Made by a program: the position numbers and the translations under genes
Part shown: in pieces, positions 1 to 64,000 of the stretch
Position numbering within the stretch: the stretch's first letter is position 1
How the letters are laid out: the number at the start of each line of letters is the position of its first letter
Notes under the pieces: model-generated
Told to the model about the DNA's origin: nothing
Database searches by the model: none
What the model saw: the letters and a program-made list of their open reading frames with translations, nothing else
Assembly: GCA_008632985.1 (NCBI GenBank)
Contig: QPGO01000169.1
Coordinates: 62,001-126,000, forward strand
Length of the DNA stretch: 64,000 nucleotides
Reading direction: 5' to 3'
DNA from: Psammoneis japonica
Lineage: Eukaryota

Positions 1-127
1 AATTACACCCCAATTTCCACAAGTACGACGGGTCTTAGTGGGGCTCTCAGTTGTGATCACAAAGCATTGGGCATCCACCACTGGAGAGAAATACGAAAAG
101 ACAGGAAAGCGCTTTCTCCTTTGATGT

Positions 128-583
128 GTGCCCTCTCATTTTGTCACAACTTATTTCTTTACGACGCAAAATGACATGGAAGAGATGGCATGCAGCAGCA
201 AAGACGATGAAGATTCCAGTTCGCCCAGAAAGGAGCTTCCCAAGTTTCTGGGAGACATTCGGTTCTTGACTCTCAATGAAAAGAAAAGGCTGCACTTGAG
301 TGGTCCTGATGGAATCTTTGCCGGTGACAAGACGCACTGCCAGTGGCTCAAGAATGAACAAGTGCACCATGCTCAATGCGCTTGTTGCGGTGATGGTTCC
401 AAGGACGTGAAACTCTTTCACTGCAGCCATTGTGAGATCACAGCATGCTGTGGAAAGGACTGTCAGAAGAAGCACTGGAAAGTTCACAAAAAGGTGTGCA
501 AAGAGCCCAACAATGAACGTTTCAAAATTGCCGTGCAGCATCGGGGCAATGAGCAGCGTGGCTGTGCGCAGGTGGATGTGTGA
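128..583 (+). pseudogene. MYND-type zinc-finger gene, hypermutated and probably non-functional
   Basis: The ORF contains CACCG...KLFHCSHCEITACCGKDCQKKHWKVHKKVCK, matching the MYND pattern CxxC..RCxRC...YCxxxCQxxHWxxHKxxC. The expected Tyr reads Cys and the expected Arg reads His. The region is almost free of TpA. Confidence 0.7.
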
Positions 584-1001
584 TTTATTTGGCTTGGCAA
601 TCTGGGATTGTTCAACACAAAGCTTCTTCGCGATGCTTTGTGCCAGCTTCGGTGTTTGGTGACTCAAGTTGTGGCACCTCAAATGACCATTCTTTCCACT
701 GACTGTTTAGATTGACATGTTTGAGATGACATCCTTGCGTTCAAGGAATGTGCTAGACCAACTCTCTCATCCGTTGCATTGCACAGTTGTCTGCAAGACA
801 CGTTTCAGCTAGAGAGAAACTAAGTCCAACGCACTCGCACTGTTTAGTCCGGAGCTTCAAACCACCCAGCTTTTACGACGAAATGAATCAGCTCGCCGTT
901 CATTGCATGCACAAATTTTCCCGCTTCGTCCTGACGGCAAACCAAGCACAGTCGCTTTTTTCATGAGGCTGCACACACAATTGTTTGGGTGGAGCACCTG
1001 A

Positions 1002-1712
1002 TCAACTAACAGTGGTTTCAGGAGATGACCGTTCTGGTGGATCTTCTTTCCACCAGGTGGATTTCTTTTGCTTCTTGCGAGCAGTCTTCTTTTCTTGCAA
1101 TGGCAAAGTCCCACCGTGATCTTCTATCCACTTTTCCAAAAGCTCCTTCCCACTCTTACTTTGGACCTTGGAGATGCACTGCTGGAACAGCTTGCGGTCT
1201 CGGAGCTCCAAGGGTTCCTGCTCTTTCCGTTCTTTTGCCTCGAGTGCCGCGCGAGCCTCATTCTCCTTGCGTTCCTGTTCTCTCTTGATCTTGCAAAAGC
1301 ACTCGGGACACTCCCCCTTGGGGACATCTTCACTCACGCAGAATGCATCACAGAACAACAAATTGCACTCAACGCACGTCAAGCTCCTGTGCTCGTCCTC
1401 CACAGCAATGCCGTGTTCATTCCAGCAGTTCATAAAACAACCGGGACACACTTCGCTAGAATCACATGCCTGGAGAGGGCAGTCCTCACACTTGCAATCT
1501 AAGTAGATGTCGTAATCTTCAATCTCACCCTTCATGCCTGGGCACTGGGAGCAGCGATTAGAGCCACTGTCGTCACACTGGGCAAATTCCTGTTCTTCTT
1601 CGCCGCAATCAGAACAGAGATTTGCTTCGCGACCGCAAGTGTCGCAGCACCATCCAATGTCACAGCAATCCATGCTCCTTGCGGAACAACGATCGCAGTG
1701 GTGCCAACCCAT
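1002..1712 (-). CDS. Cys-rich (CxxC) hypothetical protein with a C-terminal coiled-coil and basic segment; TpA-eroded, possibly a pseudogene
   Basis: 236-aa ORF with ATG start, repeated CxxC and an E/K/R-rich helix. It has only two Tyr, both in one small TA-retaining patch (~1501-1515), so some Cys/His may be mutated Tyr. Confidence 0.5.
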   Translation of the reverse strand: MGWHHCDRCSARSMDCCDIGWCCDTCGREANLCSDCGEEEQEFAQCDDSGSNRCSQCPGMKGEIEDYDIYLDCKCEDCPLQACDSSEVCPGCFMNCWNEHGIAVEDEHRSLTCVECNLLFCDAFCVSEDVPKGECPECFCKIKREQERKENEARAALEAKERKEQEPLELRDRKLFQQCISKVQSKSGKELLEKWIEDHGGTLPLQEKKTARKKQKKSTWWKEDPPERSSPETTVS

Positions 1713-2024
1713 TTCAGTTTCTTTTTTGCGTTCACAATGAAACTTTGTCTGTCATTGGTGTGAATGGTGATGGCTGGCGCGGCTCGCCTTCAACCAGCGA
1801 CGCCAAAGATACTATGAATATCTATTGGTCAACATGACCGAAGATTTAAGATTGTTCGGAACTAGCAGTACCAATCAATCGAACAGTTCAATGACACTAC
1901 AAGCTAATTGATTGAGTGGTATTCTCTCTCTACGAGAGTAGAGTAGATGCAGGATACACGACGTCCACGAGGAAGGTGTTAACAACCAACCAACAAGAGA
2001 CAATTTAAATGTATTTCATTACTG

Positions 2025-4176
2025 TTATAGCTCCCAGAATGGGCGCAGCACAATAATAAGGATACTGACGTTATCTCGACTCCTTCTCACACGTATAGCT
2101 TGATCGCTCAAAATTCTAGCAACCTCCGCCGGTTCTCCTCTGTGTGCAATAAGCTCTTGTCGGGCAAGTGCAATGGCGTCCTGGGAACGAAATACATCAA
2201 ACAAGCCATCACATGCCAACAAAAGGAATTCATCATTATGACTTAGCACCTGTAACAACGGACAGCTCCATTAGCACGGCGAAACAGCAACAAAGTAACG
2301 ATAGCACAACTCAATCTCCGACAAAGACTCACCATGGACGCAATTTCGGGTTCTGCACTAACGAGCGGAGCCGTCAAGTCTTTGGCTTGTTGATTTTCAT
2401 TCATACCGCCTCCACCTTCTTCATTATCATCCTCCAACATGGCCTTGATTCCCATTTTGAAAGATTTGTCTCCAAATGCTCGCGTAATTGCCAGCTCTCC
2501 CATGACTCGCTTGTGAAGGATAAAACCTCCAGCCGCCCGCACACGGGCAGCCTCGTCGGGACGACTCGGCTTGTGATCCGAAGTCAACTCGACGCATTGT
2601 CCGCCGCCTCGGCACAAGACGACACGGGAATCACCGACATTGGCCGCAAAGAGCCGCCGTCCCAAGAGTATAACAGTGGCGGCAGTCGAGCCGCTCTGTG
2701 GGGCATTCTTTGGAGTGATAAATTCCTTGTCCACTCGAAGATACGCGGTCTTGAGGATTTTCCGCATCAACTCCGAGGCAGCGTCTTCGGTTTGTTCCGT
2801 GTTGGAAGTACGCGACTGTCGACTACTCTCCACAGCGTTGCGGAGAGCGTCTCGTTCGTTGACCATTTGCTGTCTAACCTGCTGGGGTAGTGCCTCTACG
2901 AGATAGTTTGAACATTCATCGCCCCCGTGGCCATCAAATACCGCGGCAAAGGACGTCATGGCCAATTCTTGCAGTGATTCCTTGGGCTCTTGTCGGTAGT
3001 AGCCATGACGGGGCTCATAAAGCAAACTCTGGATGACGACTGTTCTGTCCTCCATAGTTGGGCGTGCCCCAATCGCCTCAGATATTCCGTAGTCATATCG
3101 ATTGACCGAGAACCCCGTTCTTCCAACGATAAACTCGTCACCCACAGAAAGCGCCCCAATGCCCTTATGGCTGTAGGGACCAACTAGCCGCATGTAAGAA
3201 CCATTCTGTTATAAGGAAAACAAAAAGCAAAGTCAGCTAAACAATCGTAAGGCCCGCACATAATATGCATATGGAGTCCACTCACTGTGCTCTCCAAATC
3301 GGTTAGTATAAAAGTACCGCCACTGCTGCTTGGTTTTCTTCCTTTGCTTCCTTGTCGTGTGTTAGTAAGATACAAAATGGCGCCATGCTTTCTGCTCAGC
3401 TCTCGGTCCATGATACAGAGATCCGCTTCGTGTGCTCTCCCAAACACAAAAGGGCATCGCGAAGCATGCACATCAATAAGCTTTCCCTTCATGGGTCCCT
3501 TCGAGCAGTGCACTGTAATCTTTTGTTTAGCTTCATTCACATCCTCCACATTAAACACAGAATTCCCCGCCGCAAACGACGCTCCCTTACAGAGTACCCA
3601 TCGGTCCGCATCCAAGCTCAGAATCTGTGCATCCTTTTTCGTGTCAGCCGCATCCTTTCCGGCGGCAAACACCTTGGCCTTTCCAACTCGCACCGCCGCA
3701 TCTCCGCGATCGCCACGAATATGCCATCCCGTCGTCATGCCCGCCCGCAGCGCGTGCATGGCTGCCGCCTCATTGTCGACATCCGAAAGCCGCGAGAGAA
3801 TCCCCGCAGACGGCCCAGTCATGGAGTCATCCATTCTTCGGCATATATCATCGGGTGAATGAGACGAGGGCGCTCCGTTCCCAATCGTCGTGGATCGTCC
3901 GTAGAGAGTCCAGTAGGCAGTGGCCGGCTCCGGTTTGCCCTCGTCTTCGTCTTCAGACGTTGTAAACTTTAAACATATTCTGTAAAGAGATCGTGTGTAA
4001 ACTTCACGCGGTGTAGCAAACTGCCGGCCACCACGAGACCATCCTTCTCGTGTAGTACTAGTTGTTGTTGTAGTTGCTGTTTCCTTTCCAAAATTACTCA
4101 TACCGACCGCGCCTCCGCCGCTGCCGTTGACTCTTCTGTCCACGGTACCTTGTGTCCCATCTGCCATTCCGGTCAT
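2025..4176 (-). CDS. FHA-domain PP2C (PPM-family) Ser/Thr protein phosphatase; exons 4176-3286, 3205-2333, 2249-2025
   Basis: FHA motifs FGR, LSRKHG and DLES-TNGS are joined across a GT-AG intron (3285-3206). PP2C motifs RPTMED, VFDGHGG, ANVGDSR, DHKP, LAITRAFGD, LACDGLFDV and SRDNVS are present. The second intron (2332-2250) keeps the frame. Confidence 0.93.
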
Positions 4177-5062
4177 AAGCCGCGATTCAGATGCTGATAG
4201 CTGTTGTTGTGTGTGTTTCTAATAAACTAGAGTATACAAATTCAGAGGAAGAGTTGTTATGGGTAGCCACACAGATAAAAAGAGAGGTTCAGAGTGTAAG
4301 TCAGATGCAAAAAGAGGTATAGAGAGATAGAAGAGGGCGTATGATGAGTACAACAAATCCCGGCTGCTCTGAAGTCACGAACAGCAACAACACACAACCT
4401 GATACGTACAATTGTACTGAGATTCTACACGCAATGACAAGCTACCGCGATTTTACGTAGATACGCGATATATGCAATCGCGGATTCGTAAGTCACAATG
4501 GCGAAAAACACCTGAATCAAATTTGTACGATAAAGACAGATACAACAGCGGTTGGTATGGCCGTCAAGGATATGATAGGGTGTTGTCGTTGTTGTTGTTA
4601 TAGCCCGGATTCATTCCCCACACGCACTTGTTGTGAGGCGGGTGATGATGAGGGCCGGCATTGCCAAAGGCCTGCGCAAGCCGCACACGGATGTTTCTGT
4701 AGATTGTACGTGAGCTCCGTACTAAGCCACGGAGTGGTCCACGGTACTGAATATTTGTACTCAAGAATGGATGTGCGTATTACGTTTCAGTTGTGGACTA
4801 CATACTTAAGTAAGTATACATATTCACATATAACTTCACTTCAACGGAAATATGCTATTTAATTAGTTGCGAACCCTAGTCGTTGTACATAAGTAACCTT
4901 CACTCATGATAAATCATATGAAATTTCGAAAAAAAAAGCAAAAGCAGATCTTTCGATTTTTCGCCACACAGCGAGCGAACTGACAGCCTGACGCGATCGT
5001 ATGAAATTGGGGATCTTTGCTACAGTATTGTTATTGAAGGTAACACTCTAACAACCTGAAGC

Positions 5063-6093
5063 ATGTCTTTGTTTACGGAATCCATCTTTGCAGAGGGCAA
5101 CACGGCTGTCATTACAGGTGCTAGCAGTGGCATTGGTCGTGCGACAGCACTGTATTGTGCATCCGTGGGAATGCAAGTTTGGATGGTGGATATTGATGAA
5201 GAAGAACTGCTTGCGGCACAAAAATTGGTGGAAACGAAGAGTGAGAAACAAGTGAGTTATTGAATACTACTCTTGTTCGATGGATTTTATTGAAATGAAT
5301 GAAAACTCTAATTTTTATGTTTGTTTTTGCATGCGTACAGAAAGTCGTAGCTCGCGTGGTGAACGTTGCTGACGCCGCTGCAATGGAAGCACTTGCACAA
5401 GAAGTATTTTCCACAGAAGGTTCTTGCCAATTCTTAATGAACAATGCCGGTATTGATGGAGGCGGCAAGGGTGCACTGCCATCCATGGAGTTGGTCCAGA
5501 AGGTAATGTCTGTAAACACTTTTGGTCCTATGCATGGCTGTCTAGCATTTTTGCCTCTCATGAAGAAGCAATCCAGCAACAACGAAGCACTCGTCATTAA
5601 TACGGGTTCCAAACAAGGCATTACCATGCCACCGGGTAACTTGACGTACAACATGTCCAAGGCGGCACTCAAGGTTTACACTGAAGGTCTGGAGCACGAG
5701 CTGTACACGGAACGTAAGCAAGGTTTGCACCAGATACATGCCGCCTTGCTCGTTCCGGGATGGGTCAACACGTCCATTGCGTTAAAGCAAATGCTCTCAG
5801 AGGGTAAAACGACAGAGGACTGCTTTTTTCACGAGGACAAACCGGCCAAGGGGGCGTGGATGCCAAGCCAAATTGTGGAATTTATGCTGCAAGAGTTGAA
5901 CAAGGGGCCGCCGCGGTTTTACATTATTTGTCCCGACAATGATGTGACGCGCCAAGTGGATAATGTACGCATGACTTGGACCATGCAGGATATTGTGCAG
6001 AATCGCCCGCCATTGTCGCGGTGGCATGACGACTACAAAGATCAGTTTCAGGAATTTTTAAAGGAAAGCTTGCAGGAAAATGCTGACAAGTGA
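5063..6093 (+). CDS. Short-chain dehydrogenase/reductase (SDR); exons 5063-5251, 5341-6093
   Basis: TGASSGIG Rossmann motif, NNAG and catalytic YNMSK. A GT-AG intron at 5252-5340 joins the two ORFs in frame. Confidence 0.93.
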
Positions 6094-7220
6094 GCTGGAT
6101 GCGTTTGTGAAGTTTCAATACTTATGCATTTATATAGATAGAAAAGTTTTGTGTGACTGGAATGAGACGAGGTGCAATAATGGTGTTGTGAACGGCGGTG
6201 CTGCACAGCTTTCGCCCTTCTTGCGGACAAGGCGCAGATGGTCATCGTTGTTAAGTTATTCGTGATTGCGTCCTTTTTTACCGTCCACACAGTGCACACA
6301 TGGCACGCTGGACACTGCTCTACACTTTTATAGCAAATAATTGCCAACTCGCTAAATACAGGGTAGTCTAGAGTCTCGCACCGGTATCCTAATACTTTCC
6401 CGTACTCTCGCAAAGCAAGGCTACGACGACTCTTGAGTGGCGTTTCCTTCCAGTTTATCAAATTGTTTTTAAAATAGAAGATTAAGGAAGCCTATGTAGA
6501 GCGGAAGGTAACAGCAGAGGGAGGCACGGAGGTAGCTGTAGAGACGGTAGAGTAAAAGGGTCGAAGGACGCAAGACGAAGGGCGTTTTGTGGAAGGTATG
6601 GGTGAGGAGGGGGCAGGGAGAGAGGAGGTGAATCGGAGGATGTGCGTAGAAAGGTGAAGAACAACGTTGTAGCCAAGAGTTTGGGTGGCACACGCAATCA
6701 GTATCGTGATCGGATGCGTAGTGTGCTACATAAGAGAGCAGGTTACTAAGAAAGTCTGTTGTTAAATACCGTTCCTGTCTTATTTTGTCAATGGATCCTA
6801 AGTGTCCAATTCACGATGATACTACTTCCCAATCATATTCAAATAATGTCTCTTGCCTTCGGTTTCATCGGTCATCAGCACACCCAACAAATGAAAATCA
6901 ACAAAACTCAAGACTGACTGCTGACTGCAAACACTCATGCCGGGAACAGCAACTGGGTATTCATCGTAGAGTCTACTACTAGGCCCTAATGGAGAACCGC
7001 CAAAAATGCGTTTCCCCTCGCCGTAATTTTTAAACATTTTCAAAAACTCACCATCACTCGCTTTGCGCAAGTGTCGAGGACTTCAAAAGACGGCTTGCAT
7101 GGATGACCATCAGCACCTCGTCGCTCAGCACATTCCGGACTCTCTCTACCGTAGAGCCCCGATTAAGTTCGATATTCCAACAAGAAAAGCAACAATACCA
7201 TCTGGAAGGGTCAGTCGTCA

Positions 7221-9431
7221 ATGTTTGAAGTGTTTCCAGGGTACAATGCGACGCCAATGGCCCACTTGGCAATGCAGTATCCGATGTATTCGTTCGGAAC
7301 CCCATACGCACCGGATATTAACGGCGACGGCGTGCCAGACCTATTTCATCACAACCACTTTGAATTTAGCGATGCAAAGTCCCGGTGGTCAGATCCAAGC
7401 ATGAAGCGGTATGGGCCATTGAGATCGGCAAGTGGCGGATGTTTTGTAGACTGGGATGCAGTGTTGCGAAATCCTGAGAAAGGAACGTGGTATCCAGCCA
7501 ACGAAGGAAAAGGCTTCATAGAGTGGGACGATGCAGATACAAGTCAATGCGTAAGTCGATTGAGACGCTTTCTCAGAACCCTTTATTAGCTGTTGTTGAG
7601 TCTTACCTTCGGTGTTCTCTCGCAGATCGATGCGCATTCCACGGCTTTTCTTGACATTGACGGGGATGGCCTAAAAGATTTGTTCTTGACGACGGGAGGT
7701 GGCCGGGGAGAGGGCGAATCGGCGTTGTTCGACAATGTAATATTCTGGGGTAAGAAAACTAACTCAACACTTGGGTACAAACTTGTTGGTGGTCGAGACG
7801 CCGCGTTGGCTGCTGGAATCGAAGGGCGCACGAGAGGCAACATCAACGAGCGCGGCCGTCATCATTATTTTCTTGATGCCGATGGAGATGGATTGTTGGA
7901 CTATATTTCATTAAATATTGAAAGAAATGACGACCTTATTGTACCTGGTCAACTCAATATGAACACTGGTAGTAAGAAATTCAAGAAAATACCTGACGCC
8001 TTCAGCGAGTTCGCTGCTGTAGCTTTGTTAACAGATGTAGATGGGGACGGATTTGCGCGAGAGATGATTTTTGTGAGTACCTTTAAAGAGTTTCGTTTGT
8101 GTGTTGCTTCTCTCAATAAGCTAACACTTTGCATTTTGTCACTCTATGCGCAACATTAATCTACCAGATGTCAGAGTGTTTCGAAACACAGGTCAATGAG
8201 AAAAACAGGGTTTGCAAGCGGGCGCCAACCGGTACCTCTGTGGTGTACAGCATGGACAGAAAGAAATTCTTAGTGCGTGAGAGTAAATTCACACGGGAGT
8301 TTACAGATTACGCAAGGACAGTAGCAACTGGTGATTTTGATCACGACGGAATAGCAGACGTGGCCATACTTTTTAACAAGAAAGTGGAGCTCCACCTCTC
8401 CAGTGTGCGGAAAAAGGAATGTGAGAAGTTCAACAAGCCAGCTCAAAGAAGAAAGTGTCTTCTCACCTTGGGCATCCCCAACAGTTATATTGATCTCAAA
8501 CCAATATGTGGTTATCAATATGGGTCTACAGGGATTCGACTAGCTGATTTTAATTTGGACGGAAACTTGGATATGCTAGTGTAAGTCATTTTGAAATCGC
8601 CTCGACCATGTACTACCTACAAACGAAACACGCATCACTCTCTCTGTTTTGCTTTCCAGCCTCTGCAAAATGCCAGGTCGCCATGCTATCCTTGAGCTGC
8701 GGCCAGATAGGACGTGGAGAAGGCTCAGGACAGCTGGTGGGGATAAAAACATGAAGCTGGGCCCTATTCTGTCATCAGATGCAATGCTCGGAGGCAAAAA
8801 TTTCTGCAAGGGCGTGCCGATCGTAGCAGGAAATTTGCCCACGAATCTGAAATGCAAACACAAAGTTAAAAACAAAAGCAGATGCAAGAATTTGAAGTAT
8901 GACATTCAATGGCAAATCTGTAACAGATATCACGAAAAATCAAAGGCTGGAGAGCCTGTTGCGTGGACCCTTGGAGCGACTGTTGCCGACCTTGATAATG
9001 ATGGGTACGTTGACATAATATTGTCTCACAGGTTTGGATCCACGCTGATATTTCGCAACAAGTACGGTGACAGCAGCCAGAACAGATTCATTGCCATACG
9101 AGTTGATGAACGAGCGGGTGCTGCGGCGTCTATCGGCGCGGTTGTAAAACTCACAGCTTCACGCATGGGTCCAAAGAAAGACACTTCTACAACGCAACTA
9201 CGGATTCTCAGTTCCCTGAGCCATTCTGCAGATGCAGCGGGCGGAAATGAGGACCGCATTATTTTTGGACTTGGCAACGCGGGAATGCCCATCAGATTGA
9301 CTATTCAATGGCCTCACTGCTGCAACAAAACGATTTTCAACGGAAAAAGACTTGAGAAATGGGTTAACTCAATGGATTCTCCTTTTGTTGTGCCTCCGCT
9401 GAAGAATTGTGATAATGCTTGTTTCGGGTAA
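7221..9431 (+). CDS. FG-GAP repeat / ASPIC-UnbV (CRTAC1-like) protein, copy 1; exons 7221-7550, 7626-8072, 8168-8580, 8660-9431 (653 aa)
   Basis: Repeated DxD/NxDGxxD Ca-binding FG-GAP motifs and C-terminal ASIGAVV...EDRIIFGLG...IQWP typical of ASPIC/UnbV. All introns are GT-AG and phase-consistent. Confidence 0.88.
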
Positions 9432-10305
9432 ACGGAGGGAAGACGTACGCAAACTTCACCATGAAGAAACAAAGACGGCAAACTTGAACGTTAGTTGTGC
9501 GCCACCATGTTGATTCAGGCTGCATAATTTCCCACGAGCTCACGAGATTCTTGATACTTTCGAGATAATATCTAGGCGAACGACATGATACCGAGATGTA
9601 TTGGGTGTTGGCTTTGATGTTGACCTCTCTATCTCTTGCATCAGACGTAAAGGTCCCGTGCAAAACGTAGCGAGTTTTGACACCTGCCAATGTTTTGGAA
9701 TGAAAAATACAGCTCACACTTCATTAAGCTTGCGGTTGCCCAATAAACCTTGCGCCTCTAGTGGCCAAACACAGAAGAGAATGATGATGTGTCCTGCTAC
9801 GATTTCGATTCTCGATAGAGCGAAAGGCGAGAATCGTGAGTGGAGTTGCGAGGTTTCTTGCCAGTCACTGTAAAAATGTCCTTTCGTTGTATTCTTATCC
9901 TGTACTAACTGTACATAACCTTACATACATTTTACAGTACTGTACATGTACAGTATGTAGAATGACATGAAGGGATCGATTCTTGATTCTTCCATATCCC
10001 AGTTGTTCGTCCATAAGACATTTTTTGCTGAATCTTTATTATTTTTAAAATTTTGGTGTAGAGATAACCATGTTTATATTGCCCCGTCCGAAACCTTCCG
10101 CGCAAAATCTCGATATTGGGGAAAAAAACGGCTCAAAATTTGCCCTCACATTTTTGATTCATTCTTGTTTGGATAATAGGCGGATCCAGTGCGTGTCTCT
10201 CACGACTGTACTGCGCAGCATCAAGTTGCCACAACAATACGAAACCTATGATTGTACCTCACCTCACCACGCTTTCGTCGAACCCGAGGGAGATAAGTGA
10301 TCATC

Positions 10306-12608
10306 ATGTTTGAGGTGTTCCCCGGCTATAACGAATCTCCAATGACGGAGCTCGCCATGCAACTCCCAATGTTTACATTCGGGACTCCCTGGGCTCCAGA
10401 CTGGAATGGGGATGGCGTTCTCGATTTGTGGCATCACAATCACTATGCGTTTAGCAGAGCACCGAGCCGGTGGTCAGACCCCAGCATTGGCAAAGTAAAG
10501 AGGGGCCCAAAAAGGCACCCTGGAGGTTGTATGGTAGATTGGGACGCCGTGCTACGAGACGGTAAAACCGGTAAATACTACCCAGCTAACAACGGAGAGG
10601 GCTTTATCGAGTGGAGCGATGCAAGGAATGATCGATGCGTAAGTTGCTTCGACGCGGCCTGTCACTCGATTCGCAACTTCAGGTCGACGCTCACACTATT
10701 TTCGAGACTCGTGCTTTTCCAGTTTGACGTTCACTCAACTGCATTTCTAGATATTGACAATGACGGTTTTAAAGACCTTTTCTTAGTGACTGGAGGGGGT
10801 AGAGGTGTTGGGCATTCGTTTGATTTTGATAACATGCTTTTTTGGGGAGAGGCAACAAACTCTAGTTTGGGTTACAAACTCGTTGGAGGAAAAGGTTCTG
10901 CCCGCCTTGCACTTCTAGACGGTCGAAAGAGAAACCAAAATGAGAGAGGCCGCCATCAGTACTGGTTTGACGTCAATTCGGATGGTTATCTTGATATTAT
11001 TTTTCTTAACGAGGAACGCAACGACGACGTTGTCAGACCCGGGCAACTTTACCTCAACAATGGGAATCGAACGTTTCAAAAAGTGAAGCCAGATCCGAAA
11101 TCTGGCTTTGTCGAGTTTGCACGTGAGTGATCAGCTTCTGTCACTTACTTGTTTGGCATTCAAGTGCTCACAAAGTTATTCTTTTGACTTCTTGCAGGTA
11201 TGGCGCTTCTTACAGATATTGACGGTGACGGGCATGCCAGAGAGCTTGTTGTTGTGAGTCACTTAACGTGTCATTGTGTTTTCAAAGATCATAACTAACG
11301 ACCACGCCCTCCTTCCTGTCTGATGTTTGTTTGAAAACAGCCAAGCGATTGCCAAAGTAGAAAAAGAGGGAAAGGACCACCACACAATTTTGTTTGTGAT
11401 CGTTCCCCGCTTGGTACTATCTCCGTTTATCGCCGCGACGCTGAACGCCAGTTGGTTCGTGAAACCATGTATGAATCAGCGTCAACAAAAGAAAGGTTCG
11501 TCAGGGCACTATATGCTGGCGATTTTGATTCTGATACTCAAGCGGACACGGTGGGTCAGCGACAGGAGCAACAATGTCTTCCAGCTCAAAAGCTTCGGTG
11601 CTCATTTATCGCTCTGTGCTTTCCGAATCGCAGGTAATTTTATGGGCGAAAAAAGTAAACTTTCATTTATCGACGTCTCGGAAAAAGAGGTGCCGCGCTC
11701 TTCGTGGTCGTAAACGAAGGAAGTGCTTTCTAACTCTTGCGCCGCCGGACGTTGAGGTGGACCTTGAAAGCGTTTGTGGCGAAGAGGGCGCCGTTGGTTT
11801 TCGTTTTGCCGACTTTAACCTTGACGGTCGCCTTGATATGCTCATACTCTGCGAAGAACCTGGGCATCACCGTATCTACGAGCAGACTTCAAGGAAGACC
11901 TGGAAGCAGATGCGAAATGAGCAAGGCAAAAAACTTAGTCTTGGCTTGTTAAACTCTAAAGATCTAATGATGGGGGGCAAGGACTTCTGTGATGGCTTGC
12001 CCCTCGACAAGGATCTTCCACTTGACAACTGTCCAAAGCTGTTTGACGATGAAGCTTGTAAAAACGTCACTTACCAAAGCCAGTACCTACTATGTAACAT
12101 GCGAGAGAAAGGTACTTGGCCAACAGCAATCGGAGCCACTGTCGCAGATATTGATAATGACGGCTTTGAAGACTTAATCGTCTCGCACCTTTATGGGTCC
12201 ACGCTGATGTTTCGCAATACCTTGGCGGACACTTTGAAAAGAAGATTTCTCGCAATTCGACTGGATCGCAAGGCAGGGGAGGCTGCAAGTATCGGTGCCG
12301 TTGTCAAACTAAGAGCATCGCGCATGGGGCCGTACGCAAACGAAACAACTACTCAAGTTCGTGTGCTCTCAACATTAAGTCATCACTCGAATGGTAACGG
12401 AGGGAACGAGGACCGATTGATTTTCGGTTTAGGAACCAAGGGAAGGCTACTAAAAATTGTGGTTACATGGCCGAACTGTTGTAACCCGACAGTTATCAAA
12501 TCTAACCCATCAAACCAGGTCTGGAAGTGGAAGAACTCAATGATCAGACCATATGAAATTGCGGCTCCGAAGAATTGCGATGTTAGCTGTTTTCGTACCA
12601 AGGAATAG
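10306..12608 (+). CDS. FG-GAP / ASPIC-UnbV protein, copy 2; exons 10306-10638, 10723-11122, 11198-11253, 11341-11550, 11634-12608 (657 aa)
   Basis: Same MFEVFPGYN start and motif order as copy 1. Four phase-consistent GT-AG introns. Confidence 0.88.
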
Positions 12609-12638
12609 AAAGAGTCAGCCGTCATCGATACTGCCATT

Positions 12639-13328
12639 TTAATCTGAATCATCCTCAATCACCACTGCCTTGCTGTCATCATTCTGAAATACACCCTCCA
12701 ATGCGGATGCTAGTTCCTTTAGGGTAGGATCGTAGTCAGCTGATGCACGGATGAGGCCCAGAACATCTTCAATTTCTGCATTGACCCCGGAGCGTACTTT
12801 TTCCTTTTCTTGCTCTGACATCATTTCAGAATAGTGACAAAACCTTACATGTTGGGTAAGTGCCAAACGAGCGCGATTGATAAAGGTCCGAACAAGTGTC
12901 CCGAATATGGTTGTTGATGCTGCTGTTTTGAACAAGACACTCTCATCTCCTTGAACGAAAGCACGTGTCATTCGGGCGAGCTTCTTATCATTCATGAATT
13001 GAATGCCAAAGTCGCGGTCAACCTCGAGGCGAACAATCATTCCATAGTCTCTTTCTTCATCAAGTGAGTCGACGTCTACAATTGTAGCACCGACGTATGT
13101 CCACATGTTCACATCTAAACAGTTGGAGTATGCCTTGTGTGCTGTAATTCTCGTTGGCGTAGCGTTGTTGATGTGTTTTCCATCCGCCGTGATGTGACGA
13201 GTTCTTCGTGATTTTTGTTTGGTATCAAATCCACTTAGCAAATGATGTATGTAGAAATGTACACAGCCTACATACGGAGCCGATCTTTGCGGATCGTCTG
13301 TGTGTTGCCGCGGTGTGCACCGTTCCAT
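12639..13328 (-). CDS. Hypothetical protein at the edge of a hypermutated domain
   Basis: 229-aa ATG-initiated ORF of normal composition (Tyr retained). No family recognised. Confidence 0.45.
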   Translation of the reverse strand: MERCTPRQHTDDPQRSAPYVGCVHFYIHHLLSGFDTKQKSRRTRHITADGKHINNATPTRITAHKAYSNCLDVNMWTYVGATIVDVDSLDEERDYGMIVRLEVDRDFGIQFMNDKKLARMTRAFVQGDESVLFKTAASTTIFGTLVRTFINRARLALTQHVRFCHYSEMMSEQEKEKVRSGVNAEIEDVLGLIRASADYDPTLKELASALEGVFQNDDSKAVVIEDDSD

Positions 13329-15472
13329 TTTTCTCTAATTCCATCCACTTCCAACTTTTGTTCATGGTCAACATTCAATGCCGCTGCTGACATTGGAGTA
13401 ATACGAGTACCAACAACATGGATGCACAACGCAATGCCATTGAAGGGGAGGATGTGGATGATTTAGAGCAACAGGACATTGCTCCTGATGATGTGCTCAA
13501 CGGCGCAGGAGTTCCCGCCACAGAAAATCCCCTGACAGGTTCCGTCCAAATGGGGCGATGCATGTCTACGAACAGAGAGCAATGCCGATAAGACCGAGAG
13601 ATGTGACGAATGTTAACAATTCTCGATGTTTACAAAAAGACGATGAAAACGGCATGGCATGGATGTGTCTGCATTCATCAAATGACGGCGACATTGCTCG
13701 TTGTGATGCGTCAGACTGACTCTTCATGATGCTGTTTTTTTTCATTAAATCCCAACTCGAAAGAAGAAGACAAAGAGGAAGATGAAGACGAGGAAAAGCA
13801 TGACACAATGAAGACAATGAGGAGGAGGAGGACGATGAAGACGACAAGGAGGAGGAGAGGAGGAGGAGTGCGGTGAGGACGATGACCGCAAGGAAGACAA
13901 GGACCGCGAAAGCGAACAAGACAAGAACAACAAAGAGGACGAGGGGACCCACTGGCAAGATGTGGACAAAAATCAGAAAGGAAAATCCTGGGTTGCCTTC
14001 AATCAAGGGTTCCACCAAGATCCATTCTCACCCTCAGTTCTGCTCACTCTCTGACAAGCTCCAGAAAGCACTCAAAAACAAATTTCCAGTTTAGATGCCA
14101 AAATTCCCTTGGAGAACAAACCTGAAGACACTCAAGAAGCTGGTGTGTCCAGATTTGATGCCACCCAAAGGAGAGCCAAAAAAGTGCGTAAAATGAAGAT
14201 GGCATCTGGAGAAGAACATCAGCATGAGGTTTTGCGTTGCACCCCCTCGGAATTTGCATCCCTGCCAGCCAAGCACCAGGATCCAGTCCAAAAACACTGC
14301 TGCAGCAGTCTTCCACTGACAAGCAATTTGTCAAAAAGGAACAGAAAAAATGCATGTCACAGACAGAGATGTGAGTTCAATGCCAAGAAAGCAAATGGAG
14401 TCATTTCAAAAGATGAAAAATTCTAGTTTGATTGCAATGAGGAAGAAGAACAAGCCCGTCGTGCTTGGCAGACACCCAGAAAAAAAAACTCCCAGTGTTC
14501 TCAGCATGCAAGATGTTGTGGCCAAAACACTCATGTCCTGTGGCCTTGTTCATGAAGCTTTGCCACCCACAGGTGATTGGCAACGTGGCTTGTCCTTGTT
14601 CAAACATTTTTTTTTGGGATTCTGACTTCAGCACCCGTGCCACCAGCAAATTTGTTCTCCGCGAAGACTGCAAATCGTTCCCAAAACTCAAACAGGCATT
14701 GCTCTGCCATTGCAGGCCATGGAGTGTCCCAAAAATTTATCGAAGCAAAGCGAGCAAGGTGTCTGCCAAGACACAGAAGAAAAGGAAGAAAAATGGCGAT
14801 TTTGCGGCGACAAAGAAGAAAAGGAAGAAGAGCGATGATTCTTCTTTTGTTGAGCAACAGCAGCATTGTCGAGAACGGGCACATCTGTTTGCAAAGCATG
14901 GCTGCAATGGCAGCGGTGAGTTTTGCCACCAATGCAAAGCTTGGATTAAAAGGTCACTTCTGAGAAAAGGGAAGATTTCAAGACGATCATGAGTGGGTTG
15001 GAGGGGAGTCACTGTGGGCACTGTGGAAGGTGCATCATTGGCGGAACTCAACAACAAATGTGTGACCTCCCTCAAGTGGAGCAACACCTCAACATGCACT
15101 GGTGAGATCAAAAAACTCTTGTCTGCTTTTTTCTTGTTAAATTGACTCAAACCTTGCCATGCTTTCTTGTTCTGTCCTGCATTCTCCTGTTCAAAGTTCT
15201 CACAGACTCGAATTCACTGGGATCTCTGAGTCTGGGAACAAGTGGAGGCACACATCACATCTCAAATCAAAAGAGGGTCTTGCGGACAAGATGGCATGCA
15301 ATGAACAAAAAAGAAGATGTTTGTCTTGGAAGAGTGCACCAAGTGGCAAAGTGAAGATTTCACCAAAGCTCCGAACTGGCCTTCTGAGTGGGCCCACATT
15401 GAAGATCCAGGACATGTCAAGCTTGATTTGGCACTTCAAGGGATGGATGCAATCCCTGACGGCATGAACGAA

Positions 15473-15594
15473 GAAGACTGCAACGGGTCGAGCAAGACCA
15501 GGGAAGACTGCAGTGGGTTCAACGATGACGGGGAAGACTGCAATGGGTCGAGCGAGACTGGGGAAGACTCTGCAATGGGTTCAACAATGATGGG
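15473..15594 (+). repeat. 30-bp tandem repeat, about 4 units, arranged as a 60-bp ABAB higher-order unit
   Basis: Units: gaagactgcaacgggtcgagcaagaccagg / gaagactgcagtgggttcaacgatgacggg / gaagactgcaatgggtcgagcgagactggg / gaagactctgcaatgggttcaacaatgatggg. Confidence 0.85.
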
Positions 15595-15817
15595 TGCATG
15601 ATCCAGCCAGTCGTGCAGACATTTTGCACATTCAACACCATTTGGAGCAAATGCAAACACAGCAAAAATGACATGAGCCCTTCTTGCACCACAAAACTGG
15701 AAACGCCAGTCGCGCAAAACTCAGAGCTTTGCATTTCAAAAAGTCATCATCCACCACAGTGTGCTCTGTGTTGCTTTTTCAAAATTGAACGCCTGTGCAA
15801 GAACATGTTCGTTTGTC

Positions 15818-17164
15818 ATGTTTGAGGTGTTTCCTGGGCACAACGCACCTCCAATGAGTGAGTCAGCTGTGCAACTGCCATCTTTGGCACACAGTGTTGG
15901 TTGTGACTGTCACGTGATGCAAATTTGAAGCACCAACGAAACCCCATTTGTGAAAGATCCCCGCGAGGAAGCATCGGCATTCATGGCCATGACTCCAGTC
16001 AATGCCTGACACAAGCAAGTGTCCACAAGCTGTCTCAGAGACATGAGAAGGAAGTTGAGTCAATTGCTGCAGGAGACTTTGACGGAGATGGTTTGGCAGA
16101 TGTTGCTGTCCTGTGGGGGAAGAAACCAAATTTCCATCTCTCGTCAAACAAAAAGGATCGATGCAGTCTTGTTTCTGATGAAACACAACACTGCACATGT
16201 CTTCATGATTTGGGTCAGGTGGACAAAGTGGCAAATCTATCTCGTTGCGGTCATGGCGGCACAGTTGGGATGCAATTCTTTGACTTCAACCTTGACGGAA
16301 AGGAAGATGTGCTGGTGCAAGTTGTGCTTGGCGACACTTTTGCTTCTGTGTCCTTTTTGTTCAAAAATGTCTGATGTGCACTTCTGTGTCAATGTTGGGC
16401 CAAAGGGTTTGCCGCGATCCAGGGAAGCACTGCATTCATGAGCAAATGTCTGATGGGACCTGGAGGGAGATGATGGGTCCGAATGGTCGGGAGTTTGAAT
16501 TTGGGGTGCTCAATGAAGAGGACTTGCCAATGGGTGGAAATCACTTCTGTGATGGAGTGCCAACTTCAATGGCACAGCTGCAATGTGAAAACCAATTTAG
16601 CAAAGAAGAGTGCAGATGTGCCAAATGCACGAATCAGCTTGCAATGTGCAGCATGCAAGCCGACAACCAAAACAAGCCAAATGTGACCACTCTCAGTGCA
16701 ACTGTTGCTGACATTGACAATGATGGTCTTGCAGACATTGTTCTTGGGTGCCGAGTGGGGATGACAGAGATGCTTTGCAAAACATGCGGAGACACCAGGA
16801 GAAGAAAATTCATTGCTTTACAACTTGACAAAAAGAACAGGGCAGCAGCAACAGCGGGTGCAGTTGTGCAGTTGAAAGCTGATCGAATGGGTCACACTCA
16901 AATGAGACAATGACACAGACCCAAATCATCAGCTTGCTGAGCCACCAAACTGACTCCAGTGGCGGCACCAAGGACCACTTGACATTTGGTCTTGGAAAGC
17001 AAGGACCAACGCAAAAAATCACGGTGCACTGGCCAAGCTGTTGCCAGCCAACGTACCTTGTTGCATGACAGGAAGAGTTGTGGAAAAAACGGAACTCAAT
17101 GATTGATCCGTGTGAAGTGGCTGCTCCAGAAAACTGTGACAAGAGCTGTTTCTCACCCTCCTGA
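15818..17164 (+). pseudogene. FG-GAP / ASPIC-UnbV pseudogene A (internally deleted, hypermutated)
   Basis: Starts MFEVFPGHNAPPMSESAVQLP, jumps to the middle of the gene (GDFDGDGLADVAVLW, DFNLDGKEDVLV), retains an intron with a dead GCAAGT donor at 16317, and ends ...PCEVAAPENCDKSCF. Several frameshifts. Confidence 0.9.
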
Positions 17165-17189
17165 TTTTCATTTGAGATGTGGGCAGGAT

Positions 17190-17455
17190 GACGGGCCAGG
17201 TCACTCATGCCTCTCAACAATGGAGATCGCAGCCTTCAAAAAGACAAAAACAGGGAGGACCGGCTTTGCGGAGTGCGCAAGTGAGTTGGTTTTCATCGTT
17301 GTCTGTTCCTTGCCACACTGCAATTTCATGTGTGATTGTGTGCTGACCAAAACACATTTGCACTCTGCTTCTGGCCATGGCAACAGCAGTTGCTGATGTC
17401 AATGGAGACCGCGAGGGAGACAGTTGTTCCAAGTGGCTGTGAAAGTTGTGGCAAA
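17190..17455 (+). pseudogene. Displaced internal fragment of an FG-GAP gene, including an intron
   Basis: Resembles copy 2 RPGQLYLNNGNRTFQK...GFVEFA. It is followed by a GTGAG donor at 17281 and then DVNGD...VPSGCE. Confidence 0.7.
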
Positions 17456-19959
17456 CCCAACCCACGAGACAACACGAGCCTCCAGAGCCAGTGGAGAGTG
17501 TGATGCCACATGCAGCGCCAAACTCCAGCAGTGGAACAATGTGAGAGGCTGGGGCAGCAGCCTGCAGTGTCGCGAAACTGTTTTTAGTGACTCATTGAAA
17601 AAATGCTGAATTCCTTGCATTTTACGGCACAGTCACAACTGAGACATCAGTCATCATTCGTTGTTGGCAATTGGCAATGACAATCATTGGAAAGTGATGG
17701 CAGTCATCAAATCAGTGAAGAGGAGGGGAGTGATGATGACCAGCCAGAAAACAGAGTGACCCCAGACACAAAACAAAAACTGCATTGCGGCAACTGCACA
17801 AACCAAACTGGTGCTCAGTCATTTGGATGGCTGCTTCCTGTGCAACAAAAACACACTCAACAGACTGTGGGCAGTTGGGGCATTTGAGTGCAAGACCGAA
17901 GATGCTCAAATGAAATGGACTCAATGAAATTTGGTTTGCAGACACAACCTGTTCAACCAGCTGGCAAAAAACATTTTGGTGTGGCAGCGGCTGCATTCCA
18001 GCCCCAGGCAGGACTCTGTGTGACATGGACCCACGGAGTTTTGCAAAAGAGCACACAGCAAAAACATTGGGTGGCTGACAATGTGCAGACAATCGCCAAC
18101 AGAAAAAGAGAAGCAATTTGTGAACACACAAACTTGCCCATGCTTGCAGTGCATTGTTTCTGGTTTGCCCTGGTGTTTTCTTCTTTTCACATGTCAAAGG
18201 AAGCATCCAGCCCATTTTGCTTGTGTCACAAATGGGCAAAACAGAGGAGAAAGCACTCAGCTTCACAAAACAAAGAGTGCAAAACAGCTTTGAAAAAAGA
18301 GCACATGTGGAAACATGTTCACATGCAACACATGTGGTGCATGATTGAAAAAAGAACATTTGTGCCACAGTCCAGAAGCAGCAGCATGAGGCTGCACCCT
18401 GGGACCTGGAGCACATCTGCCAGACAGAACCTTTTTGCACTTGGGGTGACAAATTCCACCATGTGGAAATGGGTGGGCAGCTGTCAGATTGTTCATCTCC
18501 TGGCAGATGAAAAAAGGCGGAATGCATGGAGGCCAAATCAGTGAAGGTTTCTCAGTTTCTTGCAGGGCCACGGACACCCAGCAGCATTGGGTGTGATGTG
18601 TTCCAGCTGTGCAAACCCCCACCCCAGCTGCACACCAAAAACAACATGGCTTCTGACTTGCAAGCGAGCTCTCAGCCACCACCAAAAAGTGCAGATGTTT
18701 GCCCAAATGCTGGTGTTTTGTGACACTGACAGTGCCAGTCTTGCAATGTTGCTGTTTTTGTGCTGTCAATGTTTTCATTGAAACAAATGAGTTGCAACAC
18801 AGCAGATCATTTTTGACCAAAATCTTGAAGATTTGTGCACACCGTTGTTGTTTCTTGGGTGTTGACACAAAATGCTTGTTTGTGAGGTTTTTGGAAGGTG
18901 TTTCACCTGTGATGGTTTCATTGCACCAATGCACTGCTCATGCAATTGTTGCTGATTTCACAGAAGAAATTGTGGTGCTGCATGACCTGTGAAAACTTGG
19001 ACACCAATGAAAACATTGTTTGGCTGTCCATGCTCCAGACAACAGTGAAAGCTGTGAGCACAGCCACGTTCAAAGAAGTGGAATGTTGTTTTGTGTGCCA
19101 CCTGGGGCTGGAGCATGTTGCACCCTGGCACGTGAAAAGTGCCATCATGTTCTGGTGCAACTGATCAGAAAGAAAGAAAAAGGACAAAAATGTGACAAAA
19201 TTCATGATGAAAGGTCCACTTGCTGCCCTTCCCATCCAACATTTGACACCAAAGTGCACTTGAGCAGGAAAGCAATTTCAGCTGCTCTTTTAAAAAATCA
19301 AACTGGCCAGCAACGCAAAAGGTTTGGACTCCTCTTTCACATTGCTTGGCCTTTTGTCCAATCCAGCAGCACCCATTTGGGCATGTTGATGTGTGTGTCA
19401 ATGCATCAGCAAAACATGAGCATCACGATTGTCTTTGCTGAATCTTTTCTGGACCATTTTGCATTTCACACAGGGATTGATGTCATTGCCCCTGCTTGGC
19501 GCAGTGCCAGAAGAGTTTCTTGACAGAATGTGGTTGAGAATGATGGCAACAAGCCCCAAGCCAGAGGGAGTGGAGAGCAAGCCCACCTCCTCTGGACCCA
19601 CCACAGCTTGATGTGAGAGTTGCTCCAAGGAGTTGTCATCAGTTGCAAGTCAGTGAGAAAACAGTTTTGTTTTGGTGTTGTTGAAAATGGCAGGGGCAGT
19701 CTGCATTTTTCCCAAATGGTGGGGTGGTTGTTGCTTGTCATTGCACAGTTTTCTGCCATCTCCCAGAGACACATCAAATTCGCCAACCCACCCTTTTTGC
19801 ACCCTGCAGACAGACATGTCTTGCTCTCTTCCTCCATGTGCAACAATTTAAAAAAACCAACTTCAACAAAATCTCAGTCAATCATGGAAGAGAGATGAGC
19901 TCTTGCCCCTTGTGTGCAACAGACCACTTGGTCAATCTTGCAGAACAATGTGGATCCTG

Positions 19960-20580
19960 AGGGAGGGCTGGGATGAGTTTTTTCAAGACTGCAATCTAGA
20001 TGGTTGCGTTGACATGCTGATTGTGTGCAAAGATCCTTCAAGACATCACATCTGTGAGTGCACAAGACTGATGGATTGTGGCAGCCAGTGGATGGGGCAT
20101 TGGGTTCATGACTGAACCCACAATTGATGCTGCCTGCAAGCTGCTGGGAACAACCAAAGTGTGCAAATGTGAGCCACAAGTTCTGGCCCACAATCCTCAA
20201 GCCATGACTCCATTGCAAAAACATCCAGCACTGCCACAGCCAATGTGAATGACCAAAGTGCACAAATGTGCACCACAAATTTTGACCCACAATCTTCAAG
20301 CCACAACTCTGGCTGTTGCAAAAACATCTGGTGCCAGCACATCCAATGCAAACAACAATGGGTTTGTGGATCTCATTTTGAGGTGCAAGTTTGGAAGCAG
20401 CATCATCATGCTGCACAGCGCACATGGAGACCAATCAAGAAACAGTTCTTCCCCTTGTGTTTGCACAGGACTGCAAGGGCTAGAGACACTGGTGTGTGTG
20501 ATTGTGCAGCTCAACACTGGCAGAGGGGATCTGAACACCAAAAATGAGGCTGCAAGCCAAACTTGGGTGACTGGCTTGTT
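19960..20580 (+). pseudogene. FG-GAP / ASPIC-UnbV pseudogene B (heavily decayed 3' part)
   Basis: DCNLDGCVDMLIVCKDPSRHHICE and NNGFVDLILRCKFGSSIIMLHSAHGDQSRN align with DFNLDGxxDMLxVCKxPGRHRIYE and DNDGxxDIILGxxFGSxxxxRNxxGDxxxN of the intact copies. Confidence 0.75.
20153..20352 (+). repeat. ~99-bp tandem duplication (2 units)
   Basis: Units start accaaagtg at 20153 and 20252 and share ccacaatc.tcaagcca and ttgcaaaaacatc. Confidence 0.8.
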
Positions 20581-21825
20581 CCAGCCCTGGTGGGTGGGAG
20601 CTTGCTCTGCTGCTGGGCTGATTTTTTGTTTTTGTGCCACATTCAGTGCATGTGCATTTCTGCTTGACTTTGGTGGATTTTGTGTCACTTTGCAGTGCCC
20701 CAATTGGGCAATCCAATGAACAGCTTTTTGACTTTTTCTTTGAGTGTGAAGAGGAGGCGTGGCTGTGCTGCAAATTTGGTCCTTCACTTGGGCATGAAAG
20801 ACAAGTGCACCAAGGTCTCCACAGGCCTGCATCTCATGGAGTGATTTCCACCAAGGGATGAGGTGCACTCACATGCAGCCCCACCCAGGGCTGCTTGGAC
20901 ACATCAGCGCCAGAGCTTGCTGTCAAATGGCCTGCAGCTGTGTGCCCCGAGATGGTCTTTGATGTTTGATGGCTCAAGGAAAGGTGTTTGCTGCACAAAG
21001 TTGTCACTTCACAGAAATGTGGAACACACTGCTTTGAGAAGAAAAATGAACTGCAGGCATTTTGTCACGCACATGGATTTGGGCCAAAAGTGCAGCATGA
21101 TGGCAGGGTGCTGGCCACCTGGTGGTTTGAAGCTGAGCACAGCAAGTGCAGCATGTGCCAACACTTCACAGGCAGAGTGAGGTGCAAGCTTCTCCTGAGA
21201 AAAAAGCTGATCATGTTGATGATGTGCACCAGAGCGAAGATGCAAAGAAGACCTCCACTTCCTCTGCTCCTCCTCAGTGGCATCTGAAGCCCAGCTCAGC
21301 GAAAGTTGCGAGGCACTCTCGTCCGTGCTGCAGAATCTACGGCACGTTGCCGGTGGCTGCACGGCTTGCGGGAGCCTGCGTGCGTGGTTGCGGTTGGCGG
21401 GCTTCGTCTCGCTTTCAGCTTTCGTCTTTCGTGTTCCGTGTTCACACAGAGCCGGCCCGCAGAGCGAGCATGATGATGCAGTGCAGCAGCGACAACCAAC
21501 AAAAATTCAGTGCGGTACGAGAGGCCGGGGCAAGCGCGTCGCGAAACTATGTTTAGCAACTTTCTGACGGAAACAAAAAAAATCCTTATTAACAGTCATT
21601 TGTTGGCAATAACAAAAGGGAATTTTTTGTGCATGACTTTTCTTACTATCTCTCCATCTGCACGCGAAGTGACATTTTTCGCTCTTCAGTCAGAGGTAGG
21701 TACTCGTCAAAACTTCAAAGCCCCTCACATTTTCACCTGCATGCGCCGCATGAGCAAAAATAGAGCTCGCCTAGCTCCACCCATACCCACGGAAACTGGT
21801 CAACTCATTTTTTAAATGAGGTGCA

Positions 21826-24213
21826 ATGTTCGAATTACTTCGTGGGTACAATGAAGCTCCCATGACTGACTTAGCCATGCAGCTTCCGATGCTAAATCAC
21901 GGATCTCCGCATGCACCTGACTGGAATGGCGATGGATTTCTTGATCTGTGGCACCATAATCATTATTCGTTCAGCGGGGATACAATTAGATGGTCTGATC
22001 CAAGTACAGAGAAAAAGGGTCCAGATAGCACTCCAGGCGGGTGCATGGTTGACTGGGACGCTGTGTTGCGGAACGGGGACACGGGGACGTACTCTGCGCC
22101 CGAACATGGCTTTATTTCGTGGGCTGACGATGTTTCTGACTGGTGTGTAAGTTAATTTCGGTGACAAAAAAGTTACGTTTCGTTGTCAACGTCGTTCTCT
22201 CACAGTGTGTTTGACATTCCAGTTCGACGTACATTCCACCTCCTTTCTTGACATCGATAACGACGGCGTGAAAGACTTGTTTGTGACCACAGGGGGCGGC
22301 AAAGGTTTCGGAAACTCCTTTCGATACAATAACTTGCTCTTCTGGGGAGAGAGGACAAACTCGACAGTTGGATTGCGTCTTAAAGGAGGTAGACAAGCAG
22401 CCAAGAAGGTTGGTTTGGAAGGCCGTGATCACAGAGGGAACGAGAGAGGCCGTCATCAATACTGGATGGACGCCAACGGGGACGGACTTTTGGATGTAGT
22501 AACACTCACCGAAGAGAACAAGGCAGATTCGATAAAGCCTGGAAAGCTCTATCAAAACTTAAATGGAAGAAAGTTTGTTGAAGTTGAACATTTTGGAGGG
22601 AAGGATTTCGCGGAATTCGCGGAAATGGCAATGTACGTTTCGCATTTCGTGAAGTTAGAGTCGTGTGTAACTCGTTACTTTGTCCAGTTGCTGGACTACA
22701 CGCGGTTTGTTTCCAAGTCTTCTTACGCTTTTCTCTTCCTTTTTCACTAAAAGACTCACAGATATTGATGGCGATGGCTACGCTCGTGAGTAGCCCTTTT
22801 GTTCTGCAGCTGCATCTTGGAAGGCCTTCTGCAAGGCTGATCCATAGGCATCCGTCACAAACAAGACTCGCTCAACCTTTCCATTGCCCCTTTTTCGTTC
22901 TTTTCGTTTCGTTCAGGAGAGTTTCTTGTGCCTTCAAACTGCGAGCCGCGCAGCTGTGAGAACGAGGGCGTACCTCGTCGAGAAAACTTCGTTTGTAGAA
23001 GGGCGCCTCGCGGAAGCATTACAGTGTATAAAATGGACCCCGAGAAAGCATTAATTCGAGAAGAGACGTCTCGGCCTGCGAAAGCCTGTGACTTTGTGCG
23101 ATCAATAGCCACAGGGGATTGGGATAATGACGGAATTGCAGACATTGCCATCCTTTTGGTTAAGGAAGTGCATTTTCATTTCTCGACGACAAGACTCAAA
23201 CGATGTAAGCGCACCATCGATGAAAGAGAACGTAAAAAATGTCCCTACATTTTGGGCAAACCAAATGGCAAGATAAACCTCAAATCCGCTTGTGGCGAAG
23301 AGGGGGCAGCAGGTATCCATTTTGCAGATTTCAATCTCGACGGAAAGGAGGATATGCTTGTGTACGTAAACTATTTCAATCCCATCCCTTACTTCACCAC
23401 CTCATCCTCTTACTCACGACTCCTCCTCCTCCTCCTCCTCCTAGTGTTTGCAAGATACCTGGTCTTCATTTCATCTATGAGCAGATATCAAAGCGCACCT
23501 GGAAAGTCATTAAGGATAGTACGGGAAAGCGAGCTGATTTTGGCGATCTCAATGACGCGTCGTTGACATCTGGTGGGTCAAAGTTCTGTGAAGGCGTACC
23601 AATTTCCAAAACGAGCTCAGCGAGGCGTTGTAAGCAACCGTTTCATAGCCCTGAGGAATGCAAACACGTGCGCTATAACCAGCAATACGTTATTTGCAAC
23701 ATGATAGCAAAAAATCAAAATCAAACCGTTGCCAGGGCTTTTAATCCCACCGTTGTTGACATTGACAACGACGGATATCAGGATATTATAATTGGGCACA
23801 AATTTGGCAGTACGGTGATAGTCCGAAACACATTCGGGGACTCCGATCCAAACAGATTCTTTTTGGTACGATTAGACAGAACGGCTGGAGCTGCGGCAGC
23901 CATTGGGGCGGTTGTCAAAGTTCGCTGCGACCGAATGGGACCAAACGGCAACGAAATAATAACGCAGACTCGTGTTCTCAGCTCCCTTGGACATGGCGCC
24001 AACGCTGAATCCGGCAACGAGGATAGATTGATATTTGGGCTTGGAAAGAAAGGAAGGGTCAAAAGACTCACAATACATTGGCCTCACTGTTGCGAACCAA
24101 CAGTCATTTCTCGTCACAATGATACCAAGCTTTTTAATTGGAAGAGCTCAAATATGATGGAACCGTTTGAGATATTCCCACCTGAGAATTGTGACAACAG
24201 TTGCTGGTTGTAA
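21826..24213 (+). CDS. FG-GAP / ASPIC-UnbV protein, copy 3; exons 21826-22146, 22223-22632, 22754-22785, 22917-23361, 23445-24213
   Basis: Same motif order as copy 1. Four phase-consistent GT-AG introns and a 32-nt micro-exon encoding LTDIDGDGYA. Confidence 0.88.
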
Positions 24214-24385
24214 TTAGGTTAATATCTCTAGACTAGGAAGCCAAAAGAATCACCAACTTAGTCTCGCTATCTCCGTAGTCAAATCCCTATGCTGCCTTTA
24301 AACATAACGATCAACCCAGGATAGCCAACGATACAAAAACTATCCCTAACAAGATTAATCTGTCTTTTGCTGCTAACAATGGCAC

Positions 24386-26703
24386 TTAGGCCTTGAAGCA
24401 GCTCTTATCACAGTTGACAGGAGGTGCTGGAACGTCGTAAGGTGTGTCCATGGAACTCACAAACGGAAGTAGTTCTGCCGCTCCAATAGTTGTCATCTCG
24501 CAGCAGTGAGGCCATTGCACCGTGAGCTCCACTGGCGTCCCAGCGATACCAAGTCCAAAAATCAAACGATCTTCACTTCCACCCTGAATCGCGCAACAAA
24601 GTAGTACGTGAGAGGGCGATTCCAGTCACCGCGAAACAAAAAAGGAGAGAAAATTAATCTACAAACCTCTGAATCCGTTTCATGACTAAGGGAACTGAGG
24701 ACACGTAACTGAGTAGTTTCCTCGTTTTGATCGGCGCCCATGGAAGAGGCTTTGAGTCTCACAATAGCTCCGATAGAAGCTGCAGGACCTGCGTTCTTGT
24801 CCAATCTAACGGCAAGATATTTGTTTTTATTCCCGTTGTCGCCCAATGTGTTGCGCACGATTACCGTAGCTCCATACAAATAGCCAAGAATAATGTCAAG
24901 GAACCCATCGTTATCAAGATCGGCAACGGTGGGTGCAAACGATCGAACTCGGTTCTGTTTGTTCAAGCTACAAACAGCAAACAGTAATAGGTAGTCAAGA
25001 TCTTGGCATTGCTCGAGGGTCAAGTATTTCGTGCATTTGCTGCTCTTCCTCACATCTGCCTCGACCGTCGGGACACCATCACAAATACTCTCTGGGAAGA
25101 CATGCTTGCGGGAATTTAGGTCGCCATATTCCATTCTTTCTCCCTCCTCGTTCTTTAACGGCTCGAAGACCTTTTTGGATGTGAGCTCGTACATACCATG
25201 AGTTGCCGGTTTGTCACAGATACTACAATTAAGAAGGGGGGATATACGCAGTTAGAAAATGAGTTCATGACTTCTTCCGACAAGTTAATTTCAACAACAG
25301 GATAGCCACTTACACGAGCATGTCTATTTTCCCGTTCAGGTTGAAATCAGCGAAGCGAATTCCACTCGCGCCCTTGAATCCACAGAGAGGTTTCAGATCC
25401 AGCTTTGACGTTGGGTTTCCCATGTAGTTGAGACAGCTCATAAGCCTAACATCTTCCGTGAAACCCTTGCACTTCCTTTGACGTGACGATGACAAATAGA
25501 AATCAACCCGATTTCCCCAGAGAATTGCCTGAACGCGAAGAAGCGGCAGAACTTTGAGCATGAAAATCTGGCTTTCGTCGTATGCATAGATGGCAAGAAA
25601 CACTTACAACGTCTGGTATTCCGTCCAAATCAAAGTCTTCAGTGGCAATAGATTTTGCAAAATCAAACTTGCCAGCGCCTCTTGGCGGCCTCTTCGTGAG
25701 TGACGTACGGCGCAGACCATGTTTCGAATCAAACTCGTAGACACTGAGGGCAAGCTTAGGCTTGTTCTTACAGACGTAATTATTAGACGCCGCACTCGCC
25801 CTGTCAGTATTTTTGCAGTTGGAGGGAACTACAAACTCACGTGCATAGCCATCCCCATTGACATCAGTTAACACGCCCATCCCTGCGCAACAGCGTAAGT
25901 AAAGATAAGTTAGGTAAAACGGATCATCCAAATCTCACGAATCTGCGCATTCGAAAATACAACATAGTTGTTTGCTTACTTGCGAATTCGGCAAAATTAC
26001 GCCCTTTCAATTTTGGTGTCTTGAAGACCCTTCCGTTCGAGTTCAAGTAGAAGCGACCAGGGCTAATTTTACCGTCTGCTCGTTCGTCATTCAGGGTGAC
26101 AAAATCCAGAAATCCGTCTCCGTTTGCGTCAAACCAATAGTGATGGCGACCGCGTTCGTTTCCTTCCTCGTTGTTTCGGCCATTCACTTGTGCGGCAAAA
26201 GCAGCGTCTCTACCACCGACAAACCGCATCCCAAGGTCCGAGGTTTTGTCTTCCTGTCCCCAAAAGAGTGCGTTGTCTTTTCCGGTGGTGTTGGCAAGGC
26301 CCATCCCACCGCCAGTCACCAAGTAGAAGTCTTTGATACCATCTCCATCAATATCAATAAATGCAGAGGAATGAGAATCAAAACATTTGTCTGGTTTCTC
26401 GTCATTTCGCTCAATGAAACCTTTACCCGAATTGGGGGCGTAGTAGGTGCCGTCATCGTTGTTACGCAATAGTGCGTCCCAGTCGACCGTGCAACCGCCT
26501 TTTCGGGGACCTACGACCGTCATGCTCGGATCCGACCACCGTTTAGTGTCCCGGCTGAATCCAAAGTGATTGTGATGAAACAGGTCAGGCACTCCATCGC
26601 CATCGATGTCAGCAGCATACGGAGACCCGTGCCCGTACATGGGAAGGTGCATGGCGAGCCCCAACATGGCAGTCTCATTGTACCCTGGAAGTAGTTGGAA
26701 CAT
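24386..26703 (-). CDS. FG-GAP / ASPIC-UnbV protein, copy 4 (inverted); exons 26703-25980, 25882-25608, 25528-25314, 25222-24667, 24583-24386
   Basis: MFQLLPGYN start, FG-GAP motifs and EDRLIFGLG...VQWPHCC end. Four phase-consistent GT-AG introns. Confidence 0.88.
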
Positions 26704-26754
26704 CCTTCTTAATTTTGTTGTTGTGAAGAAGCGATCCGTAGCACTACAATACCT

Positions 26755-26837
26755 AGGGGATGCTGTAGCAAAGTGCGGTGATCTGGAGCAACACAACACC
26801 TCTTTATGAAGGGGATGCCGTAGCAAAGTGCGATGAT
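26755..26837. repeat. 28-bp direct repeat (2 copies) upstream of the copy 4 start codon
   Basis: aggggatgctgtagcaaagtgcggtgat (26755) and aggggatgccgtagcaaagtgcgatgat (26810), with 2 mismatches. Confidence 0.8.
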
Positions 26838-27470
26838 TGTGTTTGCGTTCCAGAAGGATTGATTGGAACGAAATTTGTGGCATTCTTTTCTCAATACTTC
26901 GCTTCCTTGCCACTACGCTGACCGGTCAGAAACTATGTTAAATGAATCCTGTCACGCTCTGAAATTTATTTAAAAAAGTGGATGAGACCTGGAAAGGCGT
27001 ACGTATACAAAAAATACAATATTATTCCATGCTGTAGAAAAATAAAGTTTTGATGGATATATTGAGTTCATCAGAAGCACTGAGTGCGTCTCTAATAAAT
27101 GTTTATCAACGAAAGATCCAGTAATGATTTTGATGTGATTTGGACAGTCCAACAACAACGAGTTTGATAATTAGTAGGACAAACCAAAAAGCGAAGTTTT
27201 ATCGTACCGGGTTCTACGTACCCGTACGAGAACCCTAATTGAATCGAGCGAGTCAGGTTTACTCGAGCAGCACTGTGTTTTGTGTTTGGAGCACCGAAAT
27301 GGCCTCGATGGCACCAAAATGTCCAAATGGACATTTCACGACTGGGGCTTATCTTTGTAAAGACCAACTATGACCCCCTACAATACATACATCATACCTT
27401 TCATTTTTTCACCCACGAAACCGTACTAGCAGGACTGCAAACCAGCAATGTGTCATTACTTATCTGAATT

Positions 27471-27561
27471 GTAACCTTAGGCTTGTCCTGGCTTGTCCTT
27501 GTATCCCTGGTTAATCCTTGGTAACCTCAGGCTTGTCCTTGTATCCCTGGTTAATCCTCGG
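27471..27561. repeat. 10-bp-period minisatellite with a 40-bp higher-order duplication
   Basis: gtaaccttag gcttgtcctg gcttgtcctt gtatccctgg ttaatccttg gtaacctcag gcttgtcctt gtatccctgg ttaatcctcg. Confidence 0.85.
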
Positions 27562-27618
27562 GATTGAATCCTGCAGTTTCGGTCAGGTCTAGTTTCAGAT
27601 CATTCATTGTCGGTAACC

Positions 27619-29829
27619 ATGTTTGAGGTGTTCCCGGGCTATAACGCAACTCCAATGACGGAGCTCGCCATACAGTCACCCATGTATTCGCACGGCTCAG
27701 CCTACGCGCTAGACTGGAATGGCGACGGCGTCCTTGATCTGTGGCATCACAATCACTATATATTCAGCGAAGAGAAGTCTCGGTGGTCTGATCCCGCCAT
27801 GGCGAGAGAAGGACCGAGGAAATTTAAGTTTGGTTGCATGGTCGACTGGGACGGAGTACTTCGAGATGGAAAGAGTGGCACATACTATCAAGCGAAAAAC
27901 GGATTCATTGAATGGACAGACGAGAAGACTGGAGATAGATGCGTAAGTTGTTTGTTTTGGGTGTCGTGTTTCACGCAGGCAAGAGTTTCTCATTTTCCTT
28001 TGTGCCCAGTTTGACGTACACTCTACCAGCTATTTGGATATAGACAACGATGGTTACAAGGATCTCTTTCTCGTCACAGGTATGTCAGAAAAATTAGATT
28101 TTTTGCTTTGTTGAACTACGTTGCATGGACCGGTTTGTTTCTTATGAATTCTCGCGATGCCGTTGCAGGTGGCGGTAGGGGCGTCGGAGGGAGCTTTGAG
28201 TTTGATTGCATGCTTTTCTGGGGAGAAAAAGACAGAAAATCAGATGTAGGATTTCGACTTGTAGGAGGCAGAGATGCCGCAGAAGCTGCAGGTTTGAGTG
28301 GAAGAACACCAAAGGGAAACGAACGTGGACGCCACCAATATTGGATGGACGTAGACCAGGATGGTTTGATAGATCTCGTTACTCTCAATGCTGAAAGAAG
28401 CGATGGCATTGTAATACCTGGAAAGTTTTACCGAAACATTGATGGTCGAACTTTCAAAGTGGTGGGTGGAAGTGGGAAAACCTACGGTGAATTTTCCAGT
28501 AAGTTGAAAGCTTCGTCTTGTCGTATGTTTCACCTACATAGCCTAACAAAGCCCTTTGTTGCTTCAGAAATTGCGGTTCTCACCGATGTGAATGGTGATG
28601 GCTTTGCCCGTGAGCTTGTGGTTCCAAGCAGTTGTGAGTTGCGCAATAGACCTGGCAGATTCTCACCAAACTTTGTTTGTAATCGGGCGCCCCGAGGGAC
28701 AATCACCGTGTATCGAGGCGATTCCGATGGTGATCTTGTCCGTGTGAGTAAGTCTCCTAGCACTGTTAAAGACAGCATGCCCATTACACTTGCAACCGGT
28801 GATTACGATGGTGATGGAAAAGCAGATATTGCTATACTATGGTCCTTAAAAGTGGACTTTCATTTGTCGTCCATTAAGGATGAAAAGTGTAAACAGACAC
28901 CAAACGAAAAGAGACGGCAGGATTGTCTATTGAGAGTGGCAGAGCCTGATGAATCTCTGCATCTTGCCCCGAGACGGCTTCCTTCAGTGTGTGGGAGGCT
29001 AGGAGCAGCTGGAATGAGATTTGCGGATTTCAACAATGACGGCAGTATAGATATGCTCCTTGTGTGCAAAGAGCCAGGTCGTCATCGAATATACGAACTC
29101 GACGCAAGTCGAACTTGGAAGCCAATGACGGCATCCAATGGCACCGACCTAGATTTAGGCGCCTTGAGTAGCACTGATTCAATGCGTGGTGGAAAAGACT
29201 TTTGCAAGGGCGTTCCAATAGCTCCTGGGTTCACAATAGGAAAGGACAATTGCGAGGACCATTTCAATGGCCGTGAGTGCAATAATTTGCGTTATGACAA
29301 ACAATTCGCCATTTGTAACATTTGGAACAGAAACGAAAAAGGCACTCGGATACACGCCTTTGGTCCCACTGTGGCTGATATTGACAACGATGGCTATCCC
29401 GACATTATTCTAGGCCATCGCTTTGGCTCCATGATTATGGTACGAAACACTCTTGGAGACAAATCAAGGAACCGGTACATTGCTGTCAAGTTGGATCGTA
29501 AGGCAGGCGCTGCCGCGTCGATTGGTGCTATTGTGAAACTATGGGCGAATCGCATGGGACCCGGCGGACAAGGAACGACTAGTCAGATGCGGGTACTTTC
29601 TTCACTTGGCCATGAAAAAGACCCAGACGGCGGCGCGGAGGATCGCATGATTTTTGGCCTCGGTCCAAATGGAATTGCTAGAAAGGTCGAAGTACAATGG
29701 CCACATTGCTGCAACACCTCTGTAGTTGGTGGCAAGAAATTTTTGTGGAAGTTCATGAATCAAATGGATAGACCGCTTGAAGTACCGCTACCACAGGTCT
29801 GTGACAAGAGCTGCTTCAAAGTGGGATAG
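27619..29829 (+). CDS. FG-GAP / ASPIC-UnbV protein, copy 5; exons 27619-27942, 28010-28079, 28169-28498, 28568-29829
   Basis: MFEVFPGYN start and the same motifs. Three phase-consistent GT-AG introns. Confidence 0.88.
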
Positions 29830-30094
29830 CGAGTTCACCTCGTGTCTGACACAGCTTTTCCACACACAATCAAAAAGATCACTCTCTCAAGCGCTTTGAG
29901 GATCAATTTTAATATAAAATTCATTGCTCATTTTAGAGACAAAATGCCCAGGCCTATCTAGAGCACGTCTAGCGTCCAACTCCACCTTTTCCCCAGTGGC
30001 TAGAGCAGCTTCACTCCTCCAGAGTAGAGCAAGTCCAATTTTGGTCTGTTCGTTCGTTGTTTGCTCGGCCTAACGGTGTTGAGTGTCACTCAGG

Positions 30095-30325
30095 TAGCTA
30101 GGTACTTCCAACTTAACGAACTTTACTCTAGAGCTAGGCCCTACTCTCTACTAGCTCTAGCTAGAGCTACTCTAGCTAGCCACTACTCTATAGCTAGAGA
30201 GTCTACCGGTAGCTAGCCACTCTACACTCTCTACTCTAGCTACTACTAGCTAGAGGACCCTCTACTCTACCTCTACTCTCTAGTAACTACCGGTAGAGTG
30301 GTAGCTACTACTGAGAGTGCCGGTA
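30095..30325. repeat. Low-complexity CTAG/TAGAG/CTACT-rich tract upstream of fumarase
   Basis: Dense degenerate repeats such as ctactctctactagctctagctagagctactctagctag. Confidence 0.75.
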
Positions 30326-30530
30326 CCATACCCGCCCTTGACCATCCCATTGCGAGCTGTGGACAGTGCGTGCGCGTCATCCCCAAACCTCCGGTAGCAA
30401 ATCTACGTTGTTTCTACGCGAGGCAACGGTCGGCACGTTTTTCATGATCTTTCCGAACCCTCCTGTGGCATTGTTACTTCCATCGTATCCTTAGTGCCGG
30501 TGCTCTGCACTTCTTTGCGATTCCAAAGCC

Positions 30531-32315
30531 ATGTTGAACAGCGCAACAAGACGATTTGTCTCATCGTTGTCAAGGGCACAGCGAAAGCAAGCCCATCCCC
30601 TCCATCGTGTCAGTCAAAAAATCTTTCTGCCTGCTGCTTCCCATCAGATTGCTTCTTCTTTTTCGAGCAAACCGGCGCCGTCCTTTGATTACAAACCGCT
30701 CTTTGAGTCCAACATTTACAAGGACGCAGACGTCGAGTACAAGCAAATTTTACCGGCAAGCGAGTCAGTGTCTACCGTCGATGTCAATGGCGTCGAATAC
30801 TTATCGGTCAAGGGTTCGGCGTTGCGGGAATTGTCTCGTGTTGCCTTTGGAGACATTGCTCATTTGCTAAGGCCGGCACATTTGCAACAAGTCCGAAACA
30901 TTTTGGACGATGACGAGGCTTCTCCAAACGACAAATTTGTCGCTATGGAATTGTTAAAGAATGCCAACATTGCCTCGGGACGTATTTTACCCGGCTGTCA
31001 GGATACCGGCACGGCGATATGTATGGGCAAAAAGGGACACTTGGTTCTGAGTGATGGAGAGGATGAGGCGAACTTATCACACGGTGCCTATGACGCTTAT
31101 ACACAACTCAATCTGAGGTATTCTCAGGTGGCTCCAACTTCTGATATGTTTAGCGAAAAGAATACCGGCACTAACATGCCGGCCCAGGTGGATCTTTTCT
31201 CCAACAAGGGCAGCGAGTACAAGTTTCTATTCATTGCCAAGGGCGGAGGGTCCGCAAACAAAACATTCTTGTATCAACAGACGAAGGCCTTGCTCAACCC
31301 CGGATCGTTGGAAAGCTTTTTGGAAGAAAAAATCAAGACAATCGGAACCTCCGCGTGTCCTCCCTACCACTTGGCCATTGTGATTGGAGGCTTGTCTGCC
31401 GAAATGACGCTCAAAACAGTCAAGCTGGCTTCGACCAAATTCTACGACGACTTGCCGACCGCGGGCAATCAAGCCGAGGGACAAGCCTTTCGTGACACAG
31501 AATGGGAAGATTACATTCTCAAGATGACTCGCAAGCTGGGCATTGGCGCCCAGTTTGGTGGCAAGTACTTTTGTCACGATGTTCGAGTGGTGCGACTCCC
31601 GCGGCACGGAGCGTCTTGTCCTGTGGGAATTGGTGTCAGTTGCAGTGCCGATCGACAAGTGTTGGGTAAAATCAACAAGGACGGGGTCTTTTTGGAACGA
31701 CTCGAGGAGGATGTTTCCAAGTACCTGCCGGATGTCGAACAAGACGATTTGAGTGATAACGTGGTCAAGATTGATTTGAACGGCATGACAATGACGGAAT
31801 TACGAGAAAAACTCTCTAATTATCCCGTCAAGACGCGACTAAGTTTGACGGGGACCATTGTGGTGGCTCGTGACATTGCTCACGCAAAAATGTTGGACAA
31901 GATCAAGTCCGGCGAGGGGCTTCCCCAGTACGCCAAGGATCACATTATTTACTATGCGGGTCCAGCCAAGACGCCTGACGGCTATGCCTCTGGCAGTTTT
32001 GGACCCACCACGGCCGGTCGCATGGATGCTTATGTCGACGAATTCATGGCCAATGGCGGTTCGTACGTGACACTGGCCAAGGGCAATCGATCCCGTGCCG
32101 TCACCAAGGCGTGCAAGACACACGGTGGTTTTTATCTGGGTAGTATCGGGGGACCCGCGGCCATTTTGGCCAAGAATTGCATCAAGAATGTAGAGGTGTT
32201 GGACAATAAGGAAGATGGCATGGAGGCTGTGTGGAAGATTGATGTTGTTGACTTTCCGGCATTTATTGTGGTGGATGATAAGGGCGACGACTTTTTCAAA
32301 GAGTGGCTGGGATAG
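30531..32315 (+). CDS. fumA: Class I (Fe-S) fumarate hydratase with a probable mitochondrial presequence, intronless
   Basis: Motifs [57 protein letters not shown] and GPTTAGRMD. The N-terminus is R/S-rich and free of acidic residues. Confidence 0.96.
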
Positions 32316-33161
32316 CTTTTAGTGTGTATCACATTTTTGAAACACACATGCGATTGTTAGAGAGTAATTTTAGAATTGATTTGGTCCTTCCGTTTGATTC
32401 AAGCCAGACTCGAACTCTGCTTCCAACAATTGCGTGGGCATGTTTCGCCGAGTTCCAAACGCGATCGGTAAAGATCAAAACTCTAGAGACGATTTTTAGT
32501 CCTTCCGTCAAGTTTCAGTCGGGCTTTGTCTTGTTCGTGTGACTCGAACTCGGTGTCTGACAATTTCCGTGCGAAAGTTTTTCCGATTTCCTAACTGACT
32601 GCATGACTTAGCAAATGACTGGTTCGCTTTTGTTTCACTCGCTATTGTCTATCGTGGAACGCACTCAGCGGTTATCCCACAAAAAAAGTGCGCCCTCGTC
32701 CTTTGTAACCGCGATGACAGTCACAACACAATTGCCACGATTTCTCCGCCGCGAATCGGGTGATTGCGAGTCTTGCTTCGGAGCTTTACGTCATTCCAGA
32801 ATGTGGATCTGGAATTCCAGTCGCGTCGCGCGCGGCGAAACTTGGATGTCCTTAAGGAACCATGAATGACTTCGCGGACTCGCGATCAATAAGTAATGTG
32901 GTATTCAATTATCCATTTATATAGGAGTACATATGTGACCGATAGAAAGGTTATTTAACGACCATGTCGAGCGTGGTCGCAGATTTTGCGTTTTCATTTA
33001 CCGCGATCATACTTCTTGTGGCTTCGGATTGTTCCGTATCAAATTCATCCATTCTACAGCGCGTTCACGTGGCGTTGATTCACAATTCGCGCACGGGCCG
33101 TAACAACGATTTCATTTTTTTCATAACACACCGCAACACACCGCAAAATACATACACCACC

Positions 33162-34373
33162 ATGAGCGATCACAACGATAATGAACCAAGGCCTAGCTTC
33201 TCTGGCATGTTTGAACCAAATGTAGAAGACGTTGTTAATGATGAGGATATGGTTGATACCACATCGCGACGAGCAGCGGGAGCAATCGTATTCGATGATC
33301 CGCTTATTAAGTCGGGTTCTGTAGATCCTACGGGCGCTTCAGTACTAGACACCGCCCCCGTCAAGCAACTGAGACCAACAACGCGGAGCGTCGACATGAA
33401 GAAACCATTCCAGCTCCAAACAACATCATCATCCTATGGTATATGGAGTGCATACCAGTTGAGTAACATTCCCACCCTCCCTCAGTTTTGCACATTGGAA
33501 CGTACAGCGGTATTTGTACCAAACGCTTCTGTGGCGAAAATTGCGTCTCGCGTTTCTGCGGTACTTCGAGACCGGTCCATGGAGGCACACGCGGAACAAG
33601 CCAAGGCGTCTTGCACAACCTTAGAAGGTGTTGACTTTTGTATCCGTTTCTATAGAGGCCGTGGGCCGAGATATAGTCATGGAATTATTGTGGAAGTACA
33701 GAGACGGTATGGAACGTCGCTCACCTTTCATCATGATACAAGTGCAATTCTAAACGCGGCTGAAGACTTACCGCCACCCCCTTCCAGTAATACAGCAAGC
33801 AACTATTTACCAGCTGTCGTATCGGACACTGAAGAAGATGTCGTGGACGATGCGAGTCGACTGGGAACACTTGAGATGGTGAGCAAGATGTTTGAGAATC
33901 CCGGGACTCATCGATTGGCGCTCGAGACACTTGTCACCTTTACGAATCAAGACAAAATGGGAAGCGCCACCGCACGCAAGGTATCCAAGGAACTGCTCGC
34001 GCCCAACAGCCGAGTAGGATCCCAACTAGTGTCTTTGGTAATTGTGGAGAGCACCAAGAGTGAACTACGAACCATGGCTCTAGAGGCACTCGGAAATGCG
34101 CTTCAAACACAAGCATCTTTTAAGCAGGGCGTCATTCCATATGCCACTATTCCTACAAGCAAACTCCGCGTGGTTCTGTTGCAAGACTTGGGTCAATGCA
34201 AACGAAGTCCCCGTACAGCCTATTTGGCTGCAAGATGTCTCTTGCCGCTGCTGCACTCTCCAGAAGACGGCCACGAACTCCGTCAAGCGCTCAACAAGGC
34301 TGTAGCAGTGGGACAGACAAAGCACATGGCACTTGCACAAGAAGCATCTAGATGTTTGGGGTGCTTTCATTAA
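33162..34373 (+). CDS. Hypothetical protein with a KA1-like domain and helical C-terminus (start taken as MSDHND; the ORF is open from 32964)
   Basis: Long intronless ORF. The segment VDFCIRFYRG...IIVEVQRRYGTSLTFH resembles kinase-associated-1-type folds (inference). Confidence 0.75.
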   Translation: MSDHNDNEPRPSFSGMFEPNVEDVVNDEDMVDTTSRRAAGAIVFDDPLIKSGSVDPTGASVLDTAPVKQLRPTTRSVDMKKPFQLQTTSSSYGIWSAYQLSNIPTLPQFCTLERTAVFVPNASVAKIASRVSAVLRDRSMEAHAEQAKASCTTLEGVDFCIRFYRGRGPRYSHGIIVEVQRRYGTSLTFHHDTSAILNAAEDLPPPPSSNTASNYLPAVVSDTEEDVVDDASRLGTLEMVSKMFENPGTHRLALETLVTFTNQDKMGSATARKVSKELLAPNSRVGSQLVSLVIVESTKSELRTMALEALGNALQTQASFKQGVIPYATIPTSKLRVVLLQDLGQCKRSPRTAYLAARCLLPLLHSPEDGHELRQALNKAVAVGQTKHMALAQEASRCLGCFH

Positions 34374-35275
34374 GAATCTACATATTATTTGTTAACAAGG
34401 GGACAACTCTACTCTTTTTATGTAACTAAAAATATGAATGGCTAGAGAATATTTTATGTTTACTGCGACCCTTTTATTTTGTCATGTTACACAAGTTGTA
34501 CTTACTTCTTGCCATTGTTATTGCTCTGAAGGGTGATAATCTTTGAATGATCGTGCCGAGTCAGTAGATTCCCGCTTCTCTCTCTACTCTAGCTAGTAGA
34601 GAGAGAGTAGTTCCCTCTGTAGTTGCGCTTGTTTACGAGCAAAATGGGCCGTCAAGACTCAATGTCTCAAGCCAGAAGCTTATGTTTCTTTCCTAAGATT
34701 ACTTCTATCGCACATCCTGGCATTCTGAAAAGAGACTTCAAAAGCAGTAACATCAAAAAGAAGCGGTTTCGAGGCGGCTATCTGTCGATAAATTACAATA
34801 GAGAGGGACCAGTTCCAGAGTAAGTTGAGTTCAGCTTGAATGAATTGAATCAATCGATCGACTGAGAGACGGACACTCGAGTTAATTGTGACGTGAGGTT
34901 GACGTCAGCCGGGAATAAAGTTCGCGCCAAAAATTTTAGCCGTTATAAAACGTTAACAGCATTGTTCTTCGTCGCTCTTCTTCGCGAAGAAGACATCCCA
35001 AAGGCACGGAATACAGCACAGTATATATCAGCTGGAATGGACAGAAGGAGAATGTCAATAGCATTTAAAGATTTAGTTCATGTCGATAATTGTTCAAACG
35101 TCAGAACTTCGTCACACTTATGGACAAAACGCGAACATGCGTCAGTGACTTCAAACCCTTTTAGCGATTTCTTCCGCACGCACGCGGAGTCTCACCGCTG
35201 ATCTGAGCGTCAAAAATTGATGGCTCGCAAGTGTCATTGCGTTCTTTTTTACATTGCCCATGAAACGATAAGAAG

Positions 35276-35723
35276 ATGTTTGCCGCTACAACGACGTCCC
35301 GTGTCTTTGCCGTCCGTGCTCTCCGTCATGCTACCTTCTCGACGGATTGTGCTGCGGCAGTGAAGCTTCGAAACATTTTCGAAGAGTACCGTCAACAACA
35401 GTGAGTGTGATGGATGTCTGTGATGTTTTTTGCACATATGGAACGTACGAGAATCACGCGCTAACTCTGTGTCCTTAATCGTTTGCTACTACAGTTACGC
35501 CCAAGAGACTCCGTATCGCTTCAAAAAGGAAATGGTGAATGCTGCACAACGCGTCGGGGCCACGACTGGCGATTGTGTCAAGGTGGACGCGCTGAACCAG
35601 ATTCTGGTGAACATCGGGCGCTCTGAGGATTGCTTGACGGATGAGGAGCTGAATGCCATTCTTGTTGCGGCCGACGCTCATGACCGCGACTTGCCCGTCG
35701 AGAAGCTTTTGCAACTCATGTAA
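35276..35723 (+). CDS. Small (117 aa) probable mitochondrial protein with an EF-hand-like helical C-terminus; exons 35276-35400, 35495-35723
   Basis: Presequence-like start MFAATTTSRVFAVRALRHATFS. A GT-AG intron (35401-35494) gives EEYRQQHYAQETPYRFKKE in frame. Confidence 0.75.
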
Positions 35724-36534
35724 ATATATCGCAGCAAGGACGACAGAGCAGTAGTAGGCAGTCTACGAAATGTGCAAAATAGAAGAGAGCGATCAAGTAG
35801 GGAATTGTGCTGTAACCAAGAAATAAAACTGATAGAGAAAATCTATATGAACTGAAAGTTCACTTTGTTTTCTTTGCTTGGTTCGTCTCTAATCTAGCCC
35901 AGAGGGGTACCGGTATTGGGTAGCACCACTGGGAGTTATTGCCGGCAGCACTTCGCTGCGTGCACCGGGATAGCTTATCGAGCATCGAACAACAACGAAT
36001 ACTCACCCAAGAAGAAGCCTCTCATGTCGTAGAGCCCTAGAGTATTGTCAAAGGCTAGATGATCATTCTTTGCTATAAACAGTAAAACAAAATCTAACTT
36101 AGCTCGAGCTGTTCATCACGCCGAAAAACACAACTAGTTTCCACTTTGGCTCCTTTTTCTTCTCTAATTCTATCCCCTTATCTTATATTAGGGGAAATGG
36201 TATGAAAATCGAGAGGATCTATCTCCTGCACCCCTTTGAACGCCATTGTTCCGCCTACCGGTGGGTGCAAAGTTCAAGAAACCACGGGCAGAAGAGAGAA
36301 AGCCAATGACGAGCAAGGGACGGACCATTCGTGTTTCAGAATTCCATGAGAATTCGGAATTAGAAATTCGCGAAATGAATAGGTTATCAGCGTAAGAAAT
36401 GATATCTTGTCGTACTGACAGCCAGACGAAGGCAAAGAGAAAAAATGAACAAAAAACAGCGACCAAAAGCGTCGCATCAAAACATCAAACATTGCAAATC
36501 CAGACGTGCTTGACATCATAGTGTAACTTGCGCA

Positions 36535-37963
36535 ATGGCGATGCCCCTTGTAAACACCGCCATGAGTGAGGACTCAGTCTCTGACAATCCTCAAGACAGT
36601 GCAAAAGATTGTGTTCTAGAGAGCGTCGGATGCTGTTTTGAAAAAGCCGCACGAGATGTCATAAAATCTAGGCTCAACACGGATGGCATTCTGTCGTGCT
36701 TTCAAGCCTTTTGTGAAACCCCGAAATTCATGGAAAGCGTCACCTGTCTTGGATTACAGAGCCCAACCTTTACTCCCAGTAAACTGGCTCGACCCGGAAA
36801 TTCGGCATTTGATAAGTTTGCCAATGCTTGTCGGGGTCTTGTTCCAACCAGCCGTCTTGGAATCGTGTTTCACGGGACGCGCAAGGAAAACATTCCTGAT
36901 ATTCTTAGAAACGGACTCGACCCTACCAAGAGATCTGGTCAGGCATATGGACCGGGTGAATACTTTTCCAAGGAACCTGGTGTCTCAGTCAGCTACTGTG
37001 GTGGAGGGCAGCATATGCTCGTCTTTGTCGTGGTGGTGCCTGTTCCTACTTATAATTGCCCACCGGACTATGTTGTGGTGAAAAACAATGATCACCAAGT
37101 TCCTTTGGGAGTCCTTTCGTTCAAGGGCGTTGATCATAATATAATGGAGGAGTCTCAAATGATGAAGGCCCATCTGAAATATCTAACTATGGAGGTTTTC
37201 AGGAAATCTCAAGAAGCGGAAGAGGCCACGGCAAAGGCGACGATTATTCAGTTGCTATTCAAGCAACGGATCGATATTGCATCCGAAAAGTACCAAAAAG
37301 AAATGAATCGTCTGACTGACATTTCAAAGCGCGAAATATCCATGTATGTTCATAATTTCCTCGACGAGGATGTGGTCGACTACTACTTTCCTGAGTTGCC
37401 AGAGCCAATGCTAGCGAAGGAACGTGACTCTGCTCCAATCAAGAGCGTCGATGAAACGCAAGAGGAGGTTTCAAAAGCAAAATATGAGCTTGCAAAAGAG
37501 AACTCAAATGTTGCGAATCTTTTGAAGGATTCTGCATCCAAGAAGCGTGCAATCGAAAACTCTGCTGTCGAAGCCAACAGGCCTGCCCCTGGTTTTCAGC
37601 CCGGAGCGCTCCCCATGTTTAGGAGTTCTTCCCCGTTTTGGACCCCAAACGTATCGTCCGGTACCAGTCATGTTTCACCAATCAATTTGCTTCCTTTTTC
37701 TACCGAAGACGTGTGTACTTGTTCTTTTTGTTTGTTGCTTGTGTTGCGCATTTGCATCAAAACTAACGGTGATTATTGTTGCCTTCTTTTTATAGGACCT
37801 TACTCTATGGAACGGGTCTGAAGCTTTTGGAGACCGGTGGGATATGATCAGCAACATTTACTTTGGTGACTTGCAGTCGGCTCATTCGCTCAAGACTCGT
37901 TGGAACAGTCCCGAGTTCAAGAGGTTCATTACTAATCGATTCGGTTCAAAAGCGTTCGAATGA
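36535..37963 (+). CDS. PARP-like ADP-ribosyltransferase domain protein with a C-terminal Myb/SANT-like repeat; exons 36535-37710, 37796-37963 (447 aa)
   Basis: FHGT...ILRNGL...GQAYGPGEYFS...SVSYC is the PARP-catalytic signature. Splicing intron 37711-37795 gives FSTEDDLTLWNG...GDRWDMIS...SLKTRW. Confidence 0.8.
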
Positions 37964-38234
37964 AAACTCACGTATGAAGCTGTTTCTATAGGTTTTGAAA
38001 CAGACCTGGCTGTCGTGAAAATAGAATGCCGACATCGCGTTTTGTCGCCGGGTAGTCGTGGTACTAATGAAGACTAGACTCTAGCGTTGTACTGTTGGAG
38101 GAAGGAGTGAGTAGATCTTTGGCAGTATTACCTGTAGCAAAAATATTAGAGAAGTCTGCCTGTGTTCCAACACTCTACACTACCGGTAGGCCCACTGACG
38201 GACTTCAGTCATTTAGCCGCCGCGCTCTACTGTA

Positions 38235-41200
38235 CATTTTGTTTCTGCTGCTGGATGAACTTCCAGTCTGTGACATGTTGGTCGTTAAATGTCGTGTCTC
38301 TGTTGAAGACCAGTTGTCCTGGTGTGGCTTGCACAGTGGTGTGATGCGCTGAGCGCACTGCAAATGCTGCTGCTGACAACGTTGCAGCAAAGGAATCCTC
38401 AGTGTCCAGAGGTGCATGTTGCATTCAAATGTGAGGATCATGTCACCCAGTGCTTGATGTGCATGTTCAATGATTGCATTTGCTTGTGGATTTTGTGCAT
38501 CTTGTGCAGCTGTGGGCTTGACTTTGGTGCCACAGTCCTCTTCAACCATGTGTTCAAACTGGTGTCCAATGAACTCACTTCCACGGTCACAAGCAATCAA
38601 CGATGGCCAAGGACATCTGCTCAACCATGTGCATTCCAATGATCCAGCAATGGCTGTGGATTCCTCATTTGGAATTTCTGCCATCTCAAACCATCCTGTT
38701 GCTGGATCAATCATTGTCAAACATTTTGGGACTGGGGGTTTCTTCTTCCTGCCCTTGCAACGCATTTTGCATGGTCCAATGAGATCCACACATGGTTGTT
38801 CCCATGGCAGAGTTTCCACGCATTTGGGAGGCAAATGTCCATGTTTCTTTTTGTTTCTTCTTGAAGTTTTGGCATGTCTCACACTTTGACACGAATTTTC
38901 GGATGTCTTCGTGCATGGTGGACCACCACAGGTGTGTTGTGAGATTGTTTCTTCAGCTCCACCCATGCCTGGGTGCAGAAGATGTGCATGGCACCAATCC
39001 ATCACCGCTTTTTGCATTGTCTTTGGAACAATGATTTTGTCCTTTTGACACACGAGCAACCGGTCTTGCTCACCTCCATGAAAAACCTTCATGTGAAATG
39101 TCTTGTTTGACAATTTGGAGAGAATGTCTTCACCCTGCTGTTGTTCAGCATCAAGAACTTTGCATGTTGATGGAAAGACAGTGTTGCAGGATTCAGGAGT
39201 GACCTTTTCAGCCAAATCTTCAGTGCTGAAGTTTTCCACAGGTGGCATTTCTCTTTCACAGTGAGTCGGCCAATTGCGTCTGCAACAACATTCGCCTTGC
39301 CCTTGAGGCAAACCATTTCCGGACTGCACTCTTCTGTTGTCAGTCGTCAATGCATGACTCTAGATTCTTGTGATCCGCGTGCACCCCAATCTGTTGGCCA
39401 AACAGGATGTTCCGGAATTCTTTGAGTGTCCCAACTGTGGACAAGAGTTCATTTTTTGTTGCAGTGTGGTGTGTCTGCACTGGATTTAACTTGCAACTGT
39501 GGAAGTGTGGAAGGCAACAGGTTGGTTGTTCTGAGTTGTGACCACCACCCCCAATTGAGCATTTCTTGCATCAGCGTGTGTCTCAAAGGGTTTGTTGAAA
39601 TTCAGGTGTGATGGTGCTGGCATGTCTTTTGACACAGTTCACTTCACATTTTTGAAGGCTTTTTGTTCTGTGCTCCTCCATTGCCATTTGACTTTAGATG
39701 AAGTGATTTTGGCTAAAGGAGCGAGTGCATGAGACCATCTGGCCACATGTCTTGACAACAGTTCATGATGCCAATGAACCGACACAATTCCTTGCAAGTG
39801 GCAGGAGTTGCGATGGAGTGAATCATCTCCACTTTCTTGGGCGGCATCGGTTGAGTGCCATTTTACATGACATGAAAGCCCAAGCAGTCAACTTCTGGCT
39901 GTGTGAAGAAGGATTTCTCAGCACTGACCTTGAGACCGGCTTGTTCAAGCTGTGTGAATGTTGTCTCAAGCTTCACAAGATGATCTTGGAAGCCACCTTT
40001 TGCAAGACATGGGACATCGTCAACACAAATCCTGACAAACTCTAGACCTGCCATCAGTTCACTCATGTGCTCCTGAAAAATGTCTGGAGCTCCACAAATT
40101 CCCACAGGCAATCTGCAGCACTCACATTTGCCCCACAGCATGACAATGGTGCACAAACGCCATGCAAACTGTGTCAATTTGACATGGCAGCATCCCATGT
40201 TCAAATTGAGCAAGGGCACATGCATGAAACCTTCCAGTTTCTGAAGCATGTCCTGAACATTCAGTGGAGGATGCGGAGTGCATGCTGGCCTCTCACTCAG
40301 TTCACGAAAGTTGGACAGAAACCAAACTCGACCATTTTTCTTGGGTTGAATGAAGGTTGGAGCTGCCCATTCAGAATGGTTTGTTTTTTTAGGACCTTTG
40401 GCTTGCAGAGCCTCTCAACCTCCTTGTGAGTGGTGGCCTCCAAGGCTTGTGGAACAGGAAACGGCTTCGCGTGATGTGGTTTTGCGCCAGATTTCACTGC
40501 AAGATCAACCGGTTTTCCGGTCCACTTGCCTGGAGAACCATCAAAAAGGGGCTCAAATCTTTTCAAAAGGAAGTTCAATTGCTTCTGCTCCTCTGAGTCA
40601 GATGAATTGCCACAGCTGTACATCGTTGAGATCAGCAGTGTGACAGTCACTGTCAAGGATTTTGTTGATCCTGTCATCATTGAGACTTTTCACGGCACAA
40701 GATTCTTCAATTTGATTGGCTGTCAGTGCAAACACTTGGCATCCTGAAGAGTGTCTGCATTCTTCACAGGTGTGGCAGCATCTTCCCATTTGATTTTTCT
40801 TCATTTGCAAAGTCTGGGACAATTCCAAGACTGAACATTGAGTCATGTCCCATGATCATGTCACAGCAACATGAAGAAGCAGTGCTGTCATCCACATGCA
40901 CTGTGGTTTCAATTTTCTCATGCTCATCAAATTTGGGTGAAGAGAACTGCGTTGAACAGCAGCTGTCAGTCGTGAAGAATCCACCCTCAGTTTCCCAAGA
41001 TTTGGTGGCAGATTTCTTCATTCTCAGTTTCCGCATGAATTTGCACAAAATCATGGTTGATGATGTTCTGCCATCAAGTGGAACACGCAAAGGCTTGTTT
41101 TTCTCTTTTCCCAGAGAAGCGTTCATGCAAGCGATGACCACTGGACCAGCGTGCATTGCTTTTGCCATTTTTCTGGGCTTCCTGATGTCCAGCAATGTGC

Positions 41201-42560
41201 AAGACTCCTCTGTGCGCGACAGTCACTCATCAGATTTGCTGTGAGTCAATTTTTTGAATTGACAATTCTCCTCACTGAGAGTGTCAGAGCCACACTCTTT
41301 GCTCTTGCACTTTGCACCCTTCTTGGACAAACTGCCTTGAGTGTTTTTTGAACCGCCTGAGTGATCATGGCATTCAATTCTTCCTCTCAGGAATGGCATT
41401 TTTTGCATTGCAACACAACCATGTGCAATTGCCATTCGTGCGACGCCTTTTGGGTCTTGCTGGAAATTCTCCTTGCATTCCCTTGCCAGTCTCTTGACTG
41501 TCCAGCACTTGTCCATGTTGTGAGTGGGCTTTTTGCAGTGAGTGTGCCACTCGTTGGACTCAGAACATTTGGCACCAGTTTGGTGACCAGTTTTGGAACC
41601 ACAATCGATTCCTTGTTTGGACTGCAAACCAGACTTGCTGCTGGTGTCCCCTTTGGCATGAGTGGCATCAAAGACATCTTCAGCAACCTCCAGGTGTTCC
41701 AAAAACTCAACCAACTCATCAAAGGCACGCATCAAAATTTCGAAACCTTGAGCGGTCAACTGACGGTGCCACCTGCAAGGTGCGAGATTGTGGAGGATGT
41801 CCTTGAGCTTGTCCTCCTTGATCTTCTGATTCTCATCAAATGGAGGACAACACTTGAGGTCTTTGTTGACTTCCTGGACCCAAGCAGCAATTTCTTGGAT
41901 CTTCGTGCTCTCTGGCTTCTTGAGATTGCAATGCAAATGATGTTTCTGAATCGAAAGTGCATTCTTCGGAAAGACATGACTTGCAAGGTGCTTCTGACAT
42001 TTTTTGAAGGCTCCTTCAGCTGACTCATTTTCAAGACTCGCAGCTGCATTCTTGAAAGCATGCAGAGCATCTCCCTGCAACAGCACATGCATGAGACGGA
42101 ACTCATTGGCTTGCTTCTTGACATTCTGGCCCACCAAGAGTTGTTCGTAGCTCTTGAGGAACTCAAGGTGCTTGGGAACACCCTGCTTCTTCTGGCACTC
42201 AATGTTGATGGTGTGGGTGCGACTGTCCTTCTTCTCCGGATGAACACACTGCTCCATCTTGAGGCACTGGCTTGGTTTGAGCATCTTTGGCTCAGAGATC
42301 AATTCCAATGGCACTGGAACAATTTTCTCCCGCTTGAGAGAAGACTTGGCATTGGCAGCATGAGGTGAAACCTTCATTTTCGACTTGTTGCCTTCTGCGG
42401 TGTGTGTGCCACAATGCACTGTGCTCAAAGAAGAACGAGCACAAATGAAAGCAGAACAAAGTGTGAAAAGTGAAAATTGTGAGGTTGGATTTTGCTCAAT
42501 CATTTTGGGTTTCTCCAAATGAGCTCTCAAAGGCCCAGAGCTTCTGTGCTGCTCCCACAC
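38235..42560 (-). mobile_element. Ty3/gypsy-type LTR retrotransposon internal region (gag-PR-RT-RH-IN), hypermutated and 3'-truncated; LTRs not identified
   Basis: Order on the minus strand: gag (41223-42560); protease-like LRVPLDG..., DMIMG (40764-41195); RT HAKPFPVP, RLPVGICGAPDIFQ, CVDD; RNase H remnant (~39400-39600); integrase HLLHPG, CVDLIGP, MIDPATGWFE, DRGSEF, NPQANAIIE. Confidence 0.92.
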
Positions 42561-44830
42561 ACAAAAGGCCTTTCAGACAACACAATCATGACAACAGATT
42601 GTCCGGATGTGATTGCTCTTGACACATGAGATGTCAACATTGTCAAGCAATTGTGTTTGCAATTTTCAACATCCAATCAACTCTGTGTGATTGATCTGTC
42701 CATTGTACAAACCCATGATTGACACGCGATTGAATGTAAAATGACATTTGAGCATGCACATGTGCATGTAAAATGTGCATGACAGTGCATGCTGCACACT
42801 GGCTGGTGTCTTTTTTGCATCTTTGTCTTTGTTGTTTCATTCACAGTGGTGCCCACCAGTTTCCCGTTGGATCAATGTGAAGCCCCCAAAGGGATTGTGC
42901 TCCCAGTCTTTCAGCTCTTCAGCTTTCTTCTTGTGGGAATTTGCCGCTGTCTCCAACTCAGGATCCAGCGGTGAGTTGCAGCTTGCACTCACCAGGTTGA
43001 CTGACAGCGAATTGCAACTTTTCATTGGTGGCATGACGTGTCCTCATCCTCTGGCATGATGTGTCCTCATCCTCACTGGGATGACACATGATGGGTTGTG
43101 ATGCTGGCAAAACTGGGTGAATCAAACATCTGAGAACATTCAAATTTGCAAGTTTTTTGCAGTGTGGGCACCAATCCATTGATTCTGTGAGGTTTGCCAC
43201 AAAAAGACATCAGTGCATCTGTGCTGCTGAACAGAACATCAATCAATTGGTTCTGCAGAATGTTGCACCATGGTGCAAGATGCAATGACTGCAGCACAGA
43301 AGCAGTGACAGCGGACCACAATGCCAAGCCCCTTCTGGGTGCAAAAATCCCAGATTTCTTAAATTGCAGAAATGACCACAACATTGATTGCAAATGATCA
43401 CCAGATCTGAGAAATGATCATCACAGTTTGTGGTTGCCATGCATGGTCAATCTGATTGCGCATGCCGCTGTCACAATCACAGCTGCACAGTCGTTCACAA
43501 TCATTGTGCTGGCTCTTTTTGAGAGCCAAATGTGAGAATTTGGAATGTGGAATCTTGCATCATGTGCAAGCACGTCACATTTTTCAGAGGCACAACACCA
43601 CCGCCCCTCTTTTTGGATGCCACACAGTCTCTGGCTGCTCCAGTGTCTCATTTCTACATTGCACCTCTCAAGAAAAGAGAAACAAGAGAGACAGAAAGAA
43701 GCAATTGCCACCCCTCATTTTGCCTCTCTTTGCCACAACTGCATCTTGGGACAAGGTGATGGTGGAGAAGAAACGTCTGCAGCATGATTGAAGGCACTGC
43801 CAGTTTTCCGCACATGTTTCCAGCATTGTCTTAGACACTGTCTTTGAGGTCACCATCAAGGTTCAAATTGATGCCAGAAATTCACCCAGATCATGCACTG
43901 CAGGTTCCATTTTTCTGCACCTCTGCCGGGGAGGCAGTGTTGTGACATGATCACATGTGATTGCAAAATCAGTGCCATTGCATCTTTTCACAATGGCACA
44001 CTTGCACTTTCTTCATGATGCAACATTTTGTTGTGAGCTGATTGTGACAGAAAATTCTGAAATTTAAGAACCCTGAAAAATCCTCCAGTTCCATGAAAAA
44101 ATCATGGGATGGGGGCAGCTCATTAAAAACCACCCAACTGTGTGCCATGTTGTGTTTGCTCCAGTGTGCATCATCCATGCACCATCTGCATTACACTTGC
44201 TCTGAGGTGTTGTGAAAATGTGTGGGGAAGTTCTTTTTCTCAATTCCACTGAGGAAAATTGGGGTTCCCTGCCAGGGGTCGCAAATGAGATGTTGGAACG
44301 GTGGTCAAGCAGCAACCCGCTCCCTCATGGGACCCCCAGCTGTGAATAACTCCCCCACCCACAGGTCTTCAAACGGAGCCATGAAGGCCGTCTGGAGACT
44401 GCTGGGGCAATTGAGCAAAGAAATTGCCCCGCAGCGTTCCCGCAGCAGGCCCGGCTTGAATGGTGGGAGAGAATTAAAACAGTCGCAGAGCAGTTTGTAA
44501 GAGTCCAGCGAGTGCTTTGATCAAATTGAGAGCTTGGCAAAGAGTTGCCCAGCTCATGGTCTGCCGGAAGATTGGTCTGCGGGAGAGGAACAACATGGAT
44601 GTTCCTTGGAGTGGCAGCTGTCAGATGTCCTCTGCCATTGAGCCTGTTAGAAAGTCATTTAAGCTTCCCATGCTGGATGAAACTAAAAACCTTGATTTTC
44701 TAGTGTTCATCATCTGATGGTGTGATGATTTCACACTTGTCTGGCAAGGGTGAAGGCGTCCGAAAGAGGAGACCATCTTCCTCCTCCCGGACCTGCCACT
44801 CCATTCCAAACTCATTTTCAGAATCAAAGA
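38250..44830. other. TpA/CpG-depleted hypermutated domain
   Basis: TA is nearly absent from the gypsy 3' end to ~44830, where TA-rich sequence resumes abruptly. Confidence 0.85.
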
Positions 44831-44905
44831 CAGTTACACCATCATGAAGATATGTTGTAATCTTGTGAACAGTGCGTCTATTATGATATTATGTAAATAG
44901 ACATC

Positions 44906-46737
44906 TCACGCATCATTGGCTAACTTTCTGACAGAGTAGTCCTTCCCTCCGTTGTACATGACAAGAACAAATCCAGCCACCCACTTTCGTGGATCGGTCT
45001 TGAATTTATGTTCCTCGACGTATTTCCTTAATTGAGCATGATACGCGTTCCATTCAGTGTCTGTAGGCCCCGTGGCGTTGTCCTTCTTTTTGAGCTCTAG
45101 TACTAGCGTGCATCTCTCCGTCGTAATTGTAACATCACTCCTTCCGGTGTCGAGCTTACCCTCCTGAGTCGTTACAACATCTGAGGGAATCATTTCGAAT
45201 TCTTCATGCAGGGATGCCACGATATTTCCTTGTAACTGAAGCTCCAGTATCCTGTTGCTTTGTCCGGACGCTGCCCAAGCAATCAACGCAGCCATCCGAC
45301 TCTCTGAAAGGGCATGCAAGAACTCGAGGAGGATGTGTTCCCCTTTTTTGTACACGTCTTTCTTCGTTTTCAGCTCAAGAATATCAGCAATAGAGCTCGC
45401 AAGTGCAAGGTTTAAAGCATCCAAGTGCTTCTTCCTGTAGAATTCGCTCGTTGATTTGAATTCTGTTTCATTGTTTTGGTGACTGTGGCCGATACAACTC
45501 CTAGATGAAAAGAAAGGTGAGGTACTGGTTCGCGTCCAGCTTCCCTTTCTCCAAAAAAGTTGTGATTGACATATCTTGGCTGATTGAAAATCCAGTCAAC
45601 TTTTTACCGTCGACAAGCTGGCTGACTAGGGCACGGATCTGACTTGTTTTAGACTTCTTGATAAGATCGAACGCGCTATGGGGTATCTCTCGGCTTTCGT
45701 GATAGTGGAGAGGTTTGCAAGCCACACATTCCGGTCTGAAGTCTCTTGAAGTTCAGCCATAGCTTGGTTCATCATGCCAGTATGGTAGAGCGGACTTCCA
45801 TGTGGGAATCCCAGGTTGTTGAAGTTCATTTTCAGAGCATCAAGCACTCGACGTTGCTCGGCGTCATCAAAAGATTCACCCGGGATTGCTGCTTGCAGCA
45901 TATTAGTTACGTCGCTTTGACGCAATCCAACAGCATCCGCCATGTCTGTCTTAAACGATAAATCGACATATCTGAAACCAGAGATAAGAGTGAGGCCGAC
46001 GGGGGTTATTCCAGCGACCCACGCGTTGACCGTCACTTCGTTGTCGCTTGAACTCTTGCAATTGTCGAAGAGGTTGACGTATTGAGCGTAACAAGCCTTC
46101 ATTCTTCCCCTGACATTGGGAATTTGCGTACCAATGAAATCAATCAAGACGTCGCGGATTGGTTTGTCGTACTCGTCGATGAGTAGGAGGAGAGTGGGCT
46201 GGGACTTGGGCTTGTCATCGCCACATGCATTATTCTCATGCACGCGTGCAATCAACTTGAGAGTTCGCTGATCATTTCTCCTGCATCCATTTCGTTCATT
46301 GAACGCACCAAACTCGTCTCAAATTGTTCTTTTATCGTCGCGTGCTTTGACAGGAACCTCGAGACGCAACGCTGGACGGCGTTGCGAGTTTTTTTATCGA
46401 TTTCTTGCGCCTTCTCTTCCCACCCTGCGTCGGCGTCGCCGGTAAATCCAACACCTCCAAAGTTAATGGAAATAACATACCAGGAATTCTTAATCTGGTG
46501 GATACGATTCTAGCCCGTAGGAGCTGTGTGTTTGTCGCTGAGGAGGAGCTCTGCTAGTGACCACAGCGTGGTCTTGCCCAATTGGGGCGGGCGGGTAAAG
46601 AGCATGTTTCTGTATTTCTTGGCACACTCCGTAACAAAGTTACTGTTGTCTCTGAAAATCGTGCGGTCGACGTCGTACACGGCCTTTCCCAAATCTTGAT
46701 ACTGGGGAAATTTGCGCTTCTTTGGCAGCAGAGACAT
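44906..46737 (-). pseudogene. AAA-ATPase-like + PD-(D/E)XK nuclease gene, split by several 1-bp frameshifts (pseudogene or assembly indels)
   Basis: TRPPQLGKT (Walker A-like), LLIDEYDKP (Walker B), GITP, and C-terminal GRSDV...VLELKK. The pieces lie in different frames without intron-sized gaps. Confidence 0.8.
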
Positions 46738-49700
46738 GATGTCTTTATTTATTCAATATCTGTTGTCGTCCTCGCTTTTGCGACTTCGCTGTTGCGCTAT
46801 TTTGTTGGCTACACCTCCACATTATCGTTTAGGCTTGGCGCAGAACCCGCAGGGCGCCAGTCCCTTTTTTATTTTTTTTTATAAGGAAATTATGCATTCG
46901 ACCAAGAAATTACTTTTTTCATACGGAAAACTAGGTCTCCAAGAACGATTCTGTTGAGTTTGTCATGTGGATGATCTCTTCCAACTTTGAAAATTCAACT
47001 TCTTTAAACTGTGAAGGATGTGCAAAATGGGCAAACAACATGTCCCTGTGCTCCCTCAGCATTCCGTGTTGAACCGGACTCTCTGCATCTTCTTGTGGAC
47101 TTTGTGGTGCAATTTTTGTTCTGGGCAAAAAAGGAGGATGGGGTTTGCCATCTTGCAATTCAGGTTGCAAGCACAATGGAGGATTCACGTGGAACTTGTC
47201 TTGCTCAAGAGGGATGTCTTGCTTGTTCATGAGAGCAATTGCAAGATGGATCTAAAGGCATGCCTCATTCTTGACTTTTTTGATTTGCTTTTTGACACCT
47301 GCTTCCAAGTGAAAGCACTCCATGACCTCCCCCCCATCATTTGACAGTTGCAGGTTGGACGAGCTGTGGTTGTTTGCAAACCACAACTTAGATTCTTCCC
47401 CAACCACACTCTTGTCCCACCCACAGCACTTCTGCAGTTTAGGATGTGATGTGGTGGCAAGCTCAACCATGTCATGAAAAAACCTTGTCAATGTGAAAGT
47501 TTCTGTTTTGTCGTCATCGTCATTGCAGTCTGAGTGCGAGAGCTGAGACATGTTGCCCTCAGTGCTCTGCATGACAAAAGAGAACAGGTGGCAGGCATGA
47601 GCATGCAGACAATGTGTTTCAAGTGTGGAGAGATCTTGGTTTGCACTCACCAATCCATTTGGCTTGAAACATGAAAGATTGCACTCCATGCCACAAATCG
47701 AAGTTGTCTTTGAGGTCACCTGAGCAGAGACATTCAGGTTTTTCTGAGCAGGCTCCAAGAAAGATGTCAGAAGCTTCAGTGGCATCTCTGGTGCTTTTAG
47801 AACTTCCAACAGACTAGAGTCCACAGTCAAGCCAGATGCATTGGAACCCTCAGCTGCAATGGCCTCCACTGCCACAGCAACAATGTCGATTTTGCAACGA
47901 GGCAGTCCATCCAGCTCCTCATGACACTCTTTGGCTGCCATTTGGATTTTCTCAAACCACTTTTCATGTGAATCAACAACCTCTGCCTTCATCATCACTT
48001 GGTTGGAATTGGTCTTTCTCTTGGTGCATCTCATGAGCATGAAAGCACCGCCAGGAAGCTCGTTGCAAGCAGAGCAACCATTGGCTTCAATGTGCACAGT
48101 GATGAAAGGCACCATTTCCTTGGCAAATGAAGCAGTTGTGTCAAACAGATGACTCGGCTTCAAAGTTTCAAACTTGAATTTGGAGAGTTTTGGCTTTGGT
48201 TCTTTGGATGGTCCTTTTTTGCTTGGAACAAACATGGTTTTGTCAAAGTGAATGATGAGTTTTGCAGGTTGTGGCCCCTTGGTTTCTTGCGGGCTTTCTG
48301 AGTCCTCTTCAGAATCAGACAAGTCCAAATTGGTGGCACCGCCTTTGCACTTTGACCAGATGCATGACCATTGTGTTCTGGTTGGTTGGTTGCAGGCCGC
48401 TTGGCAGCAGAGCAGTGGTGCCTTGCCATGGTTGACAGCGGCATGTTTTGGTCCCCCATTGTAAATTCCAGCACTTGTTTTGTGTGCAATTCCATGAGGC
48501 TTTTGAGGGGAACCTGGAAAGGTGTTGTCAAGAAAAAAAAAAGAGAAACCTCTCTCTCTTGAACCCTGTGACATTTCCGCTGCAAACAACAACAGCACAC
48601 TCTGTGACTGTGCACAGACATTTTTGCAAATTGTTGCCAAAATCGTGCATGTGTGTGCATGGCATGCCATGCACAACTCAATTTTTTGGTGCCTTTTGGT
48701 CATCCTGTCAATCAACCACTTTGAAGCATCTGGAAAGAGCTCATTGTGTCAAACATGTCAGATGCCTTTGATGCTCTTGTTGACCCACTTGAAGCAGTTG
48801 ATGTGGTGCACATGCAATGAGATTCAGCAATTCATGCAGAAATCATGCAGAAAAATGCTTGTGCAACACAAAAGCTGCACACTGGCTGGCCTCACCAACA
48901 AGTGACAGACTGCACTTCCAAGGTCACTGGAACAAGAAAGCTGCCATGTCAAAGGCTGTCCATTGAACATGCCAACAAGCATTGAGTCACTGTCAATGAA
49001 TGCCATGCATGTCATGTTGAATCAAGGTGCTTGAAACTTGACACCAAAATTGACCAACTTCTGTGGCATTGAACAGCTGTGCAAGTGCTGCAGCGGAAGC
49101 TGTCCTTTTCAGCCTGTTGTTGCTGTCAAGTGCACTGAAAGGTTTGGCATGTCTGCAGAAATGTGATGTCTTGGGGAATTTTCATGACACCTCTGAAACA
49201 TTGTGCACAGCATGCTGTGCACACAGTGTGAGGAGTGGGGACAAGCATGAGGTCAACCAGGCAGAGCTCCATGTCAGAATCACATGCATGCATCCGGGTG
49301 ACATTCTCAGGATCACCCCAAGACTCCACATGTGACTCAATTGAGATGGACACAATGCAACAACCACGCAGCTCCCTTGCCACACTGTCAAGCACCGCAG
49401 TTTGCACATGTCTGCACCTCCCAGAAGTTGGGAGGAACCTGGGTTCTTGGAGGGACAGGCAGGTTGGGCAGTCTGCTGGACTGCCCACCATCACATTCTC
49501 TCACCCACCTGGCTTTTCCCAGCTGGTCTGACACTGACATGGGAGCTTGTGCAGTGGGCGCAACCTCTCTCAACACATGCACTTGATTGTTCAACTGCTG
49601 CCGCCACCATGCCATTGTTGTTGCTGTCATTGATTTGCACATCGACATTTTTGTTGCTCCTCCAGCCAAACAAATTTTGATGATCCTCTTCTGCATCCTT

Positions 49701-51516
49701 GTTCTTTTCCTTTCCCCGTGCACCAAACAATCGTTTCATTTTCCGGGCTCCGGATTTGGCTGGCATCTTCCAATTTCACAAAGGGCAAAAAACATTTGGT
49801 CATGGCCCATTTACATTTTTCCTTCTTGGCAGCATCTTGGGTGGCTTGGACTTGGGAAGGCAACAACAAGTTGGTGGCTTTTAAAATGCCGTGCCATTGA
49901 AAACAATTGAGGCCCAATTTTTTAAATGACCATCACTCTTCACTTGGCCACTCTGCTTCTCAGTCTTCGACCAATGCATTGGCTTGTTGTTGACATTTCC
50001 AATCTAATTGTGTGGGAGGTCTGCACCTGATGCTCAAATCATTGCCCAATGTTTGATTGTGCAAACAGATTTGTGCATGTTGAGAGGCACAATTTTTGGG
50101 TTTTTCCTCCTTTTGTTGCTTGTCATCATTGCCTTTGTTGTCACTGTCATCATCATTCCCTGCCGCCAATTCTCACATGGCTTTGCCACCTGACATGGCA
50201 AGAAAGACCGCTTTGGCTGATGCGCACTTGTCAATCAGAAGCAATGAACAGATTTTTGACAAACATTCTGTGCCGCACACAACACACACCCACTTCTCCC
50301 GCCATGATCTTGTCTGCTTCAGCAATGACCTTGACTGTCATGAAAGCATCCCTTGCAGGCAGCACCAAGAATGCATGTGGCAATCAATGCTGTGGCTCCC
50401 CCAGTGGCATGCACAATGGCCAATCTGGCAAAGTCAATCACTGCAGTCAAAAATGCACTCAACATGCCATTGGAGCTCCAAATGGCATGTGCAACCACTG
50501 GACAAACAAAGCCCATCAAGACGGCACTGTGACACAAATGCACAGCCATTTGACATCGTTCAGCCATTGTCATGGGGTGTTTTGGAAGTGGGCAATGGCA
50601 TTGTGCTGGTGGTGCAAAAAATGCATGTAGATCTGCACACACTGTGGCCATCATTTGGAGGAATCTGGGCGGTGAGAGGGTGTGTTGGTGCAAGGCTTGC
50701 AAATCAACCTTTGACTGGATGGGAGCATGGGAGGAATGGAAATGTTGCGAGTGTGACCGACATTGCGTGGTTTGTGGCTGCAGCCATCATGTGGATGAGT
50801 TTGGTGATGGAGAGTGTTGGTGTGATGCCTGCTCTTCCAGCTTTGATTGGGTTGAGGCTGGAAAGCAATGCAGGAACAAACTGCACAGGAGAAAGCACGA
50901 TTCCCTCTTTTCAGGAAAATGAAATCAAGCAATGCTGCTTCCATGATGCAATGTTTCTCAAAGTCATTTCTGGACATGGAGCATGCACTCAGTTCATCTG
51001 CAACGACATTGGCTAGAATTTGCATTGCTCATTTCCTGCCATGCCAAGCATGATCCATGACCCCTCATGATTTTTCTCCATTTTTGAAAAGCCACTCATT
51101 TGTGATTTAGTCTTTTTGCCTCCTTTCCATTTGGGCAGCAACATGCTTGGCAGCATGACAGGCCTGGGTCACGGCGCTAAATGAAGGAATGCCTGCTGTC
51201 ATGTGAAAGCCATGTGTGATGGAACAAGCCACATTTCCAGCAGCATGCATGCCAGGAACAGTGCCACCATTGCTTTGGCAAAACACTTGACTTGTGGCCG
51301 CATCAGTTGCTGGGCTGCTGCATGAATCAAGTGCAGACGGGCGCAAGACAAGTGCGCGCAAGTTGGAGGTGTCCAGCGCTCTCATGAGAGGACAGCTGGT
51401 TGGTTCAAAGTCATGGTGATGGTTGTGTCTGCCAAAGTCTTCTTGGTCAATGCCAGCAGCAGCATGCAAGGTGAACGCACTCAGTGTGCTCTGAAGCGTC
51501 ATTGCAAAATTGGAAT

Positions 51517-52740
51517 TCACCAAGTCCTGCTCATTGAGCTTTTGCAAAAGGTCGTTGATCCTTGAACATGTCCTCCACTTTTGAGATTGGGGAGAAAGAC
51601 ATTTGCTGCCTTGTCCAGTGACACAGATGCTTGCATTTGAAGATGACCATTGCGGCCATCCACAATGACCAAGAGATGCCCTTGTTGAAGGCAAACGTCA
51701 CCATGGCAAGCATGTGGCCATTTTTCATTGTAGACTTGGTTTCCGTCACTGTTCACGACAATCATTGAGTCGCCATTGAGGAACAAGACAGCTTGTGTGC
51801 AACCATCAGGAAGATCAATGGCTTCAGCAAACCAAGAGGGGAATGCTCTCTGTTGATTGGAAGGACAAGGAAGAAGCTTCAGGTCTTGTGCAACCTCCTC
51901 CATGACACCAGCATTGATGTCATTCCAATGGCAAGACTTCAGCAACTCAAGTCCTTGATCGTGCAAGATCTTCTTGTTGGTCATGAATCCCCCTGAGGCA
52001 AAAATGACATTGTTGGTTCTTGGTGCAAAGTCATTTTCCTTGGTGGCACCTTTTGCCAGCCACATCAAGTCATTGGTGTCCATGTTTCTCATTGCATCTG
52101 TTGCTTGGTGATCCAGAAACACGTCGACATTCTTGTGCTTGAGTGTGCTCAAAGCAAGCCAACGAGGCAGACTCAGAAAGATGAGCAATCCATCCTTTTC
52201 TCCCACTGGGGTGCATTTTACAGTGTTTTGACTGGCAGCTGATCTGTCAAGTTGAAGAAATGCAGCAACGAGAGCTGCGAACTTTAACTCTCAAAGACTG
52301 CGCTTTGGTCGATGACAGCAAAGCATTTTTCTGTTGCTGCAGCATGCCATTTCCTGGCCCCATTGATGTCCATCTGATGTGTTGATGGTTTCAAGCCTTT
52401 CAATGTGTCTGTGCTGTTGCTGTGGATTGGGTCAATCTCATCATTTGACAATGGTGGAATGCTGTTGATGCTGTTGGCCATGAGCTGAACATTGAGTTCC
52501 TTGACATCCTCTCGGCTCCGGGGAAACCAGACGTCACCTGTGTTGGTTCGCCCTCTCAGAACTCCTCCTGGCTTGCTGTTCTTTTCCAGTGGCACCAAAC
52601 AGATGCTGTGCCCTTTGAGAAAGAGAAATGCTGCACACCCTGTTGCTCCACCACCAACAATGACAACGGGAGCCTTCTTGTCCTTTGCAGACACAGGAGA
52701 GTCACAAAACAACAATGCGCGAAAAGCCATCTTTGATGAT
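51517..52740 (-). pseudogene. Decayed FAD/NAD(P)-binding oxidoreductase-like gene
   Basis: VVIVGGGATGCAAFLFLKG...LEKNSKPGG matches the GxGxxG...E..GG flavin-binding fingerprint. The downstream frame is broken. Confidence 0.55.
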
Positions 52741-55700
52741 GGAGAATCATGCATGTCTTCCTTTTGTTTGGTGGGTTGAGAACCTGCAAAAGCAAGAATC
52801 ATCATCATCCAAGACATTGGCAGGAGAACATCCACTCGAATGCACAAGAACGATGACCTCATCATGACAGTTCTCAGGGGTTGTGTCACATGTGTTTTTG
52901 CCAGTTGGTTTTGAGGTGCATCATTGGTGGAACATGTGCTTCCAGTTGTGTGCACATGTCAGGGGCGAGGAACAAGAAGAGAGGAGAGAGAATGCAAACA
53001 GGGAGAACAGGGAAGAAGGTGAGCAAAACAGAGGCAAGAACAGGGAGTTGAAGTGAAAGAGGAACAAAAGAATCAAAGGGGGAAGAACAAGTGAAAGGAG
53101 GCAGCAATTCTGTCTTCGCACATCTTTGCACTGCAGAAGCCATGGAAAAATGGGCACATGTCCGGTCACGCACCGCAGGCAGCTGGCTCCGAGTTTGTGA
53201 AAAAAAGAAAGAGGAAAAGGAGGATGGAGGAGAGGAGAAAACGCCATGCGTTCAATTCGCACGTGCGACGGCCAGACCTTTTCACGATTCTCACAGAGAC
53301 CAGACGGAAACAACAAACTGGCCATGATGCGGCAACAACTGATGTTTGATCTTGCCACCAAACCTTTTCCTGTCAGAAATGTCAATGCATGACATCCACA
53401 TTTTGCTGTGACAAGTGTGTCAATGGCAAGAGACACTGGAGAAAACCCAAAAAATGGACAACAAAAGCTCCTTCCTGCAGCTGTGCTGCTGCCCAGACTC
53501 TCTAGATTTTCACAACTTGCACAGCTAAAACTGCTGATGAGCAGCATGCTGTGCTGTTTCTCTTTGGCAAGAGTGTGCCAGTGAAAAGAGAGGCAGGAGA
53601 AAACCCAAGCAAGAAGTGGGGCAAACACAAGGGCCCTTTGCATGGCTTTGCTGCAAGACTCACTCAGGCTCTCAGCTCTCACAGCTTGTGCACTTCAATT
53701 TAAGTTTGCACTTGACAGATTGAAGGCTGACTCTCAGCAATCAGGTGTCAGGTTCTGATGTCACACTGTGCCTGTGAGCAGGAGCACCAAGGCTGCTTGA
53801 CAGCTCCCAGCAGCCAGCTCTTTGTAAAAAGAAAAGACTGCAAAAGGAAAGGATTCACCTGCTGCAACACAAGAGACAAGCAATCAAGAGTGCATTTTCC
53901 TGTGGTTTGGTGTCAAACAAAATGTGCTTGTTCTTGGCACTGTGCTGGCAAGACCAGCTGCGGGGCACAGCCCCACACCCCGCCAGCCACAGCCACTGTG
54001 GGGGCTGGCCTCCTCTCATGATGCTGGCATTGGGCCAGATCATGCAGCTGCACCACTGCAGTCAAATGGCATTTCTGCCAGCTCTGCTTGAAAAAATGAT
54101 TGCAAAAGGAAAGGAGCCATCTGCAGTGCAAGAGACAAAAACCTCAGCAGCTGCACTCTGGGCTAGCCAACCAACAGAGATGAAAGGACCACATGTTGGG
54201 CTGCAAGATAAAAGGGCTGTGTTGGCCACAACTGGCACCAATCAAGTGCAGGATGTTTTCCTTTCATCTGAGGAAATTTGGGGCCACAAGAAAAGCCCCT
54301 GCAACCCAAAACCCCGCTTTTGCTCACACATCTTGATTTCCCCCTCATTGGCTTGTTGAATGAAGGAAACAAGAAAAAGCTTTCCTCTTTTGCATGAAAA
54401 TTGAACAACGGTTCTGCGTGCATGTCGGCTCCGTGCATTCTTGCACATTCTTTGAATGCATGGTCATCCCCACAATTTGTGTTCCACTTTTGGGGCCAAA
54501 AGAGGAGAGGTTGCTCACAGTTGGGCCGTGCATCGACGAAGTTGCAATCTGTTCAATCAACGTGGTTTCGTGACAACTCATGGGTGCAATGTTGAAAATC
54601 CTGTGTCGTTGCCATTGCCGATGAACAGGTGGACGTTAAAAGCTCTTGACAGCTTTCAAATGAACAATCAAGTGATGAATCATCATTGCATTCTGTGCTG
54701 CTGTTGGCCTCTGCTTTTTGGCACAAGAAATTTGAACAACATGAAAAGAGAGTTCACACGTTGCATTTCTCAACAAGCCCTCAACTAAAGACAAGGACAC
54801 CCCCCCCAAGAAGGTGGCACACAGCTGTGCCAGAGCTTGTCAGGGTTGTGTTTGGTCTTGTTTGAACTCAGCAGGAGTTGCATTCTTTGAACATGGAACC
54901 AAGCGTCGTCATCCACCAAAAAGCAATGGGACGCATTCAGAAACTCCTCTCGCATTGTGAGAAGCAGACACAAAAATCGCATTTGTGTGCACCGATCTCG
55001 AGCATTAAAAAAGCCTTGCATCATTTCCCAGCAGTGGTCCCATGCTAGAGTTGTGTGAGCAACAATGCTTTCCTGGCATGCCACGCATCCCCAACTCGGA
55101 ATTCTCCTGGTCCCCCATGACAATGTTGTTGCAAAACCGCAAAAGAAACCCAGACATGGTCCAAATTTGACATGCAGCATTTGGCCCACCTGCATTAATT
55201 TCAACAACCCAAGAATCTGCAAAGGATGCAGCACAATTTGCCAAGCCTTTTGCAAGAGATTTGTCACTTGTCGCTGTGAGACGACAGACATGTGGGAACA
55301 ATTGTTGAAGAAGAACAGCCTGAATGAGCAAAACACAGATTGAAGGGCAAATGTGCTGCCACATTGTTGTGATCGTGATGAAAGAACAGTGAAACAAAGT
55401 GCTCTACTTGCAGTTTGCAGATTGTGTGGAAAAAGCAAATGAGAGAAAAAAGAAAAAAGTGAGGCAATGCGACCATTTCTGCTTTTGTCTTCTGTGCAGT
55501 GCGATGAGTCTCTTGATGCTCACACCTGGGTGGTTTCGCATGACATGACAATCTTGCAGGCCCCACAAGTTCCTACGTACGCAGAACAAGTGCAAAAAAT
55601 CATGCACCTCAATGTCTTGGTGGAAAGTGGTGATGTCTTTGACATTTTCTCACTTTTTTCCCCAAATTGAAAATGGCACACAGAGAATTGCCTCCCACAT

Positions 55701-58700
55701 TTCGGGATGATGCACTGGATTTGTTGTCATTGTTCTTTCTTTTGCTGATTGCAATGATGGCAGCATCTTGGCAACAGGCTTGGATGGCTCCACAGCACAA
55801 GCACTTGTGTCAATTTTGATGAAACTTCTTGTCACCAGATGCTTGGAAAGCATTGGCCACCAAAGCAGAGGAGCATTGCTGTGTGTCTCGCAGAGGTGCG
55901 GGCACCTCAACTGCCACAGCAAGATTTGCAGCAGCATGATGAACCTGCAAACGCCAGAGAAGCACCCCCCGTGAAGGGCAGTGCCAGAGGCAGAGAGCCG
56001 CCCTTTGGCCTTGCCCTTTTTAACTTTTTGGTTGGAAGCCATAAAAACAGCAGTGTCAGGGTTTCTGTTGCAGTTTGGCCAAGCCAATGGACACCACAAA
56101 GGTTGTCAGGAAGGCATTGCAGAATTTGCACAGGAAAGCTGTGAGACTCCAGCTGTCTGAGCAGCTTCAGCACTTGTCATCAAAGGCGACACGCTCTCAA
56201 GCCAACCAGCCAAAAGGCTTTGGCCATTTCCAGTGTGACATTTCTGGCAAATGAGCTTTGGAAGGAGCACTGCAAGGACACCAACATGCTGGGGCATTGT
56301 TGCCAAAGGGCTGTGTGAATGTGATGAAACAAGATGCAAAGCAGGCTTGAGAGCCAAATGAGAGGTGTGCCAACAACAACTCCCCCAGTCGACTCCTGCT
56401 GTAAAAAAGACACACAAAGCAATTCCACCAGAATCTGCTGCCACCAGCATGCTGCACTTTTTTGTTTTGCCCAGTTGCAGGACAAGCAATGAGCAATGTT
56501 GCAAACATGAGGCCATCAGATCTGATGAGGATGTTGGTGCTGACAGAGCTTGCACCTTGGTCAAACAGGACAAAGCTGGCTGCAAACATCTGTTCCCAAA
56601 AGGTCTTTTCAACATGAGATGGGTGACAGGGGATCTAACCTCCCAGTTGTTTGCAAAATGCTGAAGAGGTGTGTCCCAAAACCCCTGGGCTGCATGTGGA
56701 GAAGGAGCTCCACAAGAAGTTTGTCAGCAGAAAGCAACAGAGCTTGGTCGCAGAGAGGCTTGGCTTTGCAGTTGTTTGTGGGGTGCCACCCAGACTGCTC
56801 AGCACCATGTGGCATGTGATGGTTGGGGGGCAAAAGAAAGCCAGAAAGCTGCCACCCAGTTGCAGCAGGCACAGAGCTCCTCCTGTGGCCAGATCTGTGC
56901 GCTGCAGTCAGTGCTGCTCCTCTGAAATGAGTGAAGCACAAGGGCAAGACAAGTGATTGAAGGAATGAGCAGCCCTGCTCCCTTCCATCATGGATCCAGC
57001 AAAACAGTGCTTGCAGCAATCAGGGCAGACTTGTCATCCATCCTGGTTCTTCACCAAAGACTGCAGAGAGCACAAAGGCAAGCAAAAACAGGCCATCAAG
57101 GCAGGGTCAACTCCAAGCCCACACTTGATGTTTGCTTCACAGTGCCCACAGCACACTTCCAGAGAAGCAGGCAAATGCTGCATGTGTTGGTTTGATGCAT
57201 TTTCTTAAGTGACCCCATGTTGGCAATGCCTCTTTCACCTTTTCAAAGGGGTGCACAAAGGCCATCACAGAGGAAACTGAGGAGGTGGTGCCCATTGGGT
57301 GGGTGAGTCTTGGGGGCAGGTTTGGTGTGGTGGCAGCATTGTGATGCCATGTTTCTCAAGGGCAGAGCTGCTCAGGTGTCATCTCCCATGCACTGCATGG
57401 TTGAACCAGATGCGTGGTCTCATGGAAAAGGACAACAAGCTCTCCAAAAAGAGCACTTGCAGTCTTGCCATCACAAAGTGTTGCTGCCATCATTCATCAA
57501 GACATGCTTGAAACCCGTGGCCAAGTTGCTTGGAAGCATCTGCCAGGGCCACAAAAGTTTGCATCTTTCACAGCCAAATGATGGGACAGCTGGTGTTGTG
57601 CATGGCAACATGTCCAGTCCAAGAGTGCACAGATGATGGGCTGTTGAACAAGCCATCTTGCCAGCCAAGAACCTGCCCAGCTGGTGTTTGCATGACACTC
57701 AAGCCGTCTTGATGGGTCTGGCCTGGGGCAAGCACTTGATCTTGAATCTTGTGCAAATGTCTCTGTTGGTCTCCAAGTTTCTTTTGGCAGCTTCAACTTG
57801 CTCTTGACTTGGGTTGTTGTGGAAGCAAGCACAACACTGTCACTGGCCACAGTGATGTCAAGTTAGATCATCGCACCTGCTGAAGGCAGCTGAGGCATCC
57901 TGCCACAGCTTGACAGCTCAGCTTGCAAAATTGAGGTTTCTTGCCCTTTGGACCCTTGACAAGCCATTTGGAGTGCACAGCTGATGATCAATCATGAGTC
58001 ATGACATTTTCAGAAGTCAGGTCCAAGCCTGCCATGTGCCAAACAAGGCATCAGTCATGCACAAGGTGAATGCCCCCCTGTTTCTTGTCCTTGACAAAAT
58101 GGCAGGTGCTGAAAAAAACCTCAAGTTTGTCATCATGAGCAAGATTGAAATCCTGTTTCAGCAAAGCTGTTGTTCCCTGGTCATTGACTCTGATCTTGGA
58201 CAGAGAAATCAATGCTCTGTTTTGACACACAGAACAAGCATGATCCTGGGTTTGGCAACTGTTCATGTGCCAATTTCAGACTGCTGCCACCTGTTGCACT
58301 CCAAAAATTCCTTGGCAACAAATTCAAACCAGGTGTGTCCAGTGTCGCTCCAGCAGCATCCTGGAGCAAGTGGGCTCCAAATCAACTGACAGACATTTCT
58401 TAAATCTGTCCACTGGGTTTGGGAGGTCTGGAATCTTGAAAGTCACAGGCACGGTGTGGTGCTTCTCAGGCAATTTTTTCAAGCACTGGCTCACTGACAG
58501 CTGACTCTTTACTCACGTCCTTTCAGTGGTTCACAAAGGTGGTGGAGACAGGGTGGGCTCAACATCTTGTGCAGAGCATCTCTTGTTCAATGCTGGACCC
58601 ATCTGACATGCCAGCTGGCACATCAATTGCTCCATTTGAGCTGCCCTTCCTTTTGGTGCCCAGGTGAATTCAAGTTCTGTTTGCCATTTAGAGAAAACCT

Positions 58701-61299
58701 TGGTTTTGCACTTGCATGCTGAAAACTCAACATTGTTGTTGTGGGTGAAGAGCAAAATTGTGTGTGTGTGGGGCATTTGCTTCTCTTTTTGCTGAGTGCC
58801 AGCAGGAAGTTGGACACGTGACAGGCAAATGGCAGAGGAACATCTCTGCTGCTTGTGAGAACAATTTGTGGTGGCTTGGCAGCTTGGCACTTTCCACTTG
58901 CTGCATTGGGGTTCTCTAATGTGCTGAACACCTTTGGCACTGACAAGACTCTATTTCGTCTTGCTTGATCTCAGGAGTGAACCTCATTGGGGTTGCATTC
59001 TTCAGGTTGATGCAGTGCTTTGAGCAGCCAGCCTGGCAATGAGAGGAGTGCATCACACCGCAGACCACCATGACCCTGTGTCTTCCTGAGAGGAGTGTTG
59101 TTGACAACACGTGCTGGTCAAGGCAAGCTGCTGAGCCCACAGAGCCAGAAGCTCCTGAGGTCATTGGTGTGAGCTTGATTGCAAAAGAATGAGTCACCAG
59201 GCTCAGCTTCCCCACAGAGAACATTGATGATCAGGTTGTTGGAGCTCCTGACAATGAGTGTTTGCCATTTGTCAACATTGGATTTTCTGGCAGTGCAGCT
59301 GATGTTCCTCATCATCACAACTGGACCTCCTGACTGGATGCTGTTGTGCCTTCATTGTTTTTGTCAGCAGCCGCTGGCTGTGGAGGCAAAAGGCTGTGTG
59401 GAGAGGACAGCATGCACATGGCTTTGGCTGTGTTTGCTGCACCAACTTTGCCATTGTCCACACCCACACTGATGTTGGCAGGATGACAGTTTCTGTGCAC
59501 TTTGACTGGAGCACCACTTGCACCTTTGACCCTGGAGCTGGCTCAAACTGGAGAGCTCCTTAGACACCATCCTCTCAGGTCATTGAATGCAAAGAGAGTT
59601 GGCTCCAACATCAGTGCAGTGCTCAATGTTGTCATGGTGCTGGCCACAGCAAAGCACAGAGTGGGCACCTGTTGATGTTGTTTGGCACAGCATCTTCTGC
59701 AATGGGCAGCCTGACAGGGCTTTAAGAGGAGTTGGAGCCAACATCATTGATGACAGCTTTGATGCACTGTCACTGTCTGGCCATGGCAAGCGACTCTTCT
59801 TCTCCCTCTGAAGAGCATGGCTGGCTCCTGGAAGGGTGCGCACACAGCAGAACATGCCCCAGGGCCTTGCAACTGCACAGCATCTGCCACCATTGCTGTC
59901 AATGTTGAGTTTGGGTGTGGCAAGAGACAGGGTGTGAATGGCACTTGCAGCTCAAGTGGCAAAGCAGCTGGCAGGAGCAGAGTGGCCACAGCAAGCAAAG
60001 AACATGTGTCCAAGAGAAATGACTCCCGCATTTGTGGTGCACTGCAGAGCAAAGACTGGCAATGAAGTCCTGCACAGTGCTGTTGTTGCCAAGCATGCAG
60101 CTGGGTCATTTGCACCCAAAAAATGTGGCAGCGTGTCTTCCAGTGCCTGGAGCCATCTTGTTGGCACATTGCCATTGTTGGCTGCATTGGCAGCATCTCC
60201 ATCAGCAGCTCTGTCAGCAGCTCCATCAGTGAGGTTGAAAGTGGTGGCATCTGTGATCTCAGCTGCTTGTCTGCCTGTCAGTGCTTGCAAGTGCAGCACT
60301 CACTTGGAGGGCAAGTGTGCCACCCATTCTTGCTTTGGGCAGAAACAGAAATGTCAGAAATGTGTGACACCATCATGTCACATCTTGGCATCTCTGAGCT
60401 TTCAAGGAGGAAGAGGTTGGATTGTTGGAAGTCTTCTTGCAGAGCTTTCTCAAAAGTGGGGAGCTTTTTCTTCTCAGCAAGTGGCTCCCAATCCTTTTCA
60501 TTTTCGGCCTTGGGACAGCACCAGGCATCAATCTTGTGTTTGCAGCCCGCCAACATGGCCACTGCGTTCTCCTGAAGAGTGCCAGTGAAGGCCTTGAAGT
60601 TTCCTTTCTTTGTCATTTGGCAACAGCTCCACCACCCTTGATGCAACTGACTTGTTGAGTGGTTGCCCACTGGTTTTTTCGATTTACGCTGGGACACAGC
60701 GCCTGCACAGCATTGCACGCACATGTGCACATGCAAGACTCTGGCACATCATCCATCCTGCATCCATGAGTGTGCACTTAAAATGTCATGCGCAGAGGCT
60801 CGCGATGGCCAATTGCGTGCAAGAGCCCAGAGCAAGCCGTGAGCTCAGCCATTGCAGTTTGAGGTTTTGGGTTTGAGTGTGCCAATGCCACCCATGATGG
60901 TGTTGTCAAGAGGAGAGAGATTCTTGGAACACCTGCATGTGCAACCAAAGCACACTGTAAAAAATTTTGGAGGTGGAGTGGTGAGAACAAGTGGCAGCAG
61001 GAGTGAGCACAGATGCACAGTGGAAAAAGGTGCATCATGGGCAAATGGTGCTGATGAAGTGCAAAGGCAGAAAGAGTGACATGATTCTGCCATTGGTTGG
61101 AGAAATTGTGAGAAGGAGAAAGTTGATTGGAGAGAGAGAAGATTGTTTGCTCCATCCAATTGATGGGGCAGATGATCTGACTTGCTTTAAGTTGGTCCCC
61201 GACAATGGGTTGGGTCCCCAGCATCTGTCCATCTTTGGACTCGGAACCCAAATTCTCTTTCACTCCCTTGCAGCTGAGCAAAGAAGACCACAACACAAG

Positions 61300-64000
61300 C
61301 AAGTTTGGCTCATGATTTCTCAAATTGATCTTTGGGCAATGGTTTGGCAAAGATGTCCACAATCTGTTCCTTTGTCAAGATGTGTTCAGTTGCAATGGTC
61401 TTGTTGACAATGTGAGATCAAAAATGATGCAAACGGACAGACCAGTGCTTTGTGTGCAGTTGGTCACATGTGATGGTTGGCAGCAATCTTGATGCACTCT
61501 TGTTGTCTTCAAAAGTGTGGTGCATGACTCTGGTCAATGCTGACAACACTGAAAACCCTTTTGCATTTTAATTCTTGCAAAGGTTTTGCACCACAACAAC
61601 TTCTTGCAGAGCTGATGACAGAGCCATGCACTCAGCTTCAGCTGTGCTCACAGCCATGACAAGTTTTTCATCTTTGAAATCCAAACAACAGGGTGTCAGG
61701 CACTCAGCACATGTGACAATGCATGCAGTGCATGAATGGATGGAGGCAGGATCATGAGAGGAATGATCTTGCCATGAGCCTGCTCAATTGGTGTCAACAA
61801 AACATTCTGGACCACAGGATGGATCGGGCCTCACAAGGCAAGTCCCTGTTTGCATGTGTTGAGAATGCAGTGGCAAGCTCACATGACAGCTTTTTTGTGT
61901 TCTTGATTTGGATCATTGCAGAAATGGGCACACTGTTGCACAGCCCATGGTGATGTTGGGGTGTGGAGTTGCCTTCAAACAGCTCAAACAACCAACCACA
62001 GTGCAACAACTCCACTTTCTGACAGCAGGCAGACCTTTGGGATGTTGGGGCATTGCACAATGCATCTTGGTCCATTTGGATTCTGGGTCCAATCCAATCA
62101 TGCACAGTGCACAATTGATGACTTGTGGTTGAGTGAGGGTGATGGACCCATCTTTGTCATCATGTTCAAAACAAGTCCTGAGGCAATCTGCAATTTGCTG
62201 TCATCAGCAAGGCCAAAATTTGGTGGATGTGAGTGACTTGGATGGTGACATGAGAGTGCCATTGTCCATGCCGAAGAAGAAAATTGTTCCGGTGCGGGTT
62301 TTGCACAAACACATGTGTTGATCTTTGATTGCTCCCAGCCCCTGGCAAGAAGCCCTTTGCAAAGAAATTGGAGTCAGGCATGCAAGGCATCCTTGAGTCT
62401 GTGCAAATTCTTGACAAGCTCATGTGCACTCTTGAGCTGGTCAATGAATTTAGATGGATCTGGAATGAAAAAGTTTGAAGGCACTCTTGCTGCTTTCATG
62501 CTTGTGTCCATCTGGGCTGGGGCTTGAGGACAAGCAAATGCAAAATCAATTGATTCAAGGTGCCAGCCTTGAATCAGTGTGTGTTGACAATCATGAGATG
62601 TGTGGTGCTCCACAAGGCAACAGGTGAGCAAGTGGACCAATGGCCCAATCCTTCAACAGATTTGTGCCCCCCAGCACAAAGTCATGCCTTGCATTTGATG
62701 ATCTCACTGATGGGATTGCTTTTGCACTTTGTGGACCAGACCATGGGAGTGGGATGTGACCCTTTGTTTGGCACAGATTTGATTGGCACCACTTTCCAAT
62801 GTTTCCTGTCAATGTGGTCTTGCAGCTCCTTCTTTGCAGTTTTGACAAATGCTTCTTGGTCAGACTGTTTCAATGCCTCTTCCAGGGTCTCAGTGTTGGG
62901 GTCCCTGGATTTGGCTGCCAGAGCCATGGTGCAGTGAGAGAGCATCACAAGTGGGTGTCCTTCATTGTGTGGCATTCCAGGTCAGGTTGCAGCAAGGGCT
63001 GATCTGATGAACAGTCTTGCAGAGGGGAGCACTTTGTCATGAAGGCTGCAGCCACCTTGAATGTCCTCATGGCCACATTGGTGCACAGTTTGTTTGGTTT
63101 GACATGCCATCTGGATTGGGCTGTGTGTGGAGCTGGGGCACTGTTGTCAGCTTGCTGAGTTGGGTTTCTTGGAGTGATTGGTGTCTTCAATTCCCAAAGC
63201 TGGAGTTGGGATTTGTTCTGCATCCGACAACCCTCCTTGATCTGTGTTGATGTTGACATCTTCTGGCACATCTTCTCTGTTGTCAATGAACATTGGTGCA
63301 GGATCAGGTGGATCCTTGTTCTTGGAGGCTGCCTTGGGAGGAATGCTTCTTGGCAAGTTGACAGTGCCCTTTTGAGTTGCCTTGGCTGACTTCTCACTTT
63401 GCACCTTGGCCTTTGCCTGCCACACAGAATTGAATTTTGCATCTCAGCAACATGCTGTGCATGCAATGAAGTTGTGGTAAAATGTTTCCAGTGAGTGTGT
63501 TGAGGACAAGTGGCACATTCAAAGCATGGCTCTCAGCAAATGTGTGAGAAAGATTCCAGCATGCAAATGATTGGTCTGCTTGTTGCGGGACTTTTGCTCC
63601 TGCAAGGACAACTCTTGGATGCATGCTGGGGACCCAAAGGGGATGGAAGTGCTCAAGATTTGGCTCAACTGGTGAGCTGGAAAACAATGAGTTGGGGTCA
63701 ACTGTCAAGTGTTGGCACTCTCACAATCTTTTTGTTTTGGTGTGGCATTGCAAAGATGTTGGCACAGTGCTTGAGGGCTGCCCCAGCCACAACAATGGGT
63801 GCATTGCCTTTGGCGTTTGATGAACAGCATTCAGAGGAGCAGTTTGTGCTCCAGTGGCAATGTCCATCCTCAATGTGGTTTCTGGCTCTGCCATTCTGGT
63901 GATGAGCATTCATGCCACAAACAAAGCTCAGGGTTCAGCCGGCCACTTCAATTGCCACCTTGAATGCTTTGATGTCAAACAGACTGCTGTCAGTGACAGT
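61300..64000 (-). mobile_element. Ty1/copia-type LTR retrotransposon pol (IN-RT-RH), hypermutated, continuing beyond the window
   Basis: Integrase AHHQNG and PNLEHFHP come before RT (KELQDHIDRKHWKVVP, MVWS, IKCKA, IDFAFACPQAP, KNLHRLKD), then RNase H STAEAECMALSSALQE (~61602-61660) and FEDNK. IN before RT is the copia order. Confidence 0.9.

Follow-up and report, generated by a model that had tools for sequence, protein, structure and literature searches.

Regional loss of TpA in Psammoneis japonica DNA points to a mutation process acting on duplex DNA at TpA sites

Introduction

Which process can remove the dinucleotide TpA (TA) from kilobases of chromosomal DNA and spare the adjoining genes? 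This question is raised by a stretch of 64,000 bases from the diatom Psammoneis japonica, which we analysed as a whole and call the window. An earlier note on its letters had described a regional conversion of TA to TG or CA. Here, we argue that a nuclear mutation process acting on duplex DNA probably turns the T:A pair of TpA into C:G within kilobase-scale domains of CpG decay. New with respect to the earlier note are the restriction of trinucleotide depletion to words with TA or CG, a flank rule for TA, the random choice between TG and CA, the finding that the loss of TA outpaces that of CpG, and the presence of other tyrosine-free Gypsy copies in public protein data.

Results

TA-poor domains and verification of their sequence

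Four TA-poor domains together comprise 32,454 of the 64,000 bases (51% of the window), with observed/expected (o/e) values as follows:

160-1810, D1: TA o/e 0.16, CG o/e 0.69; partly converted, TA being down to 23% and CG to 76%
13750-21340, D2: TA o/e 0.033, CG o/e 0.28
38290-44500, D3: TA o/e 0.048, CG o/e 0.30
47000-64000, D4: TA o/e 0.046, CG o/e 0.18; extends past the window end

Over all four, TpA o/e is 0.03-0.16 and CpG o/e 0.18-0.69, TG and CA have risen to an o/e of 1.4-1.9, and GC content, at 0.466-0.495, is unchanged. The normal DNA between the domains (29.7 kb pooled) has o/e values of 0.64 for TA, 1.00 for CG, 1.12 for TG and 1.15 for CA, and a GC content of 0.469. Against the numbers expected at normal density, TA occurs 17 times instead of 74 in D1, 17 instead of 341 in D2, 21 instead of 279 in D3 and 52 instead of 764 in D4 (Poisson P of the deficit from 1e-15 to 3e-250), and the longest TA-free gaps reach 1668 bp. 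In all regions the sum of TA, CG, TG and CA is 237-246 per kb; the gain in TG and CA therefore equals the loss of TA and CG, and about 43 TA per kb have disappeared besides the lost CG. The four nearly TA-free domains over more than half of the window that the earlier note had reported are thus borne out for D2-D4 and in overall extent, but not for D1, which is only partly converted.

The letters were checked with k-mer contigs assembled independently from a public run, which is probably the same sample as the assembly and has no sequencing platform on record. Contigs covering 14503-18026 and 17998-22651 reproduce D2, a junction contig covers 11000-14501, and both D2 junctions are bridged by run contigs. 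Assembly and run contigs differ at 10 positions in 7.6 kb; eight of these are CpG transitions and only one is a TA/CA difference (position 21070, assembly CA, run contig TA, context GTAC). Words have a depth of 64-75 in D2 and of 60-77 outside it; by this measure D2 is single-copy except for one repeat:

17997..19115: repeat in D2 with 2-3 genome copies (word depth 155-212 versus about 65)

Since an independent k-mer assembly matches D2 and its junctions at even depth, a base-calling artefact does not account for the signal. The run contigs carry the letters of the assembly and not, as the earlier note had suggested for an artefact, TA in place of TG or CA.

The change is confined to TA, depends on the flanks and is random as to strand

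When the 32 strand-symmetric trinucleotides are compared between domains and normal DNA, depletion is limited to the four that contain TA (domain/normal ratio 0.01-0.12) and the four that contain CG (0.20-0.27). The ratio is 0.85-1.28 for words without TA, CG, CA or TG and 0.92-1.09 for AAA, AAG and AAT; the dinucleotides AA/TT, GA/TC and AT give 1.02, 0.91 and 0.90. The change of A:T to G:C is confined to the TA context and is not spread evenly over all contexts, an outcome that the earlier note had named as contrary to its reading. TA is its own complement, and A>G is therefore indistinguishable from T>C; the "A-to-G" of the earlier note stands as A:T to G:C at TpA but cannot name the base that is hit.

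Survival of TA depends on its neighbours: 0-2% is left of ATAN/NTAT (about 1% of ATA/TAT overall), 4-9% of GTAN and 18-24% of YTAR, with CTAG (18%) and TTAG (24%) among the least affected contexts. In D1, ATA/TAT is already down to 3 versus 39 expected and 63% of YTAR is still there; 16 of the 17 surviving TAs lack a preceding A, and 14 of the 17 follow C or T. CpG survival is flat across flanks (0.17-0.38), without any preference.

The ratio of TG to CA in the domains is 0.86-1.10, i.e., strand-symmetric. A runs test on the order of TG and CA along the sequence gave z values of -0.05, 1.0 and 2.8, none negative enough to indicate strand-coordinated tracts, and the choice showed no heterogeneity at the 500-bp scale (P 0.12-0.58). 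Whether a TA becomes TG or CA is random site by site, and each site behaves autonomously.

TA decay outpaces CpG decay in the same domains

Losses of TA and of CpG co-extend over the same domains to within 0.1-0.6 kb, which is also the width of the domain edges; the TA edge lies at or slightly beyond the CpG edge, and the right edge of D3 is gradual (44000-44900). At the left of D2 there is a fringe:

13330-13960: D2 left fringe, TA already thinned, CpG still normal

CpG survival, 0.10-0.76 in the domains, shows a footprint consistent with 5mC deamination (CpG to TpG/CpA). It is 0.40 in 13960-17700 and 0.11 in 17700-21300 of D2, and 0.27 in 47440-56000 and 0.10 in 56000-64000 of D4. Where CpG survival is 0.76, 0.40, 0.28 and 0.10, TA survival is 0.23, 0.07, 0.06-0.075 and 0.025-0.056, respectively. 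The young domain D1 has already lost 77% of its TA but just 24% of its CG. TA loss is ahead of CpG loss and, given D1 and the left fringe of D2, cannot be a by-product of events at CpG.

Decayed gene copies reveal the direction of change

The D2 domain lies in an array of FG-GAP paralogues:

7038..9431, plus strand: FG-GAP paralogue c7, intact reference copy
10255..12608, plus strand: FG-GAP paralogue c10, intact reference copy
15815..17143, plus strand: hypermutated FG-GAP/ASPIC pseudogene in D2 (tblastn, Pfam, Tyr/Arg columns, leave-one-out spectrum)
16318..16382, plus strand: intron kept in the pseudogene, at the same codon as the introns of c7, c22 and c25
19903..20512, plus strand: second, fragmentary FG-GAP remnant in D2 (tblastn)
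21826..24213, plus strand: FG-GAP paralogue c22, intact reference copy
24392..26913, minus strand: FG-GAP paralogue c25, intact reference copy
27613..29829, plus strand: FG-GAP paralogue c28, intact reference copy

The five intact paralogues, only 36-55% identical in protein, are untouched by TA loss. The pseudogene sits in situ within the tandem array, has a frameshift near 16890 and lacks the N-terminal third (tblastn). At the three Tyr columns conserved in all five intact copies it reads CAT, CAT and TGC; only two of 11 conserved Arg are kept (the others are four Q, two K, two H and one C), and it retains 12 of 12 Cys, 15 of 16 Asp and 22 of 23 Gly. In a leave-one-out spectrum over sites invariant among the other copies, its transversions (13/279, 4.7%) are at the level of the intact copies (15-34 of 360-388) and its transitions number 36 versus 17-29. 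The excess consists of G>A at sites that follow C (8/9), C>T at sites that precede G (3/4), A>G following T (6/12) and T>C preceding A (4/11). Where the paralogues have the 5' splice site GTAAGT, the pseudogene has GCAAGT, and GATATG...GTGTAAGT of c7 corresponds to GATGTG...GTGCAAGT in the pseudogene. On a single coding strand of this copy, one TA has gone to TG and another, at a distance of 8 nt, to CA, in agreement with the earlier note.

In D3, a retroelement has been affected:

38208..40414, minus strand: Ty3/Gypsy pol remnant in several frames, with homology ending near 38415
39866-40414, minus strand: its reverse transcriptase (RT), with the YxDD box reading CVDD
39343-39570, minus strand: its RNase H
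38710-38952, minus strand: its integrase H2C2 domain; an rve core is also present

Compared with 80 homologues, the integrase has C at five of 10 conserved Tyr columns, H at one, F at one, and E, L and M at the others, the last three being residues outside the 60-314 core. Ile has become Thr (ACA) or Met (ATG), and Leu has become Pro (CCA) or Ser (TCA). Intact relatives are not equally depleted, which the earlier note would have held against its reading: among the matches listed, 120 of 120 integrase homologues have at least 2.3% Tyr. Tyrosine is at 0-1 residues in eight of 150 representative homologues. Three related Tyr-poor copies, of 606, 679 and 494 aa, have 0, 0 and 1 Tyr, respectively; the median of 120 scanned homologues, these three included, is 3.8%. 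At conserved Tyr columns the three read H8/C5/R1, H7/C7/F1/R1 and H8/C1/F1/Q1, and the His/Cys outcomes are discordant in 10 of 13 columns where at least two of them carry H or C. Three of the Tyr-free proteins derive from Logan assemblies and may come from the same genome as the window.

Further features lie in D1 and D4:

125..580, plus strand: zf-MYND ORF inside the partly converted D1
50322..50786, minus strand: ammonium-transporter gene fragment in D4 (Pfam PF00909, E 2.7e-13)
51110..52958, minus strand: FAD-dependent oxidoreductase remnant in D4 (FAD_binding_2, NAD_binding_8/DAO)

Aligned to 3-ketosteroid dehydrogenase chains, the oxidoreductase remnant has the replacements Y>H, Y>H, Y>C and R>H. 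As judged from the codons of the FG-GAP, integrase, RT and FAD-enzyme remnants, the direction of change is from TA to TG or CA, as the earlier note had stated. Its description of the DNA as rich in transposable elements (TEs) was not established: only one Gypsy pol remnant and one repeat of 2-3 copies are recognisable versus at least four host-type gene remnants.

The retained intron of a pseudogene that lies in situ rules out a route through RNA or cDNA. Strand symmetry, together with the in-place hit on this intron-bearing gene copy, indicates action on chromosomal duplex DNA and not on retroelement RNA or cDNA, and on both points the earlier note was right.

Discussion

A proposed process at TpA

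In the process that we propose, every palindromic TpA would be struck independently, and one base pair of the two would change, yielding CA or TG at random; the altered site, no longer a TpA, would be protected against a second hit. The rate would be set by the flanks, fastest at ATA/TAT, next at GTA/TAC and at least 10-fold slower at YTAR, and the favoured contexts would decay several-fold faster than CpG in the same DNA. Tyr codons, TAA/TAG stops and splice donors would be erased in any domain content, whether retroelement, host pseudogene or spacer. The domains are presumably silenced, methylated chromatin, as CpG is lost over the same extent. As the cause we infer either an enzyme or a symmetric modification of bases at TpA that an enzyme puts in place. 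A Pfam scan of 23 ORFs in normal DNA found no deaminase, dioxygenase or methyltransferase, which accords with the earlier note, where no responsible enzyme was seen in the window.

The process matches no described mutation or genome-defence pathway, and our literature searches found no description of one that erases TpA. Tentatively, diatoms, or at least P. japonica, may possess a further mutagenic mark, or an enzyme, on duplex DNA that has not been described before. It would read palindromic TpA much as DNA methyltransferases read CpG, be sent to the same silenced chromatin and turn T:A into C:G. If true, nature would have a base converter for TpA that, as a counterpart of fungal RIP but without changing GC, permanently disables transposons and stray gene copies. 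The genome-defence purpose put forward in the earlier note is an unproven inference.

The chemistry that we favour, by analogy and with considerable doubt, has a TET/JBP-type dioxygenase oxidise the methyl group of thymine to 5hmU/5fU, which would mispair with G; 5fU is known to mispair in this way. In dinoflagellates, a TET/JBP enzyme makes 5hmU, which is enriched on repeats with 5mC, occurs preferentially at TA and TC and has been tied to the silencing of TEs, according to the part of the report drawn on here (PMC11572971). The TA preference fits, but TC/GA is not depleted in the domains (0.91); the same part of that report describes no TA erasure, and 5hmU-rich repeats there are less diverged, not more (PMC11572971). 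We found no literature report of 5-hydroxymethyluracil in diatoms; among the matches listed, all concern dinoflagellates.

Alternatively, a DNA adenine deaminase of the TadA/ADAT2-3 type, drawn to silent chromatin, could convert the A of 5'-TA-3' to hypoxanthine, which is read as G. TadA naturally targets A34, which follows U33, and TadA variants made in the laboratory can deaminate dA in DNA. The footprint alone would suit such an enzyme, as it requires T before A and only TA-containing words lose A:T pairs. We nevertheless regard it as unlikely: known members work on RNA loops or single strands, to our knowledge no natural deaminase of adenine in duplex DNA has been described, and the strand-coordinated tracts that single-strand deaminases usually leave are without trace. 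The closest precedent is A-to-I mRNA editing in filamentous ascomycetes, where Tad2-Tad3 (ADAT2/3) with Ame1 has a near-absolute demand for T/U before A, 96.7% of Neurospora crassa sites being T-preceded in the portion of the study available (PMC13431901). There, however, the substrate is RNA hairpin loops, with G preferred after A, whereas here DNA is hit and T or C after A is favoured; TTAG, contained in the fungal motif TTAGGA, is among the least affected contexts.

Error-prone patch repair is very improbable. It would send T:G mismatches from 5mC deamination into non-canonical mismatch repair, with Pol-eta-like A>G errors nearby, and would agree with the shared extent of TA and CpG loss. 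The WA hotspot of Pol eta, known from somatic hypermutation work, includes AA, and neither AA/TT nor the AAA, AAG and AAT words are depleted; nor should TA loss precede CpG loss, as it does in D1 and the D2 fringe.

It is barely tenable that ADAR- or ADAT-like editing of transcripts was followed by reverse transcription and reinsertion. D3 does hold a retroelement, and ADARs prefer U before the edited A. Fungal Tad2/3 shares this preference in the part of the work cited (PMC13431901). The intron-bearing pseudogene in its tandem array refutes the idea for D2; conversion extends equally to spacer DNA and to several unrelated gene remnants over 6-17 kb, and both strands are struck equally and without tracts. 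ADAR and APOBEC3, which edit retroelements and viruses, likewise disable mobile elements by hypermutation, but their substrates are RNA or single-stranded cDNA, and the clusters that they leave are strand-coordinated and limited to the element, whereas here strands are chosen at random and no context other than TA is involved.

Two further explanations can hardly be credited. Selection against TA, or a TA-poor foreign donor, would suit the mild under-representation of TA even in normal DNA, but the destruction of conserved Tyr and Arg residues and of the catalytic box of the RT speaks for decay rather than adaptation, the pseudogene is a local paralogue that shares its intron position, and the Gypsy relatives have a normal Tyr content. 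A misread modified base or an assembly or polishing error, as with platforms that miscall systematically at modified motifs, is contradicted by the run contigs, by the even depth (strand-specific misreading would give two half-depth versions of the locus), by the other lesions of the pseudogene and by the Tyr-free copies in independent public assemblies.

Comparison with known systems

Very-short-patch (Vsr) repair of Escherichia coli depletes CTAG in favour of CCAG/CTGG. The bias from T:A to C:G at a TA-containing palindrome is similar, and linkage of repair to methylation is a Vsr feature, but CTAG is not the preferred target here, with 18% left versus 0-2% of ATAN/NTAT.

Deamination of 5mC decays CpG in methylated transposons of vertebrates and basidiomycetes and resembles the second component seen here, the sitewise change of CpG to TpG/CpA on both strands of the same domains. 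As the whole cause it fails: the removal of TpA, with Tyr becoming His or Cys, is beyond its reach, follows a flank rule of its own, proceeds faster and extends slightly wider. Fungal RIP, which depends on RID/DIM-2 and on a sexual phase, likewise makes regional, near-saturating, context-specific transitions on both chromosomal strands and kills transposons and gene copies but spares adjoining genes. RIP, however, turns CpA into TpA and lowers GC, whereas here TpA is destroyed (o/e 0.03-0.05 in D2-D4) at unchanged GC, so that, as the earlier note had argued, neither process explains the TA loss. As to the duplication that triggers RIP, in which all copies are hit, D2 is single-copy outside its repeat and the nearby paralogues are intact. 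Diatoms carry RID-related DNMT4 enzymes, given as of unknown function in the part of the source used here, and diatom TEs are methylated by DNMT5a (PMC9998398).

Four domains depleted in TpA and CpG

Dinucleotide frequencies computed in 1-kb steps delimit four domains, D1 to D4, in which the observed/expected ratio (o/e) of TpA falls to 0.00-0.09 and that of CpG to 0.05-0.42, and those of TG and CA rise to 1.6-2.1. The DNA outside them, here called normal DNA, has pooled o/e values of 0.64 for TA and 1.00 for CG. Together the domains make up 51% of the window, and the Poisson probabilities of their TA deficits range from 1e-15 to 3e-250.

Domains delimited by TA and CpG composition, with TA counts (observed/expected)
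about 160-1810: D1, partial conversion, 17/74
13750-21340: D2, 17/341
38290-44500: D3, 21/279
47000-64000: D4, running off the window, 52/764

On these values the claim of an earlier note that TA and CG are lost in four blocks with normal DNA between them holds. GC content is the same in the domains (0.466-0.495) and in normal DNA (0.469). The sum of TA, CG, TG and CA amounts to 237-246 per kb in every region and therefore the gain of TG and CA exactly equals the loss of TA and CG. Depletion among the 32 strand-symmetric trinucleotides is confined to eight, of which four contain TA (ratio 0.01-0.12) and four contain CG (0.20-0.27), and the domain/normal ratio of trinucleotides lacking TA, CG, CA and TG is 0.85-1.28. 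A>G change is thus unequal across dinucleotide contexts, and an AA/TT ratio of 1.02 in the domains indicates that there is no general A>G drift.

Stop codons are affected accordingly: TAA and TAG occur 71 times in 30.8 kb of domain DNA versus 618 times in 29.7 kb of normal DNA, and in D2-D4 they are almost absent, leaving only TGA. Hence these domains contain many long ORFs of 150-500 aa in all six frames, which are probably spurious and liable to mislead gene callers; two examples, 47255-48748 and 41226-42572, had no Pfam match.

Three stretches at or between domain edges were also noted. Positions 13750-13960 are purine-rich, with GAA/GAG/GAC repeats on the plus strand whose translation would be an acidic peptide of low complexity, and fall in a zone without TA in which CpG is still normal. 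Positions 21300-21500, exactly at the right edge of D2 and just upstream of an FG-GAP gene starting at about 21826, form a CpG-dense, TA-poor 200-bp stretch that may be a promoter island stopping D2. A 2-kb island of normal composition (44900-46900) separates D3 from D4; it holds two minus-strand ORFs of 172 and 209 aa, neither with a Pfam match, and is presumably a live gene escaping conversion.

Gene content of the window

The window is diatom nuclear DNA. Two of its features are the following.

30531-32315: class I fumarase, intronless, 83% identical to diatom proteins (MMETSP, JGI, NCBI)
7038-29829: tandem array of FG-GAP/ASPIC (UnbV) genes, five intact (c7, c10, c22, c25, c28) and one or two dead copies, 36-59% protein identity

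The normal parts also carry PP2C and FHA ORFs, a short-chain dehydrogenase and a PARP-like gene. The genes c7, c22 and c25 and the dead copy share an intron that c10 and c28 lack, which implies intron loss or gain within the array. Two further ORFs in normal DNA match no Pfam family, one of 469 aa (32964-34373, plus strand) and one of 229 aa (12639-13328, minus strand) that ends at the left edge of D2.

In the domains, 258 (108 + 150) of the 379 ORFs of at least 62 aa were compared with Pfam, the remainder being 70 short ORFs from 54.8-64 kb and 51 of about 90-105 aa; 11 of the 258 gave a match. The 32 kb of domain DNA yielded one Gypsy pol remnant, one repeat of two to three copies (17997-19115), two FG-GAP remnants, an ammonium-transporter fragment (without a match among PDB sequences), an FAD-oxidoreductase remnant and a MYND ORF. 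The remaining DNA is unrecognisable, as would be expected after heavy conversion. The description of the domains as TE-rich is thus confirmed only in part. Alignment of the window with itself by blastn gave nothing beyond the FG-GAP paralogues and a single 60-bp tandem, so that no TE family can be aligned copy to copy. Genome defence is a reading of purpose rather than a result.

Direction of change

One comparison is offered by the FG-GAP copy within D2 (15815-17143, plus strand), which has the five intact paralogues on both sides in normal DNA. At columns with the same residue in at least four of the five intact copies, all three conserved Tyr codons of the domain copy are changed (CAT, CAT and TGC) and 2 of 11 Arg are left, the others being Q (4), K (2), H (2) and C (1). 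Cys (12/12), Asp (15/16), Gly (22/23), Phe (5/5) and Leu (11/12) are retained. The domain copy also retains the intron found at the same codon in c7, c22 and c25. Here c7 reads GATATGCTAGTGTAAGTC and the domain copy GATGTGCTGGTGCAAGTT, a difference of one TA>TG and one TA>CA lying eight bases apart on one strand, the second in the splice donor. The earlier note had placed both outcomes on one coding strand and had listed intron-containing genes among the targets; both points are seen here.

Two further remnants point the same way. The minus strand of D3 holds a Ty3/Gypsy pol remnant that includes reverse transcriptase (RT), RNase H and the integrase zinc finger and core; its RT catalytic box is CVDD. 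Compared with 80 homologues, its integrase has C (5), H (1) and F (1) at seven of ten conserved Tyr columns, and the other three, at residues outside the well-aligned core, are E, L and M; conserved Ile has become ACA or ATG, and conserved Leu CCA or TCA. Intact relatives are not equally TA-free, since all 120 listed integrase homologues have at least 2.3% Tyr (median 4.1%). The FAD-oxidoreductase remnant in D4 differs from solved 3-ketosteroid dehydrogenases by Y>H, Y>H, Y>C and R>H. These Tyr, Arg, Ile and Leu replacements indicate that the ancestor carried TA and CG and that both were turned into TG or CA, which bears out the direction proposed earlier.

The change is hypermutation and not slow drift. 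At nucleotide sites invariant in the other FG-GAP copies (leave-one-out test), transversions account for 13 of 279 sites in the domain copy (4.7%), within the range of the 15-34 in 360-388 sites of the intact, selected copies. Transitions number 36 versus 17-29, the excess being G>A after C (8/9), C>T before G (3/4), A>G after T (6/12) and T>C before A (4/11). As transversions are not raised, more than 93% of TA has gone while ordinary decay is barely measurable. Selection or foreign DNA as the source of the composition is dismissed, as conserved residues of a local paralogue were destroyed.

Authenticity of the sequence

An assembly artefact, with TA in the reads where the assembly has TG or CA, was checked in a public sequencing run, probably of the same sample as the assembly and with no platform on record. 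The run contains 96% of sampled words from 12500-22400. Its k-mer contigs matching 11000-14501, 14503-18026 and 17998-22651 differ from the assembly by two, five and three letters and thus bridge both D2 junctions. Word depth is 64-75 within D2 versus 60-77 outside; strand-different misreading of a modified base would give two half-depth versions of the locus, and none was seen. We therefore reject the artefact. All ten differences between assembly and run lie in D2; the normal DNA counted from these primary contigs, about 9.8 kb, shows no difference (Fisher P 2e-4). All are transitions: eight CpG/TpG-CpA, one TA/CA (21070; few TA are left in D2) and one other. Since eight of ten are of the CpG type, CpG decay in D2 looks ongoing. 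Among the matches listed for 12500-22400 there was no RNA dataset. At 22785-22916, in normal DNA, lies a high-copy short repeat whose word depth is 441-1600 versus about 60 and which has several loose ends; it is not TA-depleted.

Properties of the TA process

Loss of TA depends strongly on its flanks. The share of TA left relative to normal DNA (survival) is 0-2% in ATAN/NTAT, 4-9% after G and 18-24% in YTAR. ATAT is found 0 times in the domains versus 104 times in normal DNA of similar size, and ATAC/GTAT 0 versus 171 times. Contexts rank in the same way in D1, a young domain, with 3 ATA/TAT versus 39 expected and 63% of YTAR left. CpG survival is flat across contexts (0.17-0.38), and a flank rule common to CG and TA (one enzyme for both) is rejected on this ground. 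A per-context mass balance for the CA or TG product of each flank was dropped because estimates fell outside 0-1; the flanks also change and the ancestral composition is not known.

The two losses run in parallel, CpG survival of 0.76, 0.40, about 0.28 and about 0.10 corresponding to TA survival of 0.23, 0.07, 0.06-0.075 and 0.025-0.056. TA loss leads: in the left fringe of D2 (13330-13960) TA is thinned and CpG normal, and at the other edges the TA boundary lies 0.1-0.3 kb outside that of CpG. Along the domains TG and CA follow each other at random (runs z = -0.05, 1.0 and 2.8), and the choice between them shows no heterogeneity at 500 bp (P 0.12-0.58; overall TG/CA 0.86-1.10). By these two tests the domains contain no strand-coordinated tracts typical of single-strand deaminases.

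Possible mechanisms

The TA loss most likely results from a process on duplex DNA that is aimed at the CpG-decaying domains and converts T:A to C:G at TpA. It would act on chromosomal DNA within the same kb-scale domains, each step changing one base pair, at single sites separately and with an enzyme-like flank preference. Action on double-stranded chromosomal DNA, proposed in the earlier note, is upheld by the retained intron, the converted spacers and the missing strand tracts. TpA is self-complementary, so A>G and T>C are the same event and the attacked base is not readable from the sequence. Three features, namely specificity for a palindrome, random choice of strand and the resemblance to CpG decay, lead us to prefer a symmetric change set at TpA by an enzyme to a burst of single-strand deamination.

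Such a change could start from thymine, by a TET/JBP-type dioxygenase oxidising its methyl group, which has a better natural precedent than attack on adenine. In dinoflagellates, an enzyme of this type makes 5hmU with a preference for TA and TC, on repeats with 5mC, and helps to silence TEs (PMC11572971). However, TC is not depleted in the domains, and the 5hmU-rich dinoflagellate repeats were less diverged in that study. Alternatively, an adenine deaminase of the TadA/ADAT kind might be responsible. The strict requirement for T before A would fit, as fungal Tad2-Tad3 editing has T before the edited A in 96.7% (PMC13431901), but the substrates of this family are RNA loops, with G favoured after the A, and in the window TTAG belongs to the contexts that are affected least. 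Diatom TEs are methylated via DNMT5a and diatoms carry RID-related DNMT4 enzymes of unknown function (PMC9998398); a RIP-like layer is conceivable, yet it would leave the A:T to G:C change unexplained. Pol-eta patch repair at WA motifs is rejected since AA is unaffected and TA loss is earlier than CpG loss, RNA editing with retrotransposition since the intron is kept, spacers are converted and tracts are absent, and Vsr-like repair since CTAG is least affected.

Novelty and occurrence elsewhere

The full-text literature, subscription journals lying outside its coverage, yielded no description of regional TpA-to-TpG/CpA hypermutation in diatoms or elsewhere. To our knowledge, all genome-defence mutators (RIP, APOBEC, 5mC decay) run from C:G to T:A, and a DNA adenine deaminase is so far a laboratory creation only. 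What is seen is the footprint and not the machinery. If enzymatic, the process would be the first known natural driver of A:T to G:C transitions at a defined dinucleotide in chromosomal DNA and an added layer in the control of transposons in an important group of marine primary producers. It would also point to a new base modification in stramenopiles, of thymine or of adenine, or else to a DNA adenine deaminase that occurs in nature.

TpA o/e provides a simple genome-wide screen for the phenomenon. A survey anchored on fumarase gave 42 metagenome loci; seven are diatom-like (78-79% identical to the window protein) and most of the others look bacterial.

Diatom-like fumarase loci
L001-L004, L007, L010, L012: 45 kb in total

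In none of these seven does TA o/e drop below 0.2 over any 1-kb step; the sample is too small to judge distribution. The two metagenome loci that do have such 1-kb steps are 65-68% GC with CpG of 1.2-1.4 and are a different matter.

Gene callers turn TA-free DNA into Tyr-free 'proteins', and such proteins are already in public databases. When 1.84 billion representatives were scanned in full by HMMER with the window integrase, five of the 150 listed matches had no Tyr and three had one. One of these eight is the public protein P0373 (606 aa); Tyr counts are 0, 0 and 1 in it and in the two proteins nearest to it (66% and 63% identical). Among the 120 proteins scanned the median is 3.8% and the next lowest value 2.0%. 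At conserved Tyr columns the three copies have H8/C5/R1 of 14, H7/C7/F1/R1 of 16 and H8/C1/F1/Q1 of 11. The outcome is discordant in 10 of the 13 Tyr columns in which H or C occurs in two or more of the copies, which reads as the signature of copies of one family converted independently from a TA-bearing ancestor. A single hit abolishes TA on both strands and double hits are therefore expected to be rare, which fits the 2 Arg (CGY) among the 41 Tyr columns. Of conserved Arg, 23-58% have become Q, H, C or W (32-74% changed overall) and Tyr is gone, so TA is ahead of CpG in these copies too. All three come from Logan assemblies, and their source organism may be the same as the window's. Public Gypsy pol or integrase proteins with 0-1 Tyr and His or Cys at conserved Tyr are P0373, P0390, P0404, P0344, P0291, P0253, P0341, P0368, P0293 and P0386; these are probably translations of TA-free DNA from this or other organisms.

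Follow-up and report, generated by a model that had tools for sequence, protein, structure and literature searches.

TpA-targeted hypermutation of silenced DNA has previously been described in one organism, the chlorarachniophyte Bigelowiella natans (Rhizaria). According to the available portion of the preprint, silent integrated viral DNA of this alga undergoes A/T to G/C hypermutation at TpA only, giving TpG or CpA depending on the strand, and ADAT2 has been proposed as the candidate enzyme (Mettrop et al., bioRxiv 10.64898/2026.01.13.699255). In the same portion, the changes are new mutations seen in accumulation lines, they arise per generation at rates orders of magnitude above background and intermittently between lines, they are restricted to particular silent regions, they are not accompanied by raised G/C to A/T change, and they are interpreted as a RIP-like defence; depletion in the active NCLDV region is mild, with a Rho TpA of 0.45 (10.64898/2026.01.13.699255). 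A literature search returned no report of TpA hypermutation in diatoms. The locus analysed here, from the diatom (stramenopile) Psammoneis japonica, appears to find its best match in the B. natans system: TpA is the target, TpG and CpA are the products on both strands, and the effect is regionally confined within a window of 64 kb. The diatom would then be a second lineage, in which the process is saturated and accompanied by CpG decay. Indeed, TA depletion is near total in the affected diatom domains (O/E 0.04), compared to the value of 0.45 given in that part of the B. natans report; CG is also lost, in contrast to the near-absence of any G/C to A/T excess reported for B. natans; only the end state of the process can be seen; and the victims are host-gene relics (FG-GAP, ammonium transporter) together with a retroelement.

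A second point of comparison is the RIP of ascomycetes. Fungal RIP converts CpA to TpA, so that TA rises, CA and TG fall and G+C is lowered. The diatom domains resemble it in that context-dependent transitions alone are involved, sharply limited stretches are hit, genes and transposons are killed alike and domains of odd composition lie beside normal genes. The flow at TA is reversed, however, and neither the TpA excess nor the drop in G+C typical of RIP is found in these domains, where G+C is unchanged (47.8% versus 46.7% in the normal domains). RIP targets duplicated DNA. Within the window, no DNA repeats were found between the affected domains, and the paralogs, about 54% identical, are mostly untouched. 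Diatoms carry DNMT4 enzymes related to RID, and their transposons are methylated in a DNMT5a-dependent manner, as stated in the accessible part of PMC9998398. Decay of CpG in such methylated transposons would explain the CG half of the pattern only, in domains with transposon relics; CG is in fact down in the affected domains, with a matching TG/CA surplus.

The FG-GAP/ASPIC array and its dead member

The analysed DNA is a window of 64,000 nt from assembly GCA_008632985.1 (contig QPGO01000169.1, positions 62,001-126,000 of the forward strand), to which all coordinates below are relative. It contains a tandem FG-GAP/ASPIC array, in which five intact paralogs (c1, c2, c4, c5 and c6) stand beside a dead copy, c3 (Table 1). 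Pfam matches in the paralogs are to FG-GAP_3, FG-GAP and UnbV_ASPIC; their DNA identity is only ~54%, with a star-like tree. The initial annotation had described a pseudogene beside five intact neighbours, and this is borne out as far as intactness can be checked, the frame breaks within the neighbours being GT..AG introns.

Table 1. Coordinates of the array members, of the lesions in c3 and of the TA/CG-null domains in the window
Feature	Position	Strand	Remarks
c1, intact paralog	7221..9431	+	introns 7551-7625 and 8581-8659 skipped in run X2 contigs
c2, intact paralog	10306..12608	+	without intron at the position homologous to 16317
c3, degenerate FG-GAP/UnbV_ASPIC paralog (pseudogene)	15818..17164	+	four frame segments and terminal TGA
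c3 exon-1 relic (MFEVFPGHN...)	15818..15928	+	runs into TGA at 15926-15928
c3 splice-donor relic GCAAGT	16317..16322	+	T->C at TpA; GTAAGT in c1/c5, GTACGT in c4
c3 intron relic	16318..16405	+	intron common to c1, c4, c5; AG acceptor kept at ~16404-16405
c3 frameshift	16890..16898	+	one base missing just past ...CGA ATG GGT (RMG); five paralogs continuous here
c3 in-frame TGA, last conserved block	17066..17068	+	...TYLVA*QEELW...
c7, second FG-GAP relic	19903..20512	+	more decayed than c3; same null domain
c4, intact paralog	21826..24213	+	starts ~300-480 bp past right edge of null domain 1
c5, intact paralog	24389..26703	-	opposite strand; GT..AG introns; low coordinate approximate
c6, intact paralog	27619..29829	+	two GT..AG introns near 27942-28168, none later
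Null domain 1 (7.6 kb), holds c3 and c7	13750..21340	.	17 TA (O/E 0.03), 120 CG (O/E 0.28); edges approximate
Null domain 2, retroelement relics	38290..44340	.	18 TA (O/E 0.04); sharp left edge at 38286
Integrase relic	38208-39359	-	null domain 2
Reverse transcriptase relic	39866-40414	-	null domain 2
Null domain 3	47010..64000	.	51 TA (O/E 0.045), CG O/E 0.18; continues past window end
Ammonium-transporter relic, host-type	50325-50570	-	null domain 3
FAD/NAD-binding oxidoreductase relic, host-type	51110-52958	-	null domain 3

The c3 copy is a pseudogene, and its disabling lesions are not sequencing errors. Its frame segments lie at 15818-15880, 15913-16317, 16383-16892 and 16889-17152, its terminal TGA at 17162-17164, and FG-GAP_3 matches it at 15907-16371 (E=9.7e-9) and again at 16296-16910 (E=0.0019). 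It is collinear with the paralogs by tblastn and in register within the tandem array, with a start motif and an intron position common to c1, c4 and c5. About 1 kb of paralog sequence (roughly 200-250 codons plus introns) has been lost by internal deletion between the exon-1 relic and 15913. Only four TA are left in the whole copy, at 16238, 16598, 16819 and 17054; the intron relic has none, and one CG, in its 88 bp, compared to 4-8 TA in the homologous introns. At the DML|V-C site, the neighbouring relic c7 lacks an intron.

Contigs of DNA run X1, possibly the very sample assembled into the window, span 6672-22651 in three pieces at a depth of 60-68 and depart from the window by 10 single-letter differences and no gaps. 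All ten are transitions inside the null domain, 7-8 of them at CG<->CA/TG, which may hint at methylated cytosines. The contig that runs over the pseudogene (14503-18026) is gapless and has five letter differences; only the one at 16687 falls within c3, and no lesion is touched by any of them. Run X2 behaves like an RNA library, since it skips the c1 introns; its contigs give no cover of 13337-22007, and no RNA record is listed over 12500-22400, neither of which is read here as evidence of silence.

Direction of change at TpA and CpG in c3

A dead gene next to five live paralogs is a natural test of polarity. We aligned c3 with the five intact copies codon by codon, in a six-way, protein-guided alignment, and scored conserved dinucleotides at three stringencies. 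The codon level was imposed by the fact that a DNA-level alignment of c3 covers its first ~65 bp only. The paralogs are ~54% identical and related by a star-like tree, and polarity can be assigned at conserved sites alone, which for TA number 3, 6 or 14 depending on stringency. Every TA conserved in the intact copies is changed in c3 (3/3, 6/6 and 14/14 at the three stringencies), with CA or TG as the outcome at 3/3, 6/6 and 10/14 sites. For CG the changed sites number 3/4, 5/7 and 20/24, mostly with CA or TG as the outcome, and for all other dinucleotides 21/115, 78/256 and 244/524 (18-47%). An independent MAFFT re-alignment gave identical TA and CG counts. The test set in the initial annotation was whether ancestral TA sites are any more mutated than AA, CA or GA sites. 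They are: 14/14 TA are changed versus 62/136 of the three others together (Fisher p = 6e-5), and stricter consensus gives 6/6 versus 20/64 (p = 0.0018) and 3/3 versus 1/26 (p = 0.0011).

The intact copies, scored likewise, provide the control. They have lost 3/18 conserved TA, compared to 18/18 in c3, and the other conserved dinucleotides are changed about equally, 141/716 in the intact copies and 162/716 in c3; TA loss is therefore far faster than ordinary decay. Over 1125 aligned bases, TA drops from 43-50 in the intact copies to 4 in c3, CG from 46-75 to 26 and tyrosine codons from 7-13 to 1. Conserved tyrosines have become His or Cys at 4/5 positions, and CGN arginines have become Gln, Cys or His. 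The reverse step from TG to CG is rare (2/57). In c3, numerous A->G and T->C substitutions lie off any TpA that can be inferred, among them five GAT->GAC or CAT->CAC. The branch leading to c3 includes a functional period, and the paralogs are old.

Most of the substitutions on which the initial annotation had built its case are found with the expected ancestral codon. Thus, GYN->GHN is TAC/TAT in five paralogs and CAC in c3 at 15839, EDML->EDVL is GAT|ATG in 4/5 paralogs and GAT|GTG in c3, VAILW->VAVLW is present, RIYE->CIHE combines CGT/CGA->TGC with TAC/TAT->CAT, MRF->MQF and RLD->QLD are CpG-type changes of CGN to CAA, and AAC GCA retains its CG. Three others presuppose an ancestral codon for which the paralogs give no support: for EL->ES the supposed TTA occurs in 1/5 paralogs, the rest having TTG or CTC; for AMQ->AVQ the required 5' T is found in c3 only, the paralogs having A or C; and for PYE->PCE the tyrosine is present in 2/5. 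The damaged donor is indeed GCAAGT; GTAAGT, assigned earlier to copies 1 and 4, is found in c1 and c5 as numbered here, and c4 has GTACGT. As a whole, the comparison supports the direction of mutation that had been claimed, in which TA has gone to CA or TG by single transitions, and CG mostly to CA or TG.

TA/CG-null domains and flank context

Nor does c3 stand alone: it is carried along within a TA/CG-null domain that has sharp bounds. A 1-kb profile of the window falls into two states, and the edges between them can be placed to within tens to hundreds of bases; around the first domain, TA thins over 13464-13746 and normal density is back at 21516. Pooled over 30.6 kb, the three null domains have 86 TA (O/E 0.04) and 391 CG (0.22), with CA and TG raised to O/E 1.82 and 1.77, whereas the 30.7 kb of normal domains have 1390 TA (0.64) and 1669 CG (1.00). 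The null domains lack about 2580 TA and CG and carry a surplus of about 2520 CA and TG. No CA-versus-TG skew specific to them was seen, CA being close to TG without strand bias. TpC is not depleted (TC O/E 0.97 in null versus 1.08 in normal domains). Whole-window figures (TA O/E 0.34, rich in CA and TG) are averages over a mixture of these two states. Introns and spacers in the normal domains keep TA at O/E 0.5-1.3 and CG at 0.6-1.5. Self-comparison of the window by blastn yielded the paralogs and no other repeat copies. When each null domain was searched sensitively against itself, three short local duplications of 60-85 bp were the only repeats, and there was no LTR pair. The real value of c3 is that it shows the null composition to have been acquired in place from normal host DNA and not imported with foreign DNA.

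Other relics repeat the pattern. In the ammonium-transporter relic, compared with 15 diatom homologs, the four conserved tyrosines have all changed (to H, H, C and H), against 11/56 other conserved residues; in the integrase relic, compared with 22 homologs, all four have likewise changed (to C, C, C and H), against 23/82. The integrase relic has 1 Tyr in 384 residues; 0-1 Tyr is found in 8/150 representatives of its homologs. In a metagenome scan, P0308 had no match and P0226 a single locus, 53% identical and of normal composition (TA O/E 0.97), from which we draw no conclusion. In c7, TA (7/7) and CG (8/8) have all changed, yet so have 105/165 other dinucleotides.

Loss of TA depends on the flanking bases. 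The comparison assumes that the null domains began with normal-domain composition. Counts in null and normal domains are 0/108 for ATAT, 0/176 for ATAC/GTAT, 4/108 for GTAC, 10/74 for CTAG and 22/83 for TTAA; by trinucleotide, the null/normal ratio is 0.01 for TAT, 0.04 for TAC, 0.08 for TAG and 0.13 for TAA. T-A-pyrimidine is thus hot and pyrimidine-T-A-purine resistant, a preference that any candidate enzyme must reproduce. For CG the flank context is flat (0.18-0.35). In c3 itself, A->G occurs at TA 4/14, AA 10/57, CA 0/33 and GA 0/46. A secondary target at AA->AG/TT->CT was considered, the counts in c3 being 10/57 and 7/49, but it is not claimed here; AAT/ATT and AAC/GTT still stand domain-wide at 0.91-0.93 of normal.

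Candidate mechanism and alternative explanations

The changes have a direction, are specific to two dinucleotides, stop at regional limits and exceed the background. We interpret c3 as a dead tandem FG-GAP/ASPIC member lying in a chromatin-sized domain of RIP-like targeted hypermutation, which would combine deamination of adenine at TpA with deamination of 5-methylcytosine at CpG, and we put the probability of this reading at about 60%. TpA would become CpA or TpG through T->C on either strand, and CpG would become TpG or CpA, these two being the self-complementary pyrimidine-purine steps. Each site would be struck once and then be inert, so that TA and CG disappear while CA/TG rises twofold at constant G+C. 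In c3 this would have turned Tyr into His or Cys, CGN arginine into Gln, Cys or His and the GT donor into GC, besides the deletion, the frameshift and the stop. For the TpA half, enzymatic deamination of adenine in DNA, to an inosine read as G, would take place in the T-A-pyrimidine context, possibly by an ADAT2/TadA-like or similar deaminase, as proposed in B. natans for the same signature. The CpG half may stem from 5-methylcytosines that are deaminated where silent chromatin is methylated. Together, the two would permanently disable silenced DNA, much as RIP does. It is the end state alone that is seen here, and what is said of enzyme, base modification and rate is deduced from it. The loss of CpG, set against the near-exclusive A/T to G/C change in B. 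natans, means that either two processes coincide or the process is a different one.

The 5' preference of the changed A (T >> A > C, G) resembles that of ADAR and of TadA/ADAT2-3, which are RNA enzymes. TadA and ADAT2-3 act on U33-A34 of tRNA. In substrates of the eukaryotic ADAT2/3, A34 is mostly followed by a purine, so the T-A-pyrimidine preference would fit bacterial TadA better. The preference of ADAR for a 5' U, and an activity of such editing enzymes on DNA in special cases only (amphioxus, Trypanosoma), are cited in the accessible part of 10.64898/2026.01.13.699255.

The substitutions can also be written in terms of the opposite strand, since TA->CA/TG on both strands cannot separate A->G from T->C. 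A JBP/TET-type dioxygenase could oxidise the thymine of TpA to 5-hydroxymethyl- or 5-formyluracil, which would mispair with G or be mis-repaired. In dinoflagellates, 5-hydroxymethyluracil is found preferentially at TpA and TpC, and T->C changes are favoured by 5-formyluracil. We hold this thymine route to be unlikely: TpC is intact in the null domains, the literature consulted, as far as the accessible portions go, offers no support for an enzyme or base of this kind in diatoms, and the one study of the same signature favours adenine deamination in its available part. Rather less probable still is a by-product of repair, in which replication errors in methylated chromatin are resolved too often to G:C by a T:G glycosylase of the MBD4/TDG or VSP type, with unrepaired 5-methylcytosine deamination eroding CG. 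CTAG is depleted in E. coli by VSP repair, which offers an analogy; TA and CG losses share domains here, and all ten differences between window and reads are transitions in the null domain, mostly at CG<->CA/TG. Efficient T:G to C:G repair should spare CpG, however, yet its O/E is 0.22; TG->CG is found at only 2 of 57 sites in c3; and a 94-96% loss of TA with a strong flank preference resembles direct targeting, not the by-product of rare errors.

The data leave little room for the remaining explanations. An old pseudogene drifting to the mutational equilibrium of its genome might seem to account for c3, the whole window being poor in TA and rich in CA/TG, but that average mixes two states: the introns and spacers beside the intact copies keep their TA and CG, the other conserved dinucleotides have diverged no further in c3 than in the functional copies, and the domain edges are sharp, as at 38286, which makes neutral decay very improbable. 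We give slightly less credit again to the null domains being virus or transposon insertions that avoid TA and CG, for instance through selection at the RNA level, with c3 as a captured copy. One domain does hold relics of a reverse transcriptase and an integrase, but c3 sits in array register with the start motif and intron position of c1, c4 and c5, host-type gene relics in another domain carry the same pattern, and single-step transitions hit even conserved tyrosines and a splice donor, which is not synonymous avoidance. The least credible alternative is that bases were miscalled because silent chromatin is heavily modified; the window-versus-read differences, clustered in the null domain and mostly of CpG type, might be consensus errors at modified bases. 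Against this, the X1 contigs repeat the null sequence over 7.6 kb save for 10 letters and without gaps, miscalls at symmetric sites should presumably differ by strand and leave a mixture that includes TA and CG, and c3 has been deleted in part, has shifted frame and carries numerous further substitutions.

The null domains have practical consequences for diatom genomics. They are without TAA and TAG stops and yield long spurious open reading frames that lack Tyr and are rich in Cys, His and Gln; the relics within them are hard to spot by homology, and a TA O/E below 0.1 by itself marks the domains. A broader proposal, which we offer only tentatively, is that diatoms possess their own enzymatic DNA-editing defence, in which adenine deamination at T-A-pyrimidine runs across silenced domains alongside CpG methylation, wipes out both palindromic pyrimidine-purine steps and for good scrambles transposons together with the host genes caught among them. 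With the same TpA signature at work in a chlorarachniophyte, such a defence may be an old and widespread eukaryotic counterpart of RIP, working in the opposite chemical direction. If true, the diatom footprint would show that the process is not peculiar to one alga.

The FG-GAP family and its dead members

A single gene is represented by six collinear copies, as found by translated searches of the window with positions 15701-17300 and two paralogs as queries (see table). Domains recognised in the intact copies are FG-GAP_3, FG-GAP and UnbV_ASPIC. The family is rare, its top match outside the window being 48% identical. The window as such is eukaryotic and was treated as diatom DNA, given its class I fumarase ORF at 30495-32312, which is 80-85% identical to proteins of Chaetoceros, Nitzschia, Fragilaria, Phaeodactylum and Thalassiosira, and the ammonium transporter relic described below. 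It is fair to speak of five intact neighbours of c3, as the initial annotation did, since the frame interruptions in c1, c2, c4, c5 and c6 are GT..AG introns, two of which (7551-7625 and 8581-8659 in c1) are skipped in the contigs of X2, a run that behaves like an RNA library. The first intron, after ...CVS, is found in c1, c2, c4 and c6 and is lacking in c5; that after ...DML(V) is missing from c2, c6 and c7.

Coordinates of the features (X1, DNA read run; differences are letter differences from the window)
Feature	Position	Strand	Basis or remark
c1	7221-9431	+	translated search
c2	10306-12608	+	translated search
c3	15818-17164	+	translated search; pseudogene
c4	21826-24213	+	translated search
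c5	26703 down to about 24389	-	translated search
c6	27619-29829	+	translated search
c7	19903-20512	+	badly decayed seventh FG-GAP fragment, in the null domain of c3
Intron after ...DML(V), c1	8581-8659
Same, c4	23363-23445
Same, c5	25222-25312
Same, c3 (relic)	16318-16405
Ammonium transporter relic	50325-50570	-	Pfam; host-type gene
FAD/NAD-binding oxidoreductase relic	51110-52958	-	Pfam; host-type gene
X1 contig	6672-14501		2 differences, 0 gaps; contig depth 60-68
X1 contig	14503-18026		5 differences, 0 gaps; depth 68
X1 contig	17998-22651		3 differences, 0 gaps; contig depth 60-68

Copy c3 is a pseudogene. The relic of its first exon (MFEVFPGHN...) reads into a TGA at 15926, about 1 kb common to all paralogs is missing, one base is lost at 16892, directly after ...ATG GGT, where every paralog is unbroken, and a further TGA stands in frame at 17066. 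The T to C change proposed for its intron donor is borne out (GCAAGT at 16317-16322, against GTAAGT in c1 and c5 and GTACGT in c4). A Pfam match to FG-GAP_3 can still be found (E=9.7e-9). These lesions are present in the reads, because the X1 contig that spans them is ungapped and differs from the window at none of them, only one of its differences (16687) falling inside c3. The fragment c7 is nearer to c6 (42/104 residues) than to c3 (32/104); therefore, two separate family members died in one null domain, i.e. a stretch nearly devoid of TA and poor in CG. In the same domain, just upstream of c3, a ~62-bp unit is duplicated in tandem with 85% identity (15473-15594).

The X1 contigs show that the reads carry the null sequence, although X1 may be the assembly sample and is not independent biology. 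All ten differences between the window and X1 are transitions, located between 13710 and 21071, within the null domain or its thinning left edge; seven or eight exchange CG with CA/TG, and at 21070-21071 the window has CA and X1 has TG. None was seen against the X1 contigs in ~11 kb of flanking normal sequence, a misplaced paralog contig aside. The ten differences may be due to strain, to allele or to consensus errors at modified bases.

Fate of TA and CG in the dead copy

The similarity between copies is too low for direct DNA alignment (about 54% of aligned bases identical, with a star-like tree), and a codon alignment guided by the protein alignment was therefore used, which gave 375 codon columns common to the six copies. 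A dinucleotide was considered ancestral when common to five, at least four or at least three of the five intact copies.

Ancestral dinucleotides changed in c3, by number of intact copies sharing them
Class	5 of 5	at least 4	at least 3
TA changed	3/3	6/6	14/14
of which to CA or TG	3	6	10
CG changed	3/4	5/7	20/24
All others changed	21/115	78/256	244/524
Fisher p, TA vs others	0.0076	0.00096	2.8e-5

TA sites were also more mutated than AA, CA and GA sites, the comparison on which the initial annotation had staked its claim (p = 0.0011, 0.0018 and 6.4e-5), and a second alignment, made with MAFFT (380 columns free of gaps), left the TA and CG counts unchanged. When each intact copy was compared with the other four, conserved TA was lost in 1/4, 0/3, 1/4, 1/4 and 0/3 cases, while c3, tested in the same manner, lost 18/18 when the five reference sets are added up. 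Other conserved dinucleotides were changed in 162/716 cases in c3 and in 141/716 in the five live copies together. Apart from TA and CG, c3 has hardly drifted past its paralogs, and TA conversion would, as a rough estimate, have outpaced ordinary change by some two orders of magnitude. Over 1125 aligned bases, each intact copy has 43-50 TA and 7-13 tyrosines; c3 has 4 and 1, respectively. In c7, 7/7 TA and 8/8 CG are changed, which carries little weight given its overall decay (105/165).

The changes that the initial annotation described in c3 are thus confirmed as a whole, and the direction it proposed, TA to CA/TG with CG to CA/TG alongside, is supported, though by few polarisable sites. Most of its examples hold at the codon level: tyrosine TAC/TAT to histidine CAC, the codon pair GAT/ATG to GAT/GTG, and CGN to CAA or TGC. 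Three presuppose an ancestral state that lacks support: EL to ES needs a leucine TTA ancestor, found in one of five paralogs; PYE to PCE needs a tyrosine, found in two of five; and AMQ to AVQ needs a T before the ATG, found in c3 alone. The guess of a synonymous 5' T is nevertheless not unreasonable, since T precedes four of the five A to G changes that c3 shows at a conserved A followed by a conserved T.

The null domains and their contents

The mean composition of the window (observed/expected ratio, O/E, 0.34 for TA, 0.61 for CG and about 1.47 for CA/TG) conceals two states. Normal stretches have a TA O/E of about 0.6 and a CG O/E of about 1.0; in the null domains (13750-21340, 38290-44340 and 47010-64000), the TA O/E is 0.00-0.08 per kilobase. 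TA loss is uniformly near complete, and CG loss is variable (O/E 0.18-0.29 between domains, 0.05-0.42 per kilobase). Domain edges vary from abrupt (38286; 46932-47005) to smeared across a few hundred bases. Positions 1-1800, which include a MYND zinc-finger ORF (125-580, + strand), are intermediate (TA 0.19, CG 0.67) and could represent a domain that is younger or only partly converted. When 30.6 kb of null and 30.7 kb of normal domains are pooled, TA falls from 1390 in normal to 86 in null and CG from 1669 to 391, and CA+TG rises from 4345 to 6865, a gain that matches the loss, with G+C at 46.7% and 47.8%, respectively. Around the live copies, the TA O/E of introns and spacers is still 0.5-1.3, and the c3 intron relic has no TA; the null composition is therefore neither the neutral equilibrium of the genome nor a non-coding trait.

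Two stretches in normal domains, 6466-6693 and 22785-22916, have an X1 word depth of hundreds to thousands (about 60 elsewhere); this and their numerous loose ends point to short high-copy elements that are dispersed. Both stretches retain TA and CG, and one lies within a c4 intron.

TAA and TAG are almost gone from the null domains (40 and 27, beside 825 TGA, against 335 TAA and 309 TAG in normal ones), so that the null domains are crowded with long overlapping ORFs on both strands that match no family, e.g. 41226-42572 (-) and 47255-48748 (-), a trap for gene callers. A Pfam search over 97 long ORFs from the null domains revealed reverse-transcriptase and integrase relics at 38-40 kb. The transporter and oxidoreductase relics of the 47-64 kb domain show that host-type genes, besides transposons, are trapped. 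The first matches of the transporter relic are diatom proteins; it retains 45/60 positions conserved among 15 diatom transporters, and its four conserved tyrosines are all changed (His, His, Cys, His). Likewise, the integrase relic retains 59/86 positions conserved among 22 homologs, and has all four conserved tyrosines changed (Cys, Cys, Cys, His). Its 384 residues include 1 tyrosine, while tyrosine makes up 2.3-5.2% of 21 of the 22 homologs. Among 150 representative public integrase homologs (median tyrosine 3.4%), eight have 0-1 tyrosine (P0188, P0226, P0228, P0276, P0279, P0303, P0308, with none in 606 residues, and P0321); their high content of His, Cys and Gln is what TA-free DNA elsewhere would predict.

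Flank preference and possible mechanism

The two strands are affected equally, and the null/normal ratio of TA counts depends strongly on the flanks.

TA counts by flanking bases
Tetranucleotide	Null/normal
ATAT	0/108
ATAC/GTAT	0/176
ATAG/CTAT	2/145
ATAA/TTAT	3/195
GTAC	4/108
CTAC/GTAG	7/197
GTAA/TTAC	16/189
CTAG	10/74
CTAA/TTAG	22/114
TTAA	22/83

Provided that the null domains began with normal composition, TA is therefore removed efficiently when either strand reads T-A-pyrimidine, and pyrimidine-T-A-purine is resistant (trinucleotide ratios: TAT 0.01, TAC 0.04, TAG 0.08, TAA 0.13). CpG loss has no flank preference (0.18-0.35), as would be expected of methylation-driven decay.

A regional process thus strips TA and CG through single transitions, rapidly relative to background; it favours certain flanks, as an enzyme might, and neither strand over the other. 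The TpA half is probably due to deamination of adenine in DNA and the CpG half to deamination of 5-methylcytosine, both together inactivating silenced DNA for good. T to C on one strand leaves the same sequence as A to G on the other, and thymine oxidation and biased T:G repair are less likely alternatives for the TpA half. The process most resembles one in Bigelowiella natans, for which a preprint (10.64898/2026.01.13.699255, 2026) reports that, of 231 new mutations found in two viral insertions that are silent, 230 are A to G or T to C, all of these on TpA, describes genomic clusters poor in TpA and rich in CpA+TpG, and proposes an ADAT2-like deaminase. The signature is the same, here in another lineage; unlike the situation described there, it has reached saturation, extends to relics of host genes and goes together with a loss of CpG. 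Fungal RIP has a comparable mode of action, with the opposite chemical direction at TA; diatoms possess relatives of its enzyme RID, the DNMT4 enzymes, described as of unknown function (PMC9998398). A limited literature search turned up no diatom case of TpA-directed hypermutation. The null domains would best be filed with the recently described TpA hypermutation, and their chief interest lies in being saturated and sharply bounded and in the flank preference.

Follow-up and report, generated by a model that had tools for sequence, protein, structure and literature searches.

A stretch of 64,000 nt from the diatom Psammoneis japonica (contig QPGO01000169.1, positions 62,001-126,000, hereafter the window) contains a dead Ty3/gypsy element on its minus strand, at 38233..42738. 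At 40007..40030 of the same strand, where reverse transcriptases (RTs) carry YxDD, this element has ATT TGT GTT GAC GAT GTC CCA TGT, or ICVDDVPC. The first-pass annotation traced this string to IYIDDILC by four changes of TpA to TpG or CpA and nothing else, and saw in it a catalytic motif destroyed by a mutator that strips proteins of tyrosine. The locus thus raises two questions, namely how much of the damage is due to TpA changes, and what kind of process makes them.

The motif is present in the window as described. It sits within a Pfam RVT_1 match whose best solved relative is the Ty3 RT, and is aligned with VYLDDIL of that protein. Among 120 outside homologues, the position of the window Cys is Tyr in 118, far from chance, the next residue is Ile or Leu in all 120, and the position of the window Pro is Leu in 118. 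In 40 other family copies (L003, L060, L062 and the window copy were left out of this tally), the core of the motif reads CVDD in 12, YIDD in 8, HIDD in 5, YVDD in 4, HVDD in 3 and CIDD in 3, with five singletons. This series is made of the outcomes of two adjacent TA sites, each turning into TG or CA, so that the intermediates of the Y-to-C and I-to-V replacements are still found in the family, and both are TpA changes, as originally proposed. The G that follows the second Asp codon is a TpA outcome too (GTG TTG in 12 copies, ATA TTG in one), and the third base of the window GTC codon differs from the family copies by a transversion. For the Pro codon, the fit to TpA is indirect only, via CTG, which is found in 4 of the 40 copies, all four of them older. 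The first codon of the motif is ACT in 40 of 40 family copies, and Ile is found at this position in none of the 120 homologues; the window ATT is therefore most likely a fifth change, outside both TpA and CpG. Thus, the four-event account stands for the Tyr and Ile codons and probably fails at the first codon, and IYIDDILC, as a starting sequence, comes close without being exact. YVDD is found in natural RTs. At the DNA level, the case that would speak against the first-pass reading, an intact CVDD lineage without Tyr, was not encountered, the CVDD carriers having no excess of shared derived states.

Nor does the description of the catalytic motif as destroyed hold, since both of its Asp codons are intact in the window and in 36 of the 40 family copies. 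The aspartate that is lost belongs to motif A, LLNLNMGCCH (40184..40213, minus strand), in which Asp to Asn and Ser to Leu are CpG-type replacements and two Tyr to Cys are TpA-type. The Asn codon, at 40205-40207, directly follows a C, as a CpG-type change would; the lost residue is aligned with the LDL motif of the Ty3 RT, the Asp of which is presumably the first of the three catalytic aspartates. In HIV-1 RT, three aspartates are essential for catalysis (PMC2850067).

A gag-like frame (41223..42572) has one Tyr in 449 residues, and the stop-free stretch of the RT (39863..40414) has 0 Tyr and 11 Cys in 182 residues, compared to the homologue means of 8.1 and 2.8. The integrase remains (38233..39359), within which the 3' end of the element is cut off, carry LIGPCK (38766-38783), WLSRCPWP (38604-38627) and IACDRGSEF (38571-38597); the first-pass annotation counted all three as victims of the same pattern, and indeed these motifs contain Tyr in outside homologues as well as in copies with little mutation. 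A part of the 5' LTR (42415..42738) is recognized by its alignment with the family LTR; no 3' LTR was found within the 64-kb window. All these features are on the minus strand. The assignment to gypsy relies on the proximity to the Ty3 RT and on the order of domains (RT, RNase H, integrase). The family shares with Ty3/gypsy LTR retrotransposons the gag-protease-RT-RNase H-integrase order, the TG...CA LTRs and short target-site duplications; the window copy, unlike a typical Ty3/gypsy element, is truncated and broken, with only a remnant of the 5' LTR.

The genome, a 91-Mb assembly, holds at least 40 related gypsy copies, and family members are 5.2 kb long, with 379-nt LTRs and 4-nt target-site duplications. 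We took the TA-richest copy as the reference; its 5,115-nt locus contains 265 TA, as opposed to 13 TA in the 4,511 nt of the window element. The two are 76.6% identical, with 6.6% transversions distributed 25/20/70 over the codon positions. This degree of identity and the skew to third positions indicate that the window copy belongs to an older sister lineage and has accumulated much additional decay; no closer family, above 78%, was found among the best 40 of 144 and the best 40 of 386 matches.

Outside homologues conserve 298 codons at a level of 90% or more, and the window copy deviates at 73 of them, 29 in the TpA-type manner, 18 in the CpG-type manner and 26 otherwise, so that the damage is not purely due to TpA. 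A part of the 26 must be lineage differences, since the reference itself deviates at 9 positions of this last type. When control rules are applied to the same 73 codons, CpA explains 2 and TpG explains none. Three in-frame stops, which face CGT, CGC and TGG in the reference, and four frame changes include no TpA event. The loss of tyrosine that had been claimed is borne out: of 28 Tyr codons in the reference pol frame, none is left, 26 having turned into Cys (17) or His (9), one into Ala and one into Phe. In the four most affected young copies, TpA accounts for 25-33 of 38-50 changed conserved codons. TpA changes therefore dominate the damage in young copies, and are not the sole cause of damage in the window copy.

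The spectrum is best seen in the young copies. At 273 TA sites in 31 rows (30 places in the genome; L003 duplicates L051, is counted in the spectrum and independence figures, and was left out, together with L057, of the later tract analyses), we counted 2961 TA, 2473 TG, 2337 CA and 28 CG. TA encodes the conserved residues and sits one step away from both other states, which gives the direction of change. Thus, 62% of TA sites have become TG or CA, while A-to-G changes elsewhere are at 0.5-1%: the rates are 31% per A at TA, 0.95% after A, 1.03% after C and 0.48% after G. CpG transitions are at 3.6% and transversions at 0.11%; non-CpG C-to-T changes and transversions do not exceed 0.65%, and C-to-T before A is at 0.17%. 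The TpA rate is some 30-60 times that of other A-to-G changes. Individual young copies have lost from 22% to 87% of their TA sites.

The two outcomes are about equally frequent in the sense of the element, i.e., both strands are hit about equally. The share of sites at which two mutated copies changed in the same direction, 0.608, is what the site bias alone predicts (0.614; 465 pairs), and agreement above 0.9 is seen only in the duplicate row and in one duplicated pair. In 18 pairs of LTRs, transitions separate the two LTRs at 400 of the 1,305 columns that hold a TA site, at 31 of the 845 with a CpG and at 23 of the remaining 4,539, and there is no excess of concordance (0.658 observed, 0.698 expected). 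Since copies, as well as the two LTRs of one copy, were mutated independently, the process acts on inserted chromosomal DNA, copy by copy. The absence of same-strand runs apart from adjacent TATA (0.666 vs 0.515 at distance 2; all larger distances within noise) counts, we infer, against a processive single-strand deaminase. In one case, copy L075, a contig from the read assembly joins the two flanks of the insertion (an empty site, depth 61), which is no more than a hint that this insertion is young, as the contig comes from a sequencing run that may itself be the source of the assembly.

Across the copies in this genome, TA loss tracks CpG loss (rho 0.66), in part through age (rho 0.46 with transversions). 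Within a copy, no link to mutated CpG was found at 10-100 nt (z 0.2-0.9). There may be a weak trend with the distance to the nearest CpG, 0.82 of sites being lost within 4 nt and 0.63 beyond 20 nt.

The coding consequences are peculiar. When the TA sites of the reference pol frame are changed one at a time, 219 of the outcomes are missense, 125 are silent and none is a stop; the missense kinds are Tyr to Cys or His, Ile to Val, Thr or Met, and Leu to Pro, while TAA and TAG stops are erased. Simulated CpA-type changes give stops in 34 of 426 cases. Of 14 stops in 29 young rows, 13 are CGA-to-TGA changes. Since TpA changes create no stops, open frames of 1,000-2,200 codons survive even in strongly mutated copies of gypsy and copia.

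The nucleotide on the 3' side of the TA has a strong effect. After folding the strands, the hazard is 0.84 with C or T at this position, 0.46 with G and 0.36 with A. The same preference for a 3' pyrimidine is confirmed, separately from the family copies, by the TAs that survive in the depleted parts of the window: among 113 of these, YTAR accounts for 67 and RTAY for 6, compared to 276 and 394 of 1,399 TAs in normal window DNA.

Mutation is also arranged in tracts. Many copies retain untouched stretches of 0.6-1.1 kb with shared borders, and sites of either state, mutated or untouched, are clumped on scales of 2-500 nt, far in excess of a null that preserves row and column sums. The mutator has spared the region of the reference at about 2,850-3,900 in 10 of 28 copies and that at about 4,100-4,700 in 8 of 25, while the region 1,400-2,600 is partly mutated in 29 of 29. 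Untouched tracts also have fewer CpG transitions (7/580 vs 47/718, and 6/338 vs 34/773), and are near-identical among copies, with 0-14 differences in 600 nt. Variants diagnostic of lineages persist in them, and a tract can be untouched in one copy and mutated in its sister, which makes homogenization from one donor or by polishing unlikely. The tracts may represent units of targeting. Two other origins of the tracts were considered and rejected. An internal-deletion derivative, suggested by L066, is not involved, as the gap there is a mere end of the retrieved locus. Spread from TA-free flanks disagrees with L075, which has TA-rich LTRs amid TA-free flanks, and with L078, which pairs a TA-richer flank with a mutated LTR; the state of the flank fails to predict the state of the element.

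Depletion of TA in the window reaches well beyond the gypsy element. Four sharply bounded segments make up 33,122 of the 64,000 nt, about half of the window; the observed/expected (o/e) ratio for TA is 0.03-0.05 in three of them and 0.19 in the fourth, compared to 0.57-0.65 in gene-bearing segments, and for CG it is 0.18-0.32 across the three strongly depleted ones. The segment at 38287..44647 (TA o/e 0.05, CG o/e 0.30) includes the gypsy element and other old repeats; that at 13632..21515 (TA o/e 0.03) carries dead copies of a local FG-GAP gene family; that at 46933..64000 (TA o/e 0.05, CG o/e 0.18) contains remnants of an ammonium transporter and of a copia element; and that at 1..1809 is the partly depleted one. 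Dead copies of host genes within these segments are mutated as well, and genes outside are spared. A host gene nearby belongs to Atlas clusters in which Bacillariophyta is the most frequent phylum, in line, as is the gene content, with a diatom host. The targets are repeats, yet they also include one remnant without a close copy in the assembly, while intact paralogues with 60-77% identity are spared; as single-copy host-gene remnants are erased too, the process is not necessarily repeat-induced.

The copia remnant, in which the first-pass annotation saw the same pattern, has AEAECMAL of RNase H at 61619..61642 and IKCKA of the RT at 62685..62699, both on the minus strand. At the Cys of AEAECMAL, 18 other copies, retrieved in a search biased by its Cys-bearing query, have Cys in 12 cases, His in 5 and no match in one. 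Cys and His are the two outcomes expected of a Tyr codon, which makes a Tyr origin of this RNase H position a good fit; no intact copia relative with Tyr was retrieved with the Cys-bearing query. The 18 copies have 2-20 TA and 38-66 CG per kb; being TA-poor but CG-rich, they indicate that TA loss precedes CpG loss.

Evidence from outside this genome comes from the gypsy homologues themselves. Three of the 120 were Tyr-poor, and a scan seeded with these three gave 80 metagenome loci, most of them from one unrelated gypsy family, about 66% identical to the window family; some of the records are labelled microbial mat. We kept 37 copies of this second family, dropping 19 of 56 (transversions above 2%, short cover, and 3 near-duplicates). 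At 161 TA sites these copies have 2468 TA, 934 TG, 846 CA and 11 CG, with hazards of 0.44-0.46 before a 3' pyrimidine and 0.15-0.18 before a purine, and the 16 sequence contexts rank alike in this family and in the P. japonica genome (Spearman 0.73, p 0.001). The copies are of like age: 15% of TA sites are gone in the third with the least TA loss and 77% in the third with the most, with CpG losses of 13.9% and 12.9% and transversions of 1.2% and 1.5%, respectively. TA loss correlates neither with CpG loss (rho -0.18) nor with transversions (rho 0.02), and, being uncoupled from both, is neither a clock nor a by-product of CpG decay. On this comparison of sequences, the process is present in transposons of at least two organisms.

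The reading that we prefer, with a probability of roughly 0.6, is that a host process turns TpA into TpG or CpA in transposons that sit in the chromosomes, and in dead DNA next to these, the altered RT motif being one of its scars. The comparisons above show that inserted copies are hit site by site, on both strands, independently, and up to saturation, that TAY is hit before TAR, and that TA loss runs ahead of CpG loss. The proteins are disabled by missense changes only, and with TAA and TAG stops lost, dead copies stay open-framed. Stretches of 0.6-1 kb or more would be marked and switched on as units. In the window copy, which is old, CpG decay, other substitutions and frameshifts were layered on top of the TpA changes.

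As for the chemistry, the most likely candidate, at slightly less than even odds, is a deaminase of the TadA/ADAT type, which would convert adenine in DNA to hypoxanthine, to be copied as G. Once one strand has changed, the A on the opposite strand would no longer follow T, and would hence be safe. In TadA-based editors, T on the 5' side and C on the 3' side promote editing and A on the 3' side hampers it; the preference for 5' T is 25-52% on average, and up to about fourfold at the edges of the editing range (PMC8989541). The likeness extends to A-to-G chemistry and to all three flanking preferences; however, TadA and ADAT2/3 are engineered or tRNA enzymes, not known from the literature consulted to act naturally across a genome in such a way, and their preference for 5' T is far looser than that of the mutator discussed here (PMC8989541). 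In the genome there are nine PF00383 matches, which by sequence read as dCMP deaminase, TadA, guanine-deaminase-like, ADAT2-like and RibD proteins, i.e., ordinary housekeeping enzymes; the ADAT2-like one is L098, and the ADAT2 family is universal. Two genes of the ADAR/ADAT1 family are found on C40 and C79. The sequence pattern would suit a lesion on the A or on its partner T alike.

This last point gives some room to a different, and in our estimate unlikely, explanation, that of a mutagenic base mark: in silenced DNA, a writer would modify the A of TpA or its T (e.g., to an oxidized thymine), and the marked base would miscode or decay in the way that 5-methylcytosine does at CpG. Pairing with G is possible for oxidized thymines. 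The target is palindromic, the strands are hit equally and without coordination, and the tracts are all-or-none, all of which resembles a mark, as does the lower CpG loss within untouched tracts (7/580 vs 47/718). Against it, the loss of 22-87% of sites at about 0.1% transversions is fast for passive decay, and the literature, surveyed under other names, yielded no TpA-specific mark; the flanking preference, moreover, resembles that of TadA (PMC8989541).

Still less probable is error-prone repair synthesis by a polymerase of the eta kind in methylated repeats, set off by T:G mismatches and placing G opposite T. Polymerase eta makes A-to-G changes at WA motifs, AA as well as TA (PMC2213188), and the correlation of TA and CpG losses in this genome speaks for such a link. 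WA, however, covers AA, and there the rate of change is 0.95%, as opposed to 31% for an A in TA; TA loss is not elevated 10-100 nt from mutated CpG; patches of synthesis would leave same-strand runs, and none are seen; and in the metagenome family the losses of TA and CpG are uncoupled.

We consider it very improbable that the pattern is an artefact of assembly or polishing, or slow neutral decay with GC-biased conversion. Untouched tracts are near-identical between copies, as an artefact might make them, and are known from assembled contigs rather than raw reads; but the same spectrum and context recur in separate metagenome assemblies of another family, the tracts carry the diagnostic variants of their own lineages and are not in the same state in sister copies, while neutral decay is at odds with non-CpG C-to-T changes and transversions of 0.65% at most. 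ADAR-like editing of the element transcript or cDNA before integration, for which one could cite the two ADAR/ADAT1-family genes and the ADAR preference for 5' U (10.64898/2026.01.13.699255), is scarcely credible, given that TG equals CA in the element sense with no one-strand bias, that each of the two LTRs of an element was mutated on its own, and that host-gene remnants are mutated too.

A host mutator of TpA has one precedent. In Bigelowiella natans, TpA-only transitions have been measured in integrated NCLDV and virophage DNA (bioRxiv 10.64898/2026.01.13.699255), at a per-generation rate about 1000 times the background and with Rho TpA of 0.45 in the main region; that preprint proposes, and does not demonstrate, an adenosine deaminase. 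Both systems turn TpA into TpG or CpA on both strands, in restricted regions, unevenly among lines or copies, and in single-copy DNA too. They differ in that B. natans is a rhizarian and the targets described there are viral inserts, whereas here the host is a diatom and the targets are dead host genes along with LTR retrotransposons; saturation down to a TA o/e of 0.03-0.05, the 3'-pyrimidine preference and all-or-none tracts also set the present case apart from what the preprint describes. Its main text has neither "diatom" nor "retrotranspos", though RT domains are reported among the TpA-poor genes. Our literature searches, with most subscription journals outside their coverage, found no paper on a TpA process in diatoms, and so far the process has been reported for this one unrelated alga only.

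Two better-known systems have the opposite polarity. RIP of ascomycetes operates at the premeiotic stage and requires RID/DIM-2. It shares with the process described here dense post-insertion transitions in transposons, on both strands and specific to a dinucleotide, with nearby genes spared. RIP, however, changes C:G to T:A, mostly at CpA, and thus makes TpA (PMC2621366), which here is consumed and not created; the chemistry that defines RIP does not hold. APOBEC proteins edit vertebrate LTR retrotransposons by C-to-U changes during reverse transcription, prior to integration (PMC4866542). In that case too, hypermutation by the host leaves dead copies of retroelements; unlike it, the changes here are A:T to G:C, post-integration, and on both strands.

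More speculatively, and rather doubtfully, diatoms may carry a natural adenine base editor of DNA as a genome defence, a TadA/ADAT-type enzyme that would be guided to kilobase segments of transposons, would mutate TpA there up to saturation, and would kill by missense without stops; such a system might be shared with Rhizaria, and would then date far back in SAR and operate in two or more organisms in nature.

As an example, the RT motif is modest; the process that underlies it is real and strong. If our reading is true, a major algal group has a transposon-directed mutator with polarity opposite to those of RIP and APOBEC, strong enough to rewrite about half of a 64-kb window, and a process known from a single preprint now has retrotransposons among its targets and is seen in at least two further genomes. 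The preference for TAY over TAR and the borders of the tracts would make both the enzyme and its guide open to test. Dead elements with frames of more than 1,000 codons will pass for intact genes in annotations, and in such genomes the dating of LTRs and models of GC content are biased unless TpA sites are excluded.

Along the copies of the gypsy family, the loss of TA is interrupted by untouched tracts of all-or-none character, whose borders are common to different copies (reference positions approximately 2850-3900 and 4100-4700 on the TA-richest copy; for example, L036, L043, L042 and L035), and in which CpG loss is reduced as well. Within TATA, neighbouring TA sites are changed on the same strand at a frequency of 0.666, versus 0.515 expected. 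In every family copy, the start of gag (reference positions 500-1250) contains just 1-6 TA sites for each 250 nt, compared to 13-28 elsewhere, and the active gypsy lineage may have shed TA from this stretch at an earlier stage.

Most of the young gypsy copies are enclosed by older, TA-free DNA, as seen in the flanks of loci L073-L092. At one locus (L075:1770-6950, contig C57 of the genome G000), both flanks are joined without the element in a single contig of X1, a sequencing run that is represented by contigs only and is possibly the source of the assembly itself; yet in the assembled copy, 72% of the TA sites are gone from the 5' half of the coding region. Three pairs of loci, L054/L057, L067/L068 and L093/L094, are nearly identical and each is found at two places; these are either duplications or haplotypes that were assembled separately.

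The window also contains a TpA-erased remnant of an ammonium transporter (positions 50319-50786), for which the assembly contains no close copy, and an FG-GAP paralogue that is dead and likewise erased (15816-17151), indicating that host-type sequence is affected inside the old domains. The FG-GAP/ASPIC-like genes at 7200-12600 and 21800-29830 form a tandem family whose members are 60-77% similar and whose TA content is normal. A 2.3-kb island of normal composition (44648-46932), with a weak, below-cut-off match to AAA ATPases, is flanked by two erased domains, and a half-erased domain (1-1809) contains Cys-rich frames, one of them a MYND finger, in which part of the Cys residues may originally have been Tyr.

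Two genes of the ADAR/ADAT1 deaminase family were found, L198 (C40:111174-114892) and L202 (C79:342500-347500), of which the latter could be a second, non-tRNA enzyme. In L097 (C79:87006-90176), a deaminase domain shares one frame with what we read as a 2-oxoglutarate/Fe oxygenase domain.

More distant gypsy relatives from other metagenomes (L171, L173, L174, L179-L189 and L193-L196) have TA observed/expected ratios of 0.58-0.80 and retain Tyr in those cases in which the motif was read, so that the process is not evident in all hosts. The copia copies (L206-L223) carry 2-20 TA per kb at a normal CG density, with frames that stay open for up to 2,279 codons; their annotation as intact elements is likely.
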